Source: an uncultured Gemmatimonadaceae bacterium (lineage in GTDB: Bacteria; Gemmatimonadota; Gemmatimonadetes; Gemmatimonadales; Gemmatimonadaceae). From it: a stretch of DNA of 64,000 nt. The translations under genes were made by a program, and so were the position numbers. The stretch spans positions 862,609-926,608 of the forward strand of contig CAVZBP010000003.1 in the NCBI GenBank assembly GCA_963773545.1. The letters are read 5' to 3'. Under the pieces are notes generated by a model, which saw only the letters and a program-made list of their open reading frames with translations, did not search any database and had not been told where the DNA came from. Position 1 is the first letter of the stretch, and every line of letters starts with the position of its first letter. Positions 1 through 64,000 of this stretch are shown here, piece by piece.

Positions 1-1414
1 CGCCCGTCGCGGTAGTGGGCGTCGGCGAGGTTCTTATGGAGTTGCGCAAGGGTGCTGTCCTCGTGCAGGCCGGCTTCCGCCGCGCGCTGCGCCCCGGCGT
101 GGTCCCCGCTGCGCTCGAGAATGACCGCCCGCGTGTTGTAGAGGACCGCGGCGTGGGGATGCAGGTCGCAGCCCTCTGTGGCCAGCGCCAGCGCGCGGTC
201 GAGATCGCCCGTCAGCGCCGCCGTGAGCGCCGCGTAGTGGAACCACGCGGCCGACGGCGGCTGGCGTCCCCAGAGCGCGCGCGCCGACGCGAGGACGCGG
301 TCGGCCGTCTCGGTGTCGCCGCGCTTGAGCGCGAGCACGCCCAGGGACGTGCGGACGCGCGCATCGTCCCCGCCGCCACGCTGGAGCGCCTCCTCCAGCG
401 CCCGTTGCGCATCCGCATAGCGACCGAGCTGTTCGAGCGCGTACCCCAGGTTGTGGAACACCGCCGGACGCGCGCCCGCTTGCGCCCCCGCCAGTTCGAG
501 GAGTTCCACCGCCTCGTCCCACTGGTGGCGGCGCATCGCGACCAGCGCCAGATAGAAGCGGGCCTGCACATCCCCGTCGCGCAGCTCGATCACCCGGCGA
601 AATTCGCGCAACGCCTCGTCCAGCATGCCCGTCTTGTAGAACGCCACGCCCAGGTTGCGGTGCTCCTCCACCCGCGCTTCCTTCACCGTGGCGTCCGCCG
701 GCTTGGACTTGCCCACGCGCTGCAGGAAGCCCGCCGACACGAGCCCATAGAGCGCCTTCGCAACGGAGAACTCCGCCAGCCCGGACGCGTCGACGAGCGC
801 GGTGACGTCGCGCTCGCCGTCCACCAACGGAAGCACCTGCTCCTGCTCCGGCGTGAGTGGCGCGTCGCTGTGGGCCACCCGCTCGCGATCGACACCGAAG
901 ATGAGATCGAAGCTCGGAATCTTCTTCTCGATCAGGCTCCATTCGTCCACCCGCCGCGCGCCCTCCAGCAGCAGCGCGTCGGGGCTGATCGACACCACGA
1001 AGTCGCGGGCGTCGGGGCGCACCTCCGCATCGAAGCTGAACGTGCCCTGCGTCCAGGTGAACAGGTAGTAGACCGCCTCCTCGATCTGGACGCGGATGTA
1101 CTGGTGCAGCTCCTCACGCGACAAGATCTCGCGCTCGATGAGAATCTCACCGAGCCGCATGTCACGGTGGGTGTTCTGCATCTGCACCGCCTCGTCGAGC
1201 TCCTGCTGTGTGATGACCCCGTTCTTCACCAGGACGTCGCCCAACCGATCGCGGCGATTGACGATCGACGCGTACGAGATGCGGCCCCGATCGAAGTAGA
1301 CGTAGCCGAAGCTGCCCCGGTCCGCCACGCTGAGGCATCCGGTCTTCTGCCCCATGGACAGGAGCTGGAGCACGTCGGGGAGACTGGCCTCGCGGAGGCT
1401 GCCCTTGATGGCCA
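1..1414 (-). CDS. DUF4388 domain + TPR repeat protein (partial; C-terminus beyond left window edge)
   Basis: Minus-strand ORF absent from the track because it has no stop inside the window. My translation from ATG at ~1414 begins MAIKGSLREASLPDVLQLLSMGQKTGCLSV..., which fits the DUF4388 consensus (as I recall Pfam PF14332); downstream are TPR-like helices. It is a paralog of the 5702..6847 protein. The start abuts the stop of the upstream DnaA-like gene. Confidence 0.75.
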
Positions 1415-3346
1415 TTAGCGCATCTCCTCGCTGGCCAAACCGCTCAGCTCGGGCCACTCCCACACCACCTTCTCGCGATCGAGAAAGAACGCGTCGACCC
1501 CCACCGCGCCCTCGGCGAGCGTGGGCGCGGCGGCAAGCGTGGTGCCTTCCAGCTCGGCCTGCGCGAAGGCAGGAGTAATGGCGACATCCGAGATCGCCGC
1601 GGCCTGCCGCAGCCGCGCGACCGTGCACAGCAATTCGGCCACGCTCGCGGTGGGGCGCGCGGCGAGGTAGGTGATCAGTTCTTCGTCCGGCGCCGCGTCG
1701 TCGCTGGCCAGCGCGCGCGCGAGAACGCGCGTGCGCAACTCGCGATCGGGCGCGCGGATCTCGACCACCAGCCCGCCGCCAAACCGGGAGCGGAGGCGCT
1801 CGTCCACTCCGTCCAACGCCTTGGGCGGTCGGTCGCCCGCGAGGACGATCTGCTTCCCATCGGCGTACAAGCTGTTGAACAGGTGAAACAGCTCCTCCTG
1901 CGCGCGTTCCGTTCCGGCACAATCCTGCACGTCGTCCAGCAGCAACGCGTCCACGTCGCGATAGCGCGCGCGCCACCGTTCGATCGCGCCCTCCTGCAGG
2001 GCCGCGATCAGCTCCTCCACGAACTGACCAGCCGCGAGGCACGCCACGCGCATGGCGCCGCCACGGGTCGCCACCAGCTCGCTCGCCATGGAGTGGATGA
2101 GGTGCGATTTGCCCACGCCCGCCGGCCCGTGGATGTAGAGCGGGTTGTACTTGCGCCCGGGTTCTTCCACCACCTCATCCGCGGCGTGCACGGCGAGCTG
2201 ATTGGAGGGACCGACCTCCAGGGTGGCGCGGGCGAACTCGGCCCTCGGCTCCGGCCACGCCGACCTCCCGGACACCAGGCGCGCCACCGTCTCCTCCGCT
2301 TCATCCACCCGATCGGGATCGCGCATCAGCTCGCTGCGCGCGAGCGACTCATCCAGCCCCTCGACGTCCGCGGACAGCCGCCGCAACCGGTCGACATCGT
2401 GCTCGAAGTGCGCGAGCAGGTCGTCGACGCCCGGATCCTCTGCGCGCTCGAGCGCCTGCTCCAGGCGATCCACGCGGTAGCCCAGCTGCTGCCATTCGGT
2501 GATGGCCTCGCCCACCCGCGCGCGCCAGGGCGCGATGTTCTCGGCCACGGCGCCGGCCAGCTCGTGCAGGAAGCTCGAGAACTCGTCTCCCACCGACGCA
2601 CTCACCGCCGGGGTGAGTGTCTTACTCGCGTCCAGGCGCTCACCGAGCAACGCCCGCACGTTTCCGCGCGTCACCCGCTGCTGTCCGAGTGTGGAGCAGG
2701 CGACGAGCCGATTGAGCGCGCCTTGCAGTTCGCGCACGTTGCTGAACCCGAGTCGCGCCACCTCCTCGACGACGCCCGGCTCGAACTCCACGCTGCGCTC
2801 CTGACACTTGCGGCGCAGGATCGCCACGCGCGTTTCGTAGTCGGGTGGGGCGATGTCGACGATCAGGCCGCCGGAAAAACGCGTGATGAGGCGCTCGTCG
2901 AGCTCGGCGATCTCCGCCGGCGGCCGGTCGCTCGTGAGCACGACCTGGCGACCGGTCCGCTGCAACGCGTTGAACAGGCGCAGCATCTCACTCTGCGTCT
3001 CGCGATGCCCGGCGAGGAACTGCACATCGTCCAATAGCAGCATGTCAATGGTGTCGAAGCGCTGCTTGAAACCGTCGCTCCGGCCGGCCGAGATCGCCTC
3101 ATGCAGTTGTTCCACGAACTCGTCGAGCGTGGCGTAGTAGATCGTCAGCTCGGGCGTCAACTGGTGGGCCATCTGTCCGATGGCCGTCAACAGGTGCGTC
3201 TTGCCGAGCCCCGACCCGCTGTACAGAAACAACGGGTTGTACGCCGCCCCCGGTGCGTGCGCGACCGCGTTCGCCGCCGCCACCGCCAACCGATTGGCGG
3301 CGCCGACCACGAAATTCTCGAACCGGTAGCGCTCGTCGAGACTCAC
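1415..3346 (-). CDS. tandem DnaA-like AAA+ ATPase domain protein (two DnaA domain-III-like modules; no DnaA N-terminal domain and no DNA-binding domain IV)
   Basis: 643 aa. The N-terminus FENFVVGAANRLAVAAANAVAHAPGAAYNPLFLYSGSGLGKTHLL matches the DnaA/Hda domain III signature with a Walker A motif. A second copy sits near residue 380: NQLAVHAADEVVEEPGRKYNPLYIHGPAGVGKSHLIHSM. Both have Walker B-like LLLDDVQ motifs. The start overlaps the mglA stop (GTGA). Confidence 0.8.
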   Translation of the reverse strand: MSLDERYRFENFVVGAANRLAVAAANAVAHAPGAAYNPLFLYSGSGLGKTHLLTAIGQMAHQLTPELTIYYATLDEFVEQLHEAISAGRSDGFKQRFDTIDMLLLDDVQFLAGHRETQSEMLRLFNALQRTGRQVVLTSDRPPAEIAELDERLITRFSGGLIVDIAPPDYETRVAILRRKCQERSVEFEPGVVEEVARLGFSNVRELQGALNRLVACSTLGQQRVTRGNVRALLGERLDASKTLTPAVSASVGDEFSSFLHELAGAVAENIAPWRARVGEAITEWQQLGYRVDRLEQALERAEDPGVDDLLAHFEHDVDRLRRLSADVEGLDESLARSELMRDPDRVDEAEETVARLVSGRSAWPEPRAEFARATLEVGPSNQLAVHAADEVVEEPGRKYNPLYIHGPAGVGKSHLIHSMASELVATRGGAMRVACLAAGQFVEELIAALQEGAIERWRARYRDVDALLLDDVQDCAGTERAQEELFHLFNSLYADGKQIVLAGDRPPKALDGVDERLRSRFGGGLVVEIRAPDRELRTRVLARALASDDAAPDEELITYLAARPTASVAELLCTVARLRQAAAISDVAITPAFAQAELEGTTLAAAPTLAEGAVGVDAFFLDREKVVWEWPELSGLASEEMR

Positions 3347-3960
3347 CGGGCCAGCGCCTCCGTGACGGGGGCGTTGGCGCTCAGACGCTTCAGCACGAAC
3401 TCCGAGATGCCGCGCAACGTCTCGAACACCCCGGTGCCGTGCAGCGCATCGGCGGCAAAGGAAGGAACCTCGCGGAAGTTCAGTGCGTCCTCGAGCTCCG
3501 GCACGTCCAGAATGAGATCCGGCGGGAGATCGCGCTTGTTGTACTGGATCACGAGCGGAATGCCACGCACGTCCACACCCTGCTCCGCGAGGTTGGCGTG
3601 CAAGTCCTGCATGCTCTCAATGTTTTCGTCCCGCTGCCGTGTCTGACTGTCAGCCACGAACACCACGCCATCCGCACCCTGCAGCACGAGCTTGCGCGTG
3701 GTGTGATAGTAGACCTGTCCCGGGACCGTGTAGAGTTGCAGGCGCGTGGTGAATCCCGAGATTGCCCCCAGGTCGAGCGGCAGGAAGTCGAAGAACAGGG
3801 TCCGGTCCGTCTGCGTGGCCAGCGACACCATGTTGCCGCGGCGTGCGTCCGGCACCCGTTGATAGATGTAGTGCAAGTTGGTCGTCTTGCCCGACCGCCC
3901 TGGGCCGTAGTAGACGATCTTGCAGGTGATCTCGCGGGTGGCGTAGTTGACGAGCGACAC
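3343..3960 (-). CDS. mglA: MglA, Ras-like small GTPase (mutual gliding motility protein A family)
   Basis: 205 aa. The sequence is near-collinear with M. xanthus MglA as I recall it. It has a P-loop YYGPGRSGKTT, the MglA-specific switch-II TVPGQ (in place of DxxGQ), VFVADSQ, and NKRD. The start is GTG, 7 nt after the mglB TAA stop. Confidence 0.9.
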   Translation of the reverse strand: MSLVNYATREITCKIVYYGPGRSGKTTNLHYIYQRVPDARRGNMVSLATQTDRTLFFDFLPLDLGAISGFTTRLQLYTVPGQVYYHTTRKLVLQGADGVVFVADSQTRQRDENIESMQDLHANLAEQGVDVRGIPLVIQYNKRDLPPDLILDVPELEDALNFREVPSFAADALHGTGVFETLRGISEFVLKRLSANAPVTEALAR

Positions 3961-3967
3961 GGCGGGC

Positions 3968-4477
3968 TTAGGGAGAGGGTGGCAAGGGACGGCCGCTCAC
4001 GTCGAGCCGAGGGGCCCGTCCGAAGAGCGCCGCGAGACTGCGATCAAGCTCGCGCTCGAAGTCAGCAGCGAGCGTGGGCGCGGGGGTCGCGGCGCCGGGT
4101 GATGCGGCGGCCAGGCGCTCGCGGAATTCGCGGAAGTACAGCTGCACCAGCCCCAGCGAACTCGCGCGATCGAACACGGCCAGCAACACATACCGTTCGT
4201 GCGCGGTGGGCACGTCGGCCATGAAGATTTGCCGCTCGCGGCCGGCGTGGTGCAGTTCTCCAAACGGCACGCCGCCCACCTCGCGCCCCAGCGCGCCGGC
4301 GGAGGCCGAGATACCGGCGGCGAGTGCGCATGCGGCCATGACGTCCACCGCCCGCGTGAACCCGTGCTGCCCCAGCACCTGCCCGCTGGGATGCAACAGC
4401 AGGGCGAACAGGATGTTCGCCTCTTCCACGAACGGGCGCAGCGGCGCCTCGACCCAGTCCGCCGCGACGGTCGTCAC
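3968..4477 (-). CDS. mglB: MglB, roadblock/LC7 domain GAP for MglA
   Basis: This is the C-terminal 170 aa of track ORF 3968..4840. The start is the GTG of VTTVAADWVEAPL..., which overlaps the TGA of the upstream roadblock gene (GTGA). The core FTRAVDVMAACALAAGISASAGALGREVGGVPFGELHHAGRERQIFMADVPTAHERYVLLAVFDRASSLGLVQLYF aligns with the MglB roadblock fold and its conserved xLGLVxL motif. Confidence 0.75.
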   Translation of the reverse strand: MTTVAADWVEAPLRPFVEEANILFALLLHPSGQVLGQHGFTRAVDVMAACALAAGISASAGALGREVGGVPFGELHHAGRERQIFMADVPTAHERYVLLAVFDRASSLGLVQLYFREFRERLAAASPGAATPAPTLAADFERELDRSLAALFGRAPRLDVSGRPLPPSP

Positions 4478-4822
4478 GCGAGCGCTCCGGCCGCACGCAG
4501 CATGGTGGAGCGGATGAGCCCCACGTTCGCGCCCGTTTCGGCCAGGACCGCGAGCACCAGTTCGCCGTGGCCGAGCACGCACAGAATGCCCGCGCGACGC
4601 GTCGAGCCGGAGAAAGGACACGGCGCCGAGCCCCGCCGCGCCGCTGGCCCATCGTGAGCGGCGATGCAGCGCCGCAGCCAGTGCGGCCAGCGCCGGTCCG
4701 TCCACGCGCTCCTGCAGCAGGGCGTCGACCACGATGCCATCCTCCTCCCCGGCCACGAGGCAGCCGAGGACGCCGCGATGCCGCGCCAGCGGCTCGAGCA
4801 GGGTGGCAAAGGCCGATTTCAT
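4474..4822 (-). pseudogene. MglB-like roadblock/LC7 paralog interrupted by a single-base frameshift (or a sequencing error in a GGG run)
   Basis: The N-terminal part, MKSAFATLLEPLARHRGVLGCLVAGEEDGIVVDALLQERVDGPALAALAAALHRRSRWASGAAGLGAVSFLRLDASRG, is in the frame of ORF 3968..4840. The C-terminal part, ILCVLGHGELVLAVLAETGANVGLIRSTMLRAAGALA*, is in the frame of ORF 4474..4809. The joined sequence gives a clean roadblock domain: F-x8-L-x3-VG-x4-VLVV...LGLVR. The shift maps to about 4589-4594, one extra nucleotide in a GGG run. The ATG overlaps the stop of the upstream TPR-roadblock gene (ATGA). Confidence 0.55.
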
Positions 4823-5709
4823 GCGTCCGCTCCCAGCCAATCAGTCGCTCGCGCACGGCACCGCTCCAGGAGGCGCCGCACATACCCTAACGGGGTGTCG
4901 CGCGACGACAGCGTGACCAGCAGCGCCCCTTCTGCTACTGGCGCCAGCGCCACTGCCGCCTCATCGGTTTCGCACACCACGAGGTGCCACTCGCCCAGCG
5001 CGAGGTGCTTGACTGCACGTTCGGCTTCGTCGCGCACCCCTGACAATTCGACGCCGACTTCCTGGGACGCGTCACGCCCGTCCATCGTGGGATACTGCCC
5101 CGCCGCGACGAGCCCATCGGCGTCGAGCAGCACCACGGCATGGGCGCCGCCCGCCACGAGGTCGGCAAACAACTCGCGCGCGTCGCCCATGGGCGACGGG
5201 TGGCCATTCTCGGCAGCAGCGCCATGCCCGTTCACCGCCACCCACGCGTTTCCGCCGCCGTCGGCCGGTGGCGGACCGTTCCCGGGCAGCGCACCCGCTT
5301 CCTTGCCGTCGCTGCCCCGCCGCACCATGGCGAGCGCGGTGGCGATCGACTCGTCGTCCGGCTCCATCGACGCCGCCTCGGCGAGCAAGCGCTCGGCCGC
5401 ACGGACGTCGCCTTGCTTGAAGAGGATGTAACCGAGCCCCTTGCGCGCTCCCAGGTGCGTCGGGGCAAGGCGCAGCACCGTTTCCCACGCCTCGCGCGCG
5501 CGGTCGAGCGCGCCGCGATCCACGCAGACGCGCGCCAGGAGATCGTGCGCCTCCGGGCTCGCCTCGTGGCGCTGGACGCCGCGCTCGGCGACCTTGAGCG
5601 CCACGTCCAGATCCGCGCGGCGCCGCAGCGCTTCCGCCAGACGCAGGTAGACCGGGCTGCCGGGATCACGCGCCAGCTCATCGCTCAATCGGCGGATCTC
5701 GTCAGCCAT
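4819..5709 (-). CDS. TPR repeat protein with C-terminal roadblock/LC7-like domain
   Basis: 296 aa. The N-terminal half is TPR-like (LRLAEALRRRADLDVALKVAERGVQRHEASPEAHDLLARVCV...). The C-terminal roughly 110 aa, AVVLLDADGLVAAGQYP...LALGEWHLVVCETDEAAVALAPVAEGALLVTLSSRDTPLGYVRRLLE, has the roadblock pattern. The ATG overlaps the stop of the DUF4388 gene (ATGGCTGA). Confidence 0.7.
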   Translation of the reverse strand: MADEIRRLSDELARDPGSPVYLRLAEALRRRADLDVALKVAERGVQRHEASPEAHDLLARVCVDRGALDRAREAWETVLRLAPTHLGARKGLGYILFKQGDVRAAERLLAEAASMEPDDESIATALAMVRRGSDGKEAGALPGNGPPPADGGGNAWVAVNGHGAAAENGHPSPMGDARELFADLVAGGAHAVVLLDADGLVAAGQYPTMDGRDASQEVGVELSGVRDEAERAVKHLALGEWHLVVCETDEAAVALAPVAEGALLVTLSSRDTPLGYVRRLLERCRARATDWLGADA

Positions 5710-6847
5710 CGCTGTGCTCCGTGAGCAGCGTACGCAGGCGGCCCGCGGCGTCGGCGGCCGCGCGGACGCGCTGCGCGTCGGGGGCCGCCGGCATCATGCG
5801 CAGATAGCGGTTCCAGCTATTGAGCGCCTCCTCGAACTGCCCGCGCGCGGCGGCCGCGTAGCCAAGCTCGAGGTGCACATCCGCGTTAAGCGTGTCGAGC
5901 TGACGCGCGCGGTGCAACTCCTCCACCGCGTCTCCGTGACGGCCGGCACGCGCCATGGCGCGCGCCAGCGTGAGTCGCGCCTCGGCCGACTGAGGGTCGG
6001 CCACGATGGCCTGGCGCGCCGCCATCATCGCGCCCTCCGCGTCACCGGCGCGCAACGCCCGCGTGGCCTGCTCCAGATGCGGCTCGGCATCGCTCGCGAT
6101 GCCGCCGCGCGCCTGCGCCGCGCCGTCCGGCTCGAACAGCTCCACCACGCCCGTGGAGAGCAGGCCATAGACGATGCGCGCCACCTCGAATTCGCTGCGC
6201 GCCAGATTCGCGGCAATGGCGCGCAGATCGCGGCTGCCATCGATCTCGGCGAGGACCGCCCACTCGTTGGGGAGCAGATCGAGCAGCGTGGGATGGTCGT
6301 CGCTCACCGGGGCGAGCACCGGAACGACACCCAGGTGACGGACCCGTCCCTCGATCCGCGACCATTCGTCGATCCGCCGCGCGCCTTCCATGAGCAGCGA
6401 TTCGGTGGAGATGCGGCTCATCGCCTCGGCGGGGATGTCGCCGAGCTGTCCCTCCTCGAACGAGAAGTATCCCTCGCTCCACGACGTGAGCTCGAAGACC
6501 ACTTCTTCCACCTGGAAGCGCACCTGCCGCTCCAATTCGCGTGGCGTAATCGCCCGCATCGCGATCAGCACTTCTCCCAGCTTGCGCGTGTCGCCACGCT
6601 CCTGCTGCTGGCGCGCGCGGAGCAGATCGCCCTCCGCGATGCGGCCCGAGCGCACGAGCAACTGGCCCAGCGGATGCGGGTTGCTCCGGATGGACGCGTA
6701 CACGACAGCCCCGCCGTCGAAGTACACGGTGCCTTGATTGTCACGCAGCGCGGACGTCACGGTGAGCGTGCCGGTCTTCCGACTCAGGTCGAGCAACTGG
6801 AACACGTCGTGGATGCCCAGTTCGCGGAGCGGTCCCTCGATCGCCAC
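5702..6847 (-). CDS. DUF4388 domain + TPR repeat protein
   Basis: The true start is probably a GTG (V58 of track ORF 5702..7018). It is preceded by AGGAGG and sits 2 nt after the TGA of the upstream TPR gene. The N-terminus VAIEGPLRELGIHDVFQLLDLSRKTGTLTVTSALRDNQGTVYFDGGAVVYA fits DUF4388. A middle region is conserved with the left-edge paralog, and the C-terminus is TPR. The track residues upstream of V58 are R/P-rich junk. Confidence 0.75.
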   Translation of the reverse strand: MAIEGPLRELGIHDVFQLLDLSRKTGTLTVTSALRDNQGTVYFDGGAVVYASIRSNPHPLGQLLVRSGRIAEGDLLRARQQQERGDTRKLGEVLIAMRAITPRELERQVRFQVEEVVFELTSWSEGYFSFEEGQLGDIPAEAMSRISTESLLMEGARRIDEWSRIEGRVRHLGVVPVLAPVSDDHPTLLDLLPNEWAVLAEIDGSRDLRAIAANLARSEFEVARIVYGLLSTGVVELFEPDGAAQARGGIASDAEPHLEQATRALRAGDAEGAMMAARQAIVADPQSAEARLTLARAMARAGRHGDAVEELHRARQLDTLNADVHLELGYAAAARGQFEEALNSWNRYLRMMPAAPDAQRVRAAADAAGRLRTLLTEHSDG

Positions 6848-6849
6848 GG

Positions 6850-9558
6850 TCAGTCCTCCTCGCGCGCGAAGATGCGCAGCAGGTCCGCGGCGGTGCGGGC
6901 GTCGCGGCGTGCACGCCGCGCGAACTCGCAGCCGGGATCGATCTCGACCACGCGGTTCCAGCGGGCGATCGCCTCGCGGTAGCGATGCCGGCGCATCATG
7001 AGCACGCCCATGACCCACAGCGCGCCCGCGTGGTCGGGCGACAGGCGCAGGATGCGCACGGCGGCGATCATCGCATCCTCGTGACGCCGGAGGTCCACCA
7101 GGATCTCGGCCACCAGCAGCAACGCGTCGAGGTTGTACGGATCCCGTTTGAGCAGATCGACGAGCGGCAGCAGTGCGTCGCGCAGCCGGTTGAAGCGGCG
7201 CCGCACCTCCGCCAGGGCCATCGTGGCCTGCACGTACGTGGGCACGGCGTCCAGCGCCGCGATCAGCGCGGCCTCGGCGCCGTCACCGTCCCCTTCGTCG
7301 GCCAGCAGCGTCGCAAGCTCGTACTGGACGGCGGCGAATTCGTGGTCGAGTTGGAGCGCGCCGCGGTAGGCCTCCTTGGCTCCTTCCACGTCGCCGAGGG
7401 CGCGCGCGACATCACCCACCTGCTTGAGGACGTCGGCACGATCGGGGGCCAGGCGCCGCGCCTCGAGCAACAGTCCATACGCGGAATCCGCGTCACCCGA
7501 CTCGGCTCGCGCACGGGCCACCAGCAGCATGGTCTCGACGCCCGACGGGTCCGCGGCCAGCAGCTGCTCGGCCACGCCGCGCGCTTCGGGGTATCGTCCC
7601 AGGCGGAGCAACGCCATCGTCTCGCCACTCATCGCGCGCGGGGAAATGCCGTTCATGCTGCGCGCCGTGCGGTAGCGCTCCAGCGCCTCGCCAAAGAGCC
7701 CCTGACGCGAGAAGATGTCGCCCTGCAGGATGAGCCCTTCAATGGCGTCGGCCCCGCGCGCGAGCACGCGACTCACCTCGGCGGCCGCGCGATCCAGCAG
7801 CCCCTTGGCCAGGTAGTCGGCCGCCATGGAATACGGGCTGACGCCGGCGCGCGGCACGGGACGGGGAAGCGGGGGCTCCTCGCGGAGTTCGCCGAACAGC
7901 GTGTCGAGCGAACTGGCATCGAACGCGAACGCCGGGACCTCGCTTCCGTCGGGCATGCGCTCGTCGCCACTCAGCGCCGGCGTCACCGACAGGTCGGGAT
8001 CCTCGTACTCCACGTCGATGGCCAGCTCGAACTTCTGCGGCACATAGTACGGGTCGAGGTCGAGCGCGCGCCGCGTCTCACGCAGCGCGCCGTCGAGATC
8101 GCCCAGATTGGACAGCGTGAAGCTCAGATTGTAGTGCGCCTCGGCGTACTGCGGCCGTGCCTCGATGGCTCGGCCAAAGGCGTTGCGCGCCTCGGCAAAT
8201 TCCTTGAACTCGGAGAGCACGAGGCCGATGCCGTTCCAGGCCACCGGATGTTCGGGCGCGGTCCGCAGCACCTGCTCGTACGCTTCTCGTCCCAGCGCGA
8301 GCTGACCCGCACGGACGAGCAGGAGCGCGAGGTTGAGCCACCCTTTGAGAAACCCGGGCTGCGCGGCGAGCGCCGTGCGGAAGGCAGTGACCGCGTCCTC
8401 CATGCGGCCCGTCTGCGACAGCGCCACGCCGAGGTTGTTCTGCGCCAAGACGTACGCCGGATCGAGCGCCAGGGCGCGCTCGTAGCTCGTGATGGCCTCG
8501 TCCAGCGCGCCGCTCTGGTGCAGCGCCACACCACGTTCGCACCACAGCTTGGGGCTGTCCGGCTGGAGGGCCAAGACGCGGTCATAGACCTCCACCGCCT
8601 GGCGCGGCTCGCGCCGGAACAGGTGCACCTCGGCCATGGCCTGGAGCACGAGCGGTTCGTCTTCACCGCGCTCGAGCGCCAGACGGTATTCGCCCAGCGC
8701 TTCGGCGTAGTAGCCTTTTTGCCGGAAGGCGAGCCCCAGATTGTAATGGGCGAGCGCGCCGCCCGCGGCCACATGCATCGCACGCCGATCCCGTTCCGCG
8801 CGCTCGGGGACCAGCTCCTCGTAGGTGGCCGCGTTGTAGCGGTCGAGGGACAGGTTCGCCTGCGCGCGCGAGAGCGAGGGGTTGAGCTGCATGGCGCGCG
8901 CGGTTGCTTCGCGTGCTTCCTCGTGCCGTCCCATGTCGCCCAGAACGAACCCCTTGAGATAGTGCGCGTCGGGGTTGTCCGGCCCGAGCTGGATGGACCG
9001 CTCCAGCGCGGCGAGAGCCTCGTCATTCAGCCCGCGATTGTAGCACACCTCGCCAATGGAGAAGTGCACGAGCGGACTGGCGGGATCGCACGCGAGAGCG
9101 CGCTCGAACCACTGCTGCGACACCTCGAGGTTGCCGTTGGCCTTCTCAGCGAGCCCCAGCTGTACCAGCGCCCCGACATCGTTGGGATGGCGCTCGAGCA
9201 GCCGCGTGAACTCGGCGACGGCGTCCGCCGTCTCGCCCAGCAGCGCGTACGCGCGCCCCAGTTCCCAGTGCGCATCCCGGTCATCGGGATGCTGGCGGAC
9301 GCGCTCCTGCAGCTCGGCGACGCGGCGGTGATAGAACCCGGTCCGGAAGTACGCGATCTCGAGATTGCGCTGGGCCACCTGCATCTTGGGGTCCAGCTCG
9401 AGCGCGCGCGAGAACGCGGCGACGGCTTCCTCGGAGAGTCCCTTGTTGTAGTACAGGACGCCGAGGTTGTTATGCGCCCCCGCATCGGACGGATCGATCC
9501 GGCGGGCGAACGACCGCAGGATCTCGAGGTCACGTTCGGATGCGAGGGACTGCGCCAT
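6850..9558 (-). CDS. large TPR repeat protein (~20 TPR units)
   Basis: Track ORF 6850..10188 with the N-terminal 210 aa discarded as an R/H-rich antisense artefact. The start is taken at MAQSLASERDLEILRSF, 3 nt after the cheC-like stop. Canonical TPR motifs occur throughout (AHNNLGVLYYNKGLSEEAVAAFSRALELDP..., AHYNLGLAFRQKGYYAEALGEYRLAL...). Confidence 0.75.
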   Translation of the reverse strand: MAQSLASERDLEILRSFARRIDPSDAGAHNNLGVLYYNKGLSEEAVAAFSRALELDPKMQVAQRNLEIAYFRTGFYHRRVAELQERVRQHPDDRDAHWELGRAYALLGETADAVAEFTRLLERHPNDVGALVQLGLAEKANGNLEVSQQWFERALACDPASPLVHFSIGEVCYNRGLNDEALAALERSIQLGPDNPDAHYLKGFVLGDMGRHEEAREATARAMQLNPSLSRAQANLSLDRYNAATYEELVPERAERDRRAMHVAAGGALAHYNLGLAFRQKGYYAEALGEYRLALERGEDEPLVLQAMAEVHLFRREPRQAVEVYDRVLALQPDSPKLWCERGVALHQSGALDEAITSYERALALDPAYVLAQNNLGVALSQTGRMEDAVTAFRTALAAQPGFLKGWLNLALLLVRAGQLALGREAYEQVLRTAPEHPVAWNGIGLVLSEFKEFAEARNAFGRAIEARPQYAEAHYNLSFTLSNLGDLDGALRETRRALDLDPYYVPQKFELAIDVEYEDPDLSVTPALSGDERMPDGSEVPAFAFDASSLDTLFGELREEPPLPRPVPRAGVSPYSMAADYLAKGLLDRAAAEVSRVLARGADAIEGLILQGDIFSRQGLFGEALERYRTARSMNGISPRAMSGETMALLRLGRYPEARGVAEQLLAADPSGVETMLLVARARAESGDADSAYGLLLEARRLAPDRADVLKQVGDVARALGDVEGAKEAYRGALQLDHEFAAVQYELATLLADEGDGDGAEAALIAALDAVPTYVQATMALAEVRRRFNRLRDALLPLVDLLKRDPYNLDALLLVAEILVDLRRHEDAMIAAVRILRLSPDHAGALWVMGVLMMRRHRYREAIARWNRVVEIDPGCEFARRARRDARTAADLLRIFAREED

Positions 9559-9563
9559 CGGAA

Positions 9564-10184
9564 CTACTCCACCCGGACGGCGCGCAGGATCACTCGCAGC
9601 GAGGCCAGGTCGGGAAGCAGCAGGAAGAAGCCGCGCAGACGCTCCCCGGCTTCCTGCAGCAGGAACTCCGTTTCCACGGCGAACACGCAGTCGCGATCGG
9701 TGCCGAACTGCAGGTACGCCGTGCTCAGCACGGCCGCGGACATGTCCACCGCCAGGCTGGGCGGCGACGGCAGCAGCATGAGGCCCAGAAACTCGCTGAG
9801 CGCGTTCATGTACGCGCCACTCAGGATGTTCCCTGCTTCCTTGATGGCCGACTGCTCCAACTCTCCCAGGTCGACGCTCTCCGACGGCGGCCGGCGCAGC
9901 ATGAGCGACGCCAGGCGTTTGGCCGTTGGATGCGGGAAGACGAGCAACGTGCGGCCGGTGAGGTCGCCGAGCATGTGCATGAGCACGGCCGCGATCGGTT
10001 CCTCGCTGTCGGCGATCTGCGTGGGCAGCTCCTCCAGCGAGCAGATCGTGATCGTGGGCACGTTGATCATGATCCGGCTGGCCGTCATGTGGGACAGCGC
10101 CGTGGCCGCGTGACCCGCGCCGATGTTCGCGACCTCGCGCAGCGCATCGAGCTGGATCGCCTTGAGGGACAGTAGATCGTTCAT
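9564..10184 (-). CDS. CheC/CheX-family chemotaxis phosphatase-like protein
   Basis: LDALREVANIGAGHAATALSHMT matches the CheC signature D/E-x-L-x-E-x-x-N-I-x-x-G-x-A-A-T-A-L-S. A second half-site is IKEAGNILSGAYMNALSEFLG. The start is assigned to M11 (MNDLL); the alternative 10214 would overlap cheA by 20 nt. Confidence 0.7.
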   Translation of the reverse strand: MNDLLSLKAIQLDALREVANIGAGHAATALSHMTASRIMINVPTITICSLEELPTQIADSEEPIAAVLMHMLGDLTGRTLLVFPHPTAKRLASLMLRRPPSESVDLGELEQSAIKEAGNILSGAYMNALSEFLGLMLLPSPPSLAVDMSAAVLSTAYLQFGTDRDCVFAVETEFLLQEAGERLRGFFLLLPDLASLRVILRAVRVE

Positions 10185-10194
10185 GCACACCCCA

Positions 10195-12144
10195 TTAGAG
10201 GAGGGACCCGACATCCACGATCAGCGCCGGCGCCCCGTCGGACAGAATCGTCGCCCCGCTGAACAGCGCCGTGCTCTCGCGGACGCCGTCGAACTGCTTC
10301 ACCACGATGTCCTGCTGTCCGGCCAGGTCGTCCACCACGAGCCCCGCGCGGCGATCGCCGATTTCCAGCACGATCACGTGCTGCCGGAGATCGGGGCGCG
10401 GCGCGAGCTGCACGAGCGTGCGGAACGGAATGAGCGGGAGCACCTCGTCGCGCAGGACGAGGACATCGCGCCCCTTCACGCTCCGCACAGACGACGACTG
10501 CAGGTCGACCGTTTCATTGATGTGCGTCATCGGCACCGCGTACGTCTCGTCGTCCACGCGCGCCAGGAGCGCGCGGACGATGGCCAGCGTGAGCGGGAGG
10601 CGAACGGTGACGGTCGTTCCCGCTCCGGGGGTGGAGCGGATCTCCACCGTGCCGCCCATGGACCGCACGCGGTTGTGCACGGCGTCGATCCCCACCCCGC
10701 GGCCGGACAGATCCGACACCTGGTCGGCGGTGGAGAAGCCCGGACGTGCGATGAGCCGCACCAATTCCTCGTCGGTCAGCTCGCCGCGCCCGGCATCCAC
10801 CAGTCCCAGATCACGCGCCTTTTCGAGGACACGGTCGGCGGCGATGCCCTGCCCGTCGTCCGCCACACGGATGACCACCGATGACCGCTCGCGCGATGCG
10901 CTCAACGTCAGCCGCCCCAGCGGCGGCTTGCCGCACGCGGTGCGCGTGTCCGGCATCTCGATGCCGTGGTCGATCGCGTTCCGCAGCAGGTGCACGATGG
11001 GATCACCGATCTCGTCCAGCATGGAGCGATCGAGTTCGATGTCCTTGCCGATCACCGAAAACTCGATCTGTTTTCCCAGACCGCGCGCGGCGTCACGGAC
11101 CAGACGCGGAAAACGATCGAACACGTGCGACACCGGCACCATCCGGCACAGCATGATCTCGTCCTGCAGCTCCGTGATCAGCCGCGACGCCTGCGCCAGC
11201 GTGTCATCGAGCACCGCGTCCTCGGTGCCCGCGCAGAGCTGCAGCAGTCGTCCGCGGGCGATGACCAGCTCGCCGATCATGTTCATGAGCGCATCCAGCC
11301 GCTCGAGATCGATCCGCACATGCCGATGGACGCGGGAACGCGTACCGTCGGCCGGTGTGGGGGCAGCCGGTGCGGGGGCCGCTTCGCTCGTGACCTCGAG
11401 TTGCTCCACATCGCCCATTCCGCGCAGCGCTTCGTCGATCGCGGCGCGGCTCGCTGCCGTGTCGAGACGGAGCGCGAATTCCCGATCGAACTCCTCCGCC
11501 TGCAGCGCGTCGACCGGCGGGATGACGGAGCTCACGGTGCCCAGCGTCTCGGCCTTGCGCACGATCAACAACGCGCGCGCGCCGCGCAGCGCGGTCGCGG
11601 CCGCCAGACGCACGCGTACGAGCCAGCGCGAAGCCGCCGGGGCCGCGGGGCCAGACGCCGGCGCGGGCGCGTCGGGGAAGGTGCCGCGCGCACCAGGCGC
11701 CGCCGCGTGCGCTTGCGCCACCGCTGCCGCGTACTCGGCCGTGGCGGACGGAAGGTCGTCGTCAGGCGCGCCGCCCAGCGTGCGGAGATGTTCCACCAGC
11801 GCGGCGACGTCCACCTCCTGCGCCCGCCCCTGCACCGACAGCTCGACCGCCGCTTCCAGGGCGTCGGCCGCGGCAAACAGCACGTCGAGGATCTCCGGCG
11901 TGACGAGCTGCGCGCCCTTGCGGACGCGGTCGAGCAGCGTCTCCAGCTCGTGCGTCAGCTCGGCGACGGCGGTATAGCCCATCGTCGCGCTCATCCCCTT
12001 CACCGTGTGCACGGCACGGAAAATCCCCCCCACAGGCTCGGCCGCGCCGGGGGCGCGCTCGAGCTCCAGGAGGAGGTGATTGATCGCCGAAAGATGCTCT
12101 CGGCTCTCAGTCAGGAAGAGGTCGGCGTAGCGGGAGATATCCAT
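10195..12144 (-). CDS. cheA: chemotaxis histidine kinase CheA (HPt - dimerisation - HATPase_c - CheW-like; no receiver domain)
   Basis: The start is at MDISRYADLFLTESREHLSAINHLLLELE, an HPt domain with the phosphorylatable His in AVHTVKGMSATMG. It has HATPase motifs (HLLRNAIDHGIE, DDGQGI, GRGVGIDAV) and a C-terminal CheW-like domain. The first 28 track residues are junk. Confidence 0.9.
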   Translation of the reverse strand: MDISRYADLFLTESREHLSAINHLLLELERAPGAAEPVGGIFRAVHTVKGMSATMGYTAVAELTHELETLLDRVRKGAQLVTPEILDVLFAAADALEAAVELSVQGRAQEVDVAALVEHLRTLGGAPDDDLPSATAEYAAAVAQAHAAAPGARGTFPDAPAPASGPAAPAASRWLVRVRLAAATALRGARALLIVRKAETLGTVSSVIPPVDALQAEEFDREFALRLDTAASRAAIDEALRGMGDVEQLEVTSEAAPAPAAPTPADGTRSRVHRHVRIDLERLDALMNMIGELVIARGRLLQLCAGTEDAVLDDTLAQASRLITELQDEIMLCRMVPVSHVFDRFPRLVRDAARGLGKQIEFSVIGKDIELDRSMLDEIGDPIVHLLRNAIDHGIEMPDTRTACGKPPLGRLTLSASRERSSVVIRVADDGQGIAADRVLEKARDLGLVDAGRGELTDEELVRLIARPGFSTADQVSDLSGRGVGIDAVHNRVRSMGGTVEIRSTPGAGTTVTVRLPLTLAIVRALLARVDDETYAVPMTHINETVDLQSSSVRSVKGRDVLVLRDEVLPLIPFRTLVQLAPRPDLRQHVIVLEIGDRRAGLVVDDLAGQQDIVVKQFDGVRESTALFSGATILSDGAPALIVDVGSLL

Positions 12145-12193
12145 GGTTGGCGGAGGCGTGAAATGCCCGGCCCCGGCGGAGCGCGCGGGGAGG

Positions 12194-12556
12194 TTAGCCC
12201 AGCACCCGCTGCACCGCTTCCAGCACACGACTCGGCTGGAACGGCTTCACGACAAAATCCTTGGCACCAGCCTGGATGGCTTCCACCACGAGCGCCTGCT
12301 GCCCCATGGCACTGCACATGAGGATCTTTGCGTTTGCGTCGAAGCGCGTGATCTCACGCACCGCGTCAATGCCGCCCATGTCGGGCATGACGATGTCCAT
12401 CGTGACCAGATCGGGGCGGAGTTGCCGGTACTTCTCGACCGCCTGCAGGCCCGTCTCGGCTTCGCCCACGATCTCGAAGCCCGACTGCTGCAGGATGTCG
12501 CCGATCATGGTGCGCATGAAGATCGCGTCGTCGCAGATCAGAACGGTGTGACTCAA
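12194..12556 (-). CDS. cheY: CheY-like single-domain response regulator
   Basis: 120 aa, VLICDDAIFMRTMIGDIL...LVTMDIVMPDMGGID...AKDFVVKPF. The start is TTG, preceded by GGAGGG 5-6 nt upstream. Confidence 0.9.
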   Translation of the reverse strand: MSHTVLICDDAIFMRTMIGDILQQSGFEIVGEAETGLQAVEKYRQLRPDLVTMDIVMPDMGGIDAVREITRFDANAKILMCSAMGQQALVVEAIQAGAKDFVVKPFQPSRVLEAVQRVLG

Positions 12557-12562
12557 CCTGCC

Positions 12563-12568
12563 CCTCCG
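12563..12568 (-). promoter_or_regulatory. Shine-Dalgarno (GGAGG) for cheY TTG start
   Basis: The mRNA reads ...aaccGGAGGggcaggTTGagtcac.... Coordinates are +-1. Confidence 0.45.
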
Positions 12569-12569
12569 G

Positions 12570-13049
12570 TTAGATCAGGACCTGCCTGATGAGTGCCTCG
12601 ATGTCCAACACCACGATCACCTGCTCCTCCAACTGCAGCAACGCGCGCACGGGGCCGTCGGGAACCATGTCGGCGCCTGCCTCCTCGGCCTCTGCCGTCA
12701 CATCGTGCACGTCCAACACCTCGTCCACGGCCAGCCCCACCCGCTTGCCTCCATGCTCCGCCATGAGCACCGAGGCCGACTCGCGGGCCGTGGATGCGAC
12801 GCCGAGCCGGACGCCCAAGTCCAGCACGGTCACGATCGAGCCGCGAACATTCACCAGCCCATCCACCCACGGCGGCGCGCCCGGCAACCGGGTGGCGCTG
12901 CGCCACGGGATGATCTCGGAAACCGTATCGACTTCCAGGCCGTACGACCGCCCATCCACGCGAAAGACCACAATGCGTCGCGGGCGGCGCTCGCCCACGA
13001 CGCCGCTCCCTTCGTGATCAGAGATCTCGAGTGTAGAAACCGAGGTCAT
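12570..13049 (-). CDS. cheW: chemotaxis coupling protein CheW
   Basis: RRIVVFRVDGRSYGLEVDTVSEII...VDGLVNVRGSIVTVLDLGVRLG is a typical CheW fold. The start is taken at MTSVSTLEISDHEG; the first 17 track residues are junk. It overlaps the 3' end of rluD by about 30 nt. Confidence 0.85.
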   Translation of the reverse strand: MTSVSTLEISDHEGSGVVGERRPRRIVVFRVDGRSYGLEVDTVSEIIPWRSATRLPGAPPWVDGLVNVRGSIVTVLDLGVRLGVASTARESASVLMAEHGGKRVGLAVDEVLDVHDVTAEAEEAGADMVPDGPVRALLQLEEQVIVVLDIEALIRQVLI

Positions 13050-14019
13050 CCAGCGGATCCGCGTGTGTGAACATGACGTCCGGGCCAGCCACCGCGGCAA
13101 GGCTCCCCACGAGATCCGTGGGCAGCTCCGACCGCACCTCGATCCGCGCTCCCGTTGCCGGATGCGGGAAGATCAGCCAGGCCGCGTGCAGGAAGTGCCG
13201 GCGCGGCGGCAGTGCCGCCAACCGACGCCCCCCTCCGCCACCATAGACATCGTCTCCGACTACCGGATGACCGATCGACGCGAGATGCACCCGAATCTGA
13301 TGCGTCCGCCCGGTGTGGAGAGCGGCACGAAGGAGGTCCGTTGAGTCAAACCGTGCGAGGCGAACGAAGTCCGTTCGTGCTCCTCTTCCGCTACTGACGA
13401 TTGCCATACGCTTTCGGTCTCGCGGGTCCCGGCCTACCGGTCGGTCGACGGTCACCCGATCCCCATCCAGATGCCCCCACACCAGGGCGGCATAACGTCG
13501 GCTGATGCGTCGCGCCGCGAGGGCGGCCCCCAGCCGGCGGTGCGCCAGATCCGTCTTGGCCACCAAGATCAGTCCGGAGGTATCCTTGTCCAGGCGATGG
13601 ACGATCCCGGGCCGCTCGGCGGCACCACCCTCGGCCAGCGGGCCGCCGCGACCGCGCAGCGCGTTGACCAGCGTGCCCGACCAGTGCCCCGGGGCAGGAT
13701 GGACCACCATCCCTGCCGGCTTGTTTACCACGAGAACGTGCTCGTCCTCGTAGCGGACGTCGAGCGCGATCTGTTCGGCCACCACCGCGCGGTGGACCGG
13801 GGGTGGAAGGCGCACCGTCACGGTGACACCCGCGCGCGGCCGCGATCCAGCCTTCTCGTGCACCCCATCCACCAGCACGCACCCGGTGGCGATGAGCGTG
13901 GCCGCCCGAGAGCGCGAAAGGTCCAGCCCCCGGGCCACCAGCGTGTCCAGTCGCTCCCGGTTGCCGTGCGGGACGGCGAAGACGCGCTGCTCGCCGCCCG
14001 CGTCAGCCGCGCTCACCAT
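13018..14019 (-). CDS. rluD: 23S rRNA pseudouridine synthase, RluA/RluD family
   Basis: S4-like N-terminus, catalytic HRLDKDTSGLILVAKT, and HTGRTHQIRVHLASIGHPVVGD. Confidence 0.85.
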   Translation of the reverse strand: MVSAADAGGEQRVFAVPHGNRERLDTLVARGLDLSRSRAATLIATGCVLVDGVHEKAGSRPRAGVTVTVRLPPPVHRAVVAEQIALDVRYEDEHVLVVNKPAGMVVHPAPGHWSGTLVNALRGRGGPLAEGGAAERPGIVHRLDKDTSGLILVAKTDLAHRRLGAALAARRISRRYAALVWGHLDGDRVTVDRPVGRDPRDRKRMAIVSSGRGARTDFVRLARFDSTDLLRAALHTGRTHQIRVHLASIGHPVVGDDVYGGGGGRRLAALPPRRHFLHAAWLIFPHPATGARIEVRSELPTDLVGSLAAVAGPDVMFTHADPLDDLGFYTRDL

Positions 14020-14097
14020 GCGCGGCGTGGCGGTCGCGGAGGTGCGACTGGGACCGGGAGGTCGCGCGTGCAGGCGGCGAGCCGTGCGCGCGCGGCG

Positions 14098-14640
14098 TCA
14101 GTTTCCGCGTGACGGCTCCGCGGGTGGTACCGTGCGCGACGATGCGGCGGCCTCGCGCCGATCGTCGCCCCACAGCACCCAGGCGAGCAGGAGCGCGCCA
14201 ACACTGACCGCCATGTCGGCCACGTTGAATGTGGGCCAGCGCGTGGTCCCGACGCCGATATCCAGAAAGTCCACCACCCCCATGGGGGAACGCACGCGGT
14301 CGATGAGATTCCCGATCGCTCCACCGCACACCAGGCCCAGGGCCACCGTGCGGAGCCAGTCACCAGGGGCGGTGTGCCGGTAGAGCCGCCAGAGGACGAT
14401 GAGGGCAATGATCGTGAGCGCGAGAAAGATCCACCGTGAGAACGCGCCAAAGTGCAGCCCGAACGCGGCGCCGCGGTTGTACACGAGCGTGAGACGCACC
14501 ACATCGCCCGCCACCGGATGGGGCCGGTACATGGGCGAGAGGGCAGCGACGGCGAGCCACTTGGTGATGACGTCCGTGACGACGACAGCCGCGATCAGCG
14601 ACCAGAAAATCCGCGCCGTCCTACCCCTTCTTTTTTCCAT
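14098..14640 (-). CDS. lspA: lipoprotein signal peptidase II
   Basis: NRGAAFGL, GNLIDR and VDFLD are conserved LspA motifs, and the gene has the conserved ileS-lspA linkage. The start is M28 of the track ORF. Confidence 0.85.
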   Translation of the reverse strand: MEKRRGRTARIFWSLIAAVVVTDVITKWLAVAALSPMYRPHPVAGDVVRLTLVYNRGAAFGLHFGAFSRWIFLALTIIALIVLWRLYRHTAPGDWLRTVALGLVCGGAIGNLIDRVRSPMGVVDFLDIGVGTTRWPTFNVADMAVSVGALLLAWVLWGDDRREAAASSRTVPPAEPSRGN

Positions 14641-15061
14641 CTTCCTCGCGCTGCTTGCACGTGATGCACAGACGCGCATGCGGCAGCGCATCCAGCCGAT
14701 CGAAGTCGATCTCGCCGCCACAGCTGTGGCACTTGCCGAACGTCTCCGGAGCGCGGTAGAGCCGGCGCAACGCTTCGTCGATGTGCCAGAGGAAACGTCC
14801 CTCCTGGCTGGCGAACAGGAACGCCTTCTCGCGCTCCATCGCGTCGGTCCCTTGATCCGCCATGTGGAACGAATACGAGCTCAGATCCCCGTCGGCGGAT
14901 TGAGGTGTGGCGTTGAACGTCTCGTCGTAGTGCCCCAATTCCTTGAGCACGCGGCGGCGCTCTTCGAGCAGGCGCTTCTCGAAATGCGCCAACATCTTCT
15001 TGCCCATCGCCTTCGGTTTCGGAGCCGCTTTAGGCTTCTTCGCACGCGCTGAGGACGCCAT
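14621..15061 (-). CDS. DksA/TraR family C4-type zinc-finger protein
   Basis: CHSCGGEIDFDRLDALPHARLCITC is a C4 zinc finger. A coiled-coil N-terminus and a basic K/A-rich N-terminal tail are present. Confidence 0.7.
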   Translation of the reverse strand: MASSARAKKPKAAPKPKAMGKKMLAHFEKRLLEERRRVLKELGHYDETFNATPQSADGDLSSYSFHMADQGTDAMEREKAFLFASQEGRFLWHIDEALRRLYRAPETFGKCHSCGGEIDFDRLDALPHARLCITCKQREEDGKKKG

Positions 15062-15063
15062 CG

Positions 15064-18000
15064 CTAGTGTACTCTCGTCAGGGCGATGCGCGCCGTGGAC
15101 CCGTCGAGATCCACCGTCTGCACCGCGTCGTATGCCTCGTCGCTTGGTCCACCCACCGCGATCGCGATCGCCAGAACCTCGGCGGCGATCGTGTCGCGGT
15201 GTGCGGACGCCGCCTCTTCCACCGGCCCATCGCCGCTCACGTGCAGCCGGATGCGGTCACTAACTTCCAGGCCGGTGTCCTTCCGCAGCCGCTGGACCCG
15301 GCTTACCACCTCGCGCGCCAACCCTTCACGGCGGAGTGGCGGCGTGACCGTGGGGTCGAGCGCGGCCACGTATCCGCCGGCCTCCTGCACCACCAATCCA
15401 CCGCCCGCTCGCCGCACGATGCTCACCTCCGCCGCCTGCAACGTGTGCGATTCTCCCTCCACGGCCACCGCGACCTCCTCCCCCCGCTGCAGTGCCGCCA
15501 CGGCCGCCGCGTCGAGCGCGGCCACCGCTCCGGCGACCAGCGGCGTGCGTCTGCCGAATCGCTTTCCCAGCGCCCGGTAGTTGGGCCTGGCCTCCAGCCG
15601 CACGAGCGCATCGCCATCCGACACGAACTCCACCTGCTTCACATTCAGTTCCGCGGCCAGGAGCGGAACCAGCTCCGCAACGGCCGCAGCCTTGTAATTT
15701 GGCACGACGCATACCAATCGCGAAAGCGGCTGTCGAACCTTCACTCCTGCCTCCTCCCGCGCCGCCCGCGCCAGGGTGGCCAACGTCCGGATCTGCTCCA
15801 TCCCCTCGTCCAGCGCCACGTCCCGGGCCGTGGCGCCCGGCGAGCGCCGGTACGGCGCCAGGTGCACCGACTCCTCCGTGAGCTCGCGATGCATCCAGTC
15901 GGTGACGAACGGGCACATGGGCGCGAGCAGGCGGCACGCCACGGTGAGGACCTCGTGCAACGTGGCAAAGGCGGCGCGATTGTCCGGCCCGGCCACATCA
16001 TAGAAGCGGGACCGGTTGAGACGGACGTACCAGTTGCTGACGTCGTCCACCACGAACTCCATCACGGCGCGGGCCGCCTGCGTGGCGTCGAACGCCGCCA
16101 GCGCGTCGTGCGCTTTCTCCTCCACCGCCGCGAGGCGCGACAGCACCCATCGATCCACCGGCGGCCGCGCGGCCAGCGGCGGGTCGAGCTCCGAGGGCGA
16201 CCAGCCGAAGTTCGCGTAGCGCGCGAACATGCCGGTGTACACGTTGCGCAGCGTCAGCAGCAGCCGTCCCGCGGTCTCACGAATGCCGTCCTCATCGAAC
16301 GCCTTGGGGAGCCACACCTGTGAGGAGACCACGAGATACAGCCGCACGGCATCCGCCCCGTGACGACTCAGCACGGCCCACGGATCCACCACGTTGCCGC
16401 GGCTCTTCGACATCTTGAGCCCGGCCGCGTCGAGGAGCATGTCGTTGACGACCACGTTCCGGTACGGCGACGCGGCCGTATCGCTGTTGTGCGGCAACGC
16501 ATCGCCCAACCCGGTCGCGATCGCGAGGAGCGAGTAGAACCACCCGCGGGTCTGATCCACCCCCTCCGCAATGAAGTCGGCCGGGAAGTGCCGTGCGGTG
16601 AGGTCCTGCCCCTCGAACGGATAGTGCCACTGGGCGAACGACATCGATCCCGAGTCGAACCACGCGTCCACCACCTCGGGGGTGCGCCGCATCGTGCCGG
16701 TACACCGCTCGCACGGCCACGTGTACTCGTCGATGAACGGTTTGTGCGGATCGAATGCCGCCGCGAGCGGCTTCCCCCATCGCTCGGCCAGCCGCGCGTA
16801 GCTGCCCACCGCCTCACGATGCGCGTCGTCCGCGTCGCATACCCAGATGGGGAGCGGGGTGCCCCAGTACCGGTCGCGCGACAGCGCCCAATCGACGTTG
16901 TTCGTCAGCCATTCGCCAAAGCGGCCCGCGCCCGTCTCGGGCGGATGCCAGTGCACGCGTGCGTTCCGCGCGAGCATGCGATCGCGAAACGCCGTGGTGC
17001 GCACGAACCACGACTCGCGCGCGTAGTACAGCAACGGCGTGTCGCAACGCCAGCAAAACGGATAGGCGTGCTCGATCGTCCCGCTCCGGAAGAGCACGCC
17101 GCGCCGCGTCAGCTCGTCGAGGATGAGCGGGTCAGCGTCCTTCACGAAGCGCCCACCCACGATCGGGATCTCCGCATCGAATTCGCCACGCCCATCCACC
17201 GGCCGCAGAAAGGCGAGGTCGTGGCGTTGCCCCGCCGCAAAGTCATCGGCGCCGAAGGCAGGAGACAGGTGGACGATCCCGGTCCCGTCCTCCGCCGAGA
17301 CGAACGTCTCTCCCAGCACCACTTCATGCGCCCCCTCGCCCGGATACGGCACCCAGTCCAGTGGGCGGCGATAGTGTAGTCCGACCAGAGACGTCCCCGG
17401 AAGCCGAAGCACGACCTCGTACCGATCGGTGTAGTCCTCGCCCAGCACGGCAGCGGCGCGCGCGTCGGCCAGGATAAGCGTCGACGCGTCGCCAGCGCGC
17501 AGCCGCACCACCACGTACTCGATGTCGGGATGCACGGCGAGCGCCGTGTTGGAGACCAGCGTCCACGGCGTGGTCGTCCACACCAGCATCCGGGCGCCCG
17601 ACCCGCCGACCTCCGCCGGCACCGGCTCCACCAGCGGCAGCGCCACGATCACGCTGGGATCGCGCGCGTCGCGATAGCCCTGCGCCACCTCGTGACTCGA
17701 CAACGCGGTGCCGCAGCGCGCGCAGTACGGCAAGATCTTGTGTCCGCGGTACAGCAGATCGCGCTCGAACAGCGTGGCCAACGCCCACCAGACGCTCTCC
17801 ACGTAGTCGTTGGCGTACGTCACGTACGGATGGGCGTAGTCGAGCCAGTAGCCAATGCGCTCGCTCAAGCGCTCCCACTCCTCGCGATAGCGCCACACAC
17901 TTTCGCGCGAGAGCGTGTTGAATCGCTCGACGCCCAGCTCCTCGATCTGCGGTTTGCCGCTGATGCCGAGCGCCTTCTCGACCTCGATCTCCACCGGGAG

Positions 18001-18291
18001 GCCGTGCGTGTCCCACCCCGCCTTGCGCGTCACGTGACATCCAGTCATCACGCGGAATCGACAGAAGAGATCCTTGATCGTCCGCGCGGCAACGTGGTGG
18101 ATGCCCGGACGCCCGTTGGCGGTGGGCGGCCCCTCGAAGAACACCCATTCCGGACGGTCGGCGCGCGCGCGCTGCACGCGCGTGAACAGGTCCTCCGCGC
18201 GCCAGCGCTCGAGCAGCTCCTCTTCGATCTCGGCGGCGGAGCGATCCGACGGCAGCTCGCGGAAACGCGTGGACTCGGCGGCGCTCGTCAC
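15064..18291 (-). CDS. ileS: isoleucine--tRNA ligase
   Basis: 1075 aa with HIGH-type [14 protein letters not shown], and an editing domain. Confidence 0.95.
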
Positions 18292-19172
18292 AGCCGACCC
18301 AGCACGCCGCGCACGAGCGTGGTCAGATGCGGTTCCGCGCTCGCGGCCGTCGCGATGATCTGCTCGAGCGCGGCCGGCTCGAGCGCATCGGGCAGACAGC
18401 GGTCGGTGATGATGGACAGGCCCAGCACGCGCATGCCCCCATGCACCGCCACGATGACTTCCGGCACGGTGGACATGCCCACCACGTCCGCCCCGATCGC
18501 CCGGAGAAAGCGATACTCGGCGCGCGTTTCCAGGTTGGGGCCCGTGACCGCCACGTACACGCCCTCATGCAACGGCACGCGTTCCTCCAGCGCGACCGCA
18601 CGCGCGAGGGCGCGCAGCGCCGCGTCGTACGGCTCCGACATGTCCGGAAAGCGCGGACCCAGACGATCGTCGTTCGGGCCGATGAGCGGATTGTCACCGA
18701 GCAGGTTGATGTGATCGGCAATGAGCATGAGATCGCCCGGATTCCACAGCGGGTGCATCCCTCCGCACGCGTTGGAGACGACGAGCACGGGCGCACCCAA
18801 CGCGCGCAGCACGCGCACGGGAAAGGTGACCTGTTGGAGCGTGTAGCCTTCGTACCGGTGGAAGCGCCCGCGCATGGCGACCACGCGCTTCCCCGCAAGC
18901 GTGCCGCAGAGCAGCTGGCCGGCGTGCGATTCCACCGTCGAGAGCGGAAAGCCGGGGATGTCCGCGTAATCGATGGGTGCCTGCACATCGATCTCGGCGC
19001 CCAGGGCACCCAACCCGGTGCCGAGGATGATCGCCGCGTCGAGCGTGTGATCCCAGCGCGCGCGAATGGCGCGCGCGGCGACATCAATGCGATCGATCAG
19101 CGCACCCGCCGCATCATCCGAGGTCGGCAGACGAGCGGCGTCCGTGTCCGTGAGAGCAGGCTGCAGGGCCAC
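18288..19172 (-). CDS. purine nucleoside phosphorylase (PunA/PNP-I family)
   Basis: AIILGTGLG...[14 protein letters not shown]...GPRFPDM...[21 protein letters not shown] is collinear with trimeric PNPs. The start is approximate; the first ~115 track residues are R-rich junk. Confidence 0.8.
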
Positions 19173-19179
19173 CCCCACA

Positions 19180-20001
19180 TCACTCCTTGACCAGCGATTC
19201 CAGCCACGCTGGCGTCTTGACCGGCACGCGTGACGCGCCGCTCCCCGGTTCGGAGGGCGACTGCGATGGCCCCTGCGATGTCGGCCTCGCCTGCGGCGAC
19301 GGCTGCAGCGGCGACGGCTGCAGCGGCGGGGGCGGTGGCGCCGGACGAGGCGTCGGGGCCGGCGAAGACGTGAGCGGAGAGCCGGATGACACCGGAGGCG
19401 CCGCGGGCGCGCTGCCGGGCGCACTGGCCGCTGGCGCGCTGGCGGGCGGGCTGGCAGCGGGCGCGCCGGTAGCAGGTGCGCCCACGGGGGCCGCACTGCC
19501 CGCGGACGACTGCACATCCTCGCGCGAGACGTCGGGGCGCGCTGACGCCAGCGCGTTCACCTCGGCCAAGTGCCGCTCGGCGGCCATGCGGAGTTGGGCG
19601 ACGAAGGCGTGTCGCGCCCGCTCGAGCGAGACGAGTTCCGAGCGCAGACGATCGGCCTCGCGGCGCGCACCGTCGATGATGCGCTCCGCCTCGGCGCGCG
19701 CCTCGCGCAGCACCAGCTGCGACTCGCGCTCCGCCTGCTCGCGCGTTTCCGCGCGCAGCTGCTGCGCCGATACGAGGGCGTCGTTCAGTGCCTTGTCGCG
19801 GTCGCGAAACGCCTTCAGCTGCTCGTGGAAGCCGCGCGCCTTGGCTTCCAGCTCCCGGTTGGCGCGCGTGATCCGATCCAGCTCATCGGCCACCTGCGTT
19901 CGGAATTCCTCCACCCGTCCCCGGTCGTACCCGCGAAGCGCGGAGCCGAAGTCGTAGTGCCGAACATCCAGCGGAGTGAGGTAGAACGCTTCGTCCGTCA
20001 T
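19180..20001 (-). CDS. divIVA: DivIVA domain protein
   Basis: The N-terminus [26 protein letters not shown] has the DivIVA signature, followed by coiled-coil and a Pro/Ala/Ser-rich tail. Confidence 0.8.
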
Positions 20002-20681
20002 GATGCTCTCGCTCCAAAGAGAACGGTGCCGAGCCGGATCATCGTGGCTCCCTCCTCCACCGCCACCACATAGTCGCCCGACATGCCCATCGACAGCTCG
20101 GTAGCCGGGTGTCCCCCGGCCCGCAGGCGCCCGCTCGCAGTGCGCGCGCCGGCAAAGATCTCGCGCAGCTCTTTCTCCGAAGCGTCGAGCGGCGCCATGG
20201 TCATCACGCCGCGCACGCGCACGCCCGCCATGGGCGCCAGACGACCGGCGGCAGCGGGGATCTCTTCCAGCGGAAACCCGCCCTTCGTTGCCTCACCGGA
20301 CACGTTTACCTGCACGAGCACATCCACTGGACGGCCGCGGGCCATCCCGTGCGCGTTCACGGCCGCGGCCAGCCGGTCGCTGTCGAGCGCGTGCACGAGC
20401 GCGAATGCGTCGACCAATTTCACCTTGTTGCGCTGCAGGTGCCCAATGAGATGCCACGCGACCGGGACATCTACGTGCGCCATTTTTTCGGTCGCCTCCT
20501 GCACGCGGTTCTCCCCTACGTTCCGCACGCCCGCCTGCCAGGCCGCATGCACGGCGTCCGGGCCATGTGTCTTGGTGACCGCCACTATGGTGACCGTCTG
20601 ACCATAGCCGCCGGCCGCCACCGCGGCGCCAACGCGTCCCTCCACTTCGGCAAGGCGGTCGGGGAGGTCCTCAAATGGCAT
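19998..20681 (-). CDS. yggS: YggS family pyridoxal-phosphate homeostasis protein
   Basis: VTKTHG...GENRVQE...HLIGHLQRNK...SMGMSGDY are YggS/PLPHP motifs. The gene sits immediately upstream of divIVA, as in dcw-distal clusters. Confidence 0.85.
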   Translation of the reverse strand: MPFEDLPDRLAEVEGRVGAAVAAGGYGQTVTIVAVTKTHGPDAVHAAWQAGVRNVGENRVQEATEKMAHVDVPVAWHLIGHLQRNKVKLVDAFALVHALDSDRLAAAVNAHGMARGRPVDVLVQVNVSGEATKGGFPLEEIPAAAGRLAPMAGVRVRGVMTMAPLDASEKELREIFAGARTASGRLRAGGHPATELSMGMSGDYVVAVEEGATMIRLGTVLFGARAS

Positions 20682-20692
20682 AACATGCTAAT

Positions 20693-22720
20693 TTACCGAA
20701 GGTTACAACGCGTGGCAAGCGAATCGGACAGCGCGCCGGATCGGGCGGCGATCAGCAGATCCCGAGGGCATTCGATCACGAATCGCCAGGCCACCGCCGG
20801 GGCGGGGTCGATCCCGAGTACCGGCTCCCGGTCGGCCAGCCGGCCAACGGAGGCCACGTAGCGCCGCAGCGCAAGGGTGTCCAGCGCCACGTCCGTTCCG
20901 CCTTCCGCAACAATGTCGACATCATCGCGCCCATGGGCGGTGCCCACCGCCGGCGCCGGCGTCCACGCTCGGCCCGGGGCCCCCACTGCCACCGGGCCGC
21001 CCACAATCCAATGTGTGCCAGCCGCCTCACGCGCGAACGCCGACACCGTGAGCGCCGCGGCGACGGGGCGCCCCAGGCGGCCCGCCGATGCCGCGATGGC
21101 TGAGATCATGGAATGTTCATCCATCACCTGCCCGCCGACACCGGAGGAGAGGGTGTCGCGTCGCGCAAGTTGACTCCGGTACCACGGCGCGCCCAGCAGG
21201 GGAATGGTGACCACCGACACGTCGGGACGTGTGTGCTCTACCACCTGCGCGTACCAGAGCGGAAACGTGTCATTGTCTCCGGTCACGAAAAGGACGGCAC
21301 GCGGCGGCGTAGCGCCGAGCAATGCGCGCGCGGTGGCGGTGGGGAGAACGCGCTCCGGCCACCGCGTGCGGTTCACCGCGCCCCGATTGAAGAAGATGGG
21401 GAGCGCGGCCAGCAGCGCGCCGAGCGCTGGTGCACGTGGCGCGATCCGGTGCGCGAGCGCGTATGCGCCCATCCCCACCCACAGCCCCCAGCACCAGAAC
21501 GCCGGCGCGAAGAAGTAGTCGCGCTCCCGCGCTTCGTGCGCGACGCTCGCGGGGAGCACGCCATACCCGAACGAGGCACCCGCCTTGAAGTTCAGATACA
21601 CCACGAGGGCTACGGTGGCCGACGCGAAGAGGACCACGAAGGCGAGCCAGCTGCGCCGGTCGGCGCGGCGGTGCCACTGCATTCCATACACGCCGAGGAG
21701 CGCGAACAGCAGCGTGAACGGGGTGCGCCGCCAGTCGGGCGCCACGCCGGGGGCGAGACCCAACGCCACCTGCCAGTCGAAGTACTCCGCGAGGTTTCCG
21801 ATCTGTGCCCACGCCGGAGCCTGTCGCGGCCACATGGTGTGTCCACCATACTGCTGCCGGCTCACCACCTCCCACAGGGCATGTAGCGACGTAGCATCGC
21901 CTGCGTTGACAAACGGGTCGCGCGCCGCGCGCAGCGGGATCACCAGCAGGGCGGTGAGTGCCAGCAGGACGAGCACTGCCGCGGAAGCCGCGCGCATCCA
22001 GTGCATCGGCGGGCGCCAGGCGATCACGATGAGCAGGAGCACGAGGGCGACCACGGCCCCGCCCGCCGATCCTGCCGCCAGCGCGAGCGGCACGAGCGCG
22101 GCCGCGCCGAGCAGCGCTGCGTTGGACCGGGTGACGGGCGCCGCGGATCCAAGCATCACGACCGCGGCGGGCACGACGACCAGCGCGCTCATGTGCAGCG
22201 GCACGGCCAAGGCCAGGAGATACACAGCCAGCAGCGTCCACCTGCGGATGACGCGTGGTTCCCGCGGCGGAGCGCCCGCACGCCAAGTGACGGCGAGGAC
22301 GAGGCTCACCAGAAGCAACGAAACGGCATAGACCTCCGTCTCGGTGGCGTTCAACCAGATGGTGGCCATGCTGCCGGCGGCGATGGCGGCGGCGAACGCC
22401 GCGCCGCGGCTCCCGGTGGCGCGCGCGAGGAGCCACGCGGCCACGCCGCAGGCGACCGCCGTGGCAGCGGCCGACATCGCGTTGAGCGCCACGGCAGGCG
22501 AAAGGACCGGCGCCAGCAACAGCAGCCACGCTCTCGAGAGGAGCACGTACAGCGGCGTGCCCGGCGGATGCGGCACACCAAAGCTCACCGCCGCGGCGAT
22601 GAACTCGCACGCGTCCCAGAAGGTGGGGCCGGGTGCGAGCGTGGAGAGATACACGGCGCCCAGGACCACGGCGGCGGCGAGGGCAGGCACCGCCGCGCCG
22701 CGCGGGCGGCGGAGCCTCAC
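20693..22720 (-). CDS. polytopic membrane protein, DUF2723 / GT-C-like putative glycosyltransferase
   Basis: 675 aa with more than 10 predicted TM helices. The N-terminal motif FWDACEF...GVPHPPGTPLY resembles DUF2723 (PMT-like) proteins. The family assignment is from memory. Confidence 0.6.
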   Translation of the reverse strand: MRLRRPRGAAVPALAAAVVLGAVYLSTLAPGPTFWDACEFIAAAVSFGVPHPPGTPLYVLLSRAWLLLLAPVLSPAVALNAMSAAATAVACGVAAWLLARATGSRGAAFAAAIAAGSMATIWLNATETEVYAVSLLLVSLVLAVTWRAGAPPREPRVIRRWTLLAVYLLALAVPLHMSALVVVPAAVVMLGSAAPVTRSNAALLGAAALVPLALAAGSAGGAVVALVLLLIVIAWRPPMHWMRAASAAVLVLLALTALLVIPLRAARDPFVNAGDATSLHALWEVVSRQQYGGHTMWPRQAPAWAQIGNLAEYFDWQVALGLAPGVAPDWRRTPFTLLFALLGVYGMQWHRRADRRSWLAFVVLFASATVALVVYLNFKAGASFGYGVLPASVAHEARERDYFFAPAFWCWGLWVGMGAYALAHRIAPRAPALGALLAALPIFFNRGAVNRTRWPERVLPTATARALLGATPPRAVLFVTGDNDTFPLWYAQVVEHTRPDVSVVTIPLLGAPWYRSQLARRDTLSSGVGGQVMDEHSMISAIAASAGRLGRPVAAALTVSAFAREAAGTHWIVGGPVAVGAPGRAWTPAPAVGTAHGRDDVDIVAEGGTDVALDTLALRRYVASVGRLADREPVLGIDPAPAVAWRFVIECPRDLLIAARSGALSDSLATRCNLR

Positions 22721-23514
22721 ACGCGCGCCGGAACGGCGCTGTACTCCGCCGTGCGCAGCGGGCGGCCGGCAATCAGGTCGCGCACCTGTCCCGATGTGAG
22801 GCCACGCTCGAGTCGCCCATTCTGCGCTACCGAGACGATCGCGGTCTCCTCGGAGACGACGATCACGAGCGCGTCCGTTTCCTCCGACAGGCCCAGCGCT
22901 GCCCGGTGCCGGGTGCCCAGCGATCGGTCGTTCAACGCCTCCTGCGTGAGCGGCAGTATGCAGCCGGCGCCGATGATCGTATCGCCGCGGATGATCACCG
23001 CCCCGTCGTGCAGCGGTGAATACGGAGTGAAGATCGTGACCAGGAGATCGGTGGACACCTTGGCATTCATGTCCGATCCGGAGGCCACGTAGTCGCCCAG
23101 CCCGATCTCGCGCTCGATGGCAATGATGGAGCCGATGCCCGACCGGCTCAGCCGCTCGATGGCGTCGGCCACTTCTTCGGCCACCTCGCTCACCTCCATG
23201 CGGCGGAAGAGGCGCGCGACCGGCGTCTGGCCCAGATGCGCGAGCGCGGCGCGCAACTCTGGCTGAAACACGATGAGGAGCGCGAACGCTCCGTATTGGA
23301 AGACGTACTGCAACAACGTCGTGAGCATCGTGAAGCGGAGCAGCGACGCCAGCGCGTAGGTGAGCGCGAGCACCACGATGCCGATGAGCATCTGCACGGC
23401 GCGCGTGCCGTGCAGCAGCAGCAACACGCGATAGACCAGGTACGCGACGATCACGATCTCGATCGCGTCGCGGAAACCGAAGTGGATGATACGCAACTGC
23501 TCGAACACGCTCAC
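22717..23514 (-). CDS. cdaA: diadenylate cyclase CdaA (c-di-AMP synthase), membrane-anchored
   Basis: It has TM helices followed by a DAC domain: DGAVIIRGDTIIGAGCILPL, GTRHRAALGLSEETDALVIVVSEETAIVSVA. The start is a GTG that overlaps the folP TGA (GTGA). The first ~240 track residues are junk. Confidence 0.8.
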   Translation of the reverse strand: MSVFEQLRIIHFGFRDAIEIVIVAYLVYRVLLLLHGTRAVQMLIGIVVLALTYALASLLRFTMLTTLLQYVFQYGAFALLIVFQPELRAALAHLGQTPVARLFRRMEVSEVAEEVADAIERLSRSGIGSIIAIEREIGLGDYVASGSDMNAKVSTDLLVTIFTPYSPLHDGAVIIRGDTIIGAGCILPLTQEALNDRSLGTRHRAALGLSEETDALVIVVSEETAIVSVAQNGRLERGLTSGQVRDLIAGRPLRTAEYSAVPARV

Positions 23515-24434
23515 GGGGAGCTCCCAGCCGGAAAGATCATCGCCGCGGCGACCGCCAGGGCGCGCCGCGCCGCGCGCACGTCGTGGACCCGAAAGATGCG
23601 CGCGCCCGCCGCGAGCGCCAACACGTTGGCGGCCGTGGTGCCATCCCCGCGCTCCGTTGGCCGCTCGACGCCGCTCAGTTGCCCGATGAACCGCTTGCGC
23701 GAGACGCCCACCACCACCGGGTACCCGAGCGCCACCACGCGTCGCAGCTCTCGCAGCACGGCCAGCGAGTGCTCGGAGCGCTTGGCAAAGCCGACACCCG
23801 GGTCGACCGCGATTGCCTGCGGCGCCACCCCGGCTGCCTCGGCCGTGCGCACCTGCACCGAGAGCTCCGCGATGACCTCCCCCACAGAATCGGCGCCATA
23901 GCGCGCGTGCGCGTACGTCCCCATGTCGCTCACGGTGCCGCGCGAGTGCATGAGCACCACCCCGGCGCGCGCCCGCGCGCAGGTTGCCGGCATTGCTCGG
24001 TCCAAGCGGAACGCCGAGACGTCGTTGATGATGTCCGCGCCGGCGTCGAGAACCGCCCGCGCGACCTCGCTCTTGACGGTGTCCACGGACAGGAACGCGT
24101 GCGGGTAAGCCGAGCGCAACGAGCGGAGCACCGGTAGCACGCGGCGCAGCTCCTCGGACGCATCGACCGGCTGCGCCCCCTGCGGCCGCGTGGATTCGCC
24201 GCCCACATCTATGATATCCGCCCCGTCGGCGAGCAGGCACCCACCCTGCTCCGCGGCCTCATCCGCCGAACGGAATTGGCCTCCGTCACTGAAGCTGTCC
24301 GGGGTGACGTTCAGGATGCCCATGATCACGGGCCGGTCGAGTGCGATCGCACGCCCACGCACGGCCCAGGATGCACAAGGGGGGACGGGGTCTCCCCCCT
24401 CCCCCCTTGGCTCGCGCTCGCCGACGAGCGCCAT
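23511..24434 (-). CDS. folP: dihydropteroate synthase
   Basis: VIMGILNVTPDSFSDGG, IIDVGGESTRPG-like, and VDTVK are present. The start is M216 of the track ORF, and this ATG overlaps the ftsH TGA. Confidence 0.85.
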   Translation of the reverse strand: MALVGEREPRGEGGDPVPPCASWAVRGRAIALDRPVIMGILNVTPDSFSDGGQFRSADEAAEQGGCLLADGADIIDVGGESTRPQGAQPVDASEELRRVLPVLRSLRSAYPHAFLSVDTVKSEVARAVLDAGADIINDVSAFRLDRAMPATCARARAGVVLMHSRGTVSDMGTYAHARYGADSVGEVIAELSVQVRTAEAAGVAPQAIAVDPGVGFAKRSEHSLAVLRELRRVVALGYPVVVGVSRKRFIGQLSGVERPTERGDGTTAANVLALAAGARIFRVHDVRAARRALAVAAAMIFPAGSSP

Positions 24435-26410
24435 CAGGCCGGCGCGATCTCGGGGCCGCCCAGGAGCGGCGGCTTGGCCGGCTTGCCATGCGGCGTGGGC
24501 GCCGGAGGCGTCGCCGGCGCGGGCGTCGGTGGCTTCCGCGGAGGAAGCGACTCCCCACGCACCAGCACCTGGATGTCGTCGAAGGTGAGCGTCTCGCGAT
24601 CGAGCAGCCCGGCGGCGATCGCGTGCAGGAGGTCGAGATTTTCCTCCAGCGTCTCGCGCGCGCGCTGATACGACAGGTTGAGAACGCGCGTGACCTCGGC
24701 GTCGACGAGCTGCGCCGTCTTTTCCGACACCTCGCGCCGGTGCCCCAGCTCGCGTCCGAGGAAGACCTCCTGCTCGTTCTCGCCCACCAGCACCGGGCCG
24801 ATGGCGTCGGACAGTCCCCATTGCGACACGTAGCGGCGCGCCACGCGCGTGGCCTTCTGGATGTCGCTCGCCGCGCCGGTCGTCACACGGTCGTGGCCAA
24901 AGATGAGCTCCTCCGCCACCCGGCCGCCGTAGGCCATGACGAGCATGGCCTCCAACTGCTGGCGCGTGACGGAGTAGCGGTCTTCGGTGGGCAGCGTGTG
25001 CGCCAACCCGAGCGCGCGGCCGCGCGGCACGATGGTGACCTTGTGCAACGGATCGCATCCCGCCGTCTTGATGGCGCACACGGCATGTCCCGCCTCGTGA
25101 TAGGCCGTGTTGCGCTTCTCTTCCTCCTTCATCACCATCGACTTCCGCTCGGCGCCAAGCATCACCTTGTCCTTGGCTTCCTCGAGGTCCGTGGCGTACA
25201 CCTTGTCGTGCCCGCGACGGGCCGCCAGGAGCGCGGCCTCGTTGACCAGATTGGCGAGATCGGCGCCCGACATACCGGGCGTCCCCCTCGCAATGAGCGT
25301 GATGTCGACGTCATCGGCCACCGGAACGCGCCGCAGGTGGACGCGCATGATCTCCTCGCGCCCACGCAGATCCGGAGCGTCGACGATGACCTGCCGGTCG
25401 AACCGGCCCGGACGCAGTAGCGCGGGATCGAGCACGTCGGGACGGTTGGTGGCCGCGATGAGAATGACACCGTCGTTCCCCTCGAATCCGTCCATCTCCA
25501 CGAGCAGCTGATTCAGCGTCTGTTCACGCTCGTCGTGTCCGCCGCCCAACCCCGCGCCGCGATGGCGCCCCACCGCGTCGATCTCATCGATGAAGATGAT
25601 GCACGGCGCGTGCGACTTGCCTTGCTCGAATAGATCGCGCACGCGACTGGCGCCCACACCCACGAACATCTCGACGAAGTCGGAGCCGGACATGGAGAAG
25701 AACGGGCGCCCCGCCTCGCCGGCGACCGCGCGCGCGAGCAGCGTCTTGCCCGTTCCTGGCGGACCCACCAGGAGCACGCCCTTGGGGAGACGACCCCCCA
25801 ACCGGGTGAAGCGCTGCGGGTCGCGCAGAAACTCGATGATCTCCTGAAGCTCGGCCTTGGCCTCGTCGGCACCGGCCACGTCCGCGAACGTCACCTTGGG
25901 CGTGTCGCCCGTGAGCAGCTTTGCCTTGGACTTGCCAAACGAGAACGCCTTGGCCCCCCCAGCCTGCATCTGCCGCAGGATGAAGACAAAGATCCCCAAC
26001 AGCACGATGTAGGGCAGCAGTTGGACGATGATGATGCCGATCCCATCCTTGGACGTCCCGCCCTTGATGTCGACCTTTGCCGCGCGGAGCCGCTCCAGCT
26101 CGTTGGGATCATCCTTGAAGGGCAGGTCCAGCGTAAAGTGCGTGGACTGCTTGTCCTTCACCTGCACCGGCTGGCGGAAGCGGCCGATGATGTGTTTGCC
26201 GTCCTCGACCGTCACCTCGGCCACGTTGCCGCGCGCCAGCTCCTGGTCGAAGGTGGTGTACGTGACGTCCAGCGGCTTCTCCTGCCCCGCACTGGCATAG
26301 TGCAGGATCATGAGCACGAAGACGCCGAGCAGCACCCAGAAGACCAGCTTCTTCATGATGCCGCCCCAGCTGAAGTCCCGCTTGGGCGGGACGGGGGTTC
26401 GGTCTGCCAT
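24434..26410 (-). CDS. ftsH: ATP-dependent zinc metalloprotease FtsH
   Basis: GPPGTGKT, the SRF region, and HEAGH zinc motif; 658 aa. Confidence 0.95.
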
Positions 26411-26962
26411 TTACTGCAAGCTCGCGATATAGGGCAAGTGACGGAAGTTCTCTGCGTGATCCAACCCGTAGCCTACCAGAAATTCATCGGGCGCATCGAA
26501 GCCGAGAAAACGAACCGGGTACGTGAGCTTTGAAGGCCCCGGCTTGCGAAGCAAAGCGCAAATATCGAGCGACTGCGGCTGGCGGGCCGCCATGAGGGTG
26601 GTGATCCGGTCCAGGGTGCGTCCGGAATCGATGATGTCCTCCACCAATAGGATATGCTTTCCGGCGAGATCTGTTCCCGGGTCGTAGACCAGTCGCACCG
26701 TTCCGCTCGACGTCATGCGATCGCCGTAGCTCGCGGCCCCCAGGAAATCTAGCTGCAAGGGCCTCGCGATATGCCTTACCAGATCGGCCAGGAAGATGAA
26801 GCTCCCCTTGAGCAGCCCCAGCACCACCAGCGGCTCGTCCGCGTAGCTGGCGGTGATCTCCGCGCCCAGCTCGCTCACCCGCCGCTCGAGGTCATCGGCC
26901 GACAGAACGATCCGCCCAATCGCGCGCCCGCCAAGCCGGGGATCAATCCAGGCGTTCACACC
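26411..26962 (-). CDS. hpt: hypoxanthine phosphoribosyltransferase
   Basis: HILLVEDIIDSGRTL is the PRPP-binding motif, and the protein is collinear with HPRT. The start is uncertain (non-ATG). It overlaps the tilS 3' end. Confidence 0.8.
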   Translation of the reverse strand, partial: GVNAWIDPRLGGRAIGRIVLSADDLERRVSELGAEITASYADEPLVVLGLLKGSFIFLADLVRHIARPLQLDFLGAASYGDRMTSSGTVRLVYDPGTDLAGKHILLVEDIIDSGRTLDRITTLMAARQPQSLDICALLRKPGPSKLTYPVRFLGFDAPDEFLVGYGLDHAENFRHLPYIASLQ

Positions 26963-28385
26963 GGTATCGAACCAGCGGCCGGCCGGGCCGCGCGGTTGCC
27001 GCACGACCGCGGCGTACACCGGGCACCCACACGACATCCGGGCCGGCTAACACCACCGGCCAGCCGGGCCGCGCCGAACCTGGCACGCCCGCATCGCGCA
27101 ACACGCCTTTGACCCGGCGCGGGGCGGTGGCGCCGTGTGGAATCATGCGGTCGCCGGGCCGCCAGGCCCGCACGGTGAGCGGCTGAGCGCTCGGGAAAGT
27201 CAATTCCCACAGGTCCGCGTTCGTCGGAGGCAGTGCTGGACCCGCCGCGGGATCCACCTCGTGAACCACAAACTGAAAGCGCCCCAGGCGCGTCCCGTCA
27301 CGCAGCGTTGCCAGGCGATAGCACCCCTGGGCCCGCGCCGGCGCCCCGACGGTGAGCACATCCCGGTGCAGCCGCACCACGATGCCGCCCGCGAGCTGCA
27401 TTTCGCCACCGTTGCGCCCGTCAACGGTGAACCGAGCGAGACGGGCGGTGCCGCGGCGATCGAGCCGAATGCCGGCCTCAGCCGCGAGCGCCGGCCAGAG
27501 CAGACCAAGTGCCTGCGCATCATAGCTTGCCAGCACCGGCCGGGCAACCGTGATACGCCCCGTACGGATCTCGGCGCGCACGCCGCGGCGAATGATCGCA
27601 TCGACGTCGCCACGGAGCGCGGCGGCGCGTTCGCCGAGCGCCACCAGGGCTGTGGCGAGCGAAGGGTCGGCGCGCTGAAGCGCGGGCAGCAGATCCAGGC
27701 GGATTCTGTTTCTGAGATGGCGCCGGTCGTGATTGCTCGGGTCCTCCACCCACGACAGCCCGCGCCGCGCGGCGTACGCGCGGATCTCCTCGCCGGAGAC
27801 TGCCAGGAGCGGTCGTAACGCCGGAGACGGCGCGGCCAGGCCGGCAAGTCCGCGCGCGCCAGCACCCCGCATGGCGCGCATGAGCACCGTCTCCACCTGA
27901 TCGTCACGCGAGTGGGCAGTGGCCACGCGCGCGGCAGCGTCCGGCGTGGAGGCGCGCCGCGCCACCGCGGCAAGGAAGCTCCAGCGCGCATCCCTCCATT
28001 GGGCCTCGGTGCGGAGCGGCTGGCTGGCGCGGCCGCGGTGCACCGTGAGGCCGAGCGCGCGTGCCTGTCGCGCCGCGCGGGCCGACGCCCGCGTGGCAGC
28101 GGGCCCGGTGCCGTGATCGTAGGTGGCCACCCCGGCGATACGCTCCGGCGCCCAGCGGGCCATTGCATCCAGCAGCACCATCGAGTCGCGCCCGCCCGAG
28201 ACGGCAAGTACGAGCCTCGTCCCTGGCGCGAGCCGAGCGATCGCTGCGCGCACCGCCTGCTCCACCGCGTCCGCCCCCCCCGCGTGCTCCTCCCTCGCGT
28301 GCGCTTCCGGCGCGCGCTCGTCCCCCGCACGCACGTCGGTCTGGCTCCGCGCGCCGGTTGACACTACATTTTGGGAACGAGACAT
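26943..28385 (-). CDS. tilS: tRNA(Ile)-lysidine synthetase
   Basis: LVLAVSGGRDSMVLL is the PP-loop. The tilS-hpt-ftsH order is conserved. The start is uncertain: codons just after ATG 28385 are AT-rich, so the true start may lie tens of codons further in. Confidence 0.8.
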   Translation of the reverse strand: MSRSQNVVSTGARSQTDVRAGDERAPEAHAREEHAGGADAVEQAVRAAIARLAPGTRLVLAVSGGRDSMVLLDAMARWAPERIAGVATYDHGTGPAATRASARAARQARALGLTVHRGRASQPLRTEAQWRDARWSFLAAVARRASTPDAAARVATAHSRDDQVETVLMRAMRGAGARGLAGLAAPSPALRPLLAVSGEEIRAYAARRGLSWVEDPSNHDRRHLRNRIRLDLLPALQRADPSLATALVALGERAAALRGDVDAIIRRGVRAEIRTGRITVARPVLASYDAQALGLLWPALAAEAGIRLDRRGTARLARFTVDGRNGGEMQLAGGIVVRLHRDVLTVGAPARAQGCYRLATLRDGTRLGRFQFVVHEVDPAAGPALPPTNADLWELTFPSAQPLTVRAWRPGDRMIPHGATAPRRVKGVLRDAGVPGSARPGWPVVLAGPDVVWVPGVRRGRAATARPGRPLVRYRCERLD

Positions 28386-28422
28386 TGTGATCTGACTCAC
28401 CTTCCACCTTCGGGAGACGGCC

Positions 28423-28608
28423 GTGGAGACGCACGGACCACTGGGCACGCTTTGGACCGGGATCGGGCTTGCCGCTTTCTACATCGCCCTGATCTGGATC
28501 AACAGTCTGCTCGGCGTCATGCTCACCCCGCTTCTCATGCTCCCGGCCTCGTGGCTCATCCGCAATCGACACGGTGACCGAGACGCGGAGTCGACGCACG
28601 AACACTAA
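28423..28608 (+). CDS. small hypothetical membrane protein (61 aa)
   Basis: GTG start with GGGAGA 5 nt upstream. Third codon positions are strongly G/C, consistent with coding. There is one hydrophobic helix. No homolog recognised. Confidence 0.35.
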   Translation: METHGPLGTLWTGIGLAAFYIALIWINSLLGVMLTPLLMLPASWLIRNRHGDRDAESTHEH

Positions 28609-28647
28609 TCAGCGGCGCGGCTCGCCTGCCGCGTCCGAGGGGGAACC

Positions 28648-29241
28648 GTGGGCTTCTTAGTCGTCCTGCTGGTGCTGGGCGCGATCGTCGCCTTCTGGAT
28701 CGTTGGTGCGTACAACACGCTCGTCCGCCTGAAGAACCAGGTATTCAACGCCTGGAAACAGATCGACGTCCAGCTCAAGCGACGCTACGATCTCATCCCC
28801 AATCTGGTCGAAACCGTGCGCGGCGCCATGCAGTTCGAGCGCGAAACGCTCGAAGCCGTGGTGCAGGCACGGAGCCAGGCCATCCAGGTGCACGACGCGT
28901 CCGCTGGGCCAGCCGGTGCGGCGCAGGTCAGCGCGGCCGAAGCTCAGCTTACGGGCGCGCTCGGCCGACTGATGGCGGTGGTGGAAGCGTACCCGGACCT
29001 CAAGGCCACCGGGAACGTGGCGCAGCTCCAGGAGGAGCTTACCTCCACGGAGAACAAGATCTCGTTCGCCCGCCAACTGTACAACGATACCGCCACGCAG
29101 TACAACACCAAGCAGCAGCAGTTTCCCACCAATCTCGTGGCCGGTATGGCCGGTGCATCGCCGGCACAACTCTGGGAAGTCACCGACGCCGCCGAGCGGT
29201 CGGTACCAAAGGTGGATCTTTCCCTGGGTCACAAGCCCTGA
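28648..29241 (+). CDS. lemA: LemA family protein
   Basis: An N-terminal TM helix, then YNTLVRLKNQVFNAWKQIDVQLKRRYDLIPNLV, a typical LemA sequence. Confidence 0.85.
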   Translation: MGFLVVLLVLGAIVAFWIVGAYNTLVRLKNQVFNAWKQIDVQLKRRYDLIPNLVETVRGAMQFERETLEAVVQARSQAIQVHDASAGPAGAAQVSAAEAQLTGALGRLMAVVEAYPDLKATGNVAQLQEELTSTENKISFARQLYNDTATQYNTKQQQFPTNLVAGMAGASPAQLWEVTDAAERSVPKVDLSLGHKP

Positions 29242-29287
29242 GCGAGGGCAGACGGCGCCCACCCGGGCGCCGTCCGCCACACATGCC

Positions 29288-30325
29288 GTGAGCGAGGACA
29301 GCGCAAACCTCTTCGAGCAGCAGGAGGCGAATCGGCGGCGCTCGCGCTGGCTGATCCTCGGATTCGTGCTGTTCTTCGCGTGGCTGGGTTTCGGTGGCGA
29401 TGTCATCGCGCACCTGGCCACGCGCGACGCGCCCGTGGAAGCGTATCACCACGTGTTCCCGTGGTTCGGGATCGCGCTTTCGCTATTGGCCGCCGCGATG
29501 GCGGCGTACGCCTGGCAAACCGGACCGCAGAAGGTGCTCTGGTCCACGGGCGCGCACGAGCTGTCGTCTCCCACCACGGCAGAAGAGAAGCAGTACGTGA
29601 ACGTGGTCGAGGAGATGGCGATTGCCTCGGGGCTGCCGCGCCCCCGGGTCTACCTGGTAGACGACCCCGATCCCAACGCTTTCGCGACCGGACGCGATCC
29701 GCAGACGGCGTGCATTGCCGTCACGACCGGCCTGCTCGCCGCGTGTTCGCGCGACGAGCTGCAGGCCGTGGTGGCACACGAGATGGGGCACGTGAAGAAC
29801 CTGGATGTGCGCCTCATGACTCTCCTCGCCGCCCTGGTGGGCGCGGTCGCGCTCATCGGCAACGGCCTGGGACGCGTGCTCCGCGGCGGAGTGCGCGTGG
29901 GCGGTGTGGGAGGGGGACGGCGTGGGGGACGGAAGGGAAACCTGGGTCCACTGATCCTCGTGCTGTTGGCGCTCTGGATCCTGAGCTGGATCCTGGCGCC
30001 GATCATCACGCGGCTGCTCGCGCTCGGCGTGAGCCGGAAGCGCGAGTACCTGGCCGACGCCATGAGCGCGCAATTCACGCGCAACCCCATGGCGCTGGCA
30101 TCGGCGCTCGAGAAGATCGAGAATGCCAGCGAGCCGACGCGCGCCATCAAGAGCGGGAGTGCGCATCTGTGCATCGCCGATCCCGTCGGACGCCGCGCGA
30201 ACCTGCACTCGGGCAAACTCGCTGATCTGTTCGGCACCCATCCACCGATGGTGATGCGCATCGCGCGACTGCGCGCGATGGCCTATCAGGCGGCCAAGCG
30301 CGACGGGACGTTCGTCGCGACCTGA
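29288..30325 (+). CDS. htpX: M48 family zinc metalloprotease, HtpX-like
   Basis: HEMGH zinc motif, TM helices, and the usual LemA-HtpX pairing. The start is GTG (V46 of the track ORF). Confidence 0.85.
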   Translation: MSEDSANLFEQQEANRRRSRWLILGFVLFFAWLGFGGDVIAHLATRDAPVEAYHHVFPWFGIALSLLAAAMAAYAWQTGPQKVLWSTGAHELSSPTTAEEKQYVNVVEEMAIASGLPRPRVYLVDDPDPNAFATGRDPQTACIAVTTGLLAACSRDELQAVVAHEMGHVKNLDVRLMTLLAALVGAVALIGNGLGRVLRGGVRVGGVGGGRRGGRKGNLGPLILVLLALWILSWILAPIITRLLALGVSRKREYLADAMSAQFTRNPMALASALEKIENASEPTRAIKSGSAHLCIADPVGRRANLHSGKLADLFGTHPPMVMRIARLRAMAYQAAKRDGTFVAT

Positions 30326-30397
30326 TGCCGCGTGCTGGGCGCTTCAAAACCTGCCATCCGCGTCTTAGCGTGATCAGCACGCGATGGTAACCCAGCA

Positions 30398-31096
30398 TCA
30401 CCGCGTGAGGTCGAACGCAAACACCTGCTCCACGAGCACGCGGGCGGGATGACCACCCACCATGGCCGGCCGGAAGCGTAGCCGCGGTAGCGTGGCGAGT
30501 ACCGCCGCGGTGAAGAGCGCGTGTGACGACGACACGATGCGCACCGATCCGTCCTCCAAACGGCCGTTTCCGTTCACCACAAACTGCACGCGCACTCGAC
30601 CCGTGATCCCGGCCGCGCGCAGCATTGCCGGGTACGGCGGACGCGGGTTGCCCGGGCGCATCGCTGCCGGAATCTCCGCCGCGCCGTTCCCATAGAGGCC
30701 GTTCCCGGGCGGTCCGTCACCGCCACCGGCGCTGACGGCGTTCGCGCTGGGGCGGGTGAAGTCATCACCGCCAATCGTCGGGCGCGAAAGGGTGTCGGAC
30801 ATCGGCGCCACCAGGCCCGTGGGGATCTCCAGGCGAAGGGGCCGCGGCACGGCCGGCGGCCCCTTCACCGGGCGCGGAGCGCCACTGGGCCCGCCGGTTC
30901 GCGCTGGCTCGGTTGTCCTCTGGATGTAGATGATCGCATTGGCCGACGCGGCTGGCGTTGGTCGCGCCTCCAGCCGGTGCGGTTCGCTCGCGTGCACGAG
31001 CAGGCCGATTACCAGCACGTGCACCGCCACGCTCACCGCCGTGCCGCGTCCCAACCGAACTCGCTGCCGCCGTGATTCCACGAGCGCGTCCAGCAT
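30398..31096 (-). CDS. tonB: TonB family protein (C-terminal TonB domain)
   Basis: An N-terminal TM helix, a Pro-rich linker, and a C-terminal YPAMLRAAGITGRVRVQFVVNGNGRL TonB_C fold. Confidence 0.7.
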   Translation of the reverse strand: MLDALVESRRQRVRLGRGTAVSVAVHVLVIGLLVHASEPHRLEARPTPAASANAIIYIQRTTEPARTGGPSGAPRPVKGPPAVPRPLRLEIPTGLVAPMSDTLSRPTIGGDDFTRPSANAVSAGGGDGPPGNGLYGNGAAEIPAAMRPGNPRPPYPAMLRAAGITGRVRVQFVVNGNGRLEDGSVRIVSSSHALFTAAVLATLPRLRFRPAMVGGHPARVLVEQVFAFDLTR

Positions 31097-31283
31097 GTGC
31101 GCCTCCCGATGGTGGGTGAGCCCGCCGCACGGGCGAGTGCGCTCATCCTACCACCGGGTAATGGCGAATCGGTTGTGAACGAATTACGTGACCGCGACGG
31201 AGCTCATGACGAATGGGTGAACATCGCGTGACGGTCGGATGAGGTGCGCGGGTTCGTGGCAGACGTTCCGCGCACCTCGGCGG

Positions 31284-32723
31284 TCAGCCGTCGCGTGACG
31301 GGCGCGATGCCGGTGTCCGCACGGCGTCGGGGGCCGTGGGGTACGCATCTGCCGGCGGCGACGCGGGCACGGACGCGCGCCCCACGCTCCCGGTCGCATG
31401 CTGTAGCACGCGCTCGATGTCGACACCGAACATCGACGACACGCCCTCCAGTGTGCGCAATGCCGCCGTCACACGCTGTGTGGCGGCCGCGCTCACGCCA
31501 GCGCCGGAGCCACTGTCGAGCACCACGACGCGATCGATGTCGATGCCCTTCACCGCTTCCACGGTGGTCGCGAGCAGCAATGGGAGCTTTTCCGCCATGA
31601 ACACGGCAAACCCCTGCTCGCCCGCGTCGCGAATCTGTCCGTAGAGCAGCTTCAGCACTTCCACCTGTGCCTTCCCCGTCTCGAGCACCGGGGCCGCGGC
31701 CGCCTTGGCGCGCGCTTCCGCCGCCTGTCGCTCCGCCTCGGCCGGCTCCACGACGTCGGCAGACAGACGACGTTTTTGCAGTTCCACCCGTTGCGTCTCC
31801 AGCTGCTGTTGTGCTTCCACTTCTGCGCGTTGCGCCTCCACCTTGGCCACGCGCTCGGCCGTCTCCGCCAGCTGATCGAGCTGCGCCTGACGAACGCGCA
31901 GATTGTTGCGCGCGTCGACAATGCCAAGCTCCGCCTCCGCCTGCGCCACCTCCGCCACCCGACGCGCTTCTGCCTGCTTCTGCCGTGTTTCGGCTTCGTT
32001 CTCCGCCTTGGTGACTTCGGCAATCTTGCGCGACTCGGCCTGCCGCTGCTGCGTTTCCGCCTCGTTTTTTGCCTCGGCGATCTGCGCTTCCTTCAGCACC
32101 TGCGCCGTACGCGCGCGTCCCACCGCCTGCAGGTAGCCCACTTCGTCCGTCACGTTCTGGATCTTCAGGATATCGAGCTGCAAGCCCAGCTTCTGCAGAT
32201 CCTGATCGGCCTCCTGAAGCAGCTCCGCGGCGAACTTCATCCGGTCCTCGTTCACCTCCTCGGGCGTGAGCGTGGCCAGCACCCCGCGCAGGTTGGCCGA
32301 GAGCGTTTCCTTTGCCAACTCCTCGATCTCCTGCAATCGCTTGCCGAGCAGGCGCTCTACGCCGTTGTTGAACGTCGTTTCCGGCTCCGAGGCGACCTTG
32401 ACGTTCGCCACCGCCTGCACCGAGAGCGGGATCCCACCCTTGGAGAACGCGTTCTGCACGGTGAGCTCGATGGGAATCGTGGCGAGCGGAACCCAACTGA
32501 CCTTCTCGATGAGTGGGATGCGCATCGCGCGACCGCCGATCACGGCGCGATATCCCACCAACCGTCCGTTGTCGAGGCGGCGCCGGCGCCCCGTTATGAT
32601 GGCCGCCGAGTTGGGGGGGACGATGATGATCAGCGCGCGAATTGTGCTGATGAGCGCCACCACGACGCCCACCGCCACGAGACCGAGCACCACGGGGCCA
32701 AGACCAAAGTCCTGCATCGACAA
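31284..32723 (-). CDS. flotillin / SPFH (band 7) domain protein
   Basis: An SPFH domain followed by a long EA-rich coiled coil (AEAKNEAETQQRQAE...), typical of FloT/YuaG. Confidence 0.85.
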   Translation of the reverse strand: MSMQDFGLGPVVLGLVAVGVVVALISTIRALIIIVPPNSAAIITGRRRRLDNGRLVGYRAVIGGRAMRIPLIEKVSWVPLATIPIELTVQNAFSKGGIPLSVQAVANVKVASEPETTFNNGVERLLGKRLQEIEELAKETLSANLRGVLATLTPEEVNEDRMKFAAELLQEADQDLQKLGLQLDILKIQNVTDEVGYLQAVGRARTAQVLKEAQIAEAKNEAETQQRQAESRKIAEVTKAENEAETRQKQAEARRVAEVAQAEAELGIVDARNNLRVRQAQLDQLAETAERVAKVEAQRAEVEAQQQLETQRVELQKRRLSADVVEPAEAERQAAEARAKAAAAPVLETGKAQVEVLKLLYGQIRDAGEQGFAVFMAEKLPLLLATTVEAVKGIDIDRVVVLDSGSGAGVSAAATQRVTAALRTLEGVSSMFGVDIERVLQHATGSVGRASVPASPPADAYPTAPDAVRTPASRPSRDG

Positions 32724-32756
32724 CTCCTCAACGAGGGGAGGGTGTGCGACCGGATA

Positions 32757-33350
32757 TCATCCGCCGCCGATCAGCGCTTCGTCCACGGGCGCCACGAGCG
32801 CCGTGCCGCCCGACATCTCCACCACCACGACGGCGCGCCATTGCTCCGGCGCTGCGTCCGCCGCACTGAACGGGCGGGCGATGAGATGCACGGAGCGATC
32901 GCCGCGGAGCACCTGAATCTTTCCCAGTCCACCGACTCCCAACGGAACGACCACTTGACCGGTGAGACCGACGAAACCGCTTTCACCCTCCACGCGTCCC
33001 GATTCCGTCCGGCGCAGGTAGTCGAACACGGCGGCGGAGGTGACCGCAGCCACCACGCCAGCCGCTGTGGCGACCAGGGATGCGGCGAGCGGCGACGCGC
33101 CCGAGAACCACGTGAGTCCTGCGCCCGTGCCACCAAAGGCGAACAGGAAGTACGTGAGCGTTCGCAGCGACAGAATGCGAAGCCCGGCGTGTCCATGATC
33201 GAGCTCGCCCGATTCCACATCCGTCTCCATCCCCCCCACGTCGTCCGCGCCGAGTTCTGCGTGCGCGTCGCTGTCACCGTCGCCGCCAAATGCCGATACC
33301 GACAGGAGACCGCCGCCGAGGACGAGGGAGAAGATGTAGAATGCGAGCAC
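32757..33350 (-). CDS. NfeD-like membrane protein (flotillin partner)
   Basis: TM helices plus a C-terminal OB-fold-like segment (GQVVVPLGVGGLGKIQV). It sits immediately downstream of the flotillin gene. Confidence 0.7.
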   Translation of the reverse strand: MLAFYIFSLVLGGGLLSVSAFGGDGDSDAHAELGADDVGGMETDVESGELDHGHAGLRILSLRTLTYFLFAFGGTGAGLTWFSGASPLAASLVATAAGVVAAVTSAAVFDYLRRTESGRVEGESGFVGLTGQVVVPLGVGGLGKIQVLRGDRSVHLIARPFSAADAAPEQWRAVVVVEMSGGTALVAPVDEALIGGG

Positions 33351-33494
33351 GCGGAGGAAATGGAAGGAGACGACGGGAGATCGCTGGCCTCAACATTCAA
33401 CGGAGCAGGGCTGCACACAAGAGTACGGGCGGCGGTGCAGATGCACCGCCGCCCGTACACGCCGCGCTCCGGCGCGTATGCGCTGGAGGCGCGA

Positions 33495-34805
33495 TCAGAC
33501 GCGCTCGAACTGCTCCGTCTCCGTAGAGCCTTCGAGCGCGGCAGTGGAGGCCTGCCCGCTGCTGATCGTCAACAGCACGCGGTCGAAGTAGCCGGTACCC
33601 GCCTCGCGCTGGTGCTTGGTGGCGGTGTACCCCTCCCCCTCCCGGCTGAATTCCTCCTGCTGCAGCTCCACGTAGGCGGGCATCCCCCGCTCCGCGTACC
33701 CGCGCGCGAGCGCAAAGGTTTCGAGGTTGATCAGGTGCCACCCGGCCAGCGTGATGAATTGGAAGTGGTAGCCCATGGCGCCGAGTTCGCGCTGGAACGT
33801 GGCGATCGTGCTGGCGTCCAGGTGGCGGTCCCAGTTGAACGACGGCGAGCAGTTGTACGCCAGCATCTTGTCCGGATACACGGCATGCACTGCCTCGGCG
33901 AACTCCCGCGCCTGCGTGAGGTCGGGCGTGGGCGTTTCGCACCACAGGAGATCGGCGTACGGGGCGTACACGAGCGCGCGCGCGATGGCCGACGCCATGC
34001 CGCCGCGCACGGAGTAGTACCCTTCCGGTGTGCGCTCGCCGGTCATGAACTCGCGGTCGCGTGCGTCCACATCGCTCGTGAGCAGCGTGGCGGCGAGCGC
34101 ATCGGTGCGCGCGACGAGGAGCGTGGGGACGTCGAGGACATCGGCGGCGAGTCGCGCTGCCGTAAGCGTGCGGACGAACTGCGCCGTGGGAATCAGCACC
34201 TTGCCGCCCATGTGGCCGCATTTCTTCTCGGCGGCGAGTTGGTCCTCGAAGTGCACGCCGGCCGCGCCGGCTTCGATCATGGCCTTCATGAGCTCGAAGG
34301 CGTGGATGGGTCCACCGAACCCCGCTTCGGCGTCGGCTACGATGGGCGCGAGCCAGTGGCGGCCGCCCTTTTCTTCGGCCCACTCCACCTGATCGGCGCG
34401 CAGTAGCGCGTTGTTGAGACGGCGCACGAGTGCCGGTACGCTGTTGGACGGATAGAGACTCTGGTCCGGATACGTCTGACCAGCCAGATTGCCGTCCGCA
34501 GCGACCTGCCAGCCGCTGAGATAGATGGCCTCGAGGCCGGCGCGCACCATCTGCACCGCCTGCGCGCCGGTGAGGGCGCCAAACGTGTTGACGTAGTCCC
34601 GCTCCTGCAGGAGGGACCACAGCCGCTCCGCACCCAGCCGAGCGAGCGTATGCTCCACCCGCACCGAGCCGCGCAACCGCACCACGTCCTCCGCCGTGTA
34701 CGTGCGCTCGATTCCAGCCCATCGAGCGTCGTTCTTCCAACGGCGCGCGAGGTCCTGCGCCGCGGTACCGACATCGCGCGTCTCGCGCATCTCTCCTCCT
34801 GTCAT
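33495..34805 (-). CDS. aceA: isocitrate lyase
   Basis: KKCGHMGGK catalytic motif; 436 aa and collinear with ICL. Confidence 0.95.
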
Positions 34806-34816
34806 AGTGGGGCGCC

Positions 34817-36385
34817 TCAGTCGAGCAACTGGTAGGCAGGCAGCGTAAGGAACTCGACGAAGGTCTCCGTGAGCACCAGGTCGTCCAGCAGCGCCGCGGC
34901 ATCGACAAAGCGCGACGGCGCATCACCGCGCGCCTCCTGCAACGCCGCGAGCTCCGACTGACGCATATCGCGGTAGCGCTCGGCGGTCATCGTGCCCCCG
35001 CCCGCGAGCGGCGCCCGTCGCACCACCCACTGCCACAACTGCGCGCGCGAAATCTCGGCCGTGGCGGTGTCTTCCATGAGGTTGTTGATCGCGACCGCGC
35101 CCGACCCGCGGAGCCAGGCCTCCAGGTATTGCAAGGCGACGCTGATGTTGCTCCGCACGCCGTCCTCGGTGACCGTTCCGCCCGGGATGTGCACATCGCG
35201 AATCTGCTCCGCGGTGACGCGGACGTCCTCGCGCGTCCGGTCCTTCTGGTTGGGGCGGTCGCCCAGCACGCCATCGAACACCTCCTGTGCCACGGGGACG
35301 AGATCCGGGTGCGCGACCCACGTGCCGTCGAAACCGTCCGACGACTCGCGCCGCTTATCCTCCCGCACCTTGGCCAGCGCCACTTCCGTCACTGCTTCGT
35401 CCCGCCGATTCGGGATGAACGCCGCCATGCCGCCAATGGCGTGCGCGCCGCGTTGGTGGCAGGTGCGGACGAGCAGCTCCGTGTACGCGCGCATGAACGG
35501 CACCGTCATGGTCACCTGACCGCGGTCGGGAAAGCACACGTCCGGCCACCGGCGGAATTTCTTGATCGCGCTGAAGATGTAGTCCCAGCGGCCGGCGTTC
35601 AGTCCCGCGGCGTGCGCGCGCAGCTCGTAGAGGATCTCCTCCATCTCGAAGGCGGCGAGGATCGTCTCGATGAGCACGGTCGCGCGGATGGTGCCGCGGG
35701 GGATGCCCAGCGCGTCCTGCGCGGCGTCGAAGACGTCGTTCCAGAGGCGCGCCTCGAGATGGCTTTCCAGCTTGGGCAGGTAGAAATACGGGCCGAAGCC
35801 GCGCTCCTGTGCCGCCCGCGCGTTGTGGAAGAAGTACAACCCAAAATCGAACAGGCTGGCTGAGATCGGCGCGCCATCCACCCGCACGTGCTTCTCGGTG
35901 AGGTGCCATCCGCGCGGCCGCACGACGAGCGTCGCGATCCGTTCGTTCAGCGTGTATTCCCGTCCGTCGGGAGCCGTGAAGGCGAGCTCCCGTCGCACGG
36001 CGTCCATGAGATTGCTCTGCCCCTCCAGGACATTGCTCCAGGTGGGAGAGAGTGCATCCTCGAAGTCCGCCATGAACACCTTCGCCCCCGAATTGAGGGC
36101 GTTGATCATCATCTTGCGGTCCACCGGCCCGGTGATCTCGACGCGGCGATCCTGGAGCGCATCCGGCGTGGCGGCGACGCTCCATGCGCTGGAGCGCACG
36201 CCTTCCGTCTCCGCGAGGAACGCAGGGCGCTTGCCGGCATCGAGCTCGCGCTGGCGTTCATCCCGGTGGAGCAGCAGCTGCTCGCGCCGCGGATTGAACT
36301 GCCGGTGCAGGCGCGCGACGAAGTCCAGCGCGTCCGTGGTCAGTACGCGCGCGGCCGGCTCGGTCAGGCGCCCCGTGATCTGCAT
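34817..36385 (-). CDS. aceB: malate synthase A
   Basis: Collinear with MSA ([34 protein letters not shown]). The start is M46 of the track ORF. Confidence 0.9.
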
Positions 36386-36859
36386 CTGCTCCGACGTGCT
36401 CGCCCCCAACGCTGCCTCCCGTGTAGTCTGTGATAGATCCCTGTTCGTGGTGGCCGCTTGGCGTGATCGGGCCTCCGCTGGCGCTGGCCGTGCTGCACTC
36501 CGGCCCCGGATACGGTGCACGGCCGCACGCTGGCGAGCTCGTGGGAACTGGCCAGGGCCATGTCGAACCGGTTCCGGCCTTCCGGGGTGCTCCCAGCGCC
36601 AGCAGAGACCATGCAGCCCCCCTGTGGTGTAGCAAGAGCTGTGCTACCACCAGGGTGGGTTTTCTGCGCTGCGCCCCTCAATGGGCGACACGTAGACGGC
36701 GTGTGCCGCGAGGCACCCGTCATGCGTCCATGGTGCGGCAGACGTGCCACAGTCGCGTGCAACGGTTTGGCTCCCGGCACCGCCGTGGCGCGCTGGATGC
36801 AACCCTCCCTTTCTGATCGGCAGCGAATGGAACGAGGCCGTCACACGAGCGAGGAATCG

Positions 36860-37147
36860 ATGCGGGGATACCGCTTCTTTGAGGAATACACGACGCCGAC
36901 TCTCGAACACAGCCTCAGAAGCATCATCGCCGTCCAGACCATGGGACCTCGGTTCGTCCAGCAGGGCGGGGTCTGTGTGGGAGCGGTATGCGACGATGGT
37001 GCAGAGGCCCAGCGCAACGCCGGGAGCGCGGTCGGAATGCACATGGTCACAATGGAGTACTTGGGGACGCACTGCCGGACGGTCACGGAGGCGCGTGCGC
37101 GCGCGGTGGATCCGCGTCTATTCGAGTACCTCGACCGCATGGCCTGA
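36860..37147 (+). CDS. hypothetical protein (95 aa)
   Basis: Only the C-terminal part of track ORF 36515..37147 looks protein-like. The ATG is preceded by GAGGA. No homolog recognised. Confidence 0.3.
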   Translation: MRGYRFFEEYTTPTLEHSLRSIIAVQTMGPRFVQQGGVCVGAVCDDGAEAQRNAGSAVGMHMVTMEYLGTHCRTVTEARARAVDPRLFEYLDRMA

Positions 37148-38050
37148 GCGCCGCCCGAGCGCCATCGCGTGCCCGTGGCCTGTGCTGCAGCGCAGCGTGT
37201 GGCTCAACGCGCGTGCGGCGAAGGGGTGGTAGGGCAGCGCGCGCGGAGCGGGCGGCGCGAGTAACACTGTGCCGCGCGCAGAGCGAAGGACGGGAAGCGC
37301 GATGCTCCGACTCACGCGCCGCCGCTGCACCGACTCCCCATGCACCGGCACCGCGACCAGATCGGCGCCGCACCGGTCGCTGAGCCGCAGCACCGCCTCG
37401 GCAGGATCCCCCTCGACGACGATCGCGTCCACCGCGCGCGCGCGCCAGGCAGCACGCTGGCGCAACTCCTCCAACAGATCATCCACCTTCCGGCGCAGCG
37501 TCTGGACCCACGCCGACCCGCCACCGAGCTCGCCGCCGTCGGCGCGACGCACGTAGACGAGCGTCAGCCGGGCTGCCGCGTCGGCGACCGACAGCGCCGC
37601 GTCCAGTGCCACCCGTGAGGCGCGCCCAAAATCCACTGCCACGAGCACGCGGCGCGGAAGGCGCCGCGTTCCCGGCGCCACAGCCATTACGGGCATGCGC
37701 GCGTGCCGCACGACCTGGTGCGCAAACTCCGGCTCGAGCACGCCACCCACGCGTCGATGGCCATCGCGTCCCACGAGCAGCAAGTCACACGCGTGGGCAG
37801 CAGCCTCCTGCGCCAGGCGGAGAGGCCAGGAGGCGTCGCCCCCGCGGCATTGCGAGACCTCCACCCGCCGACGTCCTATATGCCCAAGGAGGGCAGCCAT
37901 CCGTGTCACGGGCGCGTCGTCCGGATGGCCCTCGCCCACGCCGACGAACACACGGAGCTCCGCCCCGGCACGGCGCTGGATGGGGGCCGCCACGCCGGAG
38001 GGTGCGACCACGCGAAGCACGGGAATCTCCCGCTGCAGTTCAGTGCTCAC
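37118..38050 (-). CDS. universal stress protein, tandem Usp domains
   Basis: Two Usp-like units (VLRVVAPSG...; RVLVAVDFGRASRVALDAALSVA...LVAVPVHG). The start is approximate; the upstream track residues are junk. Confidence 0.5.
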   Translation of the reverse strand: MSTELQREIPVLRVVAPSGVAAPIQRRAGAELRVFVGVGEGHPDDAPVTRMAALLGHIGRRRVEVSQCRGGDASWPLRLAQEAAAHACDLLLVGRDGHRRVGGVLEPEFAHQVVRHARMPVMAVAPGTRRLPRRVLVAVDFGRASRVALDAALSVADAAARLTLVYVRRADGGELGGGSAWVQTLRRKVDDLLEELRQRAAWRARAVDAIVVEGDPAEAVLRLSDRCGADLVAVPVHGESVQRRRVSRSIALPVLRSARGTVLLAPPAPRALPYHPFAARALSHTLRCSTGHGHAMALGRRSGHAVEVLE

Positions 38051-38273
38051 GTCGCTATGGTTCGAGTAGGCGGTCAACCGGGCGCCACGCCAGCGATGCA
38101 TGGATGTGCTCTGGCGATGCGGCCGTCTGTCGGGGCGGCGGAGCAGACTCGTGGGGGTTTTCCCCGCTCGCACATCCATCGGATGCCGGTGTGCCGCGAT
38201 ATCCGGTGACGCGTCCTCAGAACAGGCGCTCCCGCCGACGCCGCCCTTCCCTGCCGCTTTTCGCCGTGCCGCC

Positions 38274-39638
38274 ATGCCGACGCCCCCCTCACTCATCGTT
38301 CTGCTATTCCTGGCCGCCTGGATTGCGCCCGCTGCCGGGCCTGCACGGCCGCCCGCGTCAACGCGCCCGGAGCTCGGCGTGGCCGCGGTGCTGGCGCCAC
38401 GCGGAGCGCGTGAGAGCGAAGCGCTCCGCAGCCAAGCGCGCGACACGGCGGGGATGCTCCTCGCGCGACTCTCTCTGGTGGACTACGTCATGCGCCGTGC
38501 GCTCGCGGCGCGGGGCTTTCCGGGCGCTGCCGTGGCGATCGGCCGCGACGACGCGGTCACCTGGCTGCGCGGCTACGGACATCTGGACTGGGCGCCAGGC
38601 AGCGAGGCGGTCGACGCCAAGGAAACGCTCTACAATGTGGCATCGCTCACCAAGGTGATGGCGACCACGAGCGCCATCATGGTGCTGTATGACGACGGAC
38701 GTTTGCGGTTGGACGACCGCGTGACCCGCTGGCTGCCCGGCTTTCGCGGCGGGCTGAAGGGCCAGGTCACCATACGCCAGCTTCTCACGCACCGGTCCGG
38801 ACTTCCGGCGGGCCGGGACCTGTGGCACGAGGCCGACAGCCCGGCGGAGGCACGCCGCCTGGCGCTCGCCACGCCGCTCATCCATCCTCCCGGGGAGCGG
38901 GAGCTGTACTCCGACATCGGCGCGATCGTTCTGAGCATGGTGGCCGAGGCGGCGGCCGGAGAACCGCTCGACCGTTTCGTGGAGCGTCGCGTCTTTCGCC
39001 CACTCGGCATGCGGCACACGGGCTTCCGTTTGACCTCGCGCCTCCGCCGCCACGCGGCGCCGACGGCCTATTCCGCCGTGCGCCACCGAATGCTGCGCGG
39101 TGAGGTGCACGATGAGAATGCCGCCGCGCTGGGCGGCGTGGCGGGACACGCGGGGTTGTTCAGTACGGCGGCCGACGTGGCGATCTTTGCCCGCATGATG
39201 CTCGGCGGAGGACGCGTGGGCGACGTTCGGATCGTGCGCGAGGCGACGGTGGCGCGCTTTACCCAAACCGCCGATGGTTGGAGAGCGCTGGGATGGCAAC
39301 TCTGTCCGGGGGGAGGCAGTTGCGGGCATCGCATGGGAGCGACGGCGTACGGACATACCGGATTCACGGGCACCTCGCTGTGGATCGATCCGGACCGACG
39401 CGCCTTCGCCGTGGTGCTGACGAACAGCGTGGATGCGCCACCGGGCGGGCGGGACGATCCGTGGGCCGTGTTGTCGGACGTGCGCGGGGATGTGGCGGAC
39501 CTGGCCATCCTGGCCGTGAACGACCAACCGGGAGGCGCGCCTCCCATGCCCCCCACGCTCCGCGCCGATCTGGCCATCGGCTGGGGGATCACGCCGCGCA
39601 CGCGCGTCGCGTTCCCCGCCGGTACGGGTGGCGAGTGA
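38274..39638 (+). CDS. serine hydrolase, beta-lactamase/penicillin-binding (class C-like) family, secreted
   Basis: A signal peptide (MPTPPSLIVLLFLAAWIAPAAG), the S-x-x-K motif ASLTKV, a YSD-like motif, and HTGFTG. Confidence 0.8.
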   Translation: MPTPPSLIVLLFLAAWIAPAAGPARPPASTRPELGVAAVLAPRGARESEALRSQARDTAGMLLARLSLVDYVMRRALAARGFPGAAVAIGRDDAVTWLRGYGHLDWAPGSEAVDAKETLYNVASLTKVMATTSAIMVLYDDGRLRLDDRVTRWLPGFRGGLKGQVTIRQLLTHRSGLPAGRDLWHEADSPAEARRLALATPLIHPPGERELYSDIGAIVLSMVAEAAAGEPLDRFVERRVFRPLGMRHTGFRLTSRLRRHAAPTAYSAVRHRMLRGEVHDENAAALGGVAGHAGLFSTAADVAIFARMMLGGGRVGDVRIVREATVARFTQTADGWRALGWQLCPGGGSCGHRMGATAYGHTGFTGTSLWIDPDRRAFAVVLTNSVDAPPGGRDDPWAVLSDVRGDVADLAILAVNDQPGGAPPMPPTLRADLAIGWGITPRTRVAFPAGTGGE

Positions 39639-39675
39639 CGGCAGGGCGTTGCCGGCGGCCCCGTCGCGCGGCCGC

Positions 39676-41829
39676 ATGAGCAGCGTCGTCACCGCTGGTC
39701 CGCCCAGCACCCCCGCCACCGCACTCGACGCGATCATGCGCCCGCGGGCAATCGCCGTCGTTGGGGCCTCGCGGTCGGCGGACACCATCGGGCACCAGAT
39801 CGTGCAGAATCTTCTCCGCTTCGGCTTCACGGGTGCCGTGTACCCGGTGAATCCCAACGCCTCGTCGGTGCACTCCATCCGCGCCTATCCAAGCGTGGGA
39901 GCCATCCCGGAAGTGGTGGACCTGGCGCTCGTCGTCGTCCCCAAGCAACACGTACTCTCGGTGGCGGACGAATGCGGCCGCGCGGGCGTGCGCGGGCTGG
40001 TGGTCATCAGCGCCGGGTTTGCCGAGACAGGCTCCGAGGGACGGGCCGCGGAGCGGGACCTGGTGGCGACGGTGCGCCGCTATGGGATGCGCATGGTGGG
40101 TCCCAACTGCATGGGCGTGCTGAATGGAGACCCGGAGATCTCCATGAACGCCACCTTCGCTCCCAACATGCCCCCGCCGGGACGCGCGGCGTTCGTGTCG
40201 CAGTCGGGCGCGCTGGGCGTGAGCGTGCTGGACTACGCCAAGGAGTATGGCATCGGCATCGCGCAATTCGTCTCGGTGGGCAACAAGCCGGACGTGAGCG
40301 GGAACGACCTGCTGCTGCAGTGGGAGCACGACCCCGCGGTGGGGGTGATCCTGATGTACGTGGAGAACGTCGGCAATCCGCGCCGCTTTCTCGAAATCGC
40401 GTCTCGCGTCACCAAGCGCAAACCCATACTCATGGTGAAATCGGGACGGTCGCGCGTGGGCGCGCGCGCCGCCTCGTCGCACACCGGCGCACTGGCGGCG
40501 AGCGACGCCGTGGTGGACGCGTTGCTCGCGCAGGCGGGGGTGCTGCGCGCCGCGTCCATCGAGGAATTGTTCGACATGGCGATGGCGTTCGGCGAGCAGC
40601 GGCTGCCCCGCTCGCCTCGCACCGCCGTGGTGACCAATTCGGGCGGGCCGGGGATCCTGGCGGCGGATGCGCTCGAGACGCACGGCCTGGACGTCGTGGA
40701 GCTCGCGCCGGAGACGATACGGAAGCTCGTTCCGCTCTTTCCCGCCGAGGCGTCCATCCGCAATCCGCTCGACATGATCGCGTCCGCCTCGGCGCACTCG
40801 TACCACGTGGCACTCGACGCGGTGTTGTCCGATGCCGGCGTGGACACGGCCGTGGCGATCTTCGTCCCTCCGTTGGGTGTGCGGCAGGAAGACATCGCCG
40901 AATCGATCGTCGGTGTAGCGCGTGCATACCCGGACAAGCCGGTGCTTGCCGTGTTGATGGGACGCGAGGGGCTGCCGCAGGGACGCGCCGAACTGCACCG
41001 GGCCGGCATCCCGGCCTACATCTTCCCGGAGTCGGCGGCGCGCGCCCTGTCGGCCATGTATCGGCAGCAGGAGTGGTGCAGCCGGCCGGAGGCACACGTG
41101 CCGGCGCTGCAGGTCGACCGCGCGGCCGTGGCGCGCGTGGTCGCGGGTGCGCGCCAGCGGGGGCGGACCAAGCTGGCCGAAGGAGACGCGCTCGCCGTGC
41201 TCGACGCGTACGGTATCCCCACCACGCCTACCCGCGCCGCCCGCGACGGACGGGAAGCCGCACGCGTGGCGGCTGCGATCGGGTTCCCGGTGGCCATCAA
41301 GGTCATCTCGCCACAGATCCTGCACAAGACTGACGTGGGCGGGGTGCGCCTGGGATTGACCAGCGGCGACGAAGTGGAAGCCGCTGCCGCGGAGATTGCC
41401 GCGAACGTGCGCCGGGCACGACCGGATGCCGACGTGGAGGGCGTGCTCGTGCAGCACATGGCACGCGGCGGACGGGAAACGATCGCGGGGCTCACACGCG
41501 ATCCGGCGTTCGGTCCGCTGGTGATGTTCGGGCTGGGCGGGATCTTCGTCGAAGCGCTCCGCGATGTGGTGTTCCGGATCGCGCCGCTCACCGACCTGGA
41601 CGCGCGCGACATGCCCCGTGCGCTGCGTGCAGCCGCCGTGCTGGAGGGCGTCCGCGGAGAAGCGCGCGCCAATCTGGCGGCAGTGGAGCAGGTACTGCTC
41701 CGCATCTCGCAGCTCGCAATGGACTTTCCCGAGATCGCGGAGCTGGACATCAATCCCCTCTTGGCCGACGCGAGCGGTGTGGTGGCGCTGGACGCGCGCG
41801 TGGTGCTTACCCCGACGTCGGAGGGGTGA
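39676..41829 (+). CDS. acetate--CoA ligase (ADP-forming), fused alpha/beta subunits (CoA-binding + ATP-grasp)
   Basis: The CoA-binding domain has AIAVVGAS...VYPVNP, followed by succinyl-CoA-synthetase-like and ATP-grasp domains. This is the NDP-forming acyl-CoA synthetase architecture. Confidence 0.85.
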   Translation: MSSVVTAGPPSTPATALDAIMRPRAIAVVGASRSADTIGHQIVQNLLRFGFTGAVYPVNPNASSVHSIRAYPSVGAIPEVVDLALVVVPKQHVLSVADECGRAGVRGLVVISAGFAETGSEGRAAERDLVATVRRYGMRMVGPNCMGVLNGDPEISMNATFAPNMPPPGRAAFVSQSGALGVSVLDYAKEYGIGIAQFVSVGNKPDVSGNDLLLQWEHDPAVGVILMYVENVGNPRRFLEIASRVTKRKPILMVKSGRSRVGARAASSHTGALAASDAVVDALLAQAGVLRAASIEELFDMAMAFGEQRLPRSPRTAVVTNSGGPGILAADALETHGLDVVELAPETIRKLVPLFPAEASIRNPLDMIASASAHSYHVALDAVLSDAGVDTAVAIFVPPLGVRQEDIAESIVGVARAYPDKPVLAVLMGREGLPQGRAELHRAGIPAYIFPESAARALSAMYRQQEWCSRPEAHVPALQVDRAAVARVVAGARQRGRTKLAEGDALAVLDAYGIPTTPTRAARDGREAARVAAAIGFPVAIKVISPQILHKTDVGGVRLGLTSGDEVEAAAAEIAANVRRARPDADVEGVLVQHMARGGRETIAGLTRDPAFGPLVMFGLGGIFVEALRDVVFRIAPLTDLDARDMPRALRAAAVLEGVRGEARANLAAVEQVLLRISQLAMDFPEIAELDINPLLADASGVVALDARVVLTPTSEG

Positions 41830-43210
41830 CGGCGTCGCCGGCCTCCGGGCGGGCCGGATCCGCCGCACGATTGCCGGCGGGGTGCGCCGCGCGGCGGCCG
41901 GCGATATCGTCGGCCGGCGAGCGACCTTGCCGGGTGAACTGCGCGGCGAACGCCTGCGCCACCTCCACGTGCCGCGGCTCCAGGAAGCCCGTGCCCAATT
42001 CGGCGCACCCGTTCAAGGCGATCTCGATGAGCGCCGCCGCGGTCGCGGCATGCTGGGCATCGCGCAGCCCCAATCGCCCCGCGGTGCAGAGCGCCTCGTC
42101 CGACGGCGTCGGCAGCAGCGCCAACGCGTCGCGGCGCGCGCGCGGCGCACGTACCAGCCCGCCCACCACGGCAACGACGGCAGGATACCACTCCGGGGCG
42201 AGGGCGTCGATGGAGCGCACCTCCAGAAACCCCCGCGGTCGCACCTCGGGGAACAACGTGGACAGATGATCCGTCCACACGGCGTCCGACAATGTGCCGC
42301 GCGCGGCGAGCGCTCGGGCCGTGGGCGCCACGTGGTGCCCTTCGCGGCACGCCTGCTCGGCCGGCTCGACGGGCGGCAGCATGGCCGAGATGACGGTGGC
42401 ATCGAGCGCGAAATCCGCGTAGCGACCCACCGGATCGTGCGCGTCGAACGGCAGTCCTGTGCGCGCAGCATCCGTGTGGCGCCACGTATGCGCGCGAAAG
42501 CTCTGATGCCCCGTATCTGCACCGGCATATCGCGGCGAATTGGCGAACATGGCGGTGAAGTACGGAGCGGCAGCGTTGAGTACGTGCCACCGCTCCCACA
42601 GTTCGTCGCCGGTGCCAGCATCGACGCTCACCTGTACGGCGGCCGTCTGGCGCATCATCCTCGCACCCGCCGGGCCGATGCGCGCGAAGTGCGCATCCAT
42701 GGCCAGGTAGCGCGGCGCTGAAAGCTGCAGCGGCACCTGAGCGATGCGATTCTCCGGATCGATCCCCACGGCCAACAGGTCGATTCCGCGTCGGAGCGCC
42801 TGCGCGCGCAGAGCCTGAGCGACGCGCTGCAGCCAATCGAGCACGCGGCTTGCCGACGTCAGCGCGGGAGACGCAAGCTCGATCTGCCCACCGGGCTCGA
42901 ACGTGAGAACACCGTGCTCGGGTGTCACGAAGGCCGGCACCCCCTTGGCCGACCGCCGCTCGCTCCAGCCGAGGCGCGCGGCCACGCCCCGCACCATGGC
43001 CAGCGATGAGGATCCGCTCGGCGTTGCAGTCGGCGACCCACACGCAGGCGCCACGGAGCAGATCCGCCGCGTGAGCGCATCGACCGGGATGAACTCCGCT
43101 TCCACCCCGATCACCTCGGTCGCGTGCCCGCCCCGCGCGCTCACGAACGCGTCCTGACGCAGGCGGCGAACGGCGTCCTCCTTCAGCGCGTCGGCCGGGC
43201 CCCCGCTCAT
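41807..43210 (-). CDS. glutamate--cysteine ligase family 2 (GCS2 / EgtA-like)
   Basis: The carboxylate-amine ligase pattern (EVEFIPVD-like EAEFIPVD) is present. It sits downstream of egtB-egtD on the same strand. Confidence 0.7.
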   Translation of the reverse strand: MSGGPADALKEDAVRRLRQDAFVSARGGHATEVIGVEAEFIPVDALTRRICSVAPACGSPTATPSGSSSLAMVRGVAARLGWSERRSAKGVPAFVTPEHGVLTFEPGGQIELASPALTSASRVLDWLQRVAQALRAQALRRGIDLLAVGIDPENRIAQVPLQLSAPRYLAMDAHFARIGPAGARMMRQTAAVQVSVDAGTGDELWERWHVLNAAAPYFTAMFANSPRYAGADTGHQSFRAHTWRHTDAARTGLPFDAHDPVGRYADFALDATVISAMLPPVEPAEQACREGHHVAPTARALAARGTLSDAVWTDHLSTLFPEVRPRGFLEVRSIDALAPEWYPAVVAVVGGLVRAPRARRDALALLPTPSDEALCTAGRLGLRDAQHAATAAALIEIALNGCAELGTGFLEPRHVEVAQAFAAQFTRQGRSPADDIAGRRAAHPAGNRAADPARPEAGDAVTPPTSG

Positions 43211-44175
43211 GTGCGTGGCCGCGCCAGCACGAGTGCGAAGTCTCCCGGCTCATCGGGCGTCCACCGCATCACGTCCATCTGAGCGGCCGTGCAGAGACGA
43301 CGTACCTCGGCCTCGTCGTACTTACAGCTGATCTCGGTGCGGATGCTCTCCCCCGCGGCGAGCGTCACCGTGCCCACGTGGGGGATGTGTACGCTCTGCG
43401 GTGCGTCGGACACGAGATGCATCTCCACGCGGTGCAGCGCCTCCACGTAGGCGGCGCGGTGCGAGAACCGCGCGGGCACGAAGTCGGCGCCCAGCATCGC
43501 GTTCAGCGCATAGAGTGCGTTTCGGTTGAAGGCGGCCGTCACCCCACGTGCGTCGTTGTAGGCGGCATGCAGGCGCGCCGGATCCTTGCGGAGGTCGACG
43601 CCCATGAGCAAGCGGTCGCCCCGCTCCATGTGCGCGCGGATGCGGCGGAGGAGACGGACGGCGGCGGCGGAATCGAAGTTGCCGATCGTGCTGCCCAGGA
43701 ACACCGTGAGCCAGGGGCGCGCGAGATCCTCCGGGAGCGGGAGCGCGCGACGCATGTCCGCCACCGCGGGACGGACGGTGAGTGCCGGGTACGCCGTCGC
43801 GAGTCGGGTGGCAGTTTCGGCGAGGAACTCGGCACTCACGTCCACGGGCACGTACGTGGCCGCGCGCACGGCCGCGACCACCGCGTCGAGGATGACGCGC
43901 GTTTTTTCGCCTGCGCCGGCGCCGAGTTCCACCACTGTGCGCGGAGCGAGTTCCGGGATCCACGCCGGAATCCAGCGCTGGAGCAGCGATCGTTCGGCAC
44001 GCGTGAGGTAGTACTCCGGCAGTCGCGTGATCTCTTCGAACAGCTCCGATCCGCGCCGGTCGTAGAAATAGGTGGGAGGAATTTCCTTCTGCGCGCGCGC
44101 GAGGCCTGCCCGGACGTCCGCTCGTGCGCGCGCGAGCGCCTCGTCGGGGGCGGCCGCCCCGGCCAGACTAGTCAT
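43207..44175 (-). CDS. egtD: L-histidine N(alpha)-methyltransferase
   Basis: YFYDRRGSELFEEITRLPEYYLTRAE is the EgtD signature, with a SAM-binding motif VVELGAGAGEKT. The start is M103 of the track ORF and overlaps the egtB stop. Confidence 0.85.
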   Translation of the reverse strand: MTSLAGAAAPDEALARARADVRAGLARAQKEIPPTYFYDRRGSELFEEITRLPEYYLTRAERSLLQRWIPAWIPELAPRTVVELGAGAGEKTRVILDAVVAAVRAATYVPVDVSAEFLAETATRLATAYPALTVRPAVADMRRALPLPEDLARPWLTVFLGSTIGNFDSAAAVRLLRRIRAHMERGDRLLMGVDLRKDPARLHAAYNDARGVTAAFNRNALYALNAMLGADFVPARFSHRAAYVEALHRVEMHLVSDAPQSVHIPHVGTVTLAAGESIRTEISCKYDEAEVRRLCTAAQMDVMRWTPDEPGDFALVLARPRT

Positions 44176-45517
44176 CGCGCGCGCAGCGGAACCCGCTGAA
44201 GATCTGCCGCCGAGCGGGATTGTCCCAGTTGCGAAAGCTGTTTCGGATGGCCCCCGGCCGCGTGGCCCACGAGCCGCCGCGCAGTACCCGATAGTCCCCG
44301 CCGAAGAACGCCTCCGAGTATTCGCGGTATGGGAACGCCTTAAATCCGGGATACGGCCCGAAGCGCGAGGACGTCCACTCCCACACGTCGCCCACCATGC
44401 CATAGCAGCCGAGTGGAGAGACGTTGCGCTCGTACGCACCAATGGGCGCCGTACCGAAGGCAAGCTGGTCCAGGTTGGCATCGCGCGCGCCGGGCGGCGT
44501 GTCTCCCCAGGGATACGCGCGCATGCGACCAGCCTCGGCGTCCCACCCCGCGGCCACCTCCCACTCTACTTCGGTGGGCAGCCGCTTTCCCACCCAGCGC
44601 GCATACGCCTCCGCCTCGTGGAAGCAGACGTGCGACACGGGATGGTCGAGCGGCAGCGCGCGCACGATGCCGAACGCGTGTACGCACCACGCGCCGCCGC
44701 GCCGCTCCCAGTAGCGGGGTGCTTCGGCGGCGGTCTCCGTGCGCCAGCTCCACCCGGCGTCGGTCCACAGCGCCCGCTCGTGGTAGCCCCCCGCATCCAC
44801 GAACGCGCGATAGTCAGCCACCGACACCGGTGCGCGGTCCATGCGGAAGGGCGCAACGTCCACCGTGTGCGCGGGATGTTCGTTGTCGTACGCCGCCGTG
44901 CGATCGTCGGTGCCCAGGGTCACGGAGCCGCCGCCGAAACGCACCATGTCGCCCGGGTTCGGGCGGAGCGCTCCACGGGGCACACTTCGCGCGGATGGAC
45001 ACGCATACGGCGCCCCCGCCCTGAGTTGGAGTGTCTGCAGGATCGTCTCGTTGTGCTGATACTCGTGCTGCAGCACCATCCGGTACACGTACCCGTCCCG
45101 CAGCAGCGGATCGGAGGACGTGAGATCGACCGTCGCCAGCCTCTTCAGCACGCGTGCGCGGACATCATCCAGCACGGCGCGGATCTCGTCCGTGGACGGC
45201 AGCGGCAGCTCGCCGCGCGTGGCGCGCGGATGCTCGAACGGATTGAACATCCCGGGCATCTCGCCGAAGGTGACCGGCGCATCGAGCTGCCGAAGCAGCC
45301 AGAGCTCCTCGAAGTGCGCAATGTGGCCGAGGTCCCACAGGATGGGGCTCATCAGTCGATCGTGCTGTCGCGCGAGATCCTCCTGGGAAAGCGGACTCAC
45401 GAGCAGCAGCGTTCGCGTCCGCGCCTCGGCCAAGTCGTCCGCCAGGAGTTGTCGGACGGCGGAGGAAGAACGGACTTCACTGGGGCTCGCGGCGGGCGGA
45501 CTGGCGCTGGGCGACAT
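44168..45517 (-). CDS. egtB: hercynine oxygenase / sulfoxide synthase EgtB (DinB-like + FGE-sulfatase domains)
   Basis: The N-terminal DinB_2 domain has the His motifs HIAHFEELW and HEYQHNE. The C-terminal FGE-like domain has RGGSWATRP. Confidence 0.85.
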   Translation of the reverse strand: MSPSASPPAASPSEVRSSSAVRQLLADDLAEARTRTLLLVSPLSQEDLARQHDRLMSPILWDLGHIAHFEELWLLRQLDAPVTFGEMPGMFNPFEHPRATRGELPLPSTDEIRAVLDDVRARVLKRLATVDLTSSDPLLRDGYVYRMVLQHEYQHNETILQTLQLRAGAPYACPSARSVPRGALRPNPGDMVRFGGGSVTLGTDDRTAAYDNEHPAHTVDVAPFRMDRAPVSVADYRAFVDAGGYHERALWTDAGWSWRTETAAEAPRYWERRGGAWCVHAFGIVRALPLDHPVSHVCFHEAEAYARWVGKRLPTEVEWEVAAGWDAEAGRMRAYPWGDTPPGARDANLDQLAFGTAPIGAYERNVSPLGCYGMVGDVWEWTSSRFGPYPGFKAFPYREYSEAFFGGDYRVLRGGSWATRPGAIRNSFRNWDNPARRQIFSGFRCARDD

Positions 45518-45654
45518 GGGCGGTGGCGTGTGCGATGGGCTCCGGACGGAGGCACGGCCGTGTGCCTCGCGTGTCCTAAGTCAATCCCCGTGCCGCGGCA
45601 ACGGTTCCCCGGCGGTGCGACGTCGCTCGAGTGTGCGCGGCCGTCGGGGCCGGG

Positions 45655-47070
45655 CTACGTTGCGCGCGGCTCGGGTGCACCGGGTGCACCGCGCGCGTCG
45701 GCGGCGCGTCGCGGACGCGCGGTGGGGTAGTCCCGCTCCGGCGGACCCGTGTAGATCTGACGCGGTCGGGCGATCTTCTGCTCCTTGTCGAGCAGCATCT
45801 CCTCCCACTGGGCCAACCACCCCGCCGTGCGCGCAATGGCGAACAGCACGGTAAAGAATTCCGTGGGAAACCCCATCGCGCGGTAGATCAGCCCGGTGTA
45901 GAAGTCGACGTTGGGATACAGCTTGCGCGAAACGAAGTATTCGTCCTCCAACGCGATCCGCTCGAGCTCGAGCGCGATCTCCAACCCTTCGTCCACGCCG
46001 GTGATCTCGAACACCTCGTTGGCGAGCTGCTTCACGATGCGAGCACGTGGATCGTAGCTCTTGTACACGCGATGGCCGAAGCCCATGAGGCGGCCGCCAC
46101 CCGCCTTCACCTCGCGCACGAACGCTGGAATGCGGTCCTTGCTTCCGATCTCACTGATCATCCGCAGCACCTGTTCGTTGGCGCCGCCATGCAGCGGCCC
46201 GAACAGTGCCGCGATCCCGGCGGTGAGCGCCGAGAACGGATCCACGTGGGACGAGCCCACCGAGCGCACGGCACTGGTGGAGCAGTTCTGCTCGTGATCC
46301 GCGTGCAGCGTGAAGAGCACATCCAGCGCGCGCACGAAGACCGGATTGGGGTGGTACGTCGACTCGCCGATGCGGAACGTCATCGAGAGGAAATTCTCAA
46401 TGTAGGACAGATCGTTCTCCGGATAGACAATGGGCAGCCCCCGCATGTGGCGCAGCGAGAACGCGGCCAGCGTGGGGAGCTTGGCGAGCAGCCGGATGAC
46501 CGCGATGTCCCGTTCCGCCGGGTCGAAGATGTTGTGCGCGCCGGGATAGAAGGACGACAGCGCCGCCACGCTGCTGCAGAGCATCGACATCGGATGCGCG
46601 TCGTAGCGGAAGCCCTCGAGGAACTTGCGGATGTTCTCGTGGACATACGTGTGGTACGTGATGTCGTGCACGAAGCGGTCGAACGCCGCCGCCGACGGCA
46701 GCTCCCCGTGGCGGAGTAGCCACGCCACCTCGAGGAACGAGGAGTGTTCGGCCAATTGTTCGATCGGGTATCCGCGGTACCGCAGAATGCCCTTCGCGCC
46801 ATCGATGAAGGTGATGGCGCTGCGACAGGACGCGGTGTTCAGGAACGCCGGATCATAACTGAGCAGCCCGAAATCCTGTGCATCCGTCTTGATCTGCCGG
46901 AGGTCGAGCGCGCGAATGGCGCCGTCCTCCACCGGAAGCGTGTACGTAGCGTCGGTGCGCCCGTCGCGCACGTCGAGCGCACTGGTCGTCGTTCCTGCCT
47001 GTGCCGTGGTATCCACCGTGTCTTGGTCCTGTGGCGTCGGAAGTTCCGGTCGAACGAGGGGCCCGCCCAC
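45655..47070 (-). CDS. gltA: citrate synthase (type II, hexameric)
   Basis: Collinear with E. coli GltA, with active-site regions GFGHRVYK and LYPNVDFY. Confidence 0.9.
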   Translation of the reverse strand: MGGPLVRPELPTPQDQDTVDTTAQAGTTTSALDVRDGRTDATYTLPVEDGAIRALDLRQIKTDAQDFGLLSYDPAFLNTASCRSAITFIDGAKGILRYRGYPIEQLAEHSSFLEVAWLLRHGELPSAAAFDRFVHDITYHTYVHENIRKFLEGFRYDAHPMSMLCSSVAALSSFYPGAHNIFDPAERDIAVIRLLAKLPTLAAFSLRHMRGLPIVYPENDLSYIENFLSMTFRIGESTYHPNPVFVRALDVLFTLHADHEQNCSTSAVRSVGSSHVDPFSALTAGIAALFGPLHGGANEQVLRMISEIGSKDRIPAFVREVKAGGGRLMGFGHRVYKSYDPRARIVKQLANEVFEITGVDEGLEIALELERIALEDEYFVSRKLYPNVDFYTGLIYRAMGFPTEFFTVLFAIARTAGWLAQWEEMLLDKEQKIARPRQIYTGPPERDYPTARPRRAADARGAPGAPEPRAT

Positions 47071-47360
47071 GCGTGCAACTTAGCGCCCGGCGCGCTCGCG
47101 TGCAGGGGCGCCACGTGCATGGTGTCGTAAACTACAGCGTGATGGTGGTGACGCGCGAGGATCCGTGGCCGGCCGTCACCAGCGATCGGCGGTGAATCCG
47201 GCGCGCCGCGAACGAGGGCGTGACGTGATGCAGATCACCTTCGCGGCGCGCATCGGCGCGTGGCGGCGTGGCGTCCACCGCCGGCCCACGACGGTCGGCT
47301 CTGCGCACGGCCGCGCGCGGCCGCGCGCGGCCGATCTCGCGGTGCAGCGGCCGCCGCGCC

Positions 47361-47642
47361 CTACGGTTCCACGGATAGCTGGACCCGAAGCGGAACGTCG
47401 CTCGGGTGAAACTCGTTGAGGCGGGCAACCATGCGCGCGATGCGCTCGCAGATCGATGCGGCGTTCCCTTCACCATCCCCGCGCGCCCGCAGGGTCATGC
47501 CGCTCGCCCGGTCGCCCGGCAGAACGTCCAGCTCCGGAAATCCTCTTGTCAGTCGGTCCGGGAGGGAGTCGCACACCGCAGGCGCTCCCTGGAGCACCGA
47601 AATCCGAACCGTGCACGGTATCGCTGACTGGACTGCTGTCAT
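47361..47642 (-). CDS. hypothetical protein (93 aa)
   Basis: ATG with GGAG about 6 nt upstream; no homolog recognised. It lies in a roughly 1.1-kb gene-poor region. Confidence 0.25.
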   Translation of the reverse strand: MTAVQSAIPCTVRISVLQGAPAVCDSLPDRLTRGFPELDVLPGDRASGMTLRARGDGEGNAASICERIARMVARLNEFHPSDVPLRVQLSVEP

Positions 47643-48154
47643 CTTCGCTCCACTCTCTGATAGGGCTGCCGCAACCTGTCGTTGCAAAGGATCGCTTGTG
47701 TGGCGATGCTCACGGCGCCGGGGCGTTGCAGCCGAGGGCATATGTCTTCGCCGGGCGGCCGGGCGGACCACCTACCCCGGCTGCGCTGCCCAAGCCAACT
47801 TGCGAGACCCGTGCCGCGCGAAAAGCAAGCGCGCGATCCGTTGCCTGGCATTCTCCAGGCAACTCGCCCAGGACCGTGAGAGTGTCACGTTATTTTGCAG
47901 CAGCCGTGTTCATCGGGAGCGCCTGATGCCGGCCCGTGGATCCCGTGCGGTCGGTCCCCCTGGACCTCCAAGGGGGCGCGATCTGGGGGGCAGACGCGAC
48001 AGGTTGACGTGCGAGTCCGACAGCGCACCCTGCCGGACTCGCGCTCGACGGTGCCCTGCGGGCGCGACAGACGGTGGCGCCGGCGTGCGGAAGTGCGCAT
48101 TCTTAGCGAGAGATTGCGCGCCGCCGGCAGGACCATTCTTCGTGGAGTGACCGT

Positions 48155-48499
48155 ATGCGCTCGACGCCCGTGCGACTGCTTCCCCTGCTGTTGCTCCTCC
48201 TGGCCTGCGTTTCAGCCGCTGGCCGCCGGCGGCAGCAGGACGAGCCTGTGACCCAGGTCCGGGTACAGAATTCACGCTTCGTGGGCTACACGATCTACGT
48301 GCTGAACGGAAGAACTCCGCAGCGGCTGGGCCGTGTGGAGGCGACCAGCGAGGCCACGTTCATCATCCCCCGCGACCTGCTGTTCGGCCCCACGCCGCTG
48401 CAATTCCGCGCTGTGCCCCTGGCCAGCAGCGAGCGCCCCACCTCCGAGGTGCTGCAGGTGAGCCCGGGCGAAACCGTTGTCCTCTTGCTGCAGCCGTAG
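48155..48499 (+). CDS. hypothetical lipoprotein
   Basis: A signal peptide with lipobox LLAC|VS, then a beta-rich sequence. Confidence 0.5.
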   Translation: MRSTPVRLLPLLLLLLACVSAAGRRRQQDEPVTQVRVQNSRFVGYTIYVLNGRTPQRLGRVEATSEATFIIPRDLLFGPTPLQFRAVPLASSERPTSEVLQVSPGETVVLLLQP

Positions 48500-48547
48500 C
48501 TCCCGCGGCGGCCGGCGCCCGCCGGCGCCGGCCGCCGTGGGAGCTCG

Positions 48548-48754
48548 CTAGAGGTACTCCTGCGCGACCCGGAGGGCCGCGTAGATGCCAGCGCCCGTGC
48601 CCACCATGCTCACCATGAACGCGGTCATGGTGCCGACGTGCGCGCCGATCCACCAGCCCAACCCGCTTCCCACCGACGCGCCGACCATCGTGATCGCTCG
48701 TCGCACCGTGTCTCCCCGGAATACGAGAACCGTCCCACCGTGCCTCTCATGCAC
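48548..48754 (-). CDS. small hypothetical membrane protein
   Basis: A Gly-rich hydrophobic C-terminal ~45 aa; the start is unclear. Confidence 0.2.
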   Translation of the reverse strand: MHERHGGTVLVFRGDTVRRAITMVGASVGSGLGWWIGAHVGTMTAFMVSMVGTGAGIYAALRVAQEYL

Positions 48755-48778
48755 AGGACGACCGGCCGGACGCGCGGG

Positions 48779-50398
48779 TCAACGATGGCGTGCGCCGCTC
48801 GGCGAGCCGGCATCCACTCCCATCCACTCGCGGGCGATCTCCCGCAGCTTGTAGCGCTGAATCTTGCCCGTGGCTGTCTTGGGAAGCTGGCGGGTGAACA
48901 CGATCCGCCGCGGACACTTGTAGGATGCGAGTCGCGCGACCACGTGCCCTTGCAGCGCCTCTTCAACTGCGGTATCCGCCTCGCGTCCACGTGACAGGAC
49001 GACGAACGCAACGGTGCGCGTGAGCGCGTCGGCGCCTGGCACCCCCACCACTCCTGCTTCGAGCACGGCCTCGTGCTCCACGAGCACGCTCTCCACCTCC
49101 GCCGGCGACACCCACATCCCGCTCACGCGCATCATGTCGTCGTCGCGCCCCGCGTACCAGTAGTAGCCATCCGCATCCCGCCGATACTGGTCGCCCGTGC
49201 GAAGCCACTCCCCCATGACGGTTTTTTTCGTCCGCTCGTGCCGGTTCCAATATCCGGCACACGCGCTGTCGCCGCGCACGAGCAGCGTGCCGATCGTCTC
49301 GTCCGGCACCTCGGCCCCGTGTTCATCCACGATGCGGACCTCGTAGCCGGGGACGACGGTGCCGCTGCTGCCGGGACGTGCACGCCCTGGGGCGTTGGCG
49401 ATGTAGGTGTGGCACATCTCCGTGGAGCCCAGGCCGTCCAGGATCTCCACCCCGAAGCGCTCCCTCCATCGATCGTACAGCGAATGCGCCAGGGGCTCAC
49501 CCGCGGAGAAGCAGCAGCGCAGCGACGACAGGTCGAACCGCGACGCGGCATCCTCCATCTGCAGGAGCGCTGCATAGGCGGTGGGAACCGCGAAGAACAG
49601 CGTGGGCCGGTGTCGTTCGATGAGCGCGAACGTTCGCTCCACGTCGAAGCGGTGCGGGTCGAGGACGGTGGACGCGGCTACGCCGAACGGAAAGTACAGC
49701 GCGTTCCCCAACCCATAGGCGAAGAACAACTTGGCCACCGACAGCGTGCGATCGTCCGGTCGGATCTGCATGATGTGACGCCCGAAGCCATCGCAGCACA
49801 CCAGCATGTCATGGTGCAGGTGGATGGCGGCCTTGGGCGCGCCCGTGGTGCCCGAGGTGTAGAGCCAGAAGGCCGTGTCGTCGGTCGTCGTGGGCGCGGC
49901 GGCGGCATCGCTCGATGCGCACGCGACGAGCGCGTCGAGGGCCAGGGGGCCGCGCGCCGCCTCCCCCGCCACCACCATGTGCTCCAAAAAGCGCGCCTCG
50001 GAGCGCACGTGCGCAGCGGTTGGGAGCAGAACATCGCTCACCACGAGCACGCGGGCGCGGCTGTCATCCAGGATGAAGGCGTATTCCTCCGCACGCAGAT
50101 GCGTGTTGAGCGGGATCGGCACCGCACCAATGCGGATGGCGCCCCAGAACGTCGCCACGAAATCGAGTCCATCGCGCAGCAGCAGCACCACGCGGTCCTC
50201 CATGCGCACGCCCAACGCACGGAGCGCTGCGGCGGTGCAATGGACGCGGTCGGCCACGTCAGCGTAGGTCGCGCACACCCCATCACCCACCACCGCGACG
50301 CGGTTCCCTTCCCCGGCCGCCATCCGTGTGTCCACGAAATGGACCGCTGCGTTGAACGGCGCGGGAGATCCGCCAAGCACCGTCGCCTTCTCCGTCAC
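48779..50398 (-). CDS. benzoate--CoA ligase family AMP-dependent synthetase
   Basis: The AMP-binding motif is YTSGTTGAPKAAIH, with TGD and a C-terminal KTATGKIQR. It resembles benzoate/4-hydroxybenzoate-CoA ligases. Confidence 0.8.
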   Translation of the reverse strand: MTEKATVLGGSPAPFNAAVHFVDTRMAAGEGNRVAVVGDGVCATYADVADRVHCTAAALRALGVRMEDRVVLLLRDGLDFVATFWGAIRIGAVPIPLNTHLRAEEYAFILDDSRARVLVVSDVLLPTAAHVRSEARFLEHMVVAGEAARGPLALDALVACASSDAAAAPTTTDDTAFWLYTSGTTGAPKAAIHLHHDMLVCCDGFGRHIMQIRPDDRTLSVAKLFFAYGLGNALYFPFGVAASTVLDPHRFDVERTFALIERHRPTLFFAVPTAYAALLQMEDAASRFDLSSLRCCFSAGEPLAHSLYDRWRERFGVEILDGLGSTEMCHTYIANAPGRARPGSSGTVVPGYEVRIVDEHGAEVPDETIGTLLVRGDSACAGYWNRHERTKKTVMGEWLRTGDQYRRDADGYYWYAGRDDDMMRVSGMWVSPAEVESVLVEHEAVLEAGVVGVPGADALTRTVAFVVLSRGREADTAVEEALQGHVVARLASYKCPRRIVFTRQLPKTATGKIQRYKLREIAREWMGVDAGSPSGARHR

Positions 50399-50597
50399 AC
50401 ACCGCCTCCTTTCCGACTGCTCATCAGAGAGATCGCTCGCCAGGCTTCGCCCGCCGGCAATCGCGTTTTCTGGCGCGGTCCGCCACTCCTCAGCGCACGT
50501 CCGTCATCACGCACCGCCCCCGTCGCGCGCCACGCGCATCACGCCCCACGGCATCATGCCCCACGGCATCAGACCCCATGCTCGCCATGCGCCACGC

Positions 50598-51944
50598 TCA
50601 TACACTCGCCATCGCGTGCACGACTTCAGTGAGAAACCACCAGACGCCCACCAGCACGATGGCGCCCGGCACCACGAATCGCAGCCAGCGATACAGCCAC
50701 ACCGTGGCTGCCCGGGGCGTCTGTCCGCCCAGCTCTCGAAGCGCGGCGGCCCGGTCCATGGACCAGGCCACGGTGACCACCGCCAGCAACGCGCCGAGCG
50801 TCTGCATGCCCGACCCGAACGTCAGGTCCCACGCCACGAACACGCGCAGGTTCCGCATGGGCGGAACGGCCAGCAGGAACACGAGCGCCGCCATGGCCCA
50901 TACGGCTTGGCGGCGCGACCAGCGCGTGTTGTCGGTCAGTCCGGCGACCAGCACTTCGAACGCGGCCACGCCCGACAGATACGCGGCGCCGCCGAGTCCG
51001 ACAAAGAACAGCAGCCCAAAGAGCCACCCCGCCGGCATGCGCGCAAACACGCGCGGGAGCGTGTCGAACACCAGCCCCGGACCGCTCCCCGGCTCCAGCC
51101 CCAGCGCAAAGACCGCGGGGAAGATGGCGAGCCCCGCGAGCAGGCCGGCCATGGTGTCGCCCACCGCCGTCCACAACGCGTTGGTGCGCAGATCATCCGA
51201 CGGCGCCAGATACGAGCCGTACACCACCATGAACGTGCCGCCCAGCGAGAGTGAGAAGATGGCCTGCCCCAGCGCGGCCACCACGACGCGCGGCTCGAGC
51301 GCGCTCCATCGCATCGTGAGCAGGTACCACTGGACGCCCGTCCACGCGCCCGGTAGCGTGAGCGCCCGCACCACGAGCAGGAGCAGGATGGCGAACAGCG
51401 ACGGCATGATCCAGCGACTGGCGCGTTCGATCCCACCACGGAGGCCACGCAGCAGTACCAGCACGCTGACCAGGATGATGATCGCCGTGCAGGCGAGTTG
51501 GCGGAGCAATGACCCGGTATCCGACCCGGCCGCGGGCGGAAGAATGCGCGATCCATCGAGAAGCACGCCGGCGGGGCGAAGCAACTGCGCCGCCGCGTAG
51601 TACAGCACCCATCCGATGACGTTCGTGTAGTACGCGGTCGCTGCCGCGACGACGGCGAACAGCACCCACCCCACCACGCGCCCTCCAGGCAACCCACCCC
51701 GCGCAAACGCGCCCACCGAACCGCGGCGCGTGGCGCGGCCCAGCGCGAGCTCGGCCATGAGCCCCGGGATCCCGATCACCGCCACCACCGCGACGTACAC
51801 CAGGACGAACGCCGCCCCGCCGTAGCGCCCCACCATATAGGGGAAGCGCCACACGTTGCCTAACCCCACCGCCACTCCCACCATGGTGGCGAGGGTGCCG
51901 AAGCGGGAGGCAAACGTCTCCCGCGCGCCGCCGGCCGTGCTCAC
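50598..51944 (-). CDS. sodium-dependent transporter, NSS (SNF) family
   Basis: GLGNVWRFPY signature with about 11-12 TM helices. Confidence 0.9.
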   Translation of the reverse strand: MSTAGGARETFASRFGTLATMVGVAVGLGNVWRFPYMVGRYGGAAFVLVYVAVVAVIGIPGLMAELALGRATRRGSVGAFARGGLPGGRVVGWVLFAVVAAATAYYTNVIGWVLYYAAAQLLRPAGVLLDGSRILPPAAGSDTGSLLRQLACTAIIILVSVLVLLRGLRGGIERASRWIMPSLFAILLLLVVRALTLPGAWTGVQWYLLTMRWSALEPRVVVAALGQAIFSLSLGGTFMVVYGSYLAPSDDLRTNALWTAVGDTMAGLLAGLAIFPAVFALGLEPGSGPGLVFDTLPRVFARMPAGWLFGLLFFVGLGGAAYLSGVAAFEVLVAGLTDNTRWSRRQAVWAMAALVFLLAVPPMRNLRVFVAWDLTFGSGMQTLGALLAVVTVAWSMDRAAALRELGGQTPRAATVWLYRWLRFVVPGAIVLVGVWWFLTEVVHAMASV

Positions 51945-53119
51945 GCGCGCCGGCCGGCATCACGTGCGATCTCTGTCGCCAGCACGTCGAGCGCGCGGTC
52001 CACATCGGCGAGCGACGAATAGAAATGCGGCGCGAGGCGAATCATCCGTCCACGCGCGGACGGCAGTACTCCCTGCGTCCGCATCCGAGCCTCGATGGCG
52101 TGCGCGTCGCCGGGACAGACGAACGCCGTCGTGGGCGTCTTGCGCTCCGGATCGCGCGGACTCACCAGCTCGAGCCCACGGGCCAGCCCACCGTCGATCA
52201 ACCGGCGCGAGAGGACGCGCGTCCACTGGCCAATGCGCTCCGGACCCACTTCGGCGATCAGCGCCATCCCGGCGCGCGCGATGTAGGCATCCAGGATGGG
52301 CGGCGTCCCCGTCTCCATACGCGCGGCACCCGGCGCCCAGTCCAGCAGCCTGGCGTCAAAGGCAAATGGATCGTGCCGGCCGAACCAGCCGGTCACGCGG
52401 GGGTGCAGGCGCTCCAGCACCGATGGCCGAACGTACAGGAATGCGATACCGGCCGTCCCCATCAAGAACTTGAGGGTGCCCGAGGCCAGGAAGTCCGCGT
52501 CCATCGCCTCCACGTCCACGGGCTCCGTCCCCAGCGTCTGATACGCGTCGACGAACACGAGCGCGCCGCGATCGTGCGCAATGCGCGCGATGCCGGCGAT
52601 GTCCTGCTTGAGGCCGGTCTGATAGCCGCCGTGGCATGCGGACACCAGCAGCGTGTGCGCGTCCACCGCCTCAGCGTACCGCTCGAGCGAGTCGATGGCG
52701 TCCAGCACGGGAAGCCACCGCACGACGGCGCCGGCGCGCTCCTGCGCCAACCACACGTGCCCGATGGTGGGAAACTCGGCGTCGGTCACCACCACAGTCG
52801 GGCGCGCGCCCGTGAAATCGAGCGCGGACGCGACGCTGCTCGCCGCCTGTGACACACTGCCACAGACCGCCACCGCGTGGGCCGGAGCGTTGATGAGACG
52901 CGCGAACTGCTCGCGGGCACGCCCCACTTCACCCAGCCAGGCCTCCCAGTCCATCCCTCGCCGGTCCCACATCGCCAGGAACGCGTGCGCGGCGGCACGG
53001 GTGACGTCGGACTGCGGCGCCTGGGAGCAGTTGTTCATCGGAATCACCGACTCCAGCAACGGGATCCGGCGGCGCCAACGCTCCAGGTCGTACGGCGGGT
53101 GTGCGGTGGGATCTGCCAT
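51941..53119 (-). CDS. class V aminotransferase-fold PLP enzyme (kynureninase/IscS-like superfamily)
   Basis: A PLP-fold with Lys in SGTLKFLMG. The start is M140 of the track ORF. Confidence 0.75.
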   Translation of the reverse strand: MADPTAHPPYDLERWRRRIPLLESVIPMNNCSQAPQSDVTRAAAHAFLAMWDRRGMDWEAWLGEVGRAREQFARLINAPAHAVAVCGSVSQAASSVASALDFTGARPTVVVTDAEFPTIGHVWLAQERAGAVVRWLPVLDAIDSLERYAEAVDAHTLLVSACHGGYQTGLKQDIAGIARIAHDRGALVFVDAYQTLGTEPVDVEAMDADFLASGTLKFLMGTAGIAFLYVRPSVLERLHPRVTGWFGRHDPFAFDARLLDWAPGAARMETGTPPILDAYIARAGMALIAEVGPERIGQWTRVLSRRLIDGGLARGLELVSPRDPERKTPTTAFVCPGDAHAIEARMRTQGVLPSARGRMIRLAPHFYSSLADVDRALDVLATEIARDAGRRA

Positions 53120-53396
53120 GTCTTCCTGACAAGCGCGGCACAGCGGGTGGGTGATGCCGGCACGGAGCGCACGAGCAACAAGAGCCGCTTCGCGGTGGAA
53201 CTTGGCTCGCGACAAGCAGTTCCGCCAGCGTGTCAGGGAGACCCCGACACAGCGCCGCCGCCCTCCCCGACCGGCGACCACCGGAACTCCCACGTGGAAA
53301 AGGGTTGAGGCCCGACAGATTCGCCACTCCCGCGGCGCCACCTTGCATGCAGTCAATACGGAGCCCGGCTCCCCAACCCACGCAGGAGTAGGCACA

Positions 53397-54050
53397 ATGA
53401 GAACGCGCTTCGTCGCTACCGCGATTGCAACCTTGGCTACCGCTCTCCTCGCCGGACCCATCGCCGCGCAGGGAGGTCCCAATATCCGCGTGCAGGTGCA
53501 ACCCGAAAGCAAGCTGTGGCTCGACGGCAACTCCACGCTGCACGAATTCAGCTGCCGTACTGCCGATATCCAGGCGACCGTCGCGGTCGACCCTGCGTAT
53601 CGCTACGCCGATCCCGCCTCCCGGACGCACCCCTTCAACAGTGTGGACGTCCAGATCCCGGTCAAGAGCCTCAAGTGCGGCAAGGACGGCATCGACAAGA
53701 ACATGTACAAGACGCTCAATGCCGATGACTTCCCGCTCATCCGCTACACGCTCAAGAGCTACAAGGTGGAGCCGGGAACCATCGCCGGCGACAGCATGGT
53801 GGTGACGGCGGTCGGCACGCTGACCATCTCGGGGCAGGATCGCGAGGTCACGATGAAGGTCAACACCCAAGCGCAGCCCGACGGCGCGGTCCGCGCGCAG
53901 GGCACGTTGTCGCTCTTGCTGACGGATTTCGGGATCAAGCCGCCCAAGTTCATGCTCGGCACCCTGAAGGTCGATAACAAAATCGATATCGGATTCGACC
54001 TGCACGTCACGTCCACGGGTGCGGTTGCCGAGGCGCTGGGTCTTCGCTGA
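53397..54050 (+). CDS. YceI-like periplasmic protein
   Basis: A signal peptide followed by a YceI beta-barrel pattern. AGGAG lies upstream of the ATG. Confidence 0.8.
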   Translation: MRTRFVATAIATLATALLAGPIAAQGGPNIRVQVQPESKLWLDGNSTLHEFSCRTADIQATVAVDPAYRYADPASRTHPFNSVDVQIPVKSLKCGKDGIDKNMYKTLNADDFPLIRYTLKSYKVEPGTIAGDSMVVTAVGTLTISGQDREVTMKVNTQAQPDGAVRAQGTLSLLLTDFGIKPPKFMLGTLKVDNKIDIGFDLHVTSTGAVAEALGLR

Positions 54051-54245
54051 ACCCACGCGGCGGCTCGACCCACGGGCGGCCCTTCGGGGCCGCCCGTCGT
54101 GCGTTGCACCACGCACAGGCTCAGAGCTCGCCGGTTACCACTCTCCGGAGCGTGGGCGCGCACACCGCGCGAAACGGTGGACCGACCGCCGAGTGCTGGC
54201 CTGCACCGTGCACGGTTCTCCTGTGCTCGGACTCCGGAGATCCCC

Positions 54246-55703
54246 ATGACAACGACCATCGATCGCAGCACGCTCGATGCCGTCCGCGATGCGGCACACG
54301 CGCTCCGCGGCGCTCCCGACGATTTCGATCCCCTGATGGATCGGATCGGCACGGCGCGATTCGTCCTCATCGGTGAAGCATCGCACGGGACGCACGAGTT
54401 TTACCGGATCCGGGCGGAGATCACCAAACGGCTCATTCGCGATCACGGGTTTCGCGGCGTCGCCGTGGAAGCGGATTGGCCGGACGCCGACCGCGTGCAT
54501 CGCTACGTCCTGGGTCGGAAACGGAGCGGGAGCGCCGGTTCATCCGCGCCGAGCTCACAGGGACACGCCCCACGGCCGGCGACGTACATCGACGACGGGG
54601 ACGCGTGGGATGCCGCCGACGCGCTCTCGGGGTTCCAACGCTTTCCCCAGTGGATGTGGCGCAACGCCGACGTGCTGGACTTCGTGGGATGGCTGCGCGC
54701 CGAGAACGAGCGCCGCGCCACCACCAACGCCCCGGCCGTGGGGTTCTACGGGCTGGACCTGTACAGTCTCCACCGGTCCATCCAGGCGGTGCTGGACTAT
54801 CTGCGTCGGGTGGATCCCGAGGCCGCGCGGCGGGCGCAAGAGCGCTACGCGTGCTTCGAGCACGTGGGCGCGCGCCGCGGAGCGCGCGGTGCGGAACAGG
54901 CGGATGCCCAAGCGTACGGATATGCGGCCAGCCTTGGGTTAACGCCCACCTGTGAAGACGAGGTGGTGCATCAGCTGGTCGACCTGCGCGCGCACGCCGC
55001 CGACTACGCGCGGCGCGACGGGCGCGTGGCCGCGGACGAGCTGTTCTTTGCCGAGCAGAACGCACGCGTGGTGCAGAACGCGGAAGCGTACTATCGGTCG
55101 ATGTTTGCCGGCCGCGTTTCATCATGGAACCTGCGCGACCGCCACATGGCCGAGACGCTGATCGCGCTGGTGGAGCACCTGGAGACCGAGGCGCGAAGCC
55201 CCAAGCTCGTTCTGTGGGCGCACAACTCCCACCTGGGCGATGCGCGCGCCACACAGATGGGACGGTGGGGCGAGCTCAACGTGGGACAGCTCGTGCGCGA
55301 GCGGTACGGCACCGCCGCCTGTCTGGTGGGGTTCACCACGTACGAGGGCACGGTCACCGCGGCGTCTGACTGGGACGAGCCAGCGCAGCGGAAGCGCGTG
55401 CGTGCCGCGCTGCCGGACAGCTACGAGGCGCTCTTTCACGAGACGGGCGTCGGCAACTTTCTCGTCGATCTGCGCGAGAGCAGCGACGCTTCCGAAGCGC
55501 TGCACGCGACGCGTCTCGAGCGCGCCATCGGCGTGGTATACCGTCCGGAAACGGAGCGTCAGAGCCACTACTTCGAGGCGGAGCTGTCGCGGCAGTTCGA
55601 CGCCGTGCTGCACTACAATGTGACGCGCGCGGTGGAGCCGCTGGAGCGCACCGCGCGATGGAACGCGGGCGAGGTGCCGGAAACCTATCCCACGGCGCTC
55701 TGA
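54246..55703 (+). CDS. erythromycin esterase (EreA/EreB) family protein
   Basis: FVLIGEASHGTHEFY, and HNSHLGD are conserved Ere-family motifs. Confidence 0.8.
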   Translation: MTTTIDRSTLDAVRDAAHALRGAPDDFDPLMDRIGTARFVLIGEASHGTHEFYRIRAEITKRLIRDHGFRGVAVEADWPDADRVHRYVLGRKRSGSAGSSAPSSQGHAPRPATYIDDGDAWDAADALSGFQRFPQWMWRNADVLDFVGWLRAENERRATTNAPAVGFYGLDLYSLHRSIQAVLDYLRRVDPEAARRAQERYACFEHVGARRGARGAEQADAQAYGYAASLGLTPTCEDEVVHQLVDLRAHAADYARRDGRVAADELFFAEQNARVVQNAEAYYRSMFAGRVSSWNLRDRHMAETLIALVEHLETEARSPKLVLWAHNSHLGDARATQMGRWGELNVGQLVRERYGTAACLVGFTTYEGTVTAASDWDEPAQRKRVRAALPDSYEALFHETGVGNFLVDLRESSDASEALHATRLERAIGVVYRPETERQSHYFEAELSRQFDAVLHYNVTRAVEPLERTARWNAGEVPETYPTAL

Positions 55704-56359
55704 TGACGACCGCCGTCTCGCGCACCGTCACCGTGCCCGCCGCGGCGGTGGCACTCACTGGCGATCTGGTCGTTCCCGTGGCCGCGCGTGGCATCGTGCT
55801 GTTCGCGCATGGGAGTGGCAGCAGCCGGCACAGCCCACGGAACCGGCGCGTTGCGGACACGCTGCAGGAGGCCCGGTTGGCCACGCTGCTCCTGGACCTC
55901 CTCACGCCGGACGAGGAACGCGTGGATGAGCGGACACGGCATCTTCGCTTCGACATCGACCTCCTCGCTGCGCGGTTGGTGGCCGCCATCGACTGGCTGG
56001 GCCAGCAGGAGGAAACGGAGCGGCTCGCGATCGGGTGCTTTGGTGCGAGCACCGGCGCCGCGGCGGCGCTGCGCGCGGCGGCCGCACGCACGGAACGGGT
56101 GCTCGCCGTCGTGTCGCGCGGGGGACGCCCGGACCTGGCAGGGGCGGCACTGGAGCACGTCCACGCGCCCACGCTTCTCATCGTGGGCGGCCGTGACACG
56201 CAGGTCCTCGCACTCAACGAGCAGGCGCGCGCTCGGATGCGCGCTCCGGCCGCGCTCGAGATCGTGCCGGGCGCCACGCATTTGTTCGAGGAGCCGGGCG
56301 CGTTGGACGCCGTGTCCGTACTGGCGCGCGACTGGTTCGCTCGCTACCTCACGCCCTGA
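55703..56359 (+). CDS. dienelactone hydrolase family alpha/beta hydrolase
   Basis: The nucleophile elbow is GCFGASTG. The start overlaps the previous stop (TGATG). Confidence 0.75.
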   Translation: MTTAVSRTVTVPAAAVALTGDLVVPVAARGIVLFAHGSGSSRHSPRNRRVADTLQEARLATLLLDLLTPDEERVDERTRHLRFDIDLLAARLVAAIDWLGQQEETERLAIGCFGASTGAAAALRAAAARTERVLAVVSRGGRPDLAGAALEHVHAPTLLIVGGRDTQVLALNEQARARMRAPAALEIVPGATHLFEEPGALDAVSVLARDWFARYLTP

Positions 56360-56364
56360 GCGCG

Positions 56365-56387
56365 CTTGGGCGTCGGCCGTGCCCAAG
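56365..56387. terminator. 7-bp GC stem-loop between convergent genes (weak candidate bidirectional terminator)
   Basis: cttgggc-N9-gcccaag. No U-tract is present. Confidence 0.2.
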
Positions 56388-56450
56388 GCTTCCGCGATCG
56401 TCACTCGCTCCCCGAGCGCGCGCGGGGACGGAGACCGCGCTGCGCCCGCC

Positions 56451-58583
56451 CTACCAGAGCCGATAGCCCGGCGACACGAGATGCGGCGGCAGGTACATGG
56501 CGAAGAACGGCCCGTACGCGATGAGGATGAGCACCACCGCCAACCCCACCCACAGCCACAGCCTGTCGAGCCGCGTCTCCCACCCCGTGGTGGCGGGCGC
56601 GGTCAGCGTGTAGGAAAACGGGATGTCGCCCGCGTCCTCGGTGCGGCGGCCAAAGAATACGGTCACCACGAGAATCACGAGAAAGAGCACGGCACCCACG
56701 AACATCAGCGAGCCGCCCACACCCGTGATGACTCCGGCCAGGTGCCAGCCCGGGCGCGAGTAGGTTGCTCCCGCCATGAAGGTGCGCCGCGGCATCCCCT
56801 GCAGTCCGCCCGAGATGAGACCGCGCGCCATCACGAATACACCAATGGCGTAGATCCACGCTTGCGCCACCGCCAGCTTCGGCGCCCAGAGCGAGCGCTT
56901 GGTGAGATACGGCACCAGCCAGTACGCCACACCCATGAACGTGAGCGCCACCGCGCTCCCCACCGTCATGTGAAAGTGCCCCGGGACCCACGCCGTGTTG
57001 TGCACCACCTGATTGACCGTGTAGCTGGCGTTGATCAATCCGGTGATACCACCCAGCACAAACGTGAGCATCGCAAGCAACTGTGCCACGAGCGACGGGT
57101 CTCCCCACGGCAGCGCGCGAACCCATCCCAGAAGCCCCCGCCCCCCGCGGGCGCGCCCGCCGATCTCGAGCGCCGCCATGATCGAGAATGCCGTCGCCAG
57201 ACTCGGCCAGAAGATCGCGAACGTGATGCCCGCGTGCAGCCCCTTCATGGTCTGCGGCACGCCGGGATCCGTGTACTGGTGATGGAATCCCGTCGGAATG
57301 GAGATGAGCAGGAACATCACGAAGATCACGCGCGACAGGGCGTCGCTCAGGATCTTTCCCCCCGCCTGCCGCGGCACCAGCGCGTACCACGACACGTACG
57401 CGGGCAGCAGCCACGCGTACACGATCGCGTGCCCAGTGAACCAGAAGAGCGTTCGGTTGAGCAACGGATCGACCTTGGCCAGAAGGCCCAGCGACCACGG
57501 AAGCAGGAAGCCGACGAACGACACCGCGATGCCCAGGGAGGCCAGACACCACATCGCCCAGCTCGTGACGCAGATGTAGGCCAGCAACGGGATCCGTGCA
57601 CCCGGGTGGTCCACACGCCAGGCGTGCAGGGTGAGGAACATGTTCGCGGCCACGAGCCACGTGCTCACCACCACCAGGACGAGTCCCAGATAGAACGTCC
57701 AGTGCGCCTGGAGCGGCGCGTAGGCGGTGTACAGGACGCTGGCGCGGTTGGTGACCATGGCCCAGGCTGCCAGCGCCACACCCAACACCATCGCGCCGAA
57801 GGCGGCGTAGAGCAGGGTGCTGTTGAGCCGGCGACTGAGCGCGCGGGCCGTCATGAGGAGGAGAAATCCGTTTCCGAACGCGAAGGTGAGCACGATCGCA
57901 TTGGCCACCCCGTGCACCGTAAGCCCCTGGTAGTAGCTGCGCAGTCCAGGGAAATGCGGCAGGATGTTGATGCCGGCGTACGAGAGCGCCTGCGCGAGTC
58001 CGTGCGCCACGCCCGAGGCCATCGCGGCGAATCCGAGGAGCACGAACCACAGAATGACGCGGCACTGCGCCGTGGGAAGCTCGAATCCGGTGGGGTCGTA
58101 GACCACGGGGGCGCTCATTCGACGACTGACCGCGGCGTGCATGGTCTGATGCCCCACCCCGCAGTACTCGTGGCAGATGAGCAGATGCTGCCCGGGCTCG
58201 CGGAACGTGTAGGTGGTGCGCGTAATCTGTCCGGGGATGACCATCACGTTCACGCGCGTGCCCTCAATGTCGAATCCGTGAATCACATCCACCGAGCTCA
58301 CCACGAACGTGACCTCCGCGTTGACGGGCACACGGATCTCCGCCGGCATGAAGGCCCACGCCATCGCGACGACGTCTGCTTCATACTGGTTCGGACCGGT
58401 CTGGCGGACGCCGGGGTGATCGAACGGCGGCGTGCGCAGCAGGGCCGCCGGATCCACTTCTCCCCCGCGGCCGGGAAGGTGGTAGCCCATGGCCACGCTG
58501 GCGTACACCAGCGCGCCCATGAACGCCACCAGCATCAGGGCGCCAACCGTCAGAAACGCGCGCTCGTAGGTGTGCACCTTCAT
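56451..58583 (-). CDS. fused heme-copper oxidase subunit II (cupredoxin CuA) + subunit I, ba3-like (B-family)
   Basis: The N-terminal ~170 aa have a TM helix plus the CuA motif HEYCGVGH. The remaining ~540 aa are a 13-TM subunit I with the His ligands. Confidence 0.85.
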   Translation of the reverse strand: MKVHTYERAFLTVGALMLVAFMGALVYASVAMGYHLPGRGGEVDPAALLRTPPFDHPGVRQTGPNQYEADVVAMAWAFMPAEIRVPVNAEVTFVVSSVDVIHGFDIEGTRVNVMVIPGQITRTTYTFREPGQHLLICHEYCGVGHQTMHAAVSRRMSAPVVYDPTGFELPTAQCRVILWFVLLGFAAMASGVAHGLAQALSYAGINILPHFPGLRSYYQGLTVHGVANAIVLTFAFGNGFLLLMTARALSRRLNSTLLYAAFGAMVLGVALAAWAMVTNRASVLYTAYAPLQAHWTFYLGLVLVVVSTWLVAANMFLTLHAWRVDHPGARIPLLAYICVTSWAMWCLASLGIAVSFVGFLLPWSLGLLAKVDPLLNRTLFWFTGHAIVYAWLLPAYVSWYALVPRQAGGKILSDALSRVIFVMFLLISIPTGFHHQYTDPGVPQTMKGLHAGITFAIFWPSLATAFSIMAALEIGGRARGGRGLLGWVRALPWGDPSLVAQLLAMLTFVLGGITGLINASYTVNQVVHNTAWVPGHFHMTVGSAVALTFMGVAYWLVPYLTKRSLWAPKLAVAQAWIYAIGVFVMARGLISGGLQGMPRRTFMAGATYSRPGWHLAGVITGVGGSLMFVGAVLFLVILVVTVFFGRRTEDAGDIPFSYTLTAPATTGWETRLDRLWLWVGLAVVLILIAYGPFFAMYLPPHLVSPGYRLW

Positions 58584-58587
58584 GAGG

Positions 58588-58764
58588 TCACCTGTGGAGC
58601 AGAGTGAGATACATGATGCCCCAGAAGCCGGCGATCATCATGAGGAAGAGGACCATGAGAAAGAGCGTGCCGGTCACGACCGGTTCCGTCTCGGGATCGA
58701 GCTCCGTCTGCGCCGGGTCATCCGTTCCGGTCGACGGCGCCACCGAGGCATCAGCGGGGTCCAT
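58588..58764 (-). CDS. possible oxidase small subunit (IIa-like single-TM peptide)
   Basis: MDPADAS...TGTLFLMVLFLMMIAGFWGIMYLTLLHR sits immediately upstream of the fused II/I gene. The position is analogous to ba3 subunit IIa. Confidence 0.4.
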   Translation of the reverse strand: MDPADASVAPSTGTDDPAQTELDPETEPVVTGTLFLMVLFLMMIAGFWGIMYLTLLHR

Positions 58765-59005
58765 CGTCACCTCTCGAGGGCGGCGGATGATGCGCATCGC
58801 GATCCAGCCGGTGCAGCAGAACCGACAGGATGCGCAGGAGCGCCACGAAGGCGACGAGGAGAACCAGCGCGATGAGCAGCGCGTGGCGCTCGACATGGCC
58901 CATCAGCAGTTCGTTGATCTCTTCCCACACGCCGTAGACAAGCGGGGCGCCCACGACAAGAAACAGCGTCGCGAGCAACGCAAACGTGCGGCCAGACGCA
59001 GCCAT
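58751..59005 (-). CDS. hypothetical 2-TM membrane protein
   Basis: Two hydrophobic helices; it lies upstream of the oxidase genes. Confidence 0.3.
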   Translation of the reverse strand: MAASGRTFALLATLFLVVGAPLVYGVWEEINELLMGHVERHALLIALVLLVAFVALLRILSVLLHRLDRDAHHPPPSRGDDGPR

Positions 59006-59214
59006 GGTGCGTGCCGGGGCGGAGGGCGAGGTGCAGCGGGAGACGGACGACGCGTGGGCCAGCGGTGCGATGGGCGCTCACGGCCGACCAGGAGGACGGT
59101 CACGCGTGGCACAGACAATGGCGCTGCCGAATCGGAAGTGCAAGCCGCTCCCATGCGCACCGCGACGTCGCGCGTGCGCATGTAGGGAAAAGTCCCTCAT
59201 GCGGCGCTACGTCG

Positions 59215-59270
59215 CCTCACGCCCTCACGCCCTCACGCCCTCACGCCGTCACGCCGTCACGCCCTCACGC
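59215..59270. repeat. 8-bp tandem repeat (cctcacgc)x4 (cgtcacgc)x2 (cctcacgc)x1
   Basis: Read directly at 59215-59270. It overlaps the last codons of the extended ADH frame. Confidence 0.8.
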
Positions 59271-60290
59271 CGGAATGACGACGGCACGGATGGCCTCGCC
59301 CGCGCGCACCACGTCCAGTCCGGCGTTGATGTCGTCCAGCGAGAATCAATGCGTCACCATCTCCGCCACCCGGATCGCGCCGCGGCACGCCATGTCGATC
59401 ACGCGCGGATAGTCCACCGGACGGCACCCCAGTGAACCCATGACCTCCATCTCGCGGAACATGATGCGGCCGGCGTTCACCGCCAAAGTGTCCGGGCTGT
59501 ACCCCACCAGCACCAGACGCCCTCCCGTGCGGAGACACGCGAATGCCGTCTCCTGTGTATCCGCGCGTCCGATCGCCTCGAAGGCGACATCTGCTCCGCC
59601 GCCAGTGAGTCGGCGTACCTCCCGATCCGGCCGCTCCACCGAGCGCGCGTTGATCGAGCGCTCCGCGCCGAACGTGCACGCCAGCTCGAGTTTGGTTTCC
59701 GAGACGTCAATGGCGATGACGCGAGCCCCCACCGCCGCGGCCATCTGCACGATGTTGAGCCCAATGCCACCGCAACCGATCACCACCACACGATCCCCTG
59801 CCGCCACACGACCGCGGCGCACCACCGCGTGGTACGGCGTGGTGACCGCGTCGGCAATGATGGCACCTTCCACCAGCGGCACGCCCTCCGGCAGTACGCA
59901 GACATCCTTGGCCGGCACGAGCACGTACTCGGCGAATCCCCCGTCCAGATCGTTCCCCAGCATGCGCGCGTGCTCACAGATGTTCTCCCGTCCGCTGCGG
60001 CAGGCGGCGCACGCACCGCAGGTCAGCACGGCCGGAAGGAGCACGCGGTCGCCCACGCGGCGCTCCATGGGACCCGCACCCAGCTCCGCCACCGTGCCGG
60101 CGATCTCGTGGCCCAAGATCATCGGAGGCGGCTTGAACGTGGGCGTGCCGTGGTCGATGTAATGCAGATCCGTGTGGCAGATCCCGCACGCCGCGACCTG
60201 CACCAATAGCTCTCCCGCGCCCGGCTCCGGTCGCGGCATCTCCTCCACCCGCAACGGCTGGCGCGGCCCGTGGAATACGGCGGCCTTCAT
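59256..60290 (-). pseudogene. zinc-dependent alcohol dehydrogenase with in-frame TGA (CGA>TGA-type nonsense) 30 codons before the natural end
   Basis: Track ORF 59346..60290 ends ...AEMVTH*. The same frame continues FSLDDINAGLDVVRAGEAIRAVVIPA*, which is the canonical ADH C-terminus (ITHRFPLEEIN...). The TGA at 59346-59348 sits where an Arg codon is expected. Motifs GHEIAG and GCGGIG are present. Confidence 0.7.
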
Positions 60291-60306
60291 CGCGCGTCCC
60301 CCCGAC

Positions 60307-60639
60307 TCATCGGTCTCTCGTGTAGATCACGCGCGCCAGGGCGCTCGCGATCGTGCAGTCGCCGCACGTGGGTGGCGTGTCCTCGGAGCCGAGCGGCTCC
60401 AAGCGGATTTCGTAACCGAGCGATTCGTACAGCGTGACCATCTCCTGCAGCCGCGGGGGAGCCGCCGCAAAGCGGCGCGTCCAGCCCGTGGGCGGCGCGC
60501 GGCGGAGCGCGATGAGCTCCGGGCCGGCCGGCGCGCCGCCGTCGTCGAGGCGGTCGGCCGCCGGGACCGACGTCGGATCGTGCGTCCCCGCCGGCATCCG
60601 CCCCGTCGTCATGCCGCCACCCGCGCCAGGCGGCGCCAC
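60307..60639 (-). CDS. hypothetical small protein
   Basis: Only the C-terminal ~50 aa look protein-like. It overlaps the upstream ATPase gene by 30 nt. Confidence 0.2.
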   Translation of the reverse strand: MAPPGAGGGMTTGRMPAGTHDPTSVPAADRLDDGGAPAGPELIALRRAPPTGWTRRFAAAPPRLQEMVTLYESLGYEIRLEPLGSEDTPPTCGDCTIASALARVIYTRDR

Positions 60640-61406
60640 GCCAGAACCGCGGCGCCCACGGCGCCGGTGAGCTGCACCAACTCCTCAGGGGGAACGTTCA
60701 CCGCCGCATCCAGTTGCTCGCGCAGCACGCGCGGCATGGTCGGAAAGCGCATGATCCCGCCCACCAGCGTGATTTCCGGCTCGATTCGCACGCGGCGCAT
60801 GAGCTGGACCGATCGCGTGACCAACGACACGATCGCACCGTGCAGGATGTCCGCCGCGTCGCGCCCGGTGGAGACGTGGTTGATCACCTCCGATTCCGCA
60901 AAGACCGCACACACCCCCGAGATGGAAGCGGGATCGGTGGAGGCGGCGGCGAGCGGACCGATCTGCTCGATCGCGTAGCCGAGATAGCGCGCCGTCTTCT
61001 CCAGGAAGGCCCCCGTGCCCGCCGCACACTTGTCGTTCAAGCGGAACGAGTGGACGCGCCCGCGCTCATCCAGCCGACTGGCCTTCATCGTCTGGCCGCC
61101 CACGTCGAGCACGGTGCGCGTGTTCGGAAAGACGTGGCGCGCGCCGCGCGCGTGGGCGGTGAGATCGGTGACCTGTAGATCGCGGAACGGCACCTGGCTG
61201 CGTCCGTGCCCCGTGCTCACCACGTAGCGAACATCCCCCACCATGAGCCCCGCCGCGTGGAGCGCCGCCTCGTAGGCGGCGTGCGCGGCGGCCTCCAGGC
61301 GGAAACCGCTCTTCACCATCGCGCTGCCCAGCAGCGTCCCATCGGACGACATGAGGACGGCTTTCGTGTACGTGGACCCGACGTCCAGACCCGCCGTGAC
61401 GTTCAT
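60609..61406 (-). CDS. BadF/BadG/BcrA/BcrD-type ATPase (activator/ATPase subunit of CoA-substrate-specific reductase/dehydratase)
   Basis: [22 protein letters not shown], and an acetate/sugar-kinase fold. Confidence 0.85.
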
Positions 61407-62218
61407 ACGGTGGCCTCCCCCGCCGCGACACAGGCCGCGCCGGTCACGTGATCGAGCGCGAACAGCGCCGCACCCAGCGCGCCCATGAAGTGGGACTCCT
61501 CGGCGATGTTCAGCGGGACGCCCAGGAGCTCGCGCAGCACGGCGACCATCGCCACGTTGCGCGCCACCCCGCCGCTAAAGGTGACCTCCTCCTCCACCCC
61601 CACGCGCGTGAGCAGCGCGGTGGATCGCGCCGCGATCGAGCGATGCACGCCCATCAAGATGTCTTCGATGCGCTTGCCGCGCGCGGCCCAGCTCAACACC
61701 TCCGACTCCGCGAACACGGTGCACGTGGTGCTGATCTTCACCGCCCGCTGCGACCGCAGCGCGCGGTCACCCAGCTCGGCCAGTGGAATCTCGAGCGCGA
61801 ACGCCGCCGCCTGGAGAAAACGCCCCGTGCCGGCGGCGCACTTGTCATTCATGCAGAAGTCCGTCACCTCGCCGTCCGCGCGCACGCGGATGGCCTTGGT
61901 GTCCTGACCTCCCATGTCCAGCACCGTGCGGGTGTTGGGGTACATGTGCACGGCGCCGCGGGCGTGACAGCTGATCTCCGTCACCTGCGCCTGTCCGAAG
62001 GTCACCTTGTAGCGGCCGTATCCGGTGCCGACCACGTATCCGACGTCCGCCTCGCGCACCACGGCGTCGTCCAGCGCAGCCTGAAACGCTTCCTCGGCGG
62101 CGCGGATCACGTTCGCGCCCGTCGGGATCAGACTCCGCCCCACCAGCCGCGCTCGCTCGTCCACCACCGCCGCCTTCGTCTGGGTGGACCCTACGTCCAC
62201 CCCTGCCGCATAGCGCAT
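61403..62218 (-). CDS. BadF/BadG/BcrA/BcrD-type ATPase, second paralog
   Basis: [23 protein letters not shown]. It overlaps the next gene by 4 nt. Confidence 0.85.
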
Positions 62219-62233
62219 GTGCTCCTCCCGGGG

Positions 62234-63532
62234 CTACGCCCCGCGCGCGGTCCGCATTCTCCGGCTGTCGAGCCCCTCGAAGAACGCGTCGATCCGGTTC
62301 TTGAGCTGCGCCTCCGATACGACGCGCCGGTCCATCATGTCGGATTCGATAAACAGGCAGGCCACGTCGCGTGCCTGCATCACCGCCCGCCGACTCCCCG
62401 CGAGTCCGGTGGACACGGTGCGGCAACTCTTGACGGGGTGATAGACGATGCCGTCGGCCAGGAACGTGTCCACGGCCTGAATGAGCGCCCGGTCCTGAAA
62501 GAGCATGCTGTCCGTGGCGTGGCGCACGCTCAGCAACACGCCCTCGGCCAGACTCTCGATAGGACGTGTGAGATCGTACTGCACCCCGAGGTCCAGACCC
62601 CCGGCGGCGAACCACAAATAGCTGGACCCCACGAAGTTCCCGCCCCGGTCGGCGAACAGCTCGTGGAAGCGGCGGAAGATGGGATAGCACGGCACGCCCA
62701 CGAAGAGCAGTCGATAGCGCTCCTCGTCCAGTGCGCCGATGCGGTGCATCACCCGATACTCCTGCTCCTCCACGAGGTCGCGGAAGTACGCGTTGCCAGC
62801 CGCCGTTCCCCGCAGCGCGTTCAACACGCCCAGATAGATGGTCCCATCCACCAGCGCGTTCATGGGCGCCGGCGCGCACGCGTTCAACTCGAGGATCCGA
62901 CGCCAGTTGGCGCACATCTCGTTCGTGTGGTAGAGCACTTCGACCAATCGGTCCATCGAGAGGCGGCGGCCGGTGAGCGCCTCGCAGCGGGCAATGAGCT
63001 CGCGGATCTGCGCCTCCACGTAGCGCCGGTCACGCTCGAATCCGTCGCTGCCGCGCGGATCTCCGCCTGCTGCCGAGCGCGAACCGGGCACATCCACCGT
63101 CACGACGGGCGTGCCGTACATGCGCTCCCAGATCTCGGCCCACTTGATGTAGGTGTTGCACGCGGTCGTGAGCACCGCGATGGCCGGCTTCGGGATGCGC
63201 CCCATCGGATGCCGTCCGCCCTGCAATTGCATGGCTACATCGGCTTTCACGTAGCCGCAGATGTCCGGCGAGTAGCCGTAGTCCTCGGCCGCGCCGAGAT
63301 ACTCGTGCGCCACCTTGCGCACCGCGGTCTGCAACGCGTTGATCTCGGGAAACACCACCGGGAGGTCGAACGCGCGCAGCACCTCCGCCATGCTCCCCAT
63401 CACGAACAGATACGCCGCGGGCGCGCCCTGCACGGCTGCCTCATCCAGTGAGCCGAACCATTGCCGGATGAGACGGGCCCCGGCTTCGCGCCCGCGCCCC
63501 ACCAGTGCCAATGTCGTCGCAACCTGGCTCAT
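62234..63532 (-). CDS. 2-hydroxyacyl-CoA dehydratase / benzoyl-CoA reductase HgdB/BcrB-like subunit
   Basis: 432 aa. The conserved Cys-containing HgdB family pattern is ACNTY, CGY and VKSCR. Confidence 0.8.
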   Translation of the reverse strand: MSQVATTLALVGRGREAGARLIRQWFGSLDEAAVQGAPAAYLFVMGSMAEVLRAFDLPVVFPEINALQTAVRKVAHEYLGAAEDYGYSPDICGYVKADVAMQLQGGRHPMGRIPKPAIAVLTTACNTYIKWAEIWERMYGTPVVTVDVPGSRSAAGGDPRGSDGFERDRRYVEAQIRELIARCEALTGRRLSMDRLVEVLYHTNEMCANWRRILELNACAPAPMNALVDGTIYLGVLNALRGTAAGNAYFRDLVEEQEYRVMHRIGALDEERYRLLFVGVPCYPIFRRFHELFADRGGNFVGSSYLWFAAGGLDLGVQYDLTRPIESLAEGVLLSVRHATDSMLFQDRALIQAVDTFLADGIVYHPVKSCRTVSTGLAGSRRAVMQARDVACLFIESDMMDRRVVSEAQLKNRIDAFFEGLDSRRMRTARGA

Positions 63533-63568
63533 GGCCGCCCCCGTCCCACAGGTTGTTGCCGTGGACTG

Positions 63569-64000
63569 TCAGTCGAACAGAATGTTCTCCACGAACGTCT
63601 CCAGCTGCACCTGCAACTGATCGAAGCTGGTCATGCGTTCCTCGAACTCCGTCACGAAGTACGGTATCCCCGCTTCGTCCAGAGCTTTGGCGTACGCCAC
63701 CTGCTCGTCCAGGCCCGGTTCGCACATCTTTGCCGCCGCCAGCACGGCAGCGTCCGCGCGTGCGCCGCGGATTCGCTCGAGCAGCATGCGCTCCTTCGGC
63801 TTGCGCAGGTCGTGCTGCACGGGACTGTACGAGGAGTCGTTCAGGTAGGCATCCGCCAGTGCGGCGAGGGGATCGCCGTGGTCCGGAACGTCGTTCAGCA
63901 GCCAGCGCATACCGATCAGGAGATCGTCGTCCACCACGTAGCACGACTGAGAAATGGCGCCCAGCAGATCGAGCGGCGGCTGTTCGCAGAAGCCACCCTC
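63569..64000 (-). CDS. 2-hydroxyacyl-CoA dehydratase / BcrC-HgdA-like subunit (partial, N-terminus beyond right edge)
   Basis: The C-terminal ~140 aa are typical of the HgdA/BcrC family. The frame is open to the window end. Confidence 0.7.

Follow-up and report, generated by a model that had tools for sequence, protein, structure and literature searches.

A Gemmatimonadota gene cluster in which chemosensory, MglA/MglB and DnaA-like genes are contiguous, with a proposed role in polarity and motility control

Positions 1-13049 of the stretch of DNA analysed here (64,000 nucleotides from a Gemmatimonadaceae bacterium, hereafter the window) carry 12 co-directional genes on the minus strand, tightly packed with start/stop overlaps, which encode a chemosensory kinase module, an MglA/MglB GTPase module, DUF4388 (PATAN) and TPR proteins, and a protein with two DnaA-like modules, DnaA2. 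About 25 fetched Gemmatimonadota loci, with protein identities down to 40-50%, show the same gene order and overlap lengths. The interpretation that I favour, tentatively and with slightly less than even confidence, is that the cluster specifies a composite polarity and motility control peculiar to Gemmatimonadota, in which a chemosensory phosphorelay would be wired to an MglA switch on a DnaA2/PATAN hub. This proposed function builds on the observed gene content, families, catalytic motifs, order and overlaps, on the nesting of the modules, and on a natural variant devoid of receptor-coupling genes. The genes, in order, are:

12570-13049, minus strand: cheW; 13-nt gap to cheY
12194-12556, minus strand: cheY; 49-nt gap to cheA
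10195-12144, minus strand: cheA; 10-nt gap to cheC
9564-10184, minus strand: cheC; 5-nt gap to the TPR902 gene
6850-9558, minus strand: TPR902; 2-nt gap to the PATAN-TPR1 gene
5702-6847, minus strand: PATAN-TPR1; 8-nt overlap (ATGGCTGA) with the TPR-roadblock gene
4819-5709, minus strand: TPR-roadblock fusion; ATGA overlap with mglB'
4474-4822, minus strand: mglB'; GTGA overlap with mglB
3968-4477, minus strand: mglB; 7-nt gap to mglA
3343-3960, minus strand: mglA; GTGA overlap with the DnaA2 gene
1415-3346, minus strand: DnaA2; TAATG overlap with the PATAN-TPR2 gene
1-1415, minus strand: PATAN-TPR2; continues beyond the window edge

All frames are supported by codon-position GC, the third-position GC being about 0.85-0.9. 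A sequence-only reading had already recognised this string of Che, MglA/MglB, DUF4388/TPR and DnaA-like genes, which is confirmed here with 12 genes instead of the thirteen counted then; the ATGA/GTGA overlaps and the spacing of about 50 nt between cheY and cheA stand, but the other gaps do not all fall within 3-7 nt, as 10 and 13 nt occur. The window contains only part of the operon: relatives add cheR, cheD, cheB, cheW, cheW and a TPR gene after PATAN-TPR2. At the other end, the stop codon (13018) of the co-directional upstream gene rluD overlaps the start of cheW. Judging from the overlaps, the 12 genes are probably read as a single transcript; terminator-like or promoter-like sites did not exceed shuffled expectation over positions 1-19000.

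The Che proteins are readily assigned. The cheW product (Pfam CheW, 3e-31) has 159 amino acids if translation begins at the ATG at 13049, which is also the length called for the orthologue in locus L001, while a GTG at 12998 preceded by a Shine-Dalgarno-like GGGAG provides an alternative start. CheY is a single-domain response regulator of 120 amino acids (Pfam Response_reg, 9e-31) whose best match among solved structures is the CheY of Thermotoga maritima (1TMY, 7e-50). CheA (649 amino acids) is arranged as Hpt-P2-dimerisation-HATPase-P5(CheW-like), with all five Pfam models (Hpt, P2, H-kinase_dim, HATPase_c and CheW) matched and an NCBIfam match to CheA_Halo at 3.7e-143. By sequence, both CheY and CheA are canonical. 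The cheC product (206 amino acids; Pfam CheC, 1.6e-22 in two stretches; NCBIfam CheC_Thtogales, 9e-53) displays both D/S-x3-E-x2-N-x22-P active-site motifs and is a predicted CheY-P phosphatase. The module is not of the Frz kind: its CheY is nearest to that of Thermotoga, its CheA includes P2 but lacks a receiver domain, and CheC (with CheD in relatives) is present. It therefore resembles the flagellar systems of Thermotoga and Bacillus and, by similarity, would be of the F1-like type. Cultured Gemmatimonas has a single polar flagellum (PMC9862903), and its CheA is reportedly up-regulated along with fli genes.

MglA (205 amino acids) matches Myxococcus xanthus MglA (5YMX/6H17) at 2.4e-72 and Thermus thermophilus MglA (3T12) at 1.7e-65, and its P-loop (GPGRSGKT), switch-I arginine (TDRTLFFDF) and TVPGQ motifs are intact; it is classed among the group-1 MglA small GTPases. 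For MglB (169 amino acids), phmmer retrieved M. xanthus MglB (6IZW_B, 7e-11) and T. thermophilus MglB, the NCBIfam MglB model matched below its cut-off (4.8e-8), and Pfam gave no match at E 0.01. The protein is a predicted homologue of the MglA GTPase-activating protein (GAP), and on their sequences MglA and MglB are bona fide members of their families with intact catalytic residues. The adjacent mglB' is frameshifted, as had been proposed: DNA alignment with three intact orthologues reveals one extra base, CAT[T]CTG, at about 4585-4586. Once this base is removed, mglB' encodes a protein of 115 amino acids (Robl_LC7, 1.6e-8), the length of the intact product in L001 and in L082-L084. This product has no sequence match to MglB structures; it is probably a generic roadblock/LC7 protein with a role comparable to that of MglC. 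A further roadblock domain (Pfam Robl_LC7, 2.2e-9, residues 187-267) is fused to TPRs in a protein of 296 amino acids. TPR902 consists almost entirely of TPR repeats over its 902 amino acids (Pfam TPR_2, 9e-85, plus many other TPR models) and is a candidate effector or scaffold for MglA-GTP.

The two PATAN-TPR proteins differ in the state of a putative c-di-GMP-binding motif. PATAN-TPR2, of which the N-terminal 471 of about 540 residues lie inside the window (the L001 orthologue is full-length, at 540), matches DUF4388 at 1.9e-39 in Pfam, in addition to TPR models, and contains a predicted tandem MshEN-type motif (RLGDVLVKNGVI...Q / RLGEILIEREIL...Q). This motif scores 48.9 bits against NCBIfam NF053729, above the curated 38-bit cut-off, agrees with the published 24-residue consensus and persists in clusters of types A, C and D (see below). 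In PATAN-TPR1 (381 amino acids; Pfam DUF4388, 9.6e-32, and TPR), the orthologue alignment shows a half-degenerate MshEN-like motif (HPLG... / RKLG...) that scores 35.6 bits, under the cut-off. In chemosensory regulators of the PatA type, PATAN serves as the output domain, and it binds PilB1 and PilC; its genes often adjoin those of MglA/MglB, associations of PATAN with MglB and with CheY are already known, and in M. xanthus PATAN and TPR proteins were among the candidate T4aP-linked proteins considered alongside SopA.

Comparison of the fetched loci indicates an arrangement beyond chance. Order and overlaps hold across Gemmatimonadales and Longimicrobiales: the mglB'-mglB overlap of 4 nt is found in 22 of 23 loci, the 8-nt overlap of the TPR-roadblock gene with the PATAN-TPR1 stop in 16 of 19, the PATAN-TPR2-cheR overlap of 4 nt in 14 of 18 and the DnaA2-PATAN-TPR2 overlap of 1 nt in 23 of 33. 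Two proteins stand out from their neighbours as far better conserved and as likely hubs: CheY, with 80-99% identity between loci the highest in the cluster, and MglA, with about 80-95% inside types A and D. TPR902 keeps its position in types A, B and D. Type A clusters have the full receptor-coupling and adaptation set, namely three CheW, CheR, CheB and CheD. In type B (Gemmatimonas), MglB and roadblock genes are missing. In type C, the same chromosomal backbone carries just rluD, DnaA2, PATAN-TPR2 and Peptidase_MA_2, with no che or mgl genes nearby, which implies that the primary function of DnaA2 and PATAN-TPR2 is independent of chemosensing and identifies DnaA2, PATAN-TPR2 and the Peptidase_MA_2 protein as the probable phylum-wide core. 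Type D (L082-L084; its MglA sequence is present on 22 contigs) retains cheY and cheC, a CheA of 498 residues that lacks P5, and the entire Mgl/DnaA2/PATAN block, the locus having no cheW, cheR, cheD or cheB. Thus, the phosphorelay travels with the polarity block and not with receptor coupling. The earlier proposal that a Che kinase module is hard-wired to MglA/MglB is strengthened by this variant and by the phylum-wide recurrence of the cheA-...-mglA-DnaA-like order and overlaps; likewise, every family assignment was upheld by HMM or solved-structure searches. What needs qualifying in that interpretation, which as a whole is partly supported, is the single transcript, the comparison with Frz, the conserved centre of the cluster, which is the DnaA2/PATAN-TPR2 pair, the undescribed status of every part, and the extent of the operon.

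In the scheme I favour, the ancestral operon would have comprised three genes, encoding DnaA2, the putative scaffold PATAN-TPR2 and the Peptidase_MA_2 protein, which is predicted to be membrane-anchored. Two more blocks lie to both sides of this core in Gemmatimonadales and are translationally coupled to it, judging from the overlaps: a complete Che pathway (cheW, cheY, cheA, cheC, then cheR, cheD, cheB, cheW, cheW) and an Mgl polarity-switch block (mglA, mglB, the second roadblock protein, the TPR-roadblock fusion, the 900-residue TPR protein and the second PATAN protein). Receptor-controlled CheA would phosphorylate CheY, CheC would reset it, and PATAN/TPR/roadblock adaptors would read CheY-P in trans. 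In cyanobacterial PatA-type regulators, PATAN is fused to a CheY-like receiver, which suggests by analogy that the two domains work together. The adaptors would modulate an MglB-type GAP complex and so set the site at which MglA-GTP accumulates; MglA-GTP would then bring the large TPR effector to a single pole, thereby deciding at which pole the motility organelle is active. This organelle could be type IV pili, as in known PATAN and MglA systems, or the polar flagellum. Finally, the DnaA2/PATAN-TPR2 hub would tie the switch to the ATP state, to the level of c-di-GMP and to pole or cell-cycle identity. Since type B lacks MglB and roadblock genes, the GAP part of this scheme cannot apply there in cis. 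The independence of DnaA2 and PATAN-TPR2 in type C and the lack of a chemoreceptor gene in the cluster also count against the scheme.

Because the Che module is flagellar F1-like and Gemmatimonas is polarly flagellated, CheY-P may act only on the flagellar motor, in which case the embedded genes would serve another role. Rather than a signalling output, they may constitute a positioning or landmark system for the chemoreceptor array, the polar flagellum or both, within an ordinary flagellar chemotaxis operon. Such a system would parallel ParC/ParP or PpfA, whose genes lie in che operons, or FlhF/FlhG, encoded in flagellar operons. The flagellar affinities of CheY, CheA, CheC and CheD favour this view, as do the single polar flagellum of Gemmatimonas, the reported up-regulation of CheA with fli genes, the presence of a GTPase and an AAA+ ATPase, nucleotide-dependent switches of the kind used for positioning, and the proximity of the DnaA2 core to divIVA and cell-division genes. 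I consider it unlikely, if worth retaining: type D has lost CheW, the P5 domain and the adaptation enzymes, so that no array is there to be positioned, yet it keeps CheA, CheY, CheC and the Mgl block; type C keeps DnaA2 and PATAN-TPR2 away from che genes; and where functions of PATAN and MglA are known, they relate to type IV pilus motors and not to flagella.

DnaA2 itself raises another possibility. The 643-residue protein (Pfam Bac_DnaA, 1e-107 in two stretches) contains a pair of DnaA domain-III AAA+ modules, between which lie a disordered segment and a helical linker domain, and ends in a conserved C-terminal tail. It matches domain III of Bacillus subtilis DnaA (8BV3) at 7.6e-60, and its AlphaFold model (mean pLDDT 84.6) has a Foldseek target-normalised TM-score of 0.94 to that structure. 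Module 1 shares about 43-50% identity with B. subtilis DnaA and is by its motifs catalytically complete, with Walker A and B, sensor I, arginine finger and sensor II invariant among 119 homologues, in which the residues aligned with the single-strand-DNA-binding H and B motifs of DnaA are also largely kept; module 2 appears half-degenerate. These features, NCBIfam scores of 511 bits for DnaA and 187 bits for Hda, a conserved position immediately behind yggS-divIVA-ileS-rluD and, for types A and D, a short way ahead of rsmH-ftsL-ftsI, and the c-di-GMP motif on PATAN-TPR2 are consistent with a c-di-GMP-responsive regulator of replication or the cell cycle, working in the manner of Hda or by co-oligomerising with DnaA, to which Che and Mgl would couple environment and pole identity in these bacteria, which divide asymmetrically. 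Such a role is improbable, however, given that DnaA2 is devoid of domain I and of domain IV, which binds DnaA boxes (no Bac_DnaA_C match in Pfam), that inspection of its N-terminus revealed no Hda-type clamp-binding motif, and that its neighbours are motility and polarity proteins and not dnaN, oriC or other replication genes. The likeness to DnaA may stem from nothing more than a conserved mechanism of ATP-dependent oligomerisation.

More doubtful still is a signal flow reversed with respect to the Frz paradigm, with MglA/TPR/PATAN/DnaA2 as the input to CheA, replacing or supplementing chemoreceptors, and CheY-P as the motor output. No chemoreceptor gene was found in any version of the cluster examined, and the type D kinase, without P5 or a CheW in its locus, would need a regulator other than a receptor array, its only conserved partners being cluster proteins. 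Against this, such a CheA may simply run at basal activity, type A has the complete receptor-coupling set, and I know of no precedent for the regulation of a CheA by MglA or PATAN proteins. That independent che, mgl and DnaA-like operons are mere neighbours packed together without functional coupling is very improbable: the cluster does abut same-strand housekeeping genes (rluD, lspA, ileS), which makes co-orientation alone uninformative, but at 40-60% protein identity the fetched loci still keep the order and the 1-, 4- and 8-nt overlaps, che and mgl genes are placed on both sides of the DnaA2/PATAN-TPR2 pair in other genomes, with the che genes split around it and cheR overlapped by PATAN-TPR2, and modules are gained or lost as blocks yet stay adjacent from type A to type D.

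The architecture had been thought undescribed, which holds for the whole ensemble insofar as literature searches found no paper describing it, but not for all of its parts: for Gemmatimonas aurantiaca (GAU_1409), a PATAN-MglA-x-PATAN neighbourhood had been tabulated in 2014 as supplementary material. The cluster provides a natural way into the question of how bacteria connect chemosensing to cell polarity.

Codon-position GC indicates unbroken minus-strand coding from the left edge of the window, whose G+C content is about 69%, to beyond 19 kb, and twelve genes lie on this strand between positions 13049 and 1. In the order in which they are read, these are:

Gene string of the window, with the junction to the next gene
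12570-13049, minus strand: cheW; 13-nt gap to cheY
12194-12556, minus strand: cheY; 49-nt gap to cheA
10195-12144, minus strand: cheA; 10-nt gap to cheC
9564-10184, minus strand: cheC; 5-nt gap to TPR902
6850-9558, minus strand: TPR902, a 902-aa TPR protein; 2-nt gap to PATAN-TPR1
5702-6847, minus strand: PATAN-TPR1, a PATAN (DUF4388)-TPR protein; 8-nt overlap with TPR-roadblock
4819-5709, minus strand: TPR-roadblock protein; ATGA overlap with mglB'
4474-4822, minus strand: mglB', a frameshifted roadblock gene; GTGA overlap with mglB
3968-4477, minus strand: mglB; 7-nt gap to mglA
3343-3960, minus strand: mglA; GTGA overlap with DnaA2
1415-3346, minus strand: DnaA2, a tandem DnaA-like ATPase; TAATG overlap with PATAN-TPR2
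1-1415, minus strand: PATAN-TPR2, the second PATAN-TPR protein; truncated by the window edge

The sequence-only reading had announced thirteen genes and itself listed twelve; apart from this count its description of the string is accurate, and its family assignments were all borne out by HMM and solved-structure searches. A scan of window positions 1-19000 gave no promoter or terminator signal above shuffled expectation, and Rfam and tRNA searches over the whole window found nothing, so that a riboswitch or RNA gene is absent from it.

Upstream of the string and on the same strand, the window carries rluD, lspA, a dksA/traR-type gene, ileS, a nucleoside phosphorylase gene, divIVA and yggS, which belong to a longer backbone (13018-26410, minus strand) that also includes FtsH and CdaA ahead of YggS, the DksA/TraR-type product being a zinc finger protein. 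In the CdaA ORF (22717-24240) the CdaA_N (251-328) and DAC (359-476) domains are preceded by about 240 arginine-rich residues, which are probably an over-extension of the ORF in high-GC DNA rather than a true N-terminal domain. By Pfam, the rest of the window contains no flagellar or pilus genes, only housekeeping and metabolic ones. Among these are isocitrate lyase and malate synthase genes of the glyoxylate shunt, adjoining on the minus strand (33495-36520); a GCS2-type glutamate-cysteine ligase about 1 kb from a DinB_2 and FGE-sulfatase protein (41807-45517), a pair that resembles EgtA and EgtB of ergothioneine synthesis; and a 710-aa ORF (56451-58583) with a COX2 periplasmic domain (83-152) and a full COX1 domain (175-625), in which cytochrome oxidase subunits II and I appear to be fused.

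The core of a Che pathway is complete, Pfam finding the P1, P3, P4 and P5 domains of CheA together with CheW and CheY. CheA also has a P2 domain and lacks a receiver domain, the sole receiver protein being the single-domain CheY. The best NCBIfam matches of the Che proteins are CheA_Halo, CheY_Halo and CheC_Thtogales, the nearest solved relative of CheY is that of T. maritima, and both active-site motifs are readable in the CheC translation. CheC is encoded in the window and CheD in its relatives, the closest of which carry cheR, cheD and cheB past the window edge. Judged indirectly by these matches, the Che genes appear to resemble those of flagellar F1 systems and not those of the type IV pilus class. 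No MCP (chemoreceptor) gene is present in the window or in any orthologous locus. A FliM-like CheY-binding peptide was considered at the N-terminus of TPR902 and dropped, since it matches LSQxEIDxLL poorly by eye.

Over residues 1-194, MglA aligns with M. xanthus MglA (5YMX, 6H17) at 2.4e-72 and with T. thermophilus MglA (3T12) at 1.7e-65, and this full-length similarity to characterised MglA proteins places it in group 1 of the family, that of small Ras-like GTPases. In the printed alignment its motifs GPGRSGKT, TDRTLFFDF and TVPGQ line up with the M. xanthus residues. The MglA-specific catalytic set, with residue roles assigned in published MglA structures, comprises a P-loop GxxxxGKT, an intrinsic switch I arginine and a TxxGQ in place of the Ras DxxGQ. 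The mglB gene stops 7 nt upstream of mglA. Its 169-aa product is similar to M. xanthus MglB (6IZW_B, 7e-11) over residues 16-151, a span that includes the region past the roadblock core, and to T. thermophilus MglB (1J3W, 8e-7). On the NCBIfam MglB model it scores 33 bits against an equivalog cut-off of 200 bits; being similar to known MglB proteins though below this cut-off, it is a divergent member of the family.

The gene mglB', which had been read from the sequence as a frameshifted mglB, is indeed frameshifted, but its product is not recognizably an MglB. Comparison with three orthologues locates one extra base at about 4585-4586, whose deletion restores a 115-aa roadblock protein. Since only a single base differs and the remaining gene is intact, decay was rejected in favour of a sequencing error or a very recent mutation. 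For the intact orthologue, no MglB chain matched significantly and Pfam reported just a generic Robl_LC7 domain; its proper name is therefore roadblock protein. It is possibly an MglC-like partner.

The two PATAN-TPR proteins match PF14332 at 9.6e-32 (PATAN-TPR1) and 1.9e-39 (PATAN-TPR2). They were not accepted as PatA-type regulators because neither has a Response_reg match, TPR repeats being found instead. PATAN-TPR2 scores 48.9 bits on the NCBIfam model NF053729, above its curated cut-off of 38 bits, and contains two tandem 24-residue motifs of the form RLGxxLVxxGhIxxxxLxxxhxxQ. PATAN-TPR1 has a weaker version of the motif and stays under the cut-off at 35.6 bits. The motifs of PATAN-TPR2 recall those of the MshEN receptors (MshE, PilB-type ATPases, NfrB), which are likewise tandem and 24 residues long, with the consensus RLGxx(L/V/I)(L/V/I)xxG(L/V/I)(L/V/I)xxxxLxxxLxxQ (PMC5013675), and by this likeness PATAN-TPR2 is a probable c-di-GMP receptor. 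It nevertheless differs from them in three respects: the motif is inserted within a PATAN domain fused to TPR repeats, whereas in MshEN receptors a secretion ATPase bears it N-terminally; the spacer has six residues instead of five; and the glycine of the second motif is replaced in this genome.

DnaA2 consists of two DnaA domain-III modules, the first of which matches domain III of B. subtilis DnaA at 7.6e-60. Module 1 covers residues 1-235 and module 2 residues 375-600; between them lie a disordered stretch (237-270) and a helical linker domain (273-360), and a C-terminal tail closes the chain. A structure model has a mean pLDDT of 84.6 and superimposes onto 8BV3 with a target-normalised TM-score of 0.94 and an rmsd of 1.9 A; its pTM of 0.44 makes the relative orientation of the modules unreliable, so that no conclusion is drawn on the packing of the two AAA+ modules. 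Among 119 homologues, all the ATP-binding and hydrolysis motifs of module 1 are invariant, arginine finger included. In module 2 the Walker B motif and arginine finger are likewise invariant, and 106 of the 119 proteins have the Walker A lysine, 64 the sensor I aspartate and 31 the sensor II arginine. These counts suggest that one module is active and the other half-degenerate, a pairing found in many tandem AAA+ proteins. The last 23 or so residues (window 1415-1490), preceded by a disordered stretch, are among the most conserved of the protein (consensus FLDxEKVxWDWPDVxGRAIEEFR) and look like a docking peptide, possibly for a neighbouring TPR domain.

DnaA2 was compared with the two proteins whose AAA+ domain-III fold it shares. 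It is not DnaA, because Pfam finds Bac_DnaA (domain III) twice and neither DnaA_N nor Bac_DnaA_C; domain I and domain IV, the DnaA-box-binding helix-turn-helix, are thus missing. Nor is it Hda, given its tandem architecture and an N-terminus (MSLDERYRFENF) that lacks a QL[SP]LPL-like beta-clamp-binding motif; on the NCBIfam Hda model it reaches 187 bits, two stretches summed, against a cut-off of 194.8 bits. Unlike DnaA and Hda, it has two modules per chain, with a helical linker domain of a novel type between them and a conserved tail at the C-terminus; the second module has a variable sensor I and mostly lacks the sensor II arginine, and the genomic context is one of motility and polarity. 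DnaA2 and MglA both have hundreds of close homologues. The named ones listed are nearly all from Gemmatimonadaceae, Gemmatimonadales, Longimicrobiales or Gemmatimonadota, and so, among the matches listed, are all tandem-DnaA2 loci whose record gives a phylum; the exceptions to such labels are an MglA cluster from Anaerolineae (P0199) and a locus recorded only as "bacterium" (L010). The confinement of DnaA2 to Gemmatimonadota is based on top-ranked matches and a genome scan, among the matches listed.

When all cluster proteins were mapped onto 39 Gemmatimonadota loci, four main versions and one odd locus emerged, with overlap lengths conserved junction by junction across loci.

Versions of the cluster
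Type A, the window and many Gemmatimonadaceae/Gemmatimonadales genomes: the full set
Type B, Gemmatimonas species: the same backbone without TPR-roadblock, mglB' and mglB, and usually without cheR
Type C, Longimicrobiales and other lineages: only rluD, DnaA2, PATAN-TPR2 and Peptidase_MA_2, set in the same FtsH...DivIVA-IleS backbone
Type D, three loci (L082-L084): rluD, cheY, a 498-aa CheA without P5, cheC, TPR903, PATAN and TPR-roadblock, then roadblock, MglB, MglA, DnaA2, PATAN-TPR2, TPR and Peptidase_MA_2
L040, a single locus: cheWYAC, then directly a shortened DnaA2 and PATAN-TPR2

The closest assembly, GCA_035701265.1, has the same order directly after rluD, with 83-99% protein identity, and its second roadblock gene is intact. 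Where the window breaks off, the assembly completes PATAN-TPR2 (540 aa) and goes on through cheR, cheD, cheB, two cheW genes and the genes of a 343-aa TPR protein, a Peptidase_MA_2 protein and a further TPR protein up to rsmH, the start of the cell-division cluster. Some type A loci have, between cheB and the second cheW, an additional 266-aa ExeA/GspA/MshM-like AAA ATPase (L010 15920-16720; L013 6545-7345), whose best NCBIfam match, at 1.9e-55, is the model for an XrtA/PEP-CTERM-associated ATPase and lies under that model's cut-off. The Peptidase_MA_2 protein always comes after the cluster (L001 18048-19034; L086 13455-14480). The L001 protein carries what looks like a signal peptide, together with a membrane segment at the C-terminus and a tail of charged residues; in L086, of type C, the peptidase gene shares 4 nt with PATAN-TPR2, and an NtrC-type sigma-54 activator comes next. 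The protein may be part of the core module.

The mglB-mglA coupling is kept in types A and D and absent from the type B clusters of Gemmatimonas. Type B MglA is only about 61% identical and bears a C-terminal extension of about 50 aa (L014 8066-9977; L029 9204-9977); the type B clusters also have no mglB or roadblock genes, and in their first PATAN protein the helical MshEN-like insert is missing. Types A, C and D keep the PATAN-TPR2 motif, type B has it in half-degenerate form and L040 lacks it. In type C a receiver-domain gene comes next in most loci, and the last three core genes of L086 overlap by 4 nt. FtsH, CdaA, YggS, DivIVA, the phosphorylase, IleS and usually RluD recur around the Longimicrobiales-type loci L085 and L086, which makes the chromosomal position of the DnaA2 core ancient, and a Longimicrobiales contig (L028) with TPR-roadblock, roadblock, mglB, mglA and DnaA2 indicates that the link between Mgl and DnaA2 is old within the phylum. 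In type D, whose MglA sequence is present on 22 contigs, cheW, cheR, cheD and cheB are all absent from the locus. Its 498-aa CheA (for example L083 2432-3928) comprises Hpt, P2, dimerisation and HATPase domains without a P5/CheW-like domain, and thus appears to be a kinase without receptor coupling, retained beside cheY and cheC. The simplest reading of the four versions is that DnaA2, PATAN-TPR2 and Peptidase_MA_2 constitute the ancestral core, that the che and mgl blocks came to flank it on both sides, and that the CheA-CheY-CheC relay remains with the polarity block despite the loss of receptor coupling.

Among known systems, the one formed by Frz and MglA/MglB/RomR in M. xanthus has in common with the cluster a kinase pathway of CheA type and an MglA of group 1 accompanied by its MglB GAP; by architecture, the extra roadblock proteins may also be comparable to MglC and the large TPR protein to the MglA effector SgmX. 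The two differ in that the cluster CheA includes P2 but is not fused to a receiver, that CheY is a single Thermotoga-like domain, that CheC and CheD are present without an FrzCD-like receptor, and that Frz has no DnaA-derived ATPase. An orthologue of Frz was rejected, the receiver-fused CheA of FrzE type, the cytoplasmic receptor FrzCD and the dual-receiver output FrzZ not being found, and no homologues of RomR, RomX or RomY were identified in the cluster. What is comparable is the logic: in Myxococcus, MglA and MglB set the leading and lagging poles and Frz controls them through response regulators, chemosensory input thus switching a GTPase polarity axis (PMC3441718, PMC4316618). Myxococcus mglA, however, is distant from the genes encoding the proteins it interacts with (PMC4316618), whereas here the modules form one overlapping gene string.

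The second likeness is to the cyanobacterial Tax/Pix systems, in which a chemosensory pathway is also associated with PATAN-domain proteins. Chemosensory regulators of PatA type act through PATAN as their output domain, which binds the pilus motor proteins PilB1 and PilC; in Tax/Pix, movement takes its direction from this output on the type IV pilus motor. There PATAN is fused to a receiver (PATAN-REC), while in the cluster it is fused to TPR repeats and CheY is separate; the cluster has in addition MglA/MglB and DnaA2, and its Che genes appear flagellar F1-like instead of belonging to the type IV pilus class. Genes for PATAN proteins repeatedly lie next to mglA and mglB, and PATAN and TPR proteins of M. 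xanthus are among the candidate T4aP-linked proteins weighed alongside SopA. In its working the cluster would be most like a Frz-to-Mgl circuit combined with a PATAN output and made from Che parts of apparently flagellar type.

Part of this has been noted previously, namely group-1 MglA in Gemmatimonadetes, the PATAN-MglA-x-PATAN pattern and the association of PATAN with MglB in gene neighbourhoods. The neighbourhood of G. aurantiaca GAU_1409 is tabulated as 'PATAN>MglA>-PATAN>' (Wuichet & Sogaard-Andersen 2014, supplementary table), and a separate mglB-mglA pair (GAU_1115) lies elsewhere in that genome (2014 table). Compared by tabulated pattern alone, GAU_1409 corresponds to type B of other Gemmatimonas genomes, with an unnamed gene at the place of DnaA2; the entry gives this three-gene pattern and does not describe the che flanks, the DnaA-like nature of the unnamed gene, the MglB/roadblock versions, the phylum-wide core or the variant that lacks receptor-coupling genes. 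Literature searches found no paper on the ensemble, and none describing the che embedding, the tandem DnaA-derived ATPase family, its partner's c-di-GMP motif, the nested architecture or the variant without receptor-coupling genes; the main text of Guzzo et al. 2015 and of a CheA-architecture survey contained none of the terms looked for. DnaA2 is a component family without precedent.

How might such a cluster work? The model I favour, tentatively and at somewhat less than an even chance, is one in which I infer every interaction. The Che phosphorelay, reset by CheC, would act through the PATAN, TPR and roadblock adaptors on the MglB-MglA switch; MglA-GTP would recruit the large TPR protein, so that an active pole is selected; and DnaA2 with PATAN-TPR2 would form a hub sensitive to ATP and c-di-GMP and tied to pole or cell-cycle identity. 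By a Rosetta-stone argument, the fusion of receiver and PATAN in cyanobacteria would suggest that the PATAN-TPR proteins of the cluster are targets of free CheY-P. The main rival, unlikely yet deserving serious weight, is that of an ordinary operon for flagellar chemotaxis in which a positioning system is embedded; this agrees with a CheY like that of Thermotoga and with the polar flagellum that Gemmatimonas has, but leaves type D unexplained. That the DnaA2 core has a replication or cell-cycle role is distinctly less probable. More speculative, and improbable, is a stronger form of the hub: in DnaA2 the replication initiator would have been exapted into a regulator of a new class, a c-di-GMP-gated, ATP-dependent oligomer making up the polar hub of Gemmatimonadota with PATAN-TPR2 and physically linking chemosensory/MglA signalling to DnaA, single-stranded DNA or the nucleoid; if this were true, one hard-wired machine would serve motility direction, pole identity and replication initiation. 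A reversed flow of signal, with the Mgl assembly controlling CheA, is very doubtful, and mere adjacency of the genes is scarcely credible.

Under the favoured model of a Che relay acting on a pole switch, the cluster bears on the means by which a chemosensory pathway reverses the MglA polarity axis, a question still being worked out in Myxococcus because the connecting proteins are scattered over the genome. Here the Che pathway, the GTPase/GAP pair and the candidate connectors (two PATAN-TPR proteins, the TPR-roadblock fusion, the second roadblock protein and the 900-aa TPR protein) are gathered in one conserved string, types A to D being natural deletion variants that yield a short list of testable pairwise interactions. 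Since cultured Gemmatimonas strains carry type B, bench study is feasible. As to DnaA2, a large family, found only in Gemmatimonadota among the matches listed, places a duplicated DnaA AAA+ module in a non-replication neighbourhood; this puts the initiator fold to an unexpected use and may tie polarity to the cell cycle.

Follow-up and report, generated by a model that had tools for sequence, protein, structure and literature searches.

The minus-strand gene that directly precedes mglB in this stretch of DNA is 349 nt long (3 x 116 + 1), from an ATG at 4822-4820 to a TGA at 4476-4474, and the question is what it encodes: an intact protein obscured by one surplus base, a chimera with MglB, or the remains of a gene. 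A complete 115-aa Roadblock/LC7 protein is obtained only after removal of one base between 4582 and 4591 on the minus strand. In the following, the window denotes the whole 64-kb stretch that was analysed. The features of the gene and of its operon are collected in Table 1.

Table 1. Coordinates of the Roadblock gene, its parts and the adjoining genes within the window.
Feature	Position	Strand	Evidence or remark
Roadblock/LC7 gene, 115 codons, stop and one extra base	4474..4822	-	PF03259 34.2 bits; 111 homologs; family HMM 148.8 bits when repaired
Codons 1-79 (MKSAF...RLDASRGH), same frame as mglB; helix 1, strands 1-2, helix 2 and strand 3 of the fold	4586..4822	-	HMM positions 1-80, 99.9 bits; secondary structure of the ortholog model
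10-nt interval GGGCATTCTG that must hold the extra base	4582..4591	-	sole gap in the L001/L002 alignment
Codons 80-115 and TGA (LCVLGHGELVLAVLAETGANVGLIRSTMLRAAGALA*), one base out of register with codons 1-79; strands 4-5 and C-terminal helix	4474..4584	-	HMM positions 76-114, 39.6 bits; ortholog model; dN/dS 0.17
Read-through ORF, 284 codons: Roadblock residues 1-79, 37 out-of-frame residues (SVRARPRRTGARGPGRNGRERGAHPLHHAACGRSARV) and the rest of MglB	3968..4822	-	
GGAG, Shine-Dalgarno-like motif, 7 nt upstream of the mglB GTG	4485..4488	-	L001 has GGAGG at the same place
mglB, 169 aa, GTG start	3968..4477	-	M. xanthus MglB 6izw_B, 7e-11; T. thermophilus 1j3w, 8e-7
mglA, 205-aa Ras-like GTPase	3343..3960	-	M. 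xanthus MglA, 2.4e-72; 95% identical to L001
643-aa protein with two tandem DnaA-type AAA+ modules	1415..3346	-	Bac_DnaA twice, 357.7 bits; TIGR00362
TPR and Roadblock-domain protein, 296 aa	4819..5709	-	TPR families; PF03259 at residues 187-267
PatA_N (DUF4388) and TPR protein, first gene of the conserved block	5702..6847	-	start 6847 chosen to match a 381-aa ortholog

A Roadblock domain read in two frames

The start codon of the gene overlaps the stop codon of the upstream TPR-Roadblock gene (TGA 4821-4819) as ATGA, and its TGA overlaps the start codon of mglB (GTG 4477-4475) as GTGA, the latter coupling being present as claimed in the preliminary description of this DNA. Between the two overlaps the coding text is divided. 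Frame A starts at the ATG and reads MKSAF...SFLRLDASRG(H); frame B reads (I)LCVLGHGELVLAVLAETGANVGLIRSTMLRAAGALA and ends at the TGA. The preliminary description had proposed that a 1-nt frameshift splits a complete Roadblock domain, and had assigned 84 codons to the N-terminal part. The split is borne out, as both halves match the family HMM in adjacent frames; the codon count is not, since the number of 84 is reached only by counting from a TTG at 4840, and 79 codons follow from the true ATG at 4822.

The general Pfam profile PF03259 assigns 34.2 bits to the repaired product and 35.5 bits to the literal product (cut-off 23), with the former spanning profile positions 4-91 of 91 and the latter just 4-74. 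Its score cannot tell the two products apart, and we therefore built a family-specific HMM from 80 orthologs, leaving out the window sequence. The two literal frames match model positions 1-80 and 76-114, respectively, whereas the repaired protein matches positions 1-114 in one piece, with 148.8 bits if a T is deleted and 145.9 bits if a G is deleted. The two-frame match is far beyond chance. A plot of GC content by codon position proved too noisy, as GC1 is also high, and was replaced by a Viterbi segmentation based on codon usage, which is independent of the HMM and switches frame at ~4596. The observed one-base frameshift in the Roadblock gene is thereby confirmed.

The position of the extra base is narrowly bounded. 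Gly78 is found in 80/80 orthologs and Cys81 in 76/80, which brackets the shift to 4582-4591. The DNA alignment with the closest ortholog (locus L001, 79% identity) contains a single gap, GGGCATTCTG versus GGCCA-CCTG, and places it at the TT of 4585/4586. Deletion of a T results in His79, a residue found in 12 of the 80 orthologs including the closest one, whereas deletion of a G from GGG results in Ile79, which is found in none (residue 79 is Arg in 63 orthologs, His in 12, Gly in 4 and Trp in 1). The family HMM likewise favours the T deletion over the G deletion, by 2.9 bits. Judged by these alignments, a T of the pair at 4585/4586 is the most probable surplus base. A break in the GGG, as put forward in the preliminary description, is not favoured, since the gap lies 3 nt away; one G of GGG 4589-4591 is a possible but weaker candidate.

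Read literally, the gene continues into its neighbour. The Roadblock frame and the mglB frame are identical because the GTGA overlap is combined with one inserted base, and the frame is open from the TTG at 4840 to 3968 (290 aa from 4840, 284 aa from the ATG at 4822). The 37-residue junction SVRARPRRTGARGPGRNGRERGAHPLHHAACGRSARV is rich in Arg, Gly and Pro, its final V is the GTG start codon of mglB read as Val, and the other frame in this place matches HMM positions 76-114. Within the genes of the window, the same off-frame is free of stops over 38 codons in 75% of cases. Off-frame stops are scarce at high GC, and with such a proportion open the chimera is expected by chance and constitutes no evidence of a selected fusion.

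According to a structural model of an ortholog, described below, the shift coincides with the beginning of strand 4 in the Roadblock fold. If the shift is real, the model predicts that strands 4-5 and the C-terminal helix are lost and that the domain could not fold. The GGAG motif at 4485-4488 could let mglB start on its own even with a real frameshift.

The 115-aa family and its probable role

The repaired 115-aa protein has 111 database homologs with lengths of 94-140 aa, most of them spanning 95-100% of the query. The best homolog is exactly 115 aa long and 78% identical. Fusion proteins are absent from the 111 homologs, none of which exceeds 140 aa. A scan of species-representative genomes provided 80 loci from Gemmatimonadaceae or Gemmatimonadota, and in 82/82 fetched loci, which comprise these together with L001 and L002 (80 distinct), the gene consists of one single-frame match of 114-125 aa that ends in a stop. 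The intact ortholog of about 115 aa that the preliminary description suggested looking for in relatives hence exists in 111/111 protein matches and 80/80 genomic loci. The gene order is near-constant, namely TPR-Roadblock, Roadblock, MglB, MglA and tandem DnaA-type ATPase: among loci with room for the respective neighbour, MglB lies directly downstream of the Roadblock gene in 76 of 77, MglA lies downstream in all 73, and the TPR-Roadblock gene lies directly upstream in 72 of 75. Next after mglA, almost every one of the 80 related loci has the gene of the tandem DnaA-type ATPase. The closest locus shares both the 4-nt overlaps and the flanking che genes. The stretch 4474-4822 is thus shown to be the ortholog of a 115-aa single-domain Roadblock/LC7 protein conserved across the Gemmatimonadaceae.

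The repaired protein belongs to the Roadblock/LC7 family (PF03259), its 34.2 bits exceeding the gathering cut-off of 23. It had been described as a duplicated MglB, which the profile comparisons contradict. The family profile matches generic Roadblock proteins with E 2e-8 (7yh1 at 2.4e-8), as against E 0.24-0.37 for the solved MglB chains 6h5b, 6izw and 6hjm; an hhalign comparison of the family with the adjacent MglB results in E 0.047 and a probability of 1%, and an NCBIfam scan of the 115-aa protein matched no MglB model. The protein shares with MglB its place next to mglA, which lies at most 1.2 kb downstream in 73/73 loci with room, but does not share its length: Roadblock orthologs have 114-125 aa in the fetched loci, and the structural model ends with the core helix 100-114. 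By these profile matches, the gene resembles MglB at the superfamily level only, and represents an old, separately conserved Roadblock/LC7 family that adjoins mglB. MglB proper is the 169-aa gene next to it. The product of the latter is 86% identical to its L001 ortholog and reaches 33 bits with the MglB model NF052242, below the cut-off of that model.

The fold was assessed on an AlphaFold2 model of an ortholog that is 79% identical to the window protein (P0001; pLDDT 93.2, pTM 0.86), the model's sequence being that of the ortholog and not of the window protein itself. The model consists of helix 6-13, strands 18-25 and 31-36, helix 42-63, strands 70-75, 78-85 and 88-94, and helix 100-114, and contains the five-stranded alpha-beta-beta-alpha-beta-beta-beta fold. 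In a Foldseek comparison it superimposes on Asgard Roadblock dimers, Streptomyces Roadblock/LC7, LAMTOR2 and the MglB core with TM 0.83-0.90, and the closest solved structures among the matches listed are Roadblock dimers.

Several known systems are related to the protein to different degrees. Single-domain Roadblock/LC7 proteins (9jue and 7yh1 from Asgard archaea, 3kye from Streptomyces, LAMTOR2/p14) share the size of ~115-125 aa, the order helix-strand-strand-helix-strand-strand-strand-helix seen in the ortholog model, and TM values of 0.83-0.90. They differ in that sequence identity amounts to 17-22% only, and in that the gene described here has a fixed place in an mglB-mglA operon, itself surrounded by a che cluster, and is interrupted in the window by a 1-nt frame break. 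MglB (M. xanthus 6izw/6h5b/6hjm, T. thermophilus 1j3w/3t12) has the same fold, with TM ~0.84 on the core, and is likewise coupled to mglA, but comprises ~160-170 aa with a long C-terminal extension that the 115-aa protein does not have. CvnB of the Streptomyces conservons (3leq) is also encoded by a Roadblock gene beside an MglA-family GTPase and a signalling module, and the family profile has a weak match to cvnB5 (E 0.008). In the classification of MglA proteins, conservons fall into Group 2, and a histidine kinase is among their components (PMC4316618), whereas the locus considered here combines a Group-1-type MglA with MglB and che genes.

It is known that Roadblock domains dimerise through helix 2 and the edge strand 3, and LAMTOR2 and LAMTOR3 pair through the same helix 2 and strand 3. 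By analogy, the 115-aa protein may pair via helix 2 and strand 3 with another Roadblock domain, candidate partners being MglB and the Roadblock domain with which the upstream TPR protein ends. As an accessory subunit, the 115-aa protein could tune the MglB GAP that acts on MglA, or direct it to its location, within a Che-linked polarity or motility module whose Che pathway is encoded on both sides. To our knowledge, mglC of M. xanthus is not located in the mglBA operon. As a small non-MglB protein of the Roadblock fold that acts beside the MglA/MglB switch, MglC is the best functional analogy for such an accessory subunit: in M. xanthus it is a Roadblock paralog that binds MglB and RomR (PMC4719450, PMC7949163, PMC10329633). 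No chain named MglC occurs among 41 profile matches at E up to 1, nor among the 50 Foldseek matches listed. Group 1 MglA occurs in Gemmatimonadetes, and in a small subset of Group 1 systems two MglB-family genes are coupled, with co-evolution with MglA noted for just one of them (Wuichet and Sogaard-Andersen, PMC4316618). The Roadblock-mglB-mglA locus fits this description of two-gene Group 1 systems. Based on these analogies, the MglA/MglB switch probably includes the intact protein as an accessory Roadblock subunit.

Origin of the extra base

Both halves of the gene are preserved to the same extent. Codons 1-79 have a dN/dS of 0.20 relative to the closest ortholog, and codons 80-115, taken in the repaired frame, one of 0.17, at a dS of 0.89. 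A relative-rate count with the other 79 orthologs as outgroup assigns 4 unique substitutions to the window sequence and 10 to L001; in the shifted part the numbers are 1 and 5. Neither half contains a second lesion, that is, a stop or a further indel. The out-of-frame C-terminal part shows no decay, and during practically all of the divergence ribosomes read it in the repaired frame. As purifying selection is equal in both halves, either the break arose very recently or the organism does not have it.

Two residues of the window protein stand out. Position 56 is Ser, as against Ala in all other orthologs that were compared (codon TCA versus GCG in L001), and position 58 is Trp, compared to Leu in 86% of orthologs (TGG versus CTG in L001). 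These changes at codons 56 and 58 (region 4652-4657 and 4646-4651) could be harmless lineage variation or a faint hint of relaxed constraint.

We consider it slightly better than an even bet that the extra base is an assembly or consensus artefact, and favour this reading over a genuine recent mutation. The artefact is favoured by the combination of a single lesion, a gene that is intact in 80 related species, a position in the middle of a translationally coupled operon, and selection that is not relaxed; true loss of a universally retained gene from inside a coupled operon would be unexpected in a natural population. Against an artefact stands the observation that the rest of the window is clean and does not resemble an indel-ridden assembly. 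The codon-usage HMM detects no other stop-less frame switch among ~58 coding segments, making this the sole frame break in 64 kb; further segment ends that were flagged adjoin low-scoring stretches or shadow frames, with a stop and a start nearby, and none of them is a second frameshift. The run concerned also has only 2 (TT) or 3 (GGG) bases, whereas consensus errors concentrate in long homopolymers, and Ser56 and Trp58 could hint at slightly relaxed constraint. If the base is an assembly or consensus indel, the organism would make the normal 115-aa protein.

The alternative is a genuine, very recent single-base insertion at the level of a strain or population, a serious possibility to which we assign somewhat less than an even chance. 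Such an insertion would destroy the Roadblock fold and result in the 284-aa chimera, with free MglB possibly still made from GGAG-GTG. The extra base is present in the sequence as given, the window holds no other frame break, the site is not a long homopolymer, and the window-specific changes A56S and L58W affect otherwise invariant or near-invariant positions; the absence of decay is equally expected of a young mutation. These points have to be weighed against a gene that is intact in 80 species-level relatives and 111 protein homologs, an operon so tightly coupled that real loss would disturb MglB too, and the lack of a second lesion or of a rise in dN/dS. Nor was an independent copy of the genome or species found: an exact look-up of the window MglA has none on record, the scan of species-representative genomes returned only relatives, and an exact-pattern metagenome scan across the junction, with either base count allowed, gave no match. 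If the base were real, the organism would lack an accessory subunit that is kept by every sampled relative, and its MglB would be N-terminally extended. It would then constitute a natural knockout for the role of the second Roadblock protein in the MglA/MglB switch.

We regard it as very unlikely that the extra base is real and also tolerated or selected, either bypassed by an unrecognised +1 recoding or because a chimera of half a Roadblock domain, linker and MglB is in use. A chimera in use would capture a pair of translationally coupled Roadblock genes in the course of fusing into one, and tolerance or selection of the base would imply that the stoichiometry or regulation of the MglB GAP has been rewired in this organism. 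A programmed +1 ribosomal frameshift or other recoding event that yields the full 115-aa protein, possibly alongside the read-through fusion, has an even smaller chance. In its favour, both halves are perfectly preserved and under selection, and a +1 shift at GGG-CAU-UCU would restore the protein; UCU and CAU may be considered minor codons in a genome of 69% GC. Yet the shift is found in 0/80 orthologous loci, nor does it occur in L002, so that nothing conserved exists that could have been selected. The site CGC GGG CAU UCU GUG contains no recognised +1 motif, judged by eye against known motifs: the A site holds neither a stop nor a known stall codon, the P-site codon is not a slippery one of the CUU type, and a clear internal Shine-Dalgarno sequence is absent. 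A long A/T run that would permit transcriptional slippage is also missing.

That the gene is an old, decaying pseudogene of a duplicated mglB is likewise hardly credible. Membership in the Roadblock superfamily and the position beside mglB would be in accordance with such an origin, but a long-standing pseudogene is expected to show relaxed selection or further lesions, whereas dN/dS is 0.17-0.20 in both halves, the window lineage has accumulated fewer unique changes than its relative (1 versus 5 in the shifted part), and there is one lesion only. Moreover, the family is distinct from MglB and conserved as a gene of its own in at least 80 species. The pseudogene was excluded on the E values of the MglB profile comparisons, the substitution counts and dN/dS. 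Finally, the chance that the 284/290-aa ORF (3968-4822/4840) is a real, conserved tandem-Roadblock protein without any frameshift is close to nil: the frame is indeed open from 4840 to 3968, but the end-to-end conservation considered in the preliminary description is refuted by the lengths of the homologs (none >140 aa), by two separate genes at every locus and by the family-HMM match to positions 76-114 in the other frame, on which grounds this candidate was rejected, and the out-of-frame Arg/Gly/Pro-rich junction, the codon-usage switch at ~4596 and the 75% expectation of such an open off-frame speak against it too.

The frame break has the appearance of other single-base frameshifts in genome records, with an extra base in a short run, otherwise perfect halves and intact orthologs. 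It is an ordinary single-base frameshift with nothing distinctive, be it artefact or mutation, and by itself teaches nothing new. For annotation, the locus should be recorded as one 115-aa Roadblock gene with a suspected indel, rather than as a tandem-Roadblock protein of 284-290 aa or as two fragments. The surrounding conserved operon is more interesting, as it combines three Roadblock-domain proteins, MglA, a tandem DnaA-type ATPase and flanking che genes.

The mglB-mglA operon and its chemosensory surroundings

All genes in the region 1415-6847 are located on the minus strand. The TPR-Roadblock protein upstream of the Roadblock gene has 296 aa, compared to 369 aa in L001 (8895-10004), with 63% identity between the two; the difference in length is presumed to reflect a Gly/Pro/Ala-rich linker of variable length that joins the TPR part to the Roadblock domain. 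At the other end of the block, the start of the 643-aa ATPase overlaps the stop of mglA, and the gene is part of the conserved operon. Its product scores 511 bits with TIGR00362, covering model positions 103-343 only, and has no match to DnaA domains I or IV in Pfam or NCBIfam. It is unusual for an MglA/MglB operon to have a DnaA-like ATPase as a fixed member, and we found no description of such a case.

Elsewhere in the window, Rfam and tRNA scans of the 64 kb gave no matches. Two stretches have no coding signal in the codon-usage segmentation. The first (~47130-48150, ~1 kb) contains only short overlapping ORFs, has no Rfam match, and is flanked by a citrate-synthase-like gene (45655-47070) and a small ORF with a signal peptide (48155-48499). 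The second (36521-37117, ~600 nt) is flanked by a malate-synthase-like gene (34817-36520) on one side and by the next minus-strand ORF on the other.

A search of the literature on this cluster in Gemmatimonas found nothing relevant. The MglA/MglB block lies inside a chemosensory cluster (1-14040 on the minus strand of the window, 1-20348 in L001) that is conserved in the closest relative. In L001, the order is CheW, response regulator, CheA, CheC/CheX, a 902-aa TPR protein, PatA_N/TPR, TPR-Roadblock and Roadblock, followed by MglB, MglA, tandem DnaA-type ATPase, PatA_N/TPR, CheR, CheD, CheB and two CheW. A Frz-like link from Che to MglA is thus hard-wired in one locus, together with three Roadblock-domain proteins.
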